Assembly: GCA_000934665.2 (NCBI GenBank)
Contig: JYFJ02004138.1
Span: 1-34,526 of the forward strand
Length of the DNA stretch: 34,526 nt
Source of the DNA: Catajapyx aquilonaris
Lineage: Eukaryota
Reading direction: 5' to 3'
How positions within the stretch are numbered: the first letter of the stretch is position 1; the number at the start of each line of letters is the position of its first letter. The position numbers were made by a program, and so were the translations under genes. Shown here one piece after another: positions 1-34,526 of the stretch. A model generated the notes under the pieces. That model was not told the DNA's origin, did not search any database, and saw nothing but the letters and a program-made list of their open reading frames with translations.

Positions 1-3000
1 GCACTGTTGGAAAGAAGAGGCTTGCATTACACTTCAGACAAAATAAAATACCCACGATAAGATGTTGCATTTTTCAGGAATGTCAAAGTCTGAAAGAGCT
101 AGTGTTGCTTACAAGCAGCGGTAATTTCACATGATGCTCTAGGAGAAGCCATTCCATTCTTCGATATGGCAGCAATCCTCACAGTGTAGTCTACACATGC
201 GTCAAGCCCACTGATGGATGTTTCAGTTGCTGTGACGTTTTTTGTGGAAATTACCTGTTCATCTTGTAGCACCTCTACTAGATACTGAGCCACACAATTT
301 GGAGCGACCTTTGGAAGATTCCAGGTCAGGTCAGCTGATCCGCTTGTGATATTTGTCGCACTGGGTTCTTGAGGAGCACTGGGCACTATTGGAAAGACGA
401 AGCTGCATTATATTCCAGGCCAAATGCTTTGAATATTAGGGGGTTAGGGGGCACGATAGTGCCCCCGCCTAGTTCTCGCCGCACTGCCGGACCACCTTTA
501 CCCGACACAACTCACGTCATTTTGACCCCCTCGAATCTTCGCACTGGTGAACATACGTGGCTTCAAAAATTTTATTTGGGTAGATGAAAATCGATGAAAA
601 ATTATACCTCCTTACTTCCATGTTCATATCTCTTTTCATTTCCGACTTTAAAAATCCTAAAAACTCCCGAAACGACCAAAATATGACACTCACTGACTCA
701 CTCACTGACTCACTGATCATCAAAATTATACAGAACTTCCAGTGGTCTTAGGATGCTGAAATTTGGTATGCTGGTAGAGATTGTCAAACAAACATCAGAA
801 TAAATATGAAAACGGCACTTTTTGGGGTCTAAATGCTCAAAAAAAAAAAAAAAACGCGAAGTCTGCTGCTGCTTACCAGATGCGGCATTTTTACCACGGA
901 TTAGGCCTACTTTTTACTTTGAAATTCCAGTTATGCTGGTGCTCCTCCTGCCTTCCCCACGTTCGTCTGATCTCCTCACCCCTCCCTTCCCTCCCTCCTC
1001 CCATACCGCTANGGGGGGGGGGGGGAAGTGCTACCAATTTCATCTAATACACACCCATTCAAATCTCCCATATTCACCTAAGCTCGTGTGACCTTGAACC
1101 CGAAAAATTGCGCCTGCGGCGGACCTCCCCCCCCCCCCGAACTGGAGTCCTGGCTACGTCACTGCCGCTAGCTATCTGACTGAAGCTGCGATTGCATTTT
1201 ATACAAATACAAATATTTCATACAAATACAACTACAAATACCTAAATACCTAAAATACAAAATAATACAAATACAATATTCGAGGTCATCAACAGCCTAT
1301 GTGTACAGGGAACAATTCCCAATTTGTGTGGAGTATGCCACTACCATACAGAGGACAGAGCCAAGGCCTGAGTCTTACTAATGCACTCATCGATATGGGT
1401 TCCTCTGTCTTCTCGTGCGGTCAAGCCTACGTGGCTCTTTTCAGAGTTAAAGTATCAATGGAGTGCATCTCATCAATGCCTCCTTTACTAACATCAAGGC
1501 TCAAGAGTCAGCTATTCTGGAGTACGATAGATTGAGATCTATTTACCGACCAGCCTTATCCATACTCAAAAGGGCTAATAAGGCATCGACAGAAGTGGTT
1601 AAGGATCGCGAATGGGCTATGCGATCAGGTGTAGCAGATGTCCAATTCGCACAACCAGAACAGAAAAAAAGGAAGCGTAATATGAGAAAGCAGAAGAAAA
1701 TCATGCCTATTCAGAGGAAAAGATAGTTTTACATACTTTCGTATATAGCCTACACAGTTTACTCTAATAAGAGTCTAAGTTATTAATTACCTTATTTGGA
1801 ATATTTAACGGACCATTGCTTCCACGCCCAACCCCGAGCTATCTTATAATATTATCCTACACTCCTGCCTACAAAAAGAGGTGAGATCCCACCAAAAACC
1901 TTTCTGTAAAAAAAGGCCAAGTTCTCCTGACTGATTGGCCGTAAAAAGTGGTGAGATCTGAAATACGGCCAAGTTCAACGTCGTTGTCAATTACTGGCCT
2001 TCTCAACTTCTTCAACCTAAACCACTAACTTTGTTTTTCCAGGTCGACCTTAAGTTTAATCATCAAAACATTTTACTGGTATTCTTGCTGTAACTTGGCC
2101 ATTGCTCATGTCCGAGGTATTGTTGAATTCTACAACTCTTTCAATGTTTTAAGAGCAATGGCCAAGTTACCGCAAGAGAAATTCCATTAATTTTTTTTTG
2201 ATGATTAAACTTAAGGTCGACCTGGAAGAACAAAGGTAGTGGTTTAGGTTGAAGAAGTTGATAATGCCAGTAATTGACAATGACGTTGAACTTGGCCCTA
2301 TTTCAGATCTCAACACTTTTTTACGGCCAAGCAGTCAGGAGAACTTGGCCTTTTTAACAGAAAGGTTTTTGGTGGGATTTTATTTTTCAAGGATTGCAAA
2401 GTCTGAAAATACTCGTGTTACTTACGAAGAAAGGCAGTGGTGAATTCACATGATGCTCTAGGAGAAGCCATTCCATTCTTCGATATGGCAGCAATCCTCA
2501 CACTGTAGTCTACACATGCGTCAAGCCCGCTGATGGACGCTTCAGTTTCTGTGACGTTCTGAGAGGAAATTACCTGATCATCTTGTAGCACCTCTACTTG
2601 ATAGTAAGCCACACAATTTGGAGCGACATTTGGAAGATTCCAGGTCAGGTCAGCTGATCCGCTTGTGATATTTGTCGCACTTGGTTCTTGAGGAGCACTG
2701 GGTACTATTGGAAAGACGAAGCTGCATTACATTCCAGACCATGTTGTGAATCCAGCATCTGAAGTAAGGCTAAGTTATAGTGTTTGATATACTTACTAGC
2801 AGTCAAAGTAGTTACACTCTCTTTAGTGAAGGTGTCACCTAGAAACGTATCATTTCCCAGGAGCTTGACCTCTGCGCTGAAATTATAACTTGTGCAAGCG
2901 TGTAATTTGTGACAAAACTGGGTTGCACAACTTGCGGTAAAAGGTGACGTGAATTGACACAAGTCTCTAAAATTCGCGATTGTGCACGATGTTCCATCGC

Positions 3001-4791
3001 TCGAGTTCAATCTAACGGAATCTATTAAATCGGTGCACTGGTAAAATCTCCAGTCCAGGGAGATGTTGTAAGGGCTGACAGCTTCTCCTTTGAAATCACC
3101 AATTATCGCAGCAGATGCTGTGGATAGCAATGTGTTATGAATGTGAAATAATTCACTGCTATTTTTATCTGCTTACCGACACTGGTGGTGTAATTGGCGT
3201 ATGTGTAGGGTCCATAATGTCCTCCTAATTTGAAAGCTCTAACTCGAATATTGTAAGCAGCGCATGGGTACACATTTACCGCGAATTCAGTGTTGCTTGA
3301 ATAGGTCCATAATTTCGGCCAATCCGGGCTACTCCTTGGCTTTGTTTGAACTTGATAGCCATGAATGCAAGAGGTGTTTTCAGTTGGTTCAGACCACTTC
3401 AGAAGCAATCTGTCTCCTTGCTGCTCTTCGAATTCAATTGGTCCTGGTGGACCAGGAGCTGTCAAAAAAAACCAACATTAATGCACTGCATTATTATCTC
3501 ATTATTATCATCGGTGCTCAGCAGTCATTAGTTGACGTTACAACAAGACTACAAACAGGTCTTACGTCCTCTGGGCATAAGAGATTCTCCTGTGCTCATG
3601 GCACCCAACCGACCATCTGAAGTCACCGACCAAACTTTGACCTCGATCTCGCTACATTCATCCTGGAAGTCATTCAGAGTGACACTTGTGCTCTTAGTGT
3701 TTATCGTTGTTCGATTACTGTCAAATATTGATCCATAGGAAATCTGGTATTGTTCAATGCAGGATGAGTAGTTGGCCGGTTTCTTCCATGATACGATCAG
3801 GGTGTAATCTTTCATAGGTGTCAGTTGCAAGTCTTCAGGTTCGCTGGATGCTAAATTGGAAAAGAAAATATTGATTACATTATCATGTTTCCTTTAAATT
3901 GTTACAAATTAGTGTTCGAATCCTCACTCGTAGATGCATTCGCCACTTCAAAGTCAGGTTGGAATGCCTCATGACCTTGAAGTTCGACTTCTGCTGTGAA
4001 ATGAACACTTTCGCAGGGATGAAATTCATGGCAATAGACCATTTGGCAGTAGGTCGTCGAGTTATGATTTTCGCAAACTTCGTTTACATTGTGAACTGTG
4101 CAATTGTTTCCATCGCTTGAATTGAATCGAAGAACCGCAATGTTTTTCTGGCACTGTGTGAGTGTCCAGGATAGAGAGATGTGGTAGGGACCAATCGCCT
4201 CAGCTGTGAAGTTCTCAATAATAGCGCCACTTTCTGTTGAAAAACAAGTACGAAACATTGTAGCAACTGCAGGATTAATGCCCGATTGCACCAACGAAAT
4301 TACCGATTCGATAACTCCTAACAGATCGTTAGCACACGTTAAAAGGGCTCCTAACAATCCATTACGAGCTATCGGATCAGAAATTTCGGTTGGTGCAATC
4401 GGTCATACGTTATACTGCAGCTGTAAAACATCTTGGATCTACCTTGACTGATGATTGGAGTCATGTTCACATCTGCGTCGTTCTCATCTTCGCAAGCACT
4501 TCTCGATGCCTTCTGAATAAAACAAGTAATTACATAATTATGTAGCTCCAAATACATTATCCCACCGTTACGGAAAGTTTAAAAATTAACAGACTGCCAT
4601 TTAAATATTTGTTTGAAATTAACGTATGGCAGAGAAAGCTGTCTTTAGTTGATGACGAACTATTCGGATCCCGAATTTAGTCTGAAATAAACAAAGTTAA
4701 TTTGATAGCACAACCTTACCTCAGCAGCATGTCCACTTGAATTAAACGACAAGAGAAGGAAGAGCAGAACAGCTATCGATCCACCTTCCAT
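1..4791 (-). CDS. FN3-D: multi-FN3-like extracellular protein; 3' part lies outside the window
   Basis: Exons: 4791-4720 (signal MEGGSIAVLLFLLLSFNSSGHAAE, Kozak gccATGG), 4512-4443 (KASRSACEDEND...), 4233-3928, 3850-3566, 3458-3177, 3117-2797, 2704-2426, 385-113. A further acceptor (ttccaacag|TGC) starts a next exon at position 3. Domain exons are phase 1-1. Confidence 0.83.
1012..1164. mobile_element. Small nested TIR element (hAT-like end); left end lost at the N
   Basis: Right end CCTGGCTACGTCACTG (reverse complement CAGTGACGTAGCCAGG) is followed by CCGCTA. The same CCGCTA sits just before the N at 1012, consistent with a target-site duplication. Confidence 0.45.
1280..1726 (+). pseudogene. 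Frameshifted PIF1-family (SF1B) helicase C-terminal fragment of a Helitron Rep/Hel protein
   Basis: Across frameshifts it reads AYVYREQFPICVEYATTIQ / SQGLSLTNALIDMGSSVFSCGQAYVALFRVK / GVHLIN, matching PIF1 motifs QFPL..AYA.TIHKSQG.SL and GQ.YVALSRV. Confidence 0.85.
1888..2376. repeat. ~490-bp imperfect palindrome (arms ~220 bp)
   Basis: CCCACCAAAAACCTTTCTGT...AACTTGGCCATTGCTC (1888-2108) is the reverse complement of 2153-2376, with a ~45-nt loop; AT dinucleotide on both flanks. Confidence 0.9.
4279..4405. mobile_element. Old palindromic Tourist/Harbinger-like MITE in FN3-D intron 2
   Basis: Inverted termini TGCCCGATTGCACCAAC and GTTGGTGCAATCGGTCA, with degenerate palindromy throughout. The termini resemble those of the 20788 MITE. 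Confidence 0.7.
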
Positions 4792-4826
4792 GGCAACTCC
4801 TTATTGGTACTGCAGAGAGTTTACAC

Positions 4827-5269
4827 CATAATCATAGTTTCCACTATAGAGCCATATGCCGTATCTCCACCACTCCAATACCCGTACTTGTCAAGATACT
4901 GCAGACACTTCGACGCAGGTCAGTCAAGTATACATGTTTGGACCCCTACTGTTTGCGTGCGATAAGAATTTCCTAATGAACTCATAATCCAGCTAATGTT
5001 GTGGCTCACTAAGCATATACGACATGTGAAGGTTAATATGTAATGATATTCTGTAATTTTGTAATTATAATTAGTATTGGTATACATCGAGCTCTTCTGT
5101 GTACATACATAAGCCCTGATATGCGCCTCTCATGTCTGAGGTCAAATTATTACCCAAGGTTAATATCATAATCCCAGTTTCCACTAGAGCCATAGGCCGT
5201 ATCTCCACCACTCCAATGCCTGTTCAAGATACCGTAAACACTTCGACGCCGCAGGTCAGTCAAGTATAC
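4827..5269. repeat. ~105-bp direct repeat pair upstream of the FN3-D ATG (4827-4933 and 5167-5269)
   Basis: Both copies share AGTTTCCACTA..GAGCCATA.GCCGTATCTCCACCACTCCAAT...CACTTCGACG..CAGGTCAGTCAAGTATAC. Confidence 0.85.
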
Positions 5270-5566
5270 CTTCCAAAAGGCATCTGCTATGCCGATGTCA
5301 TCGCCTGATGCAATAATACGTATAAGGCACTGATAAGCCTATATGCCATATAAGATCCGTTAGAGTCGTAAGCAACGTCAGCAACACATAATCGCAATCC
5401 AATATTAAAAGATACTATTCAGCATATTGCAGATTACAAATTAGCTGGAATGCCGGGGATCAGAGAGGTCGTCAAACTACCTCCAAGGTTAATATTCCGC
5501 GATATTTATCAACACGTCCTTTCCTTTCGCAAGTAACTTGATATTGTAGCAAACTCATACTTGATT

Positions 5567-5909
5567 TTTTTTTACATTACCCCGTGCTAGGGCCATGGGC
5601 CCTTATAGGGGGGTGGATTACCACCATTTTCCTTCAATTTTCTTATTATTTTCTTCTAACACCGGTGCAAGGATGAAAGGACGAGATGTGAGGATAGGGA
5701 TTTTCGGGGAGGGAACATGGGTGCAAGTGCACGTCTGAAAACGGGTCATGTGCTGTTCCCCAGGAGGTTAGGTTGCCAGACACCTCCAAGGTGCAGGTCA
5801 GAGACCCTCCTGACGCAGGTGAAAGGAAAGTTCCCCATGCGGGGATCGAACCTGGGGCCTTTCACACAGCAAGCCGAGACGTTACCATCACGGCCACCAC
5901 ACCTCCCCC
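5567..5909 (-). mobile_element. Full-length tRNA-derived SINE with 18-bp TSD
   Basis: Minus-strand head has an A box (TGGCCGTGATGG) and a B box (GGTTCGATCCC); A-rich tail at ~5567-5573. Perfect direct repeat GCAAACTCATACTTGATT at 5549-5566 and 5910-5927. A second copy is at 33579-33865. Confidence 0.9.
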
Positions 5910-6461
5910 GCAAACTCATACTTGATTAAATTTGTCAAATTCAGATAATACCTAACGCCCATGTTTTGTCGGCCCCTTAGAGCTAAAGCAAGGGCCAAAG
6001 TCTATTCCAATATCTATCGCAAAATGTACTGCAATTGATAGTATAACTAAACTTATAGTTATATCAACTCCAGTTAAGGACAACAATATGATTACGTATT
6101 TGTGAATACTTGCGTATAATCGGAGATTTTTATAGTTTGCTATTTAGATAAACCTATCTGGCATTGGCATAAAATTTACAGACTGTTTCAGCAACTTACC
6201 GGACCATCAGTATATGCTTAGTCAGCCAGTTTGTAATCAACCTCATATGTTATTGTCGCTTGACTGCCAGTTAAACATATTCGTGGAACGTGACATCAGA
6301 CAGCATTTTTATTTGCATTAATTTAATATACTCATCTTGCTACAGTATTTACAATGGATATCTTCAAGTGTGTGTCTCCGATGTAGTTATTTTCGCACTT
6401 TTACAGTTTGAAACTGTCACTTCACTGATACAGTCACTTCTTTAATAATGAAACAATTCAA

Positions 6462-9400
6462 TCAAAGTGTCCTCCTGTAATAAATGACGGCTGGCACGAA
6501 TAATAACACGAGCAGCACAGGCGGTTTGAAACCAGACACAGCAGAGCCACCTATTTAAAAGGAGAAAGAAAACCAAGTCTGAGTGCTTGAAAATGTTGCT
6601 GGGGTAAACAATCCTCAGTTGTTGTTTTTTTTGTTCCTGTTTTGTGATTCGGGAAGTGAATAATTCACCTGAGTCTGGATGGATGTAAAACTTGACAGGG
6701 GGCGAAGTACCTCCTTTGTTGACCGCAAAAGCTTGGCAGTCATATCTGACCTCGGACTGGACTAGGTCAGCTTCGATCCAGCAGTCTGACCTCTGACCCG
6801 GTGGCATGTCAGCGGTGCAATTGACAGTGAAATTCCCTCCTTTAAGAGACATGCAGTTGATTTCGAGGCTTGGATCTCCGCATAAACTTCCCTGGTTGAT
6901 CACATCTGGTTGGATCCAAGTGGCGTCCAATCCATAGTCCGTCGAGTTTACCACTTTGATGCCACTAGGTATTTTGGGTGGTGCTTTACGGTAAAACAAG
7001 GGAGAGGAAACAGTATATAGATTTTCATGCCATTTCTTCGATTTACTCACCCAGCTTTTTTGTGTAAAACCCGTGTGGTTTGGAGGTTCTCGACTGGTTG
7101 TTCCTGGTGACTGATGCAATGGTGAACTTGTATCCTGCACAAGCCATAAGACCGTCCACTTTGCAAGTTAGTTGGTCAGGTGGAACTCGGTAGGTCCGTC
7201 CTATGGTGTTGTATATGACAACTAGGTAGTGATCAACACACTGGGGATTTGAGTCAGTCTCTAACCATCTTAAGGTCACAGAATTTGGCCCTATTTCCTT
7301 TTCGTGTGGGATGACAGGAGAGCCCGGAACTGCAGAAAAAGTTACAGTACTCCTCATTAAATTAATTACTGCATGATTGTGGTGCACGGCCTGAATCTAA
7401 ATTCAGTGCAAACTAACCTACTTCACGGGTGGTGATATCCAACGTGGATTCTTGACCTAGTGACCCACTGGGTGTCACAGCTGCCACTGAAATGCGGTAT
7501 GTAATGCATGGTGTCAGGTTATCGAATGTCCTTTTTCTTTCCTGGCCCTTATCTACATGCCCTGAGTTATAAAGTTCTCCCCCTGTGAACATCGTAACTT
7601 TATATGCAGTGACACAGGTCCAGGCCGTTTTAGGAGCATCCCAAGTCACTGTGATCGAGCTGCTGGTGACCAGAGATGCTTCGAAATTTTGAGGTGGACT
7701 AGGAGCTGAAACATGAATCATCAGCAAATGCCTATTTAATTAACATATCACATTTACCTTCTTCAAGAGTCATGGTCTCGCTTGTTGCAGAACCATTATG
7801 AGAATCTTTGTAGACTGACAGAACTTCAAAACCGTAGTTTGTGCAGGGTTCCAATCCGCTAAAGGTGACGTACCCATTGTCTTCAAGTGGATCGTACGTT
7901 TCTACCTCACTTTCAAATTCATTTTTTTGATGGCACGAGTAATACATGCGATCAAAATTTTCTGTGCATACTGGAAGATCAGCGTAGACCGTCGCTTCTC
8001 TCTGCCCTGGGCTTATTCGAAGGCCTCTAGGGTTGAAATCGGAAGCTGCAAAGCAAGAGAGAATGTGACACTTCACATTCAGAGTCATCTAACCGAGCTA
8101 ATGACTGGACTGGTCCAAAACAATTTTTAATTTTGTAAGCGGGAGAATATTGTCTAGACACTGACAGGTATGACGATCTAAACAAGCACAGAATTGTTAC
8201 CTGCAGTGGTAACGTTGTTTGTGTTAAGTTTAGACGAACTTCCAGACAATCCATCAGGAGTTTGAGCCCACACTTCGATCTCATACCACTGACAGGGAGT
8301 TAGTTCTGTCAGATTTAGGCTTGTTTGTGACACGGGAATAGTTTTGTTGATGTTTCCACCGTGGTATGAGACGTAATAAGTGTGTACACATTCCGGGTAT
8401 GTTGCAGGCTTCGTCCATGACACATGTAATGTATGAGGAGCCAGGGATTGCACCTGCAGATTGGTCGGAGAGCTGGGGACTAAGTGAACACATTGCATTT
8501 AATAAACTGGAGATATCTTTTGTAGTTTGACAGCTTTTATGAGCTTACCTGTGTCAAATGTGTGGATAATTCCGGTCACGACTTCTGAACCCAGTGGTTT
8601 CACCATTGTCCACAACTGTACTGATGCAATGTACGTTTCGTTGGGCCGGAGGTCCTTGGAGAAATAGCGATAGCAAGTGTCGTTTTTGCAGAATGAGCTT
8701 AGAAGCTGCTCCTCACCCTCAGTGATATTTTTAAGCAGCGTGTACACCGTAAAGGTAGCTTTGTATGCATGTTTCATATCTGCGCATTTTCCCAGCGTCA
8801 TGTTGAAATACAAGTATATTCGGCCGCAGCTAGCACCACCTGCCCACAGCTGTTTAATAGCAACTGTTTCGCCTGAAATATTGTACCCAACACACATTTA
8901 GCTCTCAAATTAATGAAAGCATCACTAACTTGTCTGTCACAAACTTCAAGTCATGGCCAATAAGGTCAATACAATTTGATCCGAAATATTTATCCGAATG
9001 GTTGTTTGTTGGGTACTTATTTTGCAGCAGTACATTTTGCATAGTTACTTTGAATGGTTATCAAAATCAGTTCAGCCTAATATTGACAGCTAATAGCCTA
9101 CCATTTTAATAACCGAGCAAAGGAAACTGCTACAAAATAAGCAGCTTGGTGGGTGCCATATTAGTAGGGCAAATATTTTGGATCACTGAATATTACTTGG
9201 ACATTTTTCAGGCTGCACTTGTAGAGTGTCACTTGTGATAAATTTCTTGGAGTCATTATTCCCTGGGGCTGCTGATGCTGGGACCTAATTAATGTCAAAA
9301 TGTCAATAAAATTTTTTCATGTGGCATAGGTTTGCAATCTTATTTTTTCCATAAGATTATTATTATAATGTGAGGCACTCAAGCAGAAAAACCAACATTA

Positions 9401-9631
9401 AAAATGAGTTAAGGATATTTTCAAAATGCAGCTGTAGTCTCTAGTCAGCAATAATATTCCTAACTGAACGCGTTTTAGGTATGTGCTGCAGAAAATACAG
9501 CATATGTGCTGCATCCTATGTTTCACTGCACTCTGTACGTTACTTACCAGTGCTCGGCAGAGTGTGAATCCATTAAAAATTTGCAGCAGGACGAAAATAA
9601 TACTGGCATTTGCCACCTTGAATCGTTCCAT
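6462..9631 (-). CDS. FN3-C: cell-surface, probably GPI-anchored, protein with 6 FN3-like domains; 9 exons, ~677 aa
   Basis: Exons: 9631-9548 (signal MERFKVANASIIFVLLQIFNGFTLCRAL), 9284-9197 (VPASAAPGNND...PEKCP), 8872-8549, 8479-8201, 8045-7758, 7705-7418, 7329-7051, 6983-6669, 6550-6462 (GGSAVSGFKPPVLLVLLFVPAVIYYRRTL, TGA). The joined length is 2034 nt and stays in frame. Minus-strand AATAAA near 6308-6313. Confidence 0.85.
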
Positions 9632-10297
9632 ATCTTGAAGCAGGTGTGAATATTTGGCAGAAGTAGCCTACTTAAACCATCTAGGACTCCAGGTAGACGC
9701 ACGCACCTGCGGCAATCTGTCTAGGTCTCCATGTAAGTAGAGCTTATCTTTCAGTTATCTCCTGATAAAGTGTCAGTCCAAAAGTAGAAAATGAATGCTA
9801 TATCAAAAGAGTTCAAGGGCGACACCTTTATTCCCTGATTGTAGAAAGACTGAAATTATTACAGAAATGTAAGTATGGTACAAGTAATGTATGAGTGAGT
9901 CACCTTCACACTCTCGCAAGTGTATAAAAAGCTAAGTATAACCACGATTTGACGAGGAAGGCATCAGCAGCAAATGACCTGAAACATTCATTAGGGGCAT
10001 TATGTATTAGTACCTACAAGGTGCAAGATAGTTTTGTCTTCGGGCCGTGCATTAATAATATTGATAAGTATTCTAGAGGTCGTACTTCGTTGCAGTAACT
10101 TATCTCTCATAATCTTTCTCAATGATGCCGGTGATAAAAAATATCTGTAGTTCAAAAATAGTGATTCAATTTAATTAATGAAGGAAGTTCAAATATGTAC
10201 TTATTGCAACATACTATATTTTCAGGCTTGTCACTGCTTCAAGCTTCAAGCTGTACAACATTAGTTCTATCTTCTATTGCTTAAAAATATTAGTTCT

Positions 10298-13200
10298 CTA
10301 CAGACAAGGCAATGTGGTGAAATTGGTGTATCTGAATTGCCCCATTCTTCCTCCGGGTGTGACTGCTCCGACCCTGAAGGAATACGCGACACAGGGATCA
10401 GCAGAAACAGTCCGATAGTTTACAGACACACGTCTATAGACATGCGGCCATTCTTCGTTCGTCTTCTTCATCTGGAAGTAATAGGCAGCGTTGCAAGTCG
10501 AGTCCTTCGGGATGCCCCATTTGACCAGGAGAGAGTTGCTCGGGAGACCCTCGAACTCCATCTCACCAGGTTCACCAGGCACTGTTGGAAATACAGGCAC
10601 GTGGTAATCCCTTCAGATGCATAGATTCACATTGTGCTATACCTTCTTCCATGAAGGGAACTGGCCATATTTTGGCAATGTCTCCTATTTTCCCATCAGA
10701 ACCTTGCAACTGTAGAGTGACCGTGTAGTTCTGACAAGGGGACAGCCTTTGAGGAACAACGAAAGTGCAGACACCGCCTTGTGCGCACACGTCGCTTGTG
10801 TTCATGTCCTTCCAAAACACAGTTCGGTTCGATCCAACTACTGTCACAAAAACGCTTTTTGCAATCTCCAAATTGCACAACCTGATCTGGAAGCTGACGA
10901 CCATCAAAGAATTGGTCGCGTTTGCTGCAGACATGTTCGTCATTGCATCTGAAATTGAACGCAAACTCTTTTGAAATCTGATTGTCACAAGTAAAATGCA
11001 ATATTACTTACTCCAAGGAGAGGTGCAATAATTGGCGAATTTGCATGGTCCCTTTTCACCTCGAAGTGTTTCGGGACATATTCGCACGTTGTAATCCACG
11101 TCAGGTTGCACTTCTGTGATGTCAAAGGTGTCGTTTGTTTCGTGATTTGCATCGGTCCAGTTGTGATCTGCTTGCTTAATCTGCACTTTGTACTGGTCAA
11201 CACAAGCAGGGTTCACTTCCGGGGGAGACCAGGCTGACCACAAAAGGTTTCCGGGCAATTCCTCAAACCCGACGGACCCTGGTTCTCCAGAGACTGTCCA
11301 TAAAATAAGAGTGTTAATGACATAAAATGTGTATACATTTACAGGGAATGATTACCTTCTTCATCCATGGTCACAGGTCCTATTTTGGCTGATTTCCCGT
11401 ACTTTCCTTTCGTATTGTACGTCTTGATCGTAAATGTGTACGTCTTACATGGTGACAGGCTCTCCGGAAATGTGAAGTTGCAATTAACATCGTGGCAAAC
11501 TTTCTCTTTATCCATATCAGCCCACACAAGCATTTCGTTGTCTGTTGATGCCACCACGAATATATTCTTAATCTTATCGACCGTGCATGACCTCAGGTCA
11601 AACCTGAGGGACGCATGAGTTGAATTTAGTGCCTCTGCCTCTAAATGTATCACCGGATCTGAAACAATGCTCAATGAACATATAGGAATCAGAGTGGACA
11701 ATAGTACATACCTGCAGTGGAAGTGCAGTAAGTGCCATGTACGTAATTCCCTCGTTGACCTTTAGGCGTGACAGCCCATACTCGCACCATGTAATCGACA
11801 TCTGATTGCATATTAGTGAGGTAATACTTGTTGTTGGTAGCCACTGACGAATTTGTCCAATCGGAATCGAATTCCTTAATTTGCAAATAGTACTCTAGTA
11901 CGCATGTTGGGTTACGAACTGGTTGGGACCATCTGATCAGAAGCTCGTGCTCTGGAAGTTCCTCAAATGTCAGCTGAACCGGTTCGCTTGGAACTGTCAT
12001 AAAGATGGCAGGGCATGAAAGTGATTACACAAGTACATTACATATAGGCTACAAGTAAAGGCAGCTCACCTTCTTCCATCAACGTGACAGGACCGCTAAT
12101 GACAGGATCGGTTATGTTTTCAACGTTGCTGTACATCGTCACTGAAATATTATACACATTGCAAGGAGAAAGATCCTGAGAGTAATTGAAATTGCAGTGT
12201 CGACTTTTGCAGGCTGATGTCATGTTCAGATAGCTCCAAGAAATCAAGTTGTTCTCTTTGAAGGCTTCCACAAACACGTTGGTAGCAAAATGACTGATGT
12301 CATCCTCTATGTCGAACCGTATCTCCACTTGGGTGGAACTGACGACATAGGCGGTGACATTCGCGACCTCTTGACCTTCTTTACGCGTCCTAGTGAAGAT
12401 AACTACCTTTTCAGACAGCCCTACTGAGTTGTTGGCAACCACTTCGCACTCGTAGTTGGTTAAAGGCCTGAGGTTTGTTATCCAGCAATGCGACAACAGC
12501 TCGTCTGCATGATGCTCACTCCTGCACACCCTTTCCGAGTGACCTGACCTGGATGAGCAGTTGACCTGAAGGTCAGGCTCCCCACACTTACCGACATCAG
12601 GCTGATACCACACGATTTGCACCGAGTGTGACTTTACAAGGCCGATCCCAGCATTAGGCTTGGGCGGTCCTGCAATTAATTATTAATTGTTCATCATGTT
12701 GTACAGTACAGTACGAGTAAATAGTTCACTTACGAAATGGTCCTATAGAAAAATGAAAGGGTTGACTGGCCAGCTCCTGCTGGTGCTCGGTTGCGAATTC
12801 ATAGACTACGGCCTCGTATTGCTCGCAAACTTTGATGTCATTGTCAATAATTGTCATACTGGTGCTGTCAGGAGATGTGGTATTAAAAAACACTTCATTT
12901 CTATTATGAAACACTGCAACTCGATATTTCGCCACGCATTCTGGCGCATTAGCTGGATGGTTCCATATTAATTTTGTAGAGTTGTATGTGGTGTCGGTAG
13001 TGGACACTATTACAGGAGCGCTGGGTGCTAAAATGCAGTACAAACAAAGTATATAGTACATAACGTTTTGTTTCAATTGAATATTTACTGACATCTAAAT
13101 CCTGAGATCCACGATATGACTGCAGCCTCTCCAGCAGTGTCACCTTCAAGTGTGATTCCTGTCACGCTTATGGTGTAGTTGGTGCAGGGTCGTACATTGT

Positions 13201-16200
13201 GAATCTGATGTGATCTGGCAGTGCTGTCAACCCTCAACTGGACAACTTCTCGTTCCCAATCGTGTCCCCAACTATATTCAATTCCATACTGACCTATGCA
13301 GCTTGAAGCTTCTTGGCGATTCTTCCAGGCGATTTTAATTGTTCGGGAATATTGCGTGATTTGCAGATCTTCCGGTCTGCTTGGTACTTGTAGGGAAAGA
13401 AAATGCAGGGTTAGTAATTCCTGCATACAGGATGAGTCTTAACTTCGTCACAATAATTAGTTAACCCTACTTGAATCCTTCGTGTTACTGGTGATGGTGA
13501 CTGCAGATGCATTTGGATAGTCACGGTACAGAGATGTTACGCTGAAGTTGTACACTGTGCAAGCTTCCAGGCCGGTTAGTACACACTTGCACGAATCTTT
13601 GTCGCATGTTACTCTTTCGGTTTTGCTCGAGGCATTGACTGTGTACATGTCGGTAAAGCAAACTGGAGCTGTCCAGTAAAAAGTGGAGTTGGAGGACCAG
13701 GTGTCGACCTGAAAATTTCTCACCATGTGATCGGTGTCTGAAAAGAATGTTTGATTTAATGAATGTACCCATTTGAAGTAATTCAAAACTAACCATTTCC
13801 AATAACTTTTTCATTGAAGATTGTTGCGTAAGAGTTGCTCATCTGACCGTCCAGTGTCACTGCCCAAATTTGGACGTCGTACTCATTGCAACCTTGCAGG
13901 TCAGTCAGAATCAGCTTCTTGTTAGCAGTGGTTTCATTTGTGCCGTGTTCACTTCCGGATGGTTGGTACCAGACGATGTAATGGTCCGCACATTGAGGAT
14001 GCTTTTTTGGCCTGCTCCAGCCAAGTTCAAGAGTGTGCGGCTCATCAGAACTGGCTCTCAAACGAATAGGTCTGCTTGGAACTGATAATTTGCAAAATTG
14101 AAAAGAGAAATTTCCGTCTACTAATTAGTGCCTATAACTCACGGTATGTCTGGGTAATCACGCCGTTGCTTGAGTCGGACTTGTGCTGAAACTCGTCTTT
14201 TCCTTTAAGCCTCACTGACACGGCGAAGGAGTAGTTGGTGCAAGGTTCGAGGTGATTGCAAAACGCTGAAGTGCAATTAGCAGAGAAAAGGCTACCGTCC
14301 ACCGAACATATGTCACGGATGTTTGTAATTACACAATGGCTGCTTTCATTAGCATCAATTCTGACGGCTTCTATTAACTCTCCGCATTGACTGAACCCCC
14401 AGTCTAACGTGACGTTGAAAGGTCCATTTGCAGTAGCTCTTATTCCTTGAATAATCTCTTCAGATTCTGCAAAAAAAAAATGCGAGATATGACACCATAA
14501 TGCATGGCTTTTCCGCAATGGGGAACTAGCCTTCATTTTGGAAACTACATAATAAATTCGCCCATATTTTTTGGATTTTTTTGGCATATTCCGTTTTAAG
14601 ATATCAGTTCCCGTTCCGGAGTAATTGGGGTTTTTATGTAGGGAAGTGGTGACGTCACTGTTTCCCTAGAAAATGTTGACGTCACGCGAAGTGAAAGGAA
14701 CGCAAAAATGGTGTTATAGAACGCGCCCCGTCATTGTTGTAAAATGCTTCGCTGTTGTTAGCAACCGTCCCATTCCGTGAGCAAGATAGCGGCCGGGGCG
14801 CGTTTTTACTTCACGCCGCTCAATCAGCTAAGGGGCTGGCAGTGGTGCCAACTGGCAGGAATCATCTGTCACCCGAATTCGGCACATGAAGGCCCCCTTT
14901 TCTCCACCTCGATGGCCTACAGCCGCCTTGCGAATGCTTCCCGTCGTGTCCGCGGTTAATTCAAAGTCAAATTCCTCATATCTCGCAGTCAACCAGGCAT
15001 TTCAGTGTACCCTTTCGATTGGCAGCGGCGTTTTTCCCGCCAATTTTGAAGGCACTTTTAAATGTGCCGTAATTTATCCAGTAATGTCATTTTGATGCAA
15101 CAGAGTGATGGAATGTATGTTTACAGGCATGGGCTAGCTAGTTATGAACAAAAATCCCAAATCCCAGACCAAGGCTAGTTCCCCATTGTTCACACTCACT
15201 CATTGTAGTTGTGAAGGTGGACTTAATGTAAGGCCCAGATTTTTCCATCGGTGTTACTGGCCCGACATATACTTCGTATTCAACACAAGGAACCACACTT
15301 GCTGCAAAAGTGGTTTTGTTGGTTACTATTTTATTGGTCCAATTTTGGCCGGTACTTGTCTTCATCTGCACGTAATATCCAGCAACACACTCGATGTTTC
15401 TCAGCGGAGGAAGCCACGATATTTCTACTTGGTTGTTTGATAGCTCTTGGATTGTGATATTTGGCGGTGAACTAGGGACTGAGAGATTTGACTTGTTAAA
15501 ATATAGTGTGAATATTTCTGAAGAACGTGTTTGGGAATGGCCGTACTCACATTCTTCCGCTACAGTGACAGCGACAGTGTCTTCTCCTGGCAGTAGACCT
15601 TCTTCCGAAAATAACTTGACAGTAACGTTGTACAGCTTGCATGGAGTGATATCTTTACTGATTGAGTAATTGCATCTACCGATAATTTTGTTACAAACAG
15701 TAGGCAAATCATCATCATGAATTGTTTCGTTGTAACTTGTCAAAATTGTTCTGATACCGCTGGCCATCTTCATAGCGCACTTTCCAATATCGAATTGAAC
15801 CTCAATCGATTTTGAGGATATGGACCAGGCAGACAAGTTTACGACGGTGTCTGAAAAGTCAATCGTTGTTATCATAGCAGCATACTTGTACAGAGCAATA
15901 ACTTACATTCATCTGATTTCCCAGGTAAATATATGCTGGATTCATTTTCATAATTGTCCTGACCAGTGTAGAGAGCGGCTACGGAAATTTCGAAGTCAAG
16001 GCACACATCCAGAGGTTGGCAAAACTTTGAATGGCATGCACCATGTTCGTCGCAGGCTCCGGTATGGTTGGCAAAGCAAGTCAGGGCATTGTCACCAGGT
16101 GTTTTGGAGACGGCTGTCAGCCTGTATCGTGACAGATAGGCCGGCTTACACGAAGGGGACATCCAACGAACATGGGCCAGTTCATTATCAACATGCGAGT

Positions 16201-16603
16201 GTCTCGTTACGGTCAGATTCCTCACGATTTGACCACCATCTACAAGAGGCGAGAAGAAAAATACACGTGAACACTATACCAAACTAGGTGATTGCAAACA
16301 CTATAATTGCCCTAACCAGTACCTGGACATGGCTTAATGTTGGTTGATGAAATCATTCTTCTTGACGATGTGTGAGATGGGCCAATAATCGGCCAGTAAT
16401 ATGTCCTGCCCTTAAATAGTTAGGAAAATTTACAATAATTACTGGTAGAATTCACCTGACATCAAGCATGACGTTATTGGCAAAAGGTCATGACTGTATG
16501 ACCTTATATTAATAATAATAATACTTACCTTATTTTTAACCTGTCCATATGAGTTAGCCCACCACAAAACACTTAGCAATAACAGTGTTCTTGTCACTGC
16601 CAT
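10298..16603 (-). CDS. FN3-B: secreted multi-FN3-like protein, 16 coding exons, 15 domains, ~1530 aa; paralog of FN3-A
   Basis: Exons: 16603-16529 (or 16541; signal MAVTRTLLLLSVLWWANSYG), 16410-16323 (GRTYYWP...SSRRMISSTNIKPCP), 16239-15907, 15850-15551, 15478-15200, 14466-14143, 14081-13794, 13737-13471, 13386-13093, 13027-12734, 12669-12070 (two domains), 11993-11712, 11658-11356, 11293-11012, 10948-10643, 10581-10298 (TAG). Internal domain exon lengths are all multiples of 3. Exon order is collinear with FN3-A exons 4-17. No transmembrane segment. Confidence 0.88.
14516..15188. mobile_element. Non-autonomous DNA transposon (~670 bp, 18-bp TIRs) in FN3-B intron 5
   Basis: Perfect inverted repeat CAATGGGGAACTAGCCTT (14516-14533) and AAGGCTAGTTCCCCATTG (15171-15188). 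It accounts for the only long intron of FN3-B. No clean TSD, so the superfamily is not assigned. Confidence 0.75.
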
Positions 16604-17105
16604 TTCTGACCACCTTTCCCTACTCGTGTCTTGTGGATGGACTGAGCTGGTGTATAGGATTTGACAAACATGGACAATACGACGCAATGATTGTCTTTTT
16701 ATTGTGACGTTTTAGTGGATAACCGGATAAGATCGGGGCATCCTCAGAACAGAACAGGACAAAACAATAATATCTAATCGGCCATAACAGTACCGTACAA
16801 CAATGAAACCTAAAAGAATGTGCAAGTCCAACAAGTGTGAAATCGGCTTGATTTATAATAGCGTTGATTCCACATCAATAAAGTAGAATTCAATCAATTT
16901 GCGTTCGTATCGCAAAAATTGGGGAAATGGCGCCTGCACTAATTTTTCTATATACACGTACGAAATATTCCCGCATATTTTTATCTCATTGCGATAAATT
17001 AAGATTATGCGGATACAATGTACGACAAGTTGTGCAGGAATGCGGCTAATGAAGGACAGGCGCAATATTTTCTCTGACTGCAATTTATTTTATTTTATTG
17101 AAATA

Positions 17106-20100
17106 TCAATTGCATGAAGGCGTTGTGGTGAAATTGGCGTATCTGAAGTGCCCCATTCTTCCTCCGGATGTGACTGCATCGACCCTGAAGGAATACTCGA
17201 CGCAGGGACGCACTGAAACCGTCAAATAATTAACATCAACACGGCTGTACAGAGACGGCCATTCTTCGTCACTCTTCTTCATCTGGAAGTTATAGGAGCC
17301 GACGCAATAAGCAGAATCCTTCGGGATGCCCCATTTCACCACCAGAGAGTTGCCTGGGAGATCCTCAAACTCCATCTCCCCAGGTTCACCAGGCACTGTT
17401 GGAAAGATAAGTACGTGTAATAACAATGGAGAGTATAAATAAATTCATTCAGCACCTTCTTCGCTGTAAGGAAAGGGGCCTATTTTGGCAATGTCTCCGA
17501 TTTTTCCATCAGAACCGTACAACTGCAGTGTGACCGTGTAGTCCACACACGGGTACATCTTTTGAGGTATGGCCAAGTTGCAATTGATACCTTGACACAC
17601 GGTGATTATGCTAAACTCTCCCAAAAACACCAATCTGATTCCCATAGCCGCCGTTACCAGGACGGTTTTCGCAATATCCAAATTGCACAGCCTCAATTGA
17701 AAGCCTATCATCGGATTGGTCGTGTTCGTTGCGTTAACAGTCAAATTGACCACAGAATCTGGAATTAACATTTCACGTTTTAAGTTAAACTCTGGTACAC
17801 TATGCTATATTTTAAGGTGTAAATATTTTCAATTAATTTATACCCGAAGGCGTGCTGCAGTAGTTTGCGAATTTGCATGGACCTCGTTCATCCAAAAATG
17901 TTTCGGGACATATTCGCACGTTGTAATCCAAGTCCGGTTGCACCTTCGTGATGTCAAAGGTGTCGTTTGTTTCGTGATCTTCATTGGTCCAGATCTGATC
18001 TTCTTGCTTAATCTGCACTTTGTAGTGGTCAACACAAGCAGGGTTTACTTCCGGGCTAGACCAGGCCATCCAGAGAAGGTTTCCGGGCAATTCCTCAAAC
18101 TCGACTGATCCTGGTTCGCCAGAAACTGCGAAAAAATTTATTTAACAATGCATTCAGAAAACCGAAAAAAATGGCAAATACCTTCTTCCATCATGGTAAC
18201 AGGCATTGTTGTTATCGTTTTGCCGTACTTTCCTTCTGAAGTGTAGGTCTGTATCGCAAAGGTGTAAGATTTACATGGGAACAAGCTCTCCGGAAAGGTG
18301 AAGTAGCAATTATTTTTTAAGCAAACTTTCGATTTGGACAGGTCTGCCCACTCAACTTTCTCGCTGTCTGTTGATGCCACTACGAATATTTTCTCGACCT
18401 TATCGGCCGTGCATGACCTCAGGTCAAACCTGAGGGACGCATGAGTTGAATTTAGTGCCTCTGCCTCTAAATGTATCACCGGATCTGAAACAGTGCTCAA
18501 TGAACATATAGGAATCAGAGTGGACAACAGTACATACCTGCAGGGGAAGTGCAGTAAGTGCCATGAACGTAATTCCCTCGTTGACCTGTAGGCGTGACAG
18601 CCCATACTCGCACCATGTAATCGACGTCTGATTGCACATCAGTGATGTAATATGTGTTGTTGGTAGCCACTGACGAATTGGTCCAATCGGAATCGAATTC
18701 CTTAATTTGCAAATAGTACTCTAGTACGCATGTTGGGTTGAGAACTGGTTGAGACCATCTGATCAGAAGCTCGTGCTCTGGAAGTTCCTCAAATGTCAGC
18801 TGCACCGGTTCGCTTGGAGCTGTAACAATCATATCAAAATGTGACTGGTGAGAACTGACAGCAATTGTGAAGGCAACTCACCTTCTTCCATCAATGTGAC
18901 AGGACCGATGCCCACAGTGTTGCTGATATTCCCTACATTACTGTACAGAGTGACCGTAAAATTATAGACATTGCAAGGAGAAAGATCCTGAGAGTAAGTG
19001 AAATTGCAGTGTCGACTTTTGCAGGCTGATGTCACGTTCAGATAGCTCCAAGATATCATGTTGTTCTCTTTGAAGGCTTCCACAAATACGTTGGTAGCAA
19101 ATTGACTGATGTCATCCTCCATGTCGAACTGGATTTGCACCATTGTGGAACTGGCAGCATAAGCCGTGATATTTGCAATCTCGTGACCTCCTCCATGCGT
19201 TCTGGTGTCAAGAATGACCTCATCTGATTGCCCACCCGAATTGTTGGCAACAACTCTGCACTCGTAGTTGGTAGACGGCTGTAGGTTTTCTATCCAGCAC
19301 TGTGACAACTCTCCAACCGAACTGTTGCTCCTGCACACCCTTTCCGAGTGACCAGCTGACCTGGACGAGCAGTTGACCCGGAGGTCAGGCTCCCCACACA
19401 GGCTGTCCTTACTGATATCAGGCTGGTGCCACACAATTTCCACTGAATATGTTGTAACGAGGCCAATGGCAGCGTCAGGCTTGGGTGGTCCTGAAGTAAT
19501 TGTTTATCATTATACATGTATAAACAAATTGAATGCTGTACACATAATGACTTACGAAGGGACATAGTAGTGAAATCAAGCTGCTTGCTTTCACTTTTGT
19601 AGCTCGTGCTGAATGCAGTGACTGCAGCCTGGTATTGTCCGCAGGCTTTGAGACCACTGTCAACATTCTGAGAAGTAACATCGCTCAGTACATTTGCAGT
19701 AAACACTTGCATTTCTTTATAATACACTGTAACATTGTAACGCCGCACGCATTCGTATGCAATGTCAGGAGGCTTCCACTGTATGTCAGCAGAGTTATAG
19801 GAGGTGCCAGCGGCGCTTATTATTGCAGGAGGACTGGGAGCTGAAATGTAACAAATTAGTCATATCATAAGTTATGACAAGCCCTGCTTCAAAATTTGGG
19901 CAGTACCCTCTTCCTGTGTGCTTGTGGTATTGGAGGCTGCTGTGCCTGGCCTCCCGCCGATAGTGATACCCACCACTTCTACGCTGTAATTGGTGCATGG
20001 ATGCAGACCATGCAGCAAAACGGTTAGGGTTGAATTAGAAACAGTCTGGTTATCGCCGTCTCCATATGCACTCCAGTGTGAAACATTATAATGATCGATG

Positions 20101-23100
20101 CACTTCGAAGCCTTTTCGGGTGCCGTCCATGAAACTGTGATGGAACTATTAACACTGCTGACAAGTTTTAGGTCTCGCGGATCACTCGGTACTAAAATTG
20201 AAAGATTGTACGTAATTAATGCACTGCCACTGAATAATCCAGCAACATGACGTACTTGTTTCTTTCGTTTCATGTGTCATTGCAGCTGCAGGAGCATCGG
20301 GATAATCATCATACAAAGCTGTTACGCTGAAATTGTACATAGTGCAAGCTTCCAATCTCTTCATTTGATACTCGCATGACGCTTCATTGCAAGTGATGTT
20401 GTGTTCTCGTCCGTCCGAGGCCTTCAGCACATAGTCTGAGTTGTTGCAAACTGGTGCGTCCCATTGCAGAGTAGCGTTGTAATATCCAGTGTGGACATGT
20501 AAGTTGCTGACCGTGTGCTCGGTTTCTGAAAATATTTCATTTAATTACAAAATACTCAACAACGTTACACCATTGTCTCACCATTTCCCATAACTGCTTC
20601 ATGATTAATCTTTGCATATTTGGTGCTGTTTTTCCCGTCGATTGTCACTGCCCATACTCTGACGTCGTAAGCCTCACAGCCTTGCAGGTCCTTCAGAACC
20701 ATATTCATTTGAGTAGTTCTTACAGTCTCGTAGAGTTCGATCTTATTGGATGGTCCGTACCAGACGATGTAATGATTTACACACTGAGGGCCAGTTGCAC
20801 CGACCTCAGTATATCTTGGAACCTCGGGTATATCAAGAATTGCCATAGCAATCATTGTTGACCAACAATGATTGCTATGGCAATTCTTGATATACCCGAG
20901 GTTCTAAGATATATTGAGGTCGGTGCAACTGGCCCTGAGGATACATTTGAGGCTTGCTCCAATTCAGGGATAGAGTGTGCGGGTTGTACGAACCGGATCT
21001 CAAATGAAGGGGTTTGCTTGGAGCTGCAGCAATTCAAATTAAGGTAATATAACGCGTTATAAAATTAATGTCGGAACAGTACAGGAAAATTGAGACTCAC
21101 CTAAAGTCTTAGTTGTGATGACATTACTGGGGTCCGACTTGTTCTGGTACTCACTCCTTCCTTGAAGTTTCACCGACACACTGAACGTGTAATTTGTGCA
21201 AGGTTCGAGTGTCAGGCAAACAGGGGAGGAGCATGTTGCTGTGAAAGTGCTGTTGCCCACTGAACAGACATCTTTTGTGATGTTCATTTCACAGTGATTG
21301 TTGTCACTAGCGTCTTTTCGTATGGATTCTAGCAGCTCTCCACATTGACTGAAACTCCAGTCTAAGGACGCATTGAAAGGACCCGTTGCCGTAGCGTTGA
21401 GATCAGTAATTACTTGTCCAGGCTCTGTGGAAACATAATTTTAATTACCATTGATTCAGAGAATGAACACGATTCAGTGATATTTTCAGTGTCGCTTTTT
21501 AAAAAAACACACACACACACCTTTATGTAATGGAGTTTGTAGCACTGAAGCTGCAGTTGATAAATGGAAGGTCTATCGGATTTTACCAGTCGTAGGCAAC
21601 AGTTAACCAGCAATAGATTTTGTCTTCACCAACATGGTCAAATATTTGTTTTGGATTATCTTAAACTGTCCTTTTGCAATTAGTGTGTTTCTCATGTATG
21701 TACGTACACGACGCATAGCTATATGATTCAAAAGGTATCCTGCACTAAAATAATCGTTTTGCTCTAGATTACTATGTAGGCCTACTGGCTATACTATATA
21801 TGTACTAGTATATACTATACTATATATGGCTATACTGGGATGAGCCAAAGTACAGGAGGCTACTTTTTGTGCTGAATGATTCAACTCTCAAAATGAGGCC
21901 ACAAGTTAGTTACATATGGGCATGATAAAATCTGACATAAAGGGTGTGTAACCTACAGTGATTGTTCTTATGCACTTACTCATGATCGTGGTGAAGGTGA
22001 TGTTGCTGTATACTCCAGCCTTTCCCTTTAGTGTGTCCGCCCCAACACGAACGACATATTCGACGCAAGGTAACACTTCTTCCGTAAAATTGGTGTATGT
22101 GGTATGGTTTTTGTAGGTCCATTTTTGGCCGGTGGGCCTACTTGGCTTCATCTGCACGTAATATCCAGTGACACACTCGATGTTTTTCGAGGGAGGAAGC
22201 CACGATATTTCCACCTGATGTTGATTTGTTGGCTCAAGGATTTTGATGTGTTGCGGCGCGCTAGGGGCTGAGAGAGGAATTAGACTTGTTAAAAATCTGC
22301 TGTGAGGTATTTAATGCATGAATATTCCTGAAACATATGCACGGGAAAGGCAGCACTCACGTTCTTCTGCGATTGTGACAGGTCCAACAGTGTCTTCTCC
22401 CAATAGACCTTCATCCGACCATAACTGAACAGTCACGTTGTACTGCTTGCATGGAGTGAGGAGTTTAGTGGTGGAGTAATGACATCTACTGCTATTTGTG
22501 TTGCAAACAGTAGTAATATCTTCATCCTCAGTGAGTGTTTCGTTGTAGCCTGTCAATAGAGTTCTGATACCCCTGGCTGCCTTCAGAGCGCACTTTCCAA
22601 TATCGAATTGAATCTCAATCGTCTTGAGGCTTGTGGACTTGGCAGTCAAATTCACGATGGCCTCTGAAATTTCGCTTTCCATTAATGCAACAATGTTCGA
22701 TAATAACGATATAATATCTTACCATCATCTGCATATGATGCTGTAGCAGGTAAGTCGACTGAGGCCTCATGTCCGTAACTCCGGGAGTCATTGTAAGATA
22801 TGCTGACGCTGAGGGTGTAATCGAGGCACTTGTCCAGCGGGTGACAAAAATTAATACTGCAGGAAGTGTCGTCACATGCATCGGCGTTGCTTGTGTAGCA
22901 AGTTAGCTTGCTCTTTTTTGAAGTCTTTGGAGTTGCAGACAGCATATACTCTGACACGTAAACCTGGTTGCATGAAGACAGAGTCCAGGTAAAGAATACG
23001 CTTCTTTCCTCCTCGTCATCGTAATCGCCATCATCACTTGATATATGCAGGTTGCCGACTGTGTCATTAAGACCTGCGAACAACGCAACATAAATGCAAT

Positions 23101-24222
23101 CTAAAACGCTATTTCATAAGGCTAATTTAGTATGGCGGATTATTTCCTTTCTGTGCGCACCTCCGGAGTGTGCCCATCCCTGGACAGTGTTCGACCAATC
23201 TCCGGTGACATTGTCGAACGTGACCATTGCAACACGGAAGTCAAACAGTGAGCATGCAGGCACTGTCATCAAGGTCACAGAAGTGTCGGTGACTCTCATT
23301 TCGAAGCTGGTCCACTCGTTCTCTAAATGTTCCTTGCATTCCACCCTGTACCAAGTGGGACAGGAGTCGCTTTCCCACGAGAGTTGCACCAAGTTGGGGC
23401 CGGGATGGTCACTTATCCTGACTCCTTTCACCACATCTGAGTCACAGGGAAAAAACCAATGTTTATGATATCGGTATTTGTGTTCGATTGTAGCAATAAT
23501 CGCTACAAAAGTGCCACTCACTTTACGAGCAAATTATTTTTAGTCAATAGAATTGTTAGTACCTGGGCATGTTGATGCTACTGAATTAGTGGCCATCCTC
23601 TTTCTCGAAGCACTTCTCCATGTTGATCTAATGCTTTGCATATAAACTGTGTTATCCTGAATAAAAACAGACATTTATAATATTAATAAATATGTATTTA
23701 TTAGTAAATTAGTAAACCTGTACATATGCTAGGATCAACATTGACTTGTGGGCATAAACTCGAACAATAATGATTTAAAAAAATATGAATCCGTAAGCGA
23801 TAAGATGCTGCTAGTACTTTTTATCGTCTCTTTTCCGCCTGTCAAGGTCGGAAAGATTATGCTGGTGAGGCACAAACCCATTCACAATAATGAAACCTAT
23901 GCAGCTGAAGATTATTTGCCATTCCCCCTGCACCATCGTTCCTCGTCCAGTTAATATTACATAATGCATATAGGGATAGCAATATCGACATTCACATAGC
24001 GTATCAAAAGATTCGTGACAGGAATATGGATCCCTAAACTTTTTGTCCTTGTGATGTCTCTATTATATGGCCCAAAACCGACGCTCATTTGAAACACCCA
24101 AGATTAATACGACGTACGAAACCAAAATCTACCTCATTGTTGATGTTGTTGGTACCAGATCCTCCGGAGTTGCAATCCGCGATGACCAAAAGCAACACCA
24201 GCAGAGGAGCCAATAGTTTCAT
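17106..24222 (-). CDS. FN3-A: secreted multi-FN3-like protein, 17 coding exons, 16 domains, ~1641 aa without the MITE; exon 8 is interrupted by a MITE in this haplotype
   Basis: GT-AG exons in transcript order: 24222-24133 (signal peptide MKLLAPLLVLLLVIADCNSG), 23656-23563 (linker ...SRKRMATNSVASTCP), 23436-23161, 23073-22723, 22663-22361, 22267-21980, 21424-21101, 21023-20582 (contains MITE), 20525-20256, 20191-19907, 19840-19556, 19490-18882 (two domains), 18819-18538, 18484-18182, 18125-17844, 17758-17456, 17395-17106 (TGA). All internal domain exons are phase 1-1. FN3 hallmarks are present (PxxP start, strand-B Trp, LxPCxxY tyrosine corner). AATAAA copies follow the stop at ~17084-17099. 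Confidence 0.85.
20788..20935. mobile_element. 148-bp near-perfect palindromic MITE (PIF/Harbinger Tourist-like), 3-bp TSD, inserted in coding exon 8 of FN3-A
   Basis: GGGCCAGTTGCACCGACC...GGTCGGTGCAACTGGCCC with 73-bp arms, a 2-nt loop and 2 mismatches. Flanked by TGA at 20785-20787 and 20936-20938. Removing it and one TSD restores ...MYPQCVNHYIVWY, matching the paralog ...HPQCADHYIVWY. Confidence 0.93.
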
Positions 24223-25475
24223 GGCCCCTGTCATCGGTGCCTGTGTGAGTGACCAAATTGCATTGACCTCGGTGTGTTTGTCAGACATGTCCAAACCTAA
24301 GTACTTGATTCTAAACATAATCTCAAATCTGGCTAAATCCTTCTCGATAACGCCCAACTGTACCATTGGACAATGCTTATAAGGAAACAGATGTTTTGTC
24401 TTCATTCATCATTGTGGCAGTTTGATACATGAACTGAATCTCTGGTGGTGTCGATTCACTTCATTACTTGCTTTTACCACATTCTGATTTAAGCATGGAT
24501 TGAGCAGTAATTTTGTTTCGTCATAGGTTACAACAAATAACCTAAATTATTCGAGAGCAACTTGGTTACACTTTTTCACCACCATATATGAACAGTTTTT
24601 AAAATTAGAAAACAAAAGGAAGCGACTTCGAATTTTGATTTCAAGGACATGTTTACCTTGAACTGATGTTAACTAATCTCTATATAATGACAGCAACATT
24701 TTCCTGCAATAAGAAGGTCAGAGATGCGCTCTACTTCGCCCGTCTAGCCGTTGTAATGAATAGACCCATTTACATTGCTGAAACATGGGCGAAATGCTCT
24801 CTGGCCATAAATAAGCTTGCTTTGTCCGATCAATTGATTCAGTATTGTTAAAGTCGTTAAAGTGTTGGACGTGCCATGTATTTATTGCCAAAGCAGCTAC
24901 TCAAAAAGTAATATATCAATCGCCTGTGGCCCCGCCAGAATGTATAGTCATTGTTTTGGTTCATAAGAATGACAAATTGGCATGTACAGCTACCGAACCA
25001 TATTACACTAATCCTCCTGATGGTCTGGCTCAGATCCGGTGACCTCAAGGACACTCTGCTGAGACCTGAGAGGACCGCTGACTGGGTTCAAGTTCAAGCT
25101 TGGGTTGGAAGTCACTGATGCTGCCTGTGCAATCCGTCCTCTGACCGTGTGCTTCTTTTGCGATAAAGCATAAAGGACGTCCCATCAGGTTGGTCAGCCT
25201 CCCTTCCTATATACCACGGAGATGACAATCATCTACTTCAACACAGCCATGCGACATGGTAATGGTGATGTCACAATAATAATGGGCAACAATGACACTC
25301 AACAATGAAGCTGTAACAACCAGGGGCTTGTTGTGAAATCACTGCCATTCTTCTCTGGCTGCGTCGGTCGGTGGCATGTCGTCACGCCAGCGAACAGCAC
25401 CGCAGAAGGTCACCGGTTGGCCGGTTTTCCCATCATCATCAGTACCCGCAAGTATTCGAGGGCCCGTAAATCCAG

Positions 25476-25520
25476 TCAGTTCAGTAGTGAGAGGAATGAA
25501 TAAATCTCAGGTGAGGTGAG
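25476..25520 (+). promoter_or_regulatory. Putative initiator and non-coding first exon of the zinc-finger gene
   Basis: Arthropod Inr-like TCAGTT at 25476, a strong donor ctcag|gtgagg at 25520 and an acceptor ttcctctcattccag at ~26031 upstream of the ATG, all in a GC-rich region. Confidence 0.4.
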
Positions 25521-26076
25521 GGTGAGGTGTACTGTACAGTACGGTACGCGGTACATTTACATTACATTACACACTGAATATTATTATTTATGGAAATTCC
25601 TCCGCGGCGCCGGAGGGCATCTGTGTTGTGACTAGTGCGGCCGTCAGATGTCCCCAGCTGTCAGGATGGGTGGCCGGTGGCCTGGATTCCAACCGGTGGC
25701 GCCTCACTTCATGGCGGACGGGCGGGAGGGGAACTGCGTGGTTGGTGGTCTGCAGGGACGGATGGAGGGAGTGGGCCTGGTTGGTTCTTGGTTGTCCATG
25801 GCGCGTCGGTTGAGGCCACGGCCTTGGGCCACGGTTGTTAGAATTTAGAAATATATCCTCACATCCTGAGGCCTGGTTCGGGAGGGTCGAAGCTCGAACT
25901 CGAAGGGACTGTTGCTCGGTCTGGTCGGGGGAAGGAGGGCGAGTCGGAGGTTGGTCTCTGGTTGGGGGAAGGAGGGCGAAGGGAGGGCGAGTCGGACTGT
26001 GGCCTCATCAGTCACTCTTCCTCTCATTCCAGACAGACTTGGAGAAGAGACCCACCCATTCCCCATCCCATCAGCC

Positions 26077-28130
26077 ATGGAGATGCTGAAACTGGGCAGG
26101 TTCCCCTGTACCCAATGCCCCAACAGGGTGTTCAAGAGGAAGATTGACCTGATGGCGCACAGCTTCACTCACTCCAGGTGGGACAGGGTCAAGGTGGAGG
26201 TCCAGGAGGAGCCGGTGGAGCCGGCCACAATCACCTTCAACAGTGAGGAGGCCAAGAGAAGGTGGGAAGCAGGAAGAGGTACTACGGTGAGGGTCAAGGA
26301 GGAGCCAGGGGAGGAGGAGGCGGAGGGCAACAGTGGCCAGGAAACAATAAGTGACCCTGGTGCAGCAGAAGAGGAGGAGGAGGAGGAGGCAGGGGCTGGA
26401 AGCCATGGAGAAGGAGGAAGGCAAGAGCAGGTGAGAGAGCAGATTGGACATGTTCGCATAATGGCATGTCGAAAACTGGGGTGTCAAAAGTGATCAAAAA
26501 AAACCAACAGTTTTAACCAACATAAAGGATCTCCTCAAGGGTGGACTTGCTTCATGACTGTAAAATAATAATGATCCTGGTAGTGCTTTCACCCATCTTG
26601 AGGTATATTGCATGGACCGTTATTATTATGCAGTGTACACTGTACAAACTGAACCTTTCTGCAAAGCACCCTGGTCCGAGGGCAGGGTGACTGGGAGGGG
26701 ATACTCAAGGGGCAGTGAAATGTCGTCACAATGGTCATTTTCTGAACTCCCCGTGTGGCTAGTTAGGGGAAATCCCACCCGAGAGGAAGCCAGAGACTCT
26801 GTGTAATTTTATCATGCACATTTCTGGCTTGCCTTCGATACATTTGCGAAGTAATTCGGATTATAAATGGCCGAGATAACTGAGGTGTGCAATTAACTTA
26901 ATTATGATTACACAAATGGCGATTTCTAAGTTTCAAATATATCATTAGATAGAAAAAGATTTGCACTATCTAGGGTTCACAGGGGGAATTTTTGGGCCTA
27001 CGAGACGTGTCATAAAAAATTCACTTTTCGGCGTAACTTTGGCAACTAGTCAAAAAAACTGATGGTGGTATACTATACCCCCCTATAGCTCCCTTAAAGG
27101 GACATCACGGGGGAAATTAAATTAAATAAATAAATAAAAAGTAAATAAATAATGTTATTTTTTGGACGCTTTTCCTAGCTGGGCGTTATTTAGAGTCAAA
27201 CACAGGGGCCAGTATTTAAAAATCCGATAGTAGTCCTGTTCCTCTTTCTGTCGCGAATATGACACGAATGACACGTACTCGTATGTATGGGGAGGCCATT
27301 TTGAATTATGACGTCTTATGGGGACAAATTACGTGACAGGCGCGGTTCTGTCACACGGGGCATGGCCTCCATCCGTCTTAGCGGTGGTCGAATGACGCGG
27401 AAAAGACACAAAAACCAAAAGAATCCGTCAGTTGACGCACTTTCAATTAGCACACCCCTAATCTTCATTGACACTCGACCTCCTCAGCGATGGAATATAT
27501 TTTGTGCGCAGGTGTGTTGTGGACGAAAACCTTTCTTTGAGTCCAGCAAGGAACATTTCCCCAAAATGACTTGTTCTCAGTAACATCATTATTTTCCCTG
27601 CGTATCCCTTGCTACTGATGTGTAAGCAGGCAGAAACCTTCGCTGGGTCGTCCGTGTCATTCACTCGATTTGTAAACAGTGGCAACAATGGAGGCACTCT
27701 CCATGTGCTGATGTTTGAATTGGCCTGCCGGACAGGGTTGCCAGGTAACGGGCTACAATATAAGCAGCTTAGGCCGAATTTATCAATAACTAAAACGACA
27801 AAAAAGTTTGATAACCCTGTATTAGATATTCGATTCTGAAAGTGGCTCGGTTTGAAAGTTGCAATTTGCCCCCTTGGACATATCCCCTCACCTCTTGTGA
27901 CCTTGAGGACCGCGGAGTGAAATATTTGGGAAATCTAGAGTTTAGGGATAGGTCTATCTCCCTGCAAATTATTTTGGAAATCTAAAATTCATGAGCATAC
28001 CTCGTGATGATTTCACGTGGAATGGCCCCCATACTATATTCAAACGTTATCATATTACTTGCCATATTATAACGGACTAACCTTACTGTGGATTGGGCAG
28101 AATCAATTAGGCAGCTCCTAGTAAAAGATA

Positions 28131-28195
<65 letters not shown>

Positions 28196-29953
28196 TCCTT
28201 GAGATCTCTCAAAAAATGTACCGGTTAATATAGAGCGATAATACTTGTGTCTTTTGCCCCCTTTTTTTCCAACTGCAATAGTACGTTGACATGTAAATGT
28301 CATTCATTCCCAATTAACTCTACATTCCTTACCCCACACTCCGCACATGTGATTCACACTATCATTCCGTGATTGATAACATACTGAAGTAATTCCTCCA
28401 GCACTGTTGCCATAGGGAAAAATTGCTGACATCCTGAACACTCCCACACACGAAAGCTCACGAGAAGGTTCCCGCAGAGCACGCCGCAGAGTAACCATCG
28501 TGGCACTGTGACGTCAGGGTACTTGCCTTTAGGCTCGTATGGCATGGCCACTAGCCAGCAACTATATAAGCTATTATGGTATTTGGCGACTCAGTAGCAG
28601 CTGATGTTATCCTCTATTTCATGATAGAGTGTTGGCCGTCAATCACATGCGATTTGCAATACTTCCCGTAAGAAGGTACAGTTGTACATTGGTACAGTAC
28701 GAGGAAGCGAGACATGCCCGAGGCAGTAATTGATGTAACATTGTCGACACGGGTGTCGAAAGGGTAGGTATTTTTATGATGTGCATCATGCAATTAAAAT
28801 AGAGATCAAGTTTTCTCTCGGTTTTTTGCAGAAGTCAATAAGTTAGTTGGCAGGGGAGTGAAAAAGAAAGGGATGAAAACCAAAGTAATGGGAAAAAACT
28901 CGGGAAAACAAAGAAACTGGACAGGGTTCGAACCCACGACCCTATGATTTATAGGCCCTAACCCTAACAACAATGCTACAACTCCGTTCATGGCAGGACT
29001 CGTTCCGAACCGGTCTCTTACAATTATCACCATGAGCAAGCGTGTTAATATTTCAATCCATGTACTAACCCAACCTAACCCAGCCTAACCTTCCTTCCTT
29101 GCGGATACAACTCTATCATCAGCGGATACTGGCCTATCTTCAGCGTATACAGCCCTATCTTCAGCGTATACAGCCCTATCTTCAGTGTAGGCCCTATACA
29201 GGCCTGGGAGTGTAGGTAAAAGTACGCGTCGGAGGAATGACTAATGCATGACCAAAAAGGCCTTCTGTCATTTATGCTGGCCAACCCTGTGATAGCTGTT
29301 GCTGAGTTGCAGCGATTTACCAGTAACAGCTCATTAAAAACCGCAGCTACTGCAAGGAACCGGTGGGACTGGGGGAGCGGGCGGGTGGATTCTGTCACGC
29401 TGGTTACTCTGCTGTTACCCGCTCTACGAAAGCTCTGAGCTCTCCATTTGCAAATGACACGTGGAATTATATCGAGGTACTTTGAAGGTGATATTGAGTA
29501 TCAACATGTGCAACTATTGGTATAATTTTAAAAATATGTCATGGCCCCTGTTACACGAAATCTGTGAGGTACATAATAGTCTTGTCTTAATAGTTTCCTT
29601 TGTTAAAATTTTATTTCGGACACTCAGAAAGGCCAGCATTAATTTTCTACCATATTAACAACCAGCCTAGTAATTATTACCAGAAGCTATACTCCGCGCC
29701 CACCTAAACTCCCTATTTACCTAGGCAAGAGTTAATGATGGTTACGCAAACCAAGTGGTACTTTCTACACTGGTTGCTCATTAATTGTTAATTATATTAT
29801 GTCAAGTCAATTTACATGTTCTCATTGCAGGCATTGGAACCCTTCATCCTGCTGTATCAGCTTCTGTACTGTGATGATTGCAACGGTGCATTTGCCACAA
29901 AGAGAGACCTGGAGAGGCACATGCTGAAGAAGCACATCACTCCTCAGCTTCAG
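26077..29953 (+). CDS. C2H2 zinc-finger protein, partial (two coding exons seen; no stop found, likely continues downstream)
   Basis: Exon 26077-26430 (gccATGG; FPCTQCPNRVFKRKIDLMAHSFTH finger, VKEEP motif and acidic run; donor CAG|gtgaga) joins in phase 0 to exon 29831-29953 (ttgcag|ALEPFILLYQLLYCDDCNGAFATKRDLERHMLKKHITPQLQ|gtaata), which holds a second C2H2 finger. The second exon is absent from the ORF track. Confidence 0.75.
28135..28194. repeat. (TAA)n microsatellite
   Basis: About 20 TAA units. Confidence 0.95.
28915..28982 (-). repeat. Degenerate tRNA-like / SINE head fragment
   Basis: Minus strand carries a B box (GGTTCGAACCC) and a degenerate A box; no convincing cloverleaf. Confidence 0.4.
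29112..29200. repeat. 21-bp minisatellite (~4 copies), preceded by AACCT-like repeats
   Basis: Unit CAGCGTATACAGCCCTATCTT and variants. Confidence 0.8.
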
Positions 29954-30260
29954 GTAATATATGAAGGGGTCGGTGCAATACTGCCCTAACCCTCCCAAAC
30001 CTGATTTCGAGAAAAACGCATTTGAAAGTTTGAGATGACCCATAAATCACATTTTCCATGGGACAATTTTCATTTCTACCCCAATATACAAGGCACTAAT
30101 AAGGAACATTTACGTGCTATTATGATGATGATGATGCACCACCCACTCTAAGAATGAACAAAATAAGGTGGCCGCGTGTGAAAAAATGGCTTAGGGCAGT
30201 ATTGCAACCAACTTGTAATGCGAACTAAATTGGTCAAGAACGTATCACAAGTTGGTTTAA

Positions 30261-30982
30261 TGTTCATATAAATGATATCAAATGAACTGTCGTGAGATGA
30301 GGAACATTTTGGTGGCAACTGGTTTAACCTAGATTGTAAAATAAAAATGTTTAAAAAAATCGCATTATTGAGCAAAACGGACACATTTCATATTGTCCAA
30401 TGTCATGGTTAAACACATGCTAAGGGTGTGGAATTAATATGGTAGGTATACATTGTCATCTGATCATTACTATACTGTCGAAGGACAACATCACAGGTCA
30501 AGCAGTCTTGGAAATAAAACTTCTGAAATGTCTGTTTTCCACTAATTTGGTCATCTTTGGGGTCATTTTTCTCAGTGTGGGGCTGGGTCAATTATTAAGT
30601 TATCGCAGAAATGTCTTTTCATGCATAACATAGCGGTATAAGAACTGTTCACTTACCATGAATGGTTCACTCGCAACATCAAATAACGTGAGTAGCCTAT
30701 AGAGGGCTTTTTCCGACATTTCAGATTTATTATCTCCAAGTCTGCTTGACCTTGATGTTGTCCTGCAGTAGCAATGACTACTGATGATCAGATGACAATG
30801 TACCTACCATATTAATTCCTCACGCTTAGCATGTATTTAACAATGACATTCGACCATATGAAATGTGTCTGTTTTGCACAATAATGCGATTTTTTTAGCA
30901 TTTTTATTTTACAATCTAGGTTAAACATGTTGCCACAAAATGTTCCTCATCTCACAACAGTTCATTTGATATAATATGAACA
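30261..30982. repeat. Long foldback inverted repeat (arms ~270 bp, spacer ~180 bp)
   Basis: 30261-30531 is the reverse complement of 30715-30982, for example AATTAATATGGTAGGTA/TACCTACCATATTAATT and TTTAACCTAGATTGTAAAATAAAAATG/CATTTTTATTTTACAATCTAGGTTAAA. Confidence 0.88.
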
Positions 30983-31190
30983 TGAGGGTACAACAATAAT
31001 TTCACCTGAAATAAATGGACCTTCGAATCCGGCTCCATTGTTGCTGAAAGACGTTGCCATATCTCCATGGGATTTTCACCTGGGAGGCTCTTAACTTTAT
31101 TTTTGGCAACACTTCAATGATTTTTATATCAAATTATGAGATGGTCGAGCCATCAAGTTGTCTGTCTTGACATGGAATGACCCAACTACG

Positions 31191-31268
<78 letters not shown>
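31191..31268. repeat. (ATT)n microsatellite
   Basis: About 26 ATT units. Confidence 0.95.
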
Positions 31269-31849
31269 TTGCTGCAATGGACTACTACTTTGCACATCAT
31301 CATTATCAGGATCGAACTCTGAATCTTAGGTACTCTCATCCACATCGGTGTCATCAGGCAAAAGCTCACTATTTAAGCCCAACTCGTGAGACACAGCTGC
31401 TCGCAGCTGCATCCTGCGCACTGAATTATTTGAAGACGGAGGGTTAGGGCGGTTTTGCTGCAGAAAAGGCATTCATAACCTTGCAGCAATAAAAACATTG
31501 TTTGATTTCTCACCGACAAATGGCAGAAACTGGACAATCTCAGTGTACTTTATTAGATATTTGAGTGTAGTATATGGAAGTGCGCGAAACTCTATTTGTG
31601 TCATTTGGTGGGTTAGGGCAGTATTGCACCGACCCCTTCAATTGAATATAATTATGCCGGTGTGTGTACATTGTTGAGATTGGCATGCTTATATCTCGGT
31701 GAAATATAACTCCATGAGCGTACAATTTTGGATTTGGAATTAAATTCTGTATGGCTACACATGTATTTATTTTTTTACAAATCGAAAGGGGTCGAGCCAC
31801 AAATTTTCTGAAAATTTACTGAATTGACATGGAATGATAGTCCGGGTGC

Positions 31850-33030
31850 TAAGGGGTTGAACTTTGCATTTTGTGACAAAGTATGAAACTCGGTACACTT
31901 GTCCTTTGGACACTTCTGATCATATCTGGACGTGGAGCCACGATGACCCACCCCGGTGGTGGTCCATTTCGCAGGGTTTCCATAACTACCGGATGCAGCA
32001 TCCTTTTAGGATCTTGTATTGGGTGACAAAAATATGAAACTCGCCAAAATTGGTCTTTGGACACTTCTGAACATGTCTGGATGTGGGGCCATGATGACTG
32101 ACCCCGCTGTGGGTCACTTGCAGGGTTACCAGATCTAACGGACCAAACATACATCTCTGCGAGGATCATGTGAATTGGGAGCTTGCATTCGGTGATAAAA
32201 ACGTGCAACGCGGTACGGTAGTTCTTCAAACACATCTGGACGTGGGGTCACGGTGGGTGACCCCTGGTGGCCTCGCCAGGGGTCACTATCGCGGAGTTGC
32301 CAAATCGAACATGTGTTGCACACCTTTACATGAATAAGGGCCTTGCATTCGGTGATAAAACACTGCTAAAACATGAAACTCGCCCCAATTGGTCTTCGGA
32401 CACTACTGAACATGTCTGTAAGTGAGGCCACTATGGATGACCCCGCTGGGGGTCACTCGCACGGTTGCCAGATCTAATGGGCTCTCTAAGTAAACTATGT
32501 GAATAGGGAGCTTGCATTCGGTGACAAAGACGTGAAACTCGGTACAATATAGTTTTTTGCACACTTCCGAACATATCTGGACCTGGGGACACGATGACCC
32601 ACCCCGGTGGAGGGCACTATCATGGTGTTGCCAAATCTAACAGACTGTGCAACATGCGTTTCTATTTTGATAGGGAGCTTGCAATTGGTGACAAAGACGT
32701 GAAACTTGGTAGAATTGTTCTTTGGACACGTCCGAACATATCTGGACTTGGAGCCACGATGACCCACCCCGAGGGAGGGCACTATCGCAGGGTTGCCATA
32801 TCTAACAGAATGTGCAACACGTGTTTATTTTTGAATAATGAGCTTGCATTCGGCGACAATGCCATGAAACTTGGTACGTTAGTTCTTTGCACACTTCCGA
32901 GCATATCTGGACGTGGGGCCACGATGACCCACCCCGAGGGAGGGCACTATCGCGGCGTTGCCGTATAGGCCTCGTGCATATTCGAATTTTCTGACACGCA
33001 GCGCCCCTACCGGCCGGGCGCTGCATCTAA
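31850..33030. repeat. Tandem array of ~7 x ~165-bp units ending in a GC hairpin; probable non-autonomous Helitron/Helentron-type element
   Basis: The anchor GAGCTTGCATTCGGTGACAAA recurs near 31859, 32010, 32179, 32338, 32508, 32674 and 32840. Terminal hairpin GCAGCGCCC...GGGCGCTGC at 32998-33025. Confidence 0.8.
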
Positions 33031-33578
33031 CAGTGGGGGCTGGGGGCCTGGGGCCGCTGCACAGTGATCTATATCCGGAAAACCCTGGTCACAATTATAG
33101 TTATCATCCTAGAAGGATAAAAATAAGTGTTTAGGGGTTTTCCTAGTCGGCGAGTACGAATTTGAAGTCAGAATTGTCAAATTATTGACTGATGTTCACG
33201 TACAGGGATTGGACAAAATAATAGGGGGGAAATAGGGGTTGAGTCTTTGCGTCTATTTTCTTGGGAAAATGTAAAAAGATAAAAAGAAATAAAAAGATGC
33301 CTTTTGCTCACTTTTTAAGCTCAGTCGATGTAAATTTGTGTAGGTAGGTTGATGACGCAAAAATCACGAGACGGGGAGAAAAACAAAAGATGAACGATAC
33401 ACCCCAGACCCCATTTTTGACCAGAGTGTCCCACCCCTTTTCATTTGAAAACGAAAACATTACAGATTTGAACTTGACTTGGTTTTAAAGGTCCATCGAT
33501 GTCTCCTATTTTGGTATACAGATGGATAAATAATAATCACATGATTGGGGCGGAGAAAAAAATGAAACAACACCCCCA

Positions 33579-33865
33579 GTGAAAGGCCCCAGGCTCGATC
33601 CCCGCCTGCGGAACTTTCCTTTCACCTGCGTCAGGAGGGTCTCTGACCTGCACCAAGGAGGTGTCTGGCAACCTAACCTCCTAACCCCTTTACCGACATT
33701 GCACTTGCACCTATGTTCCCTCCCCAAAAATCCCTATCCTTACCCCCATGTCCTTTCATCCTTGCACCGGAGTTAGAAGAAAAAGCAGAAAATTGAATGA
33801 AAAATGGTGGTATTCCACTCCCCTATAAGGGCCTATGGCCCTATCACGGGGTAACGTTAAAAAAA
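33579..33865 (+). mobile_element. 5'-truncated copy of the SINE at 5567-5909
   Basis: Reverse-complement match over ~285 bp (GAAAGGCCCCAGG.TCGATCCCCGC...TTTCACCTGCGTCAGGAGGGTCTCTGACCTGCACC...), ending in an A tail. The A-box region is missing. Confidence 0.88.
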
Positions 33866-34526
33866 GTACAGGAAATTATTATAACGACAGCCCAAAAATA
33901 AACTATAGTAGATGATTAGTTCCTCAAGACTTGCCTTTCACTCGCACGCACACCAAAATATATTCCCTTCTCTCTCTAGGAAACATAGGAAGTAATGTAC
34001 GATATCAACAGGTATCAATGTGTCACTGGTCAGTTTGGCCACACTTCGAATTTCTCCCCCCTTCCCGTCACTGGACTCCAGCCAGTGCACTATTTGTTTC
34101 AGGCATTAGCTCGAGCGCGAGGGTGGAAATACCGCCACAGCGAAAATTACGAATTACGATAAAATTAGCGGATTTTAGCAGCTGGACTTTGTTGACCCTT
34201 CACCTACACACTATTTCGCACATTACGCACCAAAAATGAAAATGTCATTTTTTGTCCATTTTTTTGTATGACTCGATTTAATTTTTGAAACGACACATTT
34301 GAACTGCTATACCAAAATTCGATTTAATCATTAAGTTTATAATTTACAAAAATGAAATATGAACAATTTTGCAAGTAAATGTATACTCTACAACACAGTG
34401 TAACCAAAATTACCGTTGACATATGTTTTAGAACATTTAGCAAATGGTTAAAATAGGCCTGCCGTGCATGTCTATTCAGAACAACGATTAACCCCAAATT
34501 TAAATGCCTCCGCGCTGCCTAATAAC

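What the first reader, a model, noticed from the sequence alone, without database searches (positions are those of the whole stretch)
1..24222. Tandem cluster of modular, Cys-rich FN3-only extracellular proteins: candidate diversified recognition or matrix system
Seen: four head-to-tail paralogs with the same layout (signal exon phase 0, short Cys-containing linker exon, then strings of phase 1-1 single-domain exons), with 16, 15, 6 and at least 7 domains. The three complete genes have no Ig, phosphatase, kinase or cytoplasmic domain. Known: canonical fibronectin FN3 domains lack disulfides, whereas nearly every domain here has a Cys before the strand-C Tyr plus an LxPCxxY Cys. Inference: this is a lineage-specific family with soluble and membrane-tethered members that diversifies by exon duplication, shuffling and conversion. 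That pattern is typical of immune/allorecognition receptors or gut/cuticle matrix proteins. Automated annotation may mislabel such genes as receptor-PTP-like or tenascin-like.
Basis: partly seen in the sequence, partly recalled or inferred. Interest (0 to 1): 0.85.

Follow-up and report, generated by a model that had tools for sequence, protein, structure and literature searches.

The report
Tandem cluster of cysteine-bearing FN3-only genes
Four neighbouring animal genes encode secreted or membrane-anchored, sugar-coated chains made only of fibronectin type III domains, and the placement of their cysteines suggests that each domain is tied to the next by a disulfide bridge, which would be an unusual way to build a stiff extracellular rod.

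Summary
On the minus strand of window 113-24222 lie four head-to-tail genes. Each has a signal exon (phase 0), a short exon with one Cys, then phase 1-1 FN3 exons. Gene A has 16 domains, B 15 and C 6 plus a hydrophobic anchor exon. D has 6 in the window, not 7 or more, and runs off the edge.

Every domain type is FN3 by Pfam or AlphaFold2/Foldseek. No Ig, kinase or phosphatase domain was found.

40 of 42 domains carry a BC-loop Cys and 34 of 42 an EF-loop Cys. These sit at opposite poles of the fold. In 36 of 38 junctions a bottom-pole Cys of domain n meets a BC Cys of domain n+1. In 2 of 38 both are missing. None is mismatched. I infer serial inter-domain disulfide staples (about 0.55; no 3D proof).

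A/B exon dN/dS is 0.18-0.53, so selection is purifying. N-glycosylation sequons are about 2.4-fold enriched. This favours a structural matrix or surface-coat role over immune or allorecognition diversification.

No specific relatives were found in any library searched. Expression and taxon remain unknown. In this haplotype exon 6 of gene A holds a polymorphic 151-nt repeat insertion.

The parts
17106..24222 (-). Gene A. Signal exon 24133-24222, Cys linker exon 23563-23656, then 15 domain exons encoding 16 FN3 domains, with the stop inside the last exon (17106-17395). 1544 aa without exon 6.
   Evidence: Exon model with AG/GT borders and one terminal stop; Pfam fn3 on the ORFs; AATAAA at 17094-17099.
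20582..21023 (-). Gene A exon 6 (domain A6). It is interrupted at 20784-20934 by a 151-nt insertion whose terminal inverted repeats start at 20789 and 20934.
   Evidence: Alignment with the gene B exon; perfect 20-nt inverted ends; DNA contigs in all 4 runs skip exactly 20784-20934, with 6 nt shared on both sides; the exon is open and 291 nt once the insert is removed.
18882..19490 (-). The only intron-less two-domain exon of gene A (A10, the 'PPKP' five-Cys type, plus A11). The junction has a Gly-rich linker and neither an EF Cys in A10 nor a BC Cys in A11. The gene B counterpart is 12070-12669.
10298..16603 (-). Gene B. Signal exon 16529-16603, Cys linker exon 16323-16410, then 14 domain exons encoding 15 FN3 domains, stop in the last exon. 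1532 aa. Collinear with A2-A16.
   Evidence: collinear blastn at 66-78% identity, introns included in the 3' half; reciprocal best domain matches A(i)=B(i-1).
6463..9631 (-). Gene C. Signal exon 9548-9631, Cys linker exon 9197-9284, six FN3 exons, and a final exon 6463-6550 encoding a hydrophobic C-terminal anchor followed by RRTL-stop. 677 aa.
113..4791 (-). Gene D, 3' end outside the window. Signal exon 4720-4791, Cys linker exon 4443-4512, six FN3 exons. The last two (2426-2704 and 113-385) are recent duplicates separated by a 2040-nt intron that carries a long inverted repeat.
18182..18484 (-). Exon of domain A13, the example of the Cys-rich 'type II' domains that mostly miss Pfam fn3. It was folded: seven strands, with Cys24 in the BC loop, Cys54 and Cys59 at the C'E loop and start of strand E, and Cys70 in the EF loop.
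   Evidence: AlphaFold2 pLDDT 94.5; Foldseek matches FN3 domains only.

Best explanation
Window 113-24222 (minus strand) holds a tandem array of four paralogous protein-coding genes of an animal with a compact genome. Each encodes a signal peptide, a short N-terminal segment with one Cys, and a chain made only of fibronectin type III domains. A and B are secreted 15-16-domain proteins. C is a 6-domain protein held on the membrane by a C-terminal hydrophobic anchor. D is incomplete in the window. These points are shown.

The following is inferred. The proteins are heavily N-glycosylated. The two near-universal cysteines of each domain do not pair within the domain, because one sits at the top pole (BC loop) and the other at the bottom pole (EF loop, or in a few domains the end of strand G or the AB loop). 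Instead the bottom Cys of domain n bonds to the top Cys of domain n+1. The N-terminal linker Cys caps the first domain, and a tail Cys caps the last domain of A and B. The result would be disulfide-stapled, stiff rods. In A and B the rod is interrupted by one unstapled, Gly-rich hinge between domains 10 and 11 (9 and 10 in B).

The most likely role is structural: an extracellular matrix, surface-coat or adhesion scaffold rather than a diversified recognition receptor.
For: Gene structure.
- Open spliced frames, phase 1-1 exons, four signal exons, terminal stops and poly(A) signals.

Fold.
- Pfam fn3 reaches 25 bits or more in 20 of 42 ORFs.
- The Pfam-negative Cys-rich type folds as a 7-stranded sandwich (pLDDT 94.5) that matches only FN3 domains in the PDB (27 matches at E <= 0.001).
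- The canonical type gives pLDDT 91.6.

Selection and glycosylation.
- dN/dS is 0.18-0.53 in 14 of 14 exon pairs.
- Sequons number 43/41/15/19 against shuffle means of 18/17/6/7. None of 500 shuffles reaches the observed value.

Staples.
- In both models the BC Cys lies right after strand B or before strand C, and the EF Cys 2-3 residues before strand F. By FN3 topology (established knowledge) these are opposite ends of the sandwich.
- Of 38 junctions, 36 have both partners, 2 have neither and 0 have one only.
- The double loss falls on the only intron-less junction, which has a Gly-rich linker.
- Where the EF Cys is missing (A12/B11, A14/B13, C1), another bottom-pole Cys is present.
- 4 of 4 genes have one Cys in the linker exon. 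A and B have a tail Cys after the last domain. C6, the last domain before the anchor, has no bottom Cys.
- A11/B10 lack the BC Cys but keep the C'E/E pair, which implies that this pair is internal and the BC Cys is the external partner.
- The BC loop (0.70) and EF loop (0.64) are as conserved between A and B as the strands (0.61). FG (0.39), CC' (0.47) and C'E (0.49) vary more.
Against: - No three-dimensional model of a junction could be obtained. The tools return no coordinates, and spliced two-domain sequences may not be submitted.
- Mature A and B have an odd number of Cys (55 each). C3, C5, D5 and D6 carry one extra Cys that the scheme does not place.
- The covariation rests on essentially one independent double loss plus three relocations, because A and B are paralogs.
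- No precedent for serial inter-domain disulfides in FN3 arrays turned up in two full-text searches. Searches returned 2 and 0 papers, neither relevant.
- Expression is unproven: no RNA run is on record.
- Gene A carries a frame-breaking insertion in this haplotype. Another contig of the same sample has a 4-nt insertion in exon 10, so A may be dispensable.
- The structural function is inferred from composition and selection only.
Confidence: 0.55

Rival explanations
1. The conserved cysteines make intermolecular disulfides. The proteins would polymerise or cross-link side by side into an insoluble matrix, cuticle or coat, rather than being stapled internally.
For: Two Cys at opposite poles of every domain would also suit ladder-like cross-linking. 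A and B each have one unpaired Cys under any internal scheme. Heavy glycosylation and an acidic composition fit matrix proteins.
Against: The N-terminal linker Cys and the C-terminal tail Cys look like caps for an internal chain. The coordinated absence of both partners at one junction, and the relocation of the bottom Cys within the same pole, are expected for neighbours in one chain. Membrane-anchored C shows the same pattern.
Confidence: 0.2
2. This is a diversified recognition family (immune, allorecognition or self/non-self). Tandem duplication, exon shuffling and polymorphism would generate binding variety.
For: Tandem paralogs with different domain numbers and orders. Mosaic dS suggests conversion. 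Presence/absence and frameshift variants occur in one sample. Soluble and anchored forms coexist.
Against: dN/dS is 0.18-0.53 for every exon pair, with none above 1. The BC loop, a usual binding loop, is among the most conserved parts. There is no Ig domain, no cytoplasmic signalling motif, and only 4 residues after the anchor. Only four genes are seen.
Confidence: 0.12
3. The four units are exons of one large gene, for example the ectodomain of a receptor phosphatase or a Dscam-like receptor. The 'signal exons' would then be chance ORFs.
For: All units are on one strand with short spacers of 0.5-1.7 kb. No RNA evidence is available to exclude read-through.
Against: The last exons of A and B run into stop codons two residues after the domain, with no phase-1 GT donor there. 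Poly(A) signals follow. Each unit begins with Met plus a hydrophobic stretch and a strong phase-0 donor. C ends in an anchor exon. No phosphatase, kinase or Ig family appeared in the 62 ORFs scanned.
Confidence: 0.03
4. The cluster is decaying. The genes are recent pseudogenes or dispensable copies without a current function.
For: Gene A exon 6 is broken by a repeat insertion in the assembled haplotype. A 4-nt insertion in exon 10 exists in another contig.
Against: B, C and D are open over 1532, 677 and 629 codons. dN/dS is well below 1 for all A/B exons. The insertion-free form of exon 6 is present in the same sample and is open.
Confidence: 0.07

Closest known systems
FN3-only ectodomains of R3-subtype receptor tyrosine phosphatases (PTPRB, PTPRJ/CD148, PTPRH, PTPRO, PTPRQ)
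   Same: Long strings of FN3 domains with no other extracellular module, and heavy N-glycosylation. The Foldseek list for domain A13 includes PTPRZ, PTPRD, LAR and CD148 FN3 domains.
   Different: There is no transmembrane-plus-phosphatase part: A and B are secreted and C ends 4 residues after its anchor. Pfam Dep-1-type FN3 models did not match the window's exons. That those ectodomains lack the BC/EF Cys pair is recalled, not tested.
Fibronectin, tenascin and titin FN3 arrays
   Same: They are the best sequence matches to the canonical (type I) domain profile in the PDB (titin 6e-64 summed, fibronectin 1e-31). They share the one-domain-per-exon layout (phase 1-1 is recalled for ECM FN3 exons).
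   Different: In the three alignments shown, the EF-loop position is never Cys in titin or fibronectin, and the BC position is Cys only in two titin domains. The window has no EGF, fibrinogen, FN1/FN2 or Ig modules.
Cytokine-receptor homology modules (class I and II cytokine receptors, tissue factor)
   Same: These are FN3-like domains that do contain disulfides, including a C'-E link (recalled). There are weak Pfam side hits to Interfer-bind, Tissue_fac and CRLF2-like_D2, all below the cut-offs. The window's genes alternate a Cys-rich domain with a plainer one.
   Different: No WSXWS motif before strand G. The Cys positions differ (BC and EF loops). There are 6-16 domains instead of 2, and no signalling tail.
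FNDC7 (vertebrate secreted FN3-only protein of unknown function)
   Same: Recalled only: a signal peptide followed by FN3 domains alone. Its function is uncharacterised in the literature listing I saw (titles and abstracts only).
   Different: Not testable here, as no reference sequence could be fetched. An exhaustive phmmer run found nothing above generic FN3 similarity (0 of 1.84 billion representatives at E <= 1e-30).

Membership tests
Fibronectin type III domain (Pfam PF00041, FN3 fold) | Sequence match to the family profile at the curated threshold | tested here: met
   20 of 42 ORFs score 25 bits or more, and 27 of 42 have E <= 0.1. The type I profile matches 334 PDB FN3-containing sequences.
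Fibronectin type III domain (Pfam PF00041, FN3 fold) | Seven-stranded beta sandwich (A, B, E / C, C', F, G) | tested here: met
   AlphaFold2 models of A13 (pLDDT 94.5) and A16 (91.6) show seven strands in this order. Foldseek returns FN3 domains only, with TM about 0.6-0.78.
R3-subtype receptor protein tyrosine phosphatases | Transmembrane helix followed by a cytoplasmic PTP catalytic domain | tested here: not met
   No phosphatase family in the 62 ORFs scanned. A and B stop after the last FN3. C stops 4 residues after its anchor. Exons beyond the window cannot be excluded for gene D.
Class I cytokine receptors | WSXWS motif near strand G of the membrane-proximal domain | tested here: not met
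   The regex finds one WSAWS, in B13, at the strand-B Trp position. None lies near strand G.
Tenascins / fibronectin | EGF repeats plus a fibrinogen globe (tenascin), or FN1/FN2 modules (fibronectin) | tested here: not met
   No such Pfam family in any ORF.
IgSF recognition receptors (Dscam, allorecognition genes) | Immunoglobulin domains | tested here: not met
   Only sub-threshold Ig-like side hits that overlap fn3 matches.
IgSF recognition receptors (Dscam, allorecognition genes) | Diversifying selection or hypervariable exons | tested here: not met
   dN/dS is 0.18-0.53 in 14 of 14 exon pairs. This was tested only between paralogs, not in a population.
FNDC7 | Orthology to vertebrate FNDC7 | not testable with these tools
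   No reference sequence is available. Exhaustive phmmer gave only generic FN3 hits.

The most novel reading that the evidence does not exclude
These proteins are a previously undescribed architectural class: FN3 rods in which nearly every domain junction is covalently locked by an EF(n)-BC(n+1) disulfide. The chain would be capped at both ends by dedicated Cys residues, with one built-in unstapled hinge. The family would be evolving by whole-exon duplication and reshuffling, which works because every exon carries its own 'plug' and 'socket' Cys.
Probability: 0.45. Interest if true: 0.7.

Novelty: new variant of a known kind. Interest (0 to 1): 0.5.

Why it matters
FN3 domains are textbook examples of disulfide-free modules joined by more or less flexible linkers. 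A natural family in which each phase 1-1 exon brings one top and one bottom cysteine would be different, because any order of exons would yield a covalently stapled rod. That would show how exon shuffling and structural rigidity can be combined. It would also give protein engineers a template for rigid monobody-type arrays. It would define a new extracellular protein family for the organism concerned. If the staples are not real, this is an ordinary lineage-restricted FN3 gene cluster.

Tried and rejected
- No whole genome is held for the window.
- No earlier notes exist for this genome, sequence or key words.
- Sequencing runs: no RNA holder is listed. There are only 4 DNA runs, from one sample and one study, plus one run with next to none of the words.
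- Word-indexed protein searches gave no specific relative. The didomain query found nothing among longer proteins or proteins of similar length. The type II profile found one bacterial FN3 protein at 1.4e-7.
- Exhaustive phmmer of the A10-A11 didomain gave 85 hits at E <= 0.001, 5 at <= 1e-10 and 0 at <= 1e-30. I scanned 18 of the 85 against Pfam: all were generic FN3 repeat proteins, several with bacterial modules. None of the 85 has more than 2 matches to the two Cys motifs, against 18, 17, 7 and 8 in A-D.
- The look-up of source names for the hits was switched off.
- ESM Atlas returned only generic FN3 clusters (after a busy answer).
- The metagenome contig scan found 503 pattern matches, none confirmed.
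- Rfam gave no match in the window.
- Pfam on 20 further ORFs outside the cluster found nothing useful for placing the organism.
- The complex prediction of A13 with A14 as separate chains gave no answer.
- The A16 fold was meant to show whether the tail Cys is ordered. The last 5 residues average pLDDT 63, which is uninformative.
- Two-domain alignments for folding (A5, A6) were misaligned by MAFFT and were not folded.
- Literature: 'interdomain disulfide' with FN3 gave 2 irrelevant papers. 'Inter-domain disulfide' gave 0. FN3 loop and interface terms gave nothing pertinent. 'FN3 domain, conserved cysteines' led only to a tenascin paper whose cysteines lie in the assembly domain (passages read). 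CD45 ectodomain terms gave 0.
- A Helitron origin for the insert between D5 and D6 was my recollection of a helicase-like motif. Pfam did not support it, so I dropped it.
Full report
What is there.

The window is eukaryotic DNA at 37-47% G+C. No whole genome is held for it. All FN3-like open frames lie on the minus strand between positions 99 and about 24400. Of 42 ORFs scanned against Pfam, 27 match fn3 (PF00041) at E <= 0.1, and 20 of these reach the 25-bit gathering score. No Ig, kinase, phosphatase, EGF or other extracellular module reaches its threshold.

Candidate splice sites show phase-1 AG acceptors and phase-1 GT donors bracketing nearly every domain-sized ORF. Chaining them gives four reading frames, each with a single terminal stop or none.
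- Gene A (24222 to 17106) is 1544 aa.
- Gene B (16603 to 10298) is 1532 aa.
- Gene C (9631 to 6463) is 677 aa.
- Gene D (4791 to 113) is at least 629 aa and runs off the window.

Every domain exon is a multiple of 3 in length. Introns are mostly 52-126 nt.

Each gene starts with Met plus a hydrophobic stretch, in an exon that ends in phase 0. A 70-94-nt exon containing exactly one Cys follows. It ends ...TCP...PCP and ...KCP in A, B and C, and reads ...SACE... in D.

A and B stop two residues after their last domain, with no phase-1 donor there. AATAAA lies 10 nt after the stop of A and ATTAAA 126 nt after that of B.

C ends in a separate exon encoding GGSAVSGFKPPVLLVLLFVPAVIYYRRTL-stop. This is either a single-pass anchor with a four-residue tail or a GPI signal; I cannot tell which. 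Four separate transcription units are therefore the best reading, but no RNA run is on record.

Domains.

- Type I is a canonical FN3 with two Cys.
- Type II is Cys-rich with 4-6 Cys, and most of these miss Pfam fn3.
- Type III starts 'PPKP' and has five Cys. It occurs once each in A, B and C.

A type II domain (A13), folded with its 15 paralogs as the alignment, gives pLDDT 94.5 and seven strands. Foldseek against the PDB returns only FN3 domains (PTPRZ, PTPRD, CDO, contactin, Dscam and others), with 27 matches at E <= 0.001 and TM about 0.6-0.78. A type I domain (A16) gives pLDDT 91.6. The 'FN3-only' description is therefore correct.

Paralogy and selection.

A and B are collinear duplicates at 66-78% DNA identity, with introns included in the 3' half. 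Domain A(i) is the reciprocal best match of B(i-1), and A has one extra N-terminal domain.

C and D give no blastn hit to A or B. At the protein level C1, C2, C3 and C6 resemble A3, A6/B5, A7/B6 and A10. D1 and D4 resemble A5, D3 resembles A16, and D5/D6 resemble A9/C4. Domain order has therefore been reshuffled.

D5 and D6 are recent duplicates, 89% identical over 372 nt and 93% over 300 nt.

dN/dS is 0.18-0.53 for 13 A/B exon pairs and for D5/D6. dS ranges from 0.12 (A12/B11) to above 2.7, a mosaic that suggests gene conversion.

N-glycosylation sequons number 43, 41, 15 and 19, against shuffle means of 18.2, 16.9, 6.0 and 7.4. None of 500 shuffles reaches the observed value.

The cysteines.

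The BC-loop Cys is present in 40 of 42 aligned domains, and is invariant in 21 of 21 type I domains. The EF-loop Cys is present in 34 of 42.

In the two models the BC Cys lies directly after strand B or before strand C, and the EF Cys lies 2-3 residues before strand F. In the FN3 topology the BC, C'E and FG loops and the N-terminus lie at one pole. The AB, CC' and EF loops and the C-terminus lie at the other pole (established knowledge, for example from monobody work). The two Cys cannot bond within a domain.

In a head-to-tail array the bottom pole of domain n faces the top pole of domain n+1. I tabulated all 38 junctions, treating A5-A7 as one because A6 is broken here.
- 36 have a bottom-pole Cys in domain n and a BC Cys in domain n+1.
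- 2 have neither. These are A10-A11 and its paralog B9-B10.
- None has only one partner.

The junction that lacks both is also the only one without an intron, and it has a Gly-rich linker (…THGGGHE…).

In the five domains of the tabulated junctions that lack the EF Cys but are followed by a BC Cys, another bottom-pole Cys is present. It sits at the end of strand G in A12/B11 and A14/B13, and in the AB loop in C1.

A11 and B10 lack the BC Cys but keep the C'E/E pair. That marks this pair as internal and the BC Cys as the outward partner.

The linker-exon Cys in all four genes sits just before domain 1. A and B have a tail Cys after the last domain. C6, which precedes the anchor, has no bottom Cys.

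Between A and B, the BC loop (0.70 identity) and the EF loop (0.64) are as conserved as the strands (0.61). FG (0.39), CC' (0.47) and C'E (0.49) vary more.

All this fits a chain of EF(n)-BC(n+1) disulfide staples with caps at both ends and one hinge.

Against it:
- I have no coordinates.
- A and B have an odd Cys count.
- C3, C5, D5 and D6 each have one unplaced Cys.
- The independent covariation events are few.

Two literature searches for inter-domain disulfides in FN3 proteins found nothing relevant. This speaks neither for nor against the idea, beyond the lack of a known precedent in the library searched.

Function.

The evidence consists of purifying selection, conserved junction loops, dense glycosylation, net acidic charge, no RGD motif and no signalling tail. 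It points to a structural extracellular role (matrix, surface coat or adhesion scaffold) rather than diversified recognition. This is inference. Tissue and expression are unknown.

Relatives.

- Exhaustive phmmer of the A10-A11 didomain against 1.84 billion representatives gave 85 hits at E <= 0.001 and none at <= 1e-30. The 18 I examined are generic FN3-repeat proteins, many of them bacterial. None of the 85 shows the Cys motifs repeatedly (compared).
- The word-indexed searches, the ESM Atlas, a metagenome scan and a PDB profile search gave only generic FN3 similarity.
- These libraries do not even return the window's own proteins. The absence of relatives is therefore weak evidence for lineage restriction.
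- FNDC7 came to mind as a vertebrate FN3-only secreted protein. I could not test it, and the literature listing shows no functional or structural work on it (titles and abstracts only).

Variation in the sample.

Contigs of four DNA runs (one sample) were laid on 4400-24300.
- In all four runs a joint skips exactly 20784-20934, which is 151 nt with 6 nt shared on both sides. This is the insertion-free form of exon A6. The inserted palindromic element is a high-copy repeat, with bin depth in the thousands against about 30 elsewhere.
- With the insert removed, exon A6 is open (291 nt) and encodes a canonical type I domain with both Cys.
- One contig per run carries a 4-nt insertion behind 19450, inside exon A10, which would shift the frame.
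- A weakly supported joint, 6556 to 10874, appears in two of the four runs with only 30 nt on the shorter side.

Gene A may therefore be segregating null alleles. B, C and D are intact in the window.

Verdict.

The interpretation as a modular FN3-only family with soluble and tethered members is supported. The immune or allorecognition suggestion is not.

The most interesting point is new to this stage: the cysteine placement implies serial inter-domain disulfides. I give that about 0.55 as part of the overall explanation, and 0.45 for the full 'plug-and-socket exon' reading.

Noticed in passing
window 20784-20934 (inside gene A exon 6): A 146-nt element with perfect 20-nt inverted ends and a 5-6-nt duplicated site, MITE-like. 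It is a high-copy repeat in the genome (bin depth in the thousands against about 30). It is present or absent within one sample: contigs in all 4 runs skip exactly these 151 nt.
   Followed up: yes
window 19450 (gene A exon 10): One contig per run carries a 4-nt insertion (GTCA on the + strand), at depth similar to the reference form. It would shift the frame and hit a stop soon after, unless it is compensated by a change not shown in the table.
   Followed up: partly
window 6556 joined to 10874: Contigs in 2 of 4 runs join these places, skipping 4317 nt with 10 other letters between them. That would remove gene C's domain exons and the 3' end of gene B, placing part of exon B14 next to gene C's anchor exon. 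Only 30 nt lie on the shorter side, so it may be a repeat artefact.
   Followed up: no
window 5064-6391 and 14360-15687: Very high-copy repeats, with summed contig depth of 10^4 to 10^5. They lie in the C-D spacer and in the 733-nt intron of gene B. Many loose ends and internal joints occur there.
   Followed up: no
window 1943-2068 and 2196-2321; also 4264-4423: A long inverted repeat (126-nt arms, 94% complementary) lies in the 2040-nt intron between the duplicated exons D5 and D6. A second self-complementary stretch of about 160 nt lies in the intron before D1.
   Followed up: partly
genes A and B, exon pairs: Synonymous divergence is strongly mosaic. dS is 0.12 for A12/B11 and 0.37-0.86 for the other 3' exon pairs. 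Two 5' pairs are saturated (dS above 2.7) and one more is near saturation (1.8), against 0.40-1.12 for the other four. This fits gene conversion or a more recent exchange in the 3' half.
   Followed up: partly
gene A/B domains 11-16 (B 10-15): The C-terminal six domains are three copies of a two-domain unit (Cys-rich type II followed by type I starting [PS]GEP/PSEP...FEEL). The N-terminal part up to the PPKP domain is roughly collinear with membrane-anchored gene C. A and B may therefore be a fusion of a C-like ectodomain with a triplicated didomain module.
   Followed up: partly
window 25870-26493 (+), 28135-28195, 31191-31268, 32500-32962: Upstream of the cluster there is a Glu-rich ORF with one weak C2H2 zinc-finger match (E 0.069, below the cut-off). 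There are also (TAA)20 and (ATT)26 microsatellites and a 165-nt tandem repeat of 2.8 copies. No conserved gene was recognised.
   Followed up: partly

Follow-up and report, generated by a model that had tools for sequence, protein, structure and literature searches.

Fairly recent tandem duplication of a one-exon fibronectin type III domain in Catajapyx aquilonaris, with divergence typical of its host gene

Tenascins, titin and the R3-type receptor tyrosine phosphatases are proteins with chains of fibronectin type III (FN3) domains in which each domain is encoded by a single phase 1-1 exon, and such one-exon modules are the classic substrate for chain growth by exon duplication. The textbook route to long FN3 and Ig chains is the duplication in tandem of domain exons in phase 1-1. 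The locus described here, with its pair of neighbouring exons A and B, resembles these proteins in that one exon corresponds to one FN3 domain, the exons are phase 1-1 and near-identical neighbouring repeats lie within a long chain. It differs from them in that its FN3 domains carry a family-specific cysteine pair (C30 and C63) and the closest proteins are only 22-39% identical. More broadly, tandemly duplicated exons have been reported for ~10% of animal genes (PMC9013439), and a model by Ivanov and Pervouchine shows how duplications of this kind can give rise to competing selectors (PMC6071210). Like animal tandem exon duplications in general, A and B are adjacent, homologous exons in the same orientation, similar in length and symmetric in phase, which share flanking intron and have intact splice sites. 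Whereas many of the animal duplications are old and mutually exclusive, A and B are young (dS ~0.12), each encodes a complete, self-contained domain, and no sequence device for enforcing exclusivity was found in the visible part of the locus. A further parallel is offered by the Dscam-type arrays, in which tandem exons likewise each encode one domain of immunoglobulin-like fold and intron elements were duplicated together with the exons (PMC6071210). In contrast to those arrays, two (perhaps three) copies are visible here, with no docking complementarity in the stretch analysed and no excess in dN/dS.

The DNA studied is contig JYFJ02004138.1 of Catajapyx aquilonaris (GCA_000934665.2), positions 1..34,526, and 'the window' refers to this whole 34,526-nt stretch. 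Its base composition is animal-like, with a G+C content of ~37-47% across the window, and a run of minus-strand exons extends from ~23.5 kb to position 1, where the host gene is truncated by the window's left edge. Among 27 minus-strand ORF pieces tested, Pfam fn3 (PF00041) was detected at E<=0.01 in 17, with 14 reaching the curated cut-off of 25 bits; no domain other than fn3 reached its Pfam cut-off in these 27 pieces, and Rfam returned no match over the whole window. The gene also contains a 6.8-kb internal duplication, a block of ~13-14 exons. Throughout the FN3 exons of the window the cysteine after the B-C loop (C30) is invariant, and the second, before strand F (C63), is present in most. 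The host gene is very long, nearly all of it consists of one-exon FN3 modules, and it is probably an arthropod gene of cell-surface type.

Exons A and B (Table 1) are each composed of 2 nt, a series of whole codons and 1 nt, and contain no stop codons in frame. Splice signals are kept in both copies (AG, polypyrimidine tract and GTAAG): the acceptors preceding the two exons are alike, ending in ...cttcgtctttccaatAG (...ttccaatAG), and the donor reads GTaagt after exon A and GTaagc after exon B. The exon preceding A (ORF 2705-3172) encodes a Cys-rich FN3-like domain and ends at 2797 in phase 1. Against Pfam fn3, exon A scored 47.4 bits (E 2.2e-12) and exon B 44.2 bits (E 2.3e-11). An AlphaFold2 model of exon A, for which 19 FN3 exons of the window served as the alignment, reached a mean pLDDT of 97.4 and has the seven canonical FN3 strands (residues 5-10, 16-22, 31-40, 43-50, 54-58, 65-74 and 83-88); a Foldseek search of the PDB with this model retrieved FN3 domains exclusively, with a TM of 0.86-0.87 at best. 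By the Pfam score of both exons and the predicted seven-stranded beta sandwich of A, we assign A and B to the fibronectin type III class. Both copies retain W21, C30 and Y34, which are invariant across the gene's FN3 exons, as well as C63 and Y66.

Comparison of 2800..2300 with 480..1 by BLASTN gave a single alignment (326/361 identities, 8 gap columns, E=9e-136), and a repeat search paired 115-414 with 2434-2733 at 93% and 69-112 with 2382-2425 at 80%. The two exons are 93% identical in DNA and 88% identical in protein (79/90 residues). When exon A was searched by tblastn over the whole window, B was recovered at 87.8% over 90 residues and the other FN3 exons were all at <=36%, so that A and B form a distinct, young pair. 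Their 90 aligned codons (270 nt) contain 19 nucleotide differences, 8 transitions and 11 transversions; an earlier note on this DNA, which put the near-identity at ~17 differences over ~265 nt, was correct in substance and slightly low in its count. One extra difference lies outside the aligned codons, in the leading 2 nt (TA vs TG), and exon A is 6 nt (two codons) longer at its 3' end. The differences are spread unevenly, with two stretches of 53 and 58 nt free of any difference (the second-longest stretch has p=0.009), a pattern that could loosely be explained by constraint or by patchy gene conversion. As the note had also observed, the homology continues into the introns on both sides: upstream it extends ~37-45 nt, with 94.6% identity over 37 nt (blastn; 2/37 nt differ), and downstream ~47 nt at 80-82% (blastn 82% over 45 columns), where it ends.

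Table 1. Coordinates of the duplicated exons and the surrounding features (positions in the window)
Feature	Position	Strand	Description
Exon A	2704..2426	-	279 nt, phase 1-1; one complete FN3 domain, 92 whole codons
Exon B	385..113	-	273 nt, phase 1-1; copy of exon A, one complete FN3 domain
Intron before exon A	2705..2796	-	92 nt; last ~37 nt common to the acceptor region of exon B
Intron between exons A and B	386..2425	-	2040 nt; short-intron homology at the ends alone (2425-2379 and 422-386)
Foldback element	1886..2378	.	~493 nt, near-palindromic, MITE-like
Single N	1012	.	Beside a G/C homopolymer run (flanking G12/C12 inverted repeat), inside inserted DNA
Intron from exon B to next exon	4..112	-	109 nt; chimeric (MAFFT alignments)
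Probable third exon copy, start only	1..3	-	TGC after a homologous acceptor; matches the first three bases of exon B

The intron that follows exon B preserves a junction between repeat units. Over its first ~47 nt it matches the start of the intron that follows A, and over its last ~38 nt the acceptor regions that precede A and B; this chimera of a donor flank with an acceptor flank points to a head-to-tail array with a unit of ~380 nt. The earlier claim that the intron at 112..4 ends like the other two acceptors is borne out, since a homologous acceptor is followed by TGC at 3..1. For the further copy proposed beyond the left edge, the acceptor and the TGC thus stand, while the identity of the exon itself is read from 3 nt; on the acceptor and these 3 nt, the exon starting at 3..1 is a probable third copy. 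The third acceptor differs from that of A by 6 substitutions and one indel in ~38 nt (~16%, counted by hand on a MAFFT alignment), compared with 2 in 37 (~5%) between A and B, so either the copies are of different ages or A and B have since been homogenized, and from these flank divergences at least two rounds of duplication would be expected.

The interior of the intron separating A from B consists of ~1.95 kb of inserted, repeat-like DNA, which includes homopolymer runs and one microsatellite in addition to the foldback element. The latter is built of nested inverted repeats of 94-97% (self-inverted blastn match of 86.5% over 504 columns) and starts 47 nt past the donor of exon A, precisely where the short-intron homology ends. 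Since the short introns on either side measure 92 and 109 nt and the excess starts at the foldback, the A-B intron appears to have been swollen by later insertion. Blastn found no further copies of the insert within the window. A likeness of the insert to a helicase C-terminus was dropped as unsupported, as none of the five insert ORFs tried matched Pfam at E<=0.1.

The inserted DNA also contains the N at 1012, to which the earlier note had drawn attention and which is indeed the only N in the window, set in a homopolymer run and away from the duplication boundaries. Its position between the copies would suit an assembly artefact in which A and B are two haplotypes of one exon placed in series and joined at this base, and homology on the outer sides is short, so that allele-specific insertions could hide allelic flanks. 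However, the N is one base in a homopolymer with no gap run, and differences at 7% of coding bases and at 12% of residues, plus a 6-nt indel, are more than alleles usually show. Moreover, the exon upstream of A lies 92 nt away from it and has no copy in the ~590 nt upstream of B, and an artefact would require that insertions had occurred twice, independently, and precisely where the homology ends. We consider this explanation very unlikely; and the uninterrupted stretch 385..1, with its tandem junction intron and one more acceptor, establishes an array even in the event that A and B are alleles. On these sequence comparisons, A and B are confirmed as a true, fairly recent tandem exon duplication that includes flanking intron.

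The earlier note had counted codons, finding 11 with a replacement and 2 that differ purely silently, and had proposed diversifying selection on one domain face. The 11 replacement codons were recovered in our alignment, in which the purely silent codons number 3 instead of 2. Five of the replacement codons have two differences each, one of the two steps being synonymous in four of them. As counts of codons are not corrected for the number of sites, they overstate selection, and we computed rates per site. The 90 codons offer 205 non-synonymous and 65 synonymous sites, at which 12 and 7 changes have occurred, respectively. The resulting dN/dS, which the note had asked to see calculated across the copies, is 0.52 and not above 1 (NG86; dN=0.061, dS=0.116), and other methods gave 0.49 (LWL85) and 0.62 (ML). 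A Fisher test of equal rates (p=0.18) places the ratio neither above 1 nor provably below it.

An array growing under diversifying selection directed at one domain face, with the copies chosen singly (mutually exclusive) to give receptor variants as in Dscam, would draw support from the excess of replacement codons (11 vs 3 purely silent) and from where they lie. Eight of the 11 do fall within residues 25-55, in agreement with the ~31-residue cluster reported in the note, and dN/dS is 0.91 in codons 25-55, a stretch picked post hoc, vs 0.23 in the remaining codons. Placed on the model, six replacements lie on strands C, C', F and G, one on strand E and four in loops or just past strand G, so that the C-C'-F-G sheet has six of the seven changes found on strands. 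Against this, a permutation scan asking how often a 31-residue window would gather 8 of the 11 changes gave p=0.083, and the C-C'-F-G sheet already accounts for 34 of the 52 strand residues (p=0.24), so the restriction to one face is not upheld. Nor is diversifying selection, since dN/dS is 0.49-0.62 by the three methods and never exceeds 1, even in the hot stretch. The replacements are also largely conservative (BLOSUM62 >= 0 for 8/11; mean +0.09), and none of the 11 affects W21, C30, Y34, C63 or Y66.

A baseline is provided by the older paralogous exon pairs of the 6.8-kb duplication, in which dN/dS ranges from 0.19 to 0.68 in 14 of 14 pairs (pooled 0.41). The divergence of A and B is typical for this gene. 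Synonymous divergence between the copies (pS 0.108) is of the same order as that of their flanks, 2/37 on the acceptor side and ~20% on the donor side. Within the gene's FN3 family, column entropy averaged 2.21 at changed positions (n=9 of 11) and 2.11 at unchanged positions (n=78), an uninformative difference (p=0.21); we propose that the replacements may have fallen mostly at positions free to vary among the gene's other FN3 exons. The differences between A and B look like ordinary relaxed drift and not like selection for diversity. Positive selection may still have acted episodically on a few sites of the surface, two copies being a weak test by dN/dS and the hot stretch standing at 0.91.

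With 19 differences alone the power of these tests is low, and one copy could already be evolving neutrally. In such a case one of the two exons, more likely B, would be a redundant, skipped exon in decay. This would be consistent with a dN/dS not significantly below 1 and with the state of copy B, which lacks the two C-terminal codons of A and is thus two residues shorter, and which carries F87I and T89A at the conserved end of strand G, where all other FN3 exons that span the column of T89 keep this residue; the 2-kb repeat-filled intron with its long foldback hairpin also directly precedes B. On the other hand, both copies keep their splice signals, an open frame and the family-invariant core residues and cysteines, dN/dS is 0.23 outside codons 25-55, and the indel between the copies preserves the frame. 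Decay of one copy is therefore, in our judgement, unlikely.

With regard to how the copies are used in transcripts, the exon-adjacent intron elements were duplicated together with the exons, and such co-duplication can create competing selectors (PMC6071210), as mutually exclusive choice would require. Complements of two conserved intron elements were sought across the whole window with <=3 mismatches as docking sites, and among the 2 and 2 matches obtained none was on the opposite strand. No inverted repeats linking the conserved elements were found within the window, and the duplex energies of all 11 element pairs lay within 2 sd of those of shuffled sequences (z -1.7 to +0.9). A docking site may possibly lie beyond the left edge of the window. 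Other means of enforcing exclusivity find no counterpart at this locus: steric exclusion would need introns shorter than the 109 and 2040 nt seen here, and the exon lengths of 279 and 273 nt are multiples of three, so that the frame is kept whether both exons are included or either is skipped. Mutually exclusive use is possible, but none of the sequences that would enforce it turned up in the visible part of the locus. Combined with the dN/dS values and the weak clustering of the replacements, these results make an array diversified by selection and spliced exclusively highly improbable.

As no selector/docking pairing was found in the window and the frame is kept, tandem inclusion is the default reading, and the copies would most likely be used as consecutive FN3 domains, either constitutively or as skippable cassettes. 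It is a long shot that a longer array of near-identical FN3 exons continues beyond the left end, alternatively included, singly or in subsets, so that the C/C' surface of a single domain is varied. If true, the Dscam Ig-exon arrays would have a counterpart made of FN3 exons in a receptor-phosphatase-like protein of an arthropod, and a new question is raised by the locus only if the array proves to be much longer and alternatively spliced.

The reading that we favour, with a probability of about 0.68, is a head-to-tail duplication of an FN3 exon followed by inflation of one intron and by drift under relaxed purifying selection, with tandem use of the copies as the likeliest outcome. Under this scheme, an FN3 exon together with ~45 nt of the preceding and ~50-60 nt of the following intron would have been duplicated head to tail, likely by unequal crossing-over or replication slippage, in at least two rounds. 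The A-B intron would later have grown from ~110 to 2040 nt through the arrival of repeat DNA that includes the foldback element, and the copies would have drifted at about the rate of the gene's other paralogous exons. The FN3 chain outside the cell would simply become longer, as it has in other proteins of this type. The A/B locus would then be a clean and young example of a known process, in which the junction intron is still recognisable. It is also of value for annotation, given that near-identical exons are often collapsed or skipped by gene predictors, and it cautions that weighing replacement against silent codons by simple counting overstates selection.

The relatives of the gene are distant. 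Word-index searches with exon A and with a two-domain exon retrieved no relatives among proteins of <=2000 residues, and an exhaustive phmmer search yielded 1801 matches at E<=0.001, with 22-35% identity over the matched stretches. Among the 150 matches listed, a bacterial FN3 protein gave the best single alignment with exon A, at 38.75%, and no relative more than 39% identical was found in the protein libraries searched. No transmembrane segment or phosphatase domain is visible in the window, outside which the ends of the gene lie, and the identity as a phosphatase is for this reason a lead only. The lead comes from the FN3 motif W...C...Y ... C..Y, a crude ad hoc pattern that the gene has in common with pancrustacean FN3-chain receptor phosphatases, to which identity is ~25-35% per domain. 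Judged by this motif, the gene plausibly encodes an ectodomain of FN3 repeats belonging to a receptor-phosphatase-like protein of Pancrustacea, offered as a lead and not as a classification. The motif occurred in 10 of the 163 proteins scanned, and the nine that are named are all from crustaceans or insects. Three of these nine are hypothetical or uncharacterised, and the other six are annotated as receptor-type tyrosine phosphatases (PTPRH-like, Ptp10D, PTPRQ-like or delta), examples of motif carriers being XP_045609993, XP_046430615 and XP_053685821, with PTPRH-like, Ptp10D or PTPRQ-like annotations.

A repeat search of the window identified a large tandem duplication on the minus strand, both copies of which lie within one FN3 gene. 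The copies, each of ~6.8 kb and with around 13-14 FN3 and FN3-like exons, are spaced 6786-6832 nt apart. Their divergence is very uneven, with synonymous divergence (dS) between exon pairs ranging from 0.11, for 12024-11689 versus 18877-18515, to >1.5, an unevenness that points either to partial gene conversion or to a block of mosaic age. Synonymous (pS) and non-synonymous (pN) divergence in this least diverged pair was 0.106 and 0.051, respectively, nearly equal to the values obtained for exons A and B, the tandem-duplicated FN3 exon pair at 2704-2426 and 385-113 (pS 0.108, pN 0.059). This near-equality fits a common duplication or conversion episode in the FN3 gene.

The block also contains a palindrome that extends over the 5' portion of one exon copy, the FN3 ORF at 20565-20903. 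Alignment of this ORF with its paralogue at 13789-14124 spans only 70 residues and, given the position of the palindrome, the N-terminal half of this copy therefore appears to have been lost through insertion.

Features of the window, with positions and source.
Feature	Position	Strand	Description	Source
Tandem-duplicated block	10300-16270 vs 17100-23110	minus	~6.8 kb	repeat search of window
Palindrome	20784-20939		near-perfect; arms 77 nt, 96% complementary, 2 nt apart	inverted-repeat search
Recurring cysteine-rich module	2705-3172, 3902-4402, 14132-14665, 21057-21440	minus	~100-115 residues	ORFs
Open frame	25870-26493	plus	207 codons, Glu-rich tail	
Tandem array	31878-32971		~165-nt units, 5-6 copies, 60-85% identical	repeat search
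Long microsatellites (AAT)n and (ATT)n	28128-28196 and 31184-31270		inverted orientation	inverted-repeat search
Dispersed repeat	5566-5865 and 33579-33865		two inverted copies, 86-95%	inverted-repeat search

The cysteine-rich modules of the FN3 gene are FN3-like by eye; three of the four (2705-3172, 3902-4402 and 14132-14665) were scanned against Pfam and gave no match at E<=0.01. Ordinary FN3 exons alternate with these modules, an arrangement that hints at a higher-order repeat in the gene.

The plus-strand open frame, which could belong to a neighbouring gene, gave one sub-threshold Pfam match, to a C2H2 zinc finger (E=0.069). The tandem array of ~165-nt units is not within the FN3 gene, and ~3 kb lies between the two microsatellites. 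The two copies of the dispersed repeat are ~28 kb apart, one of them within an FN3-gene intron.
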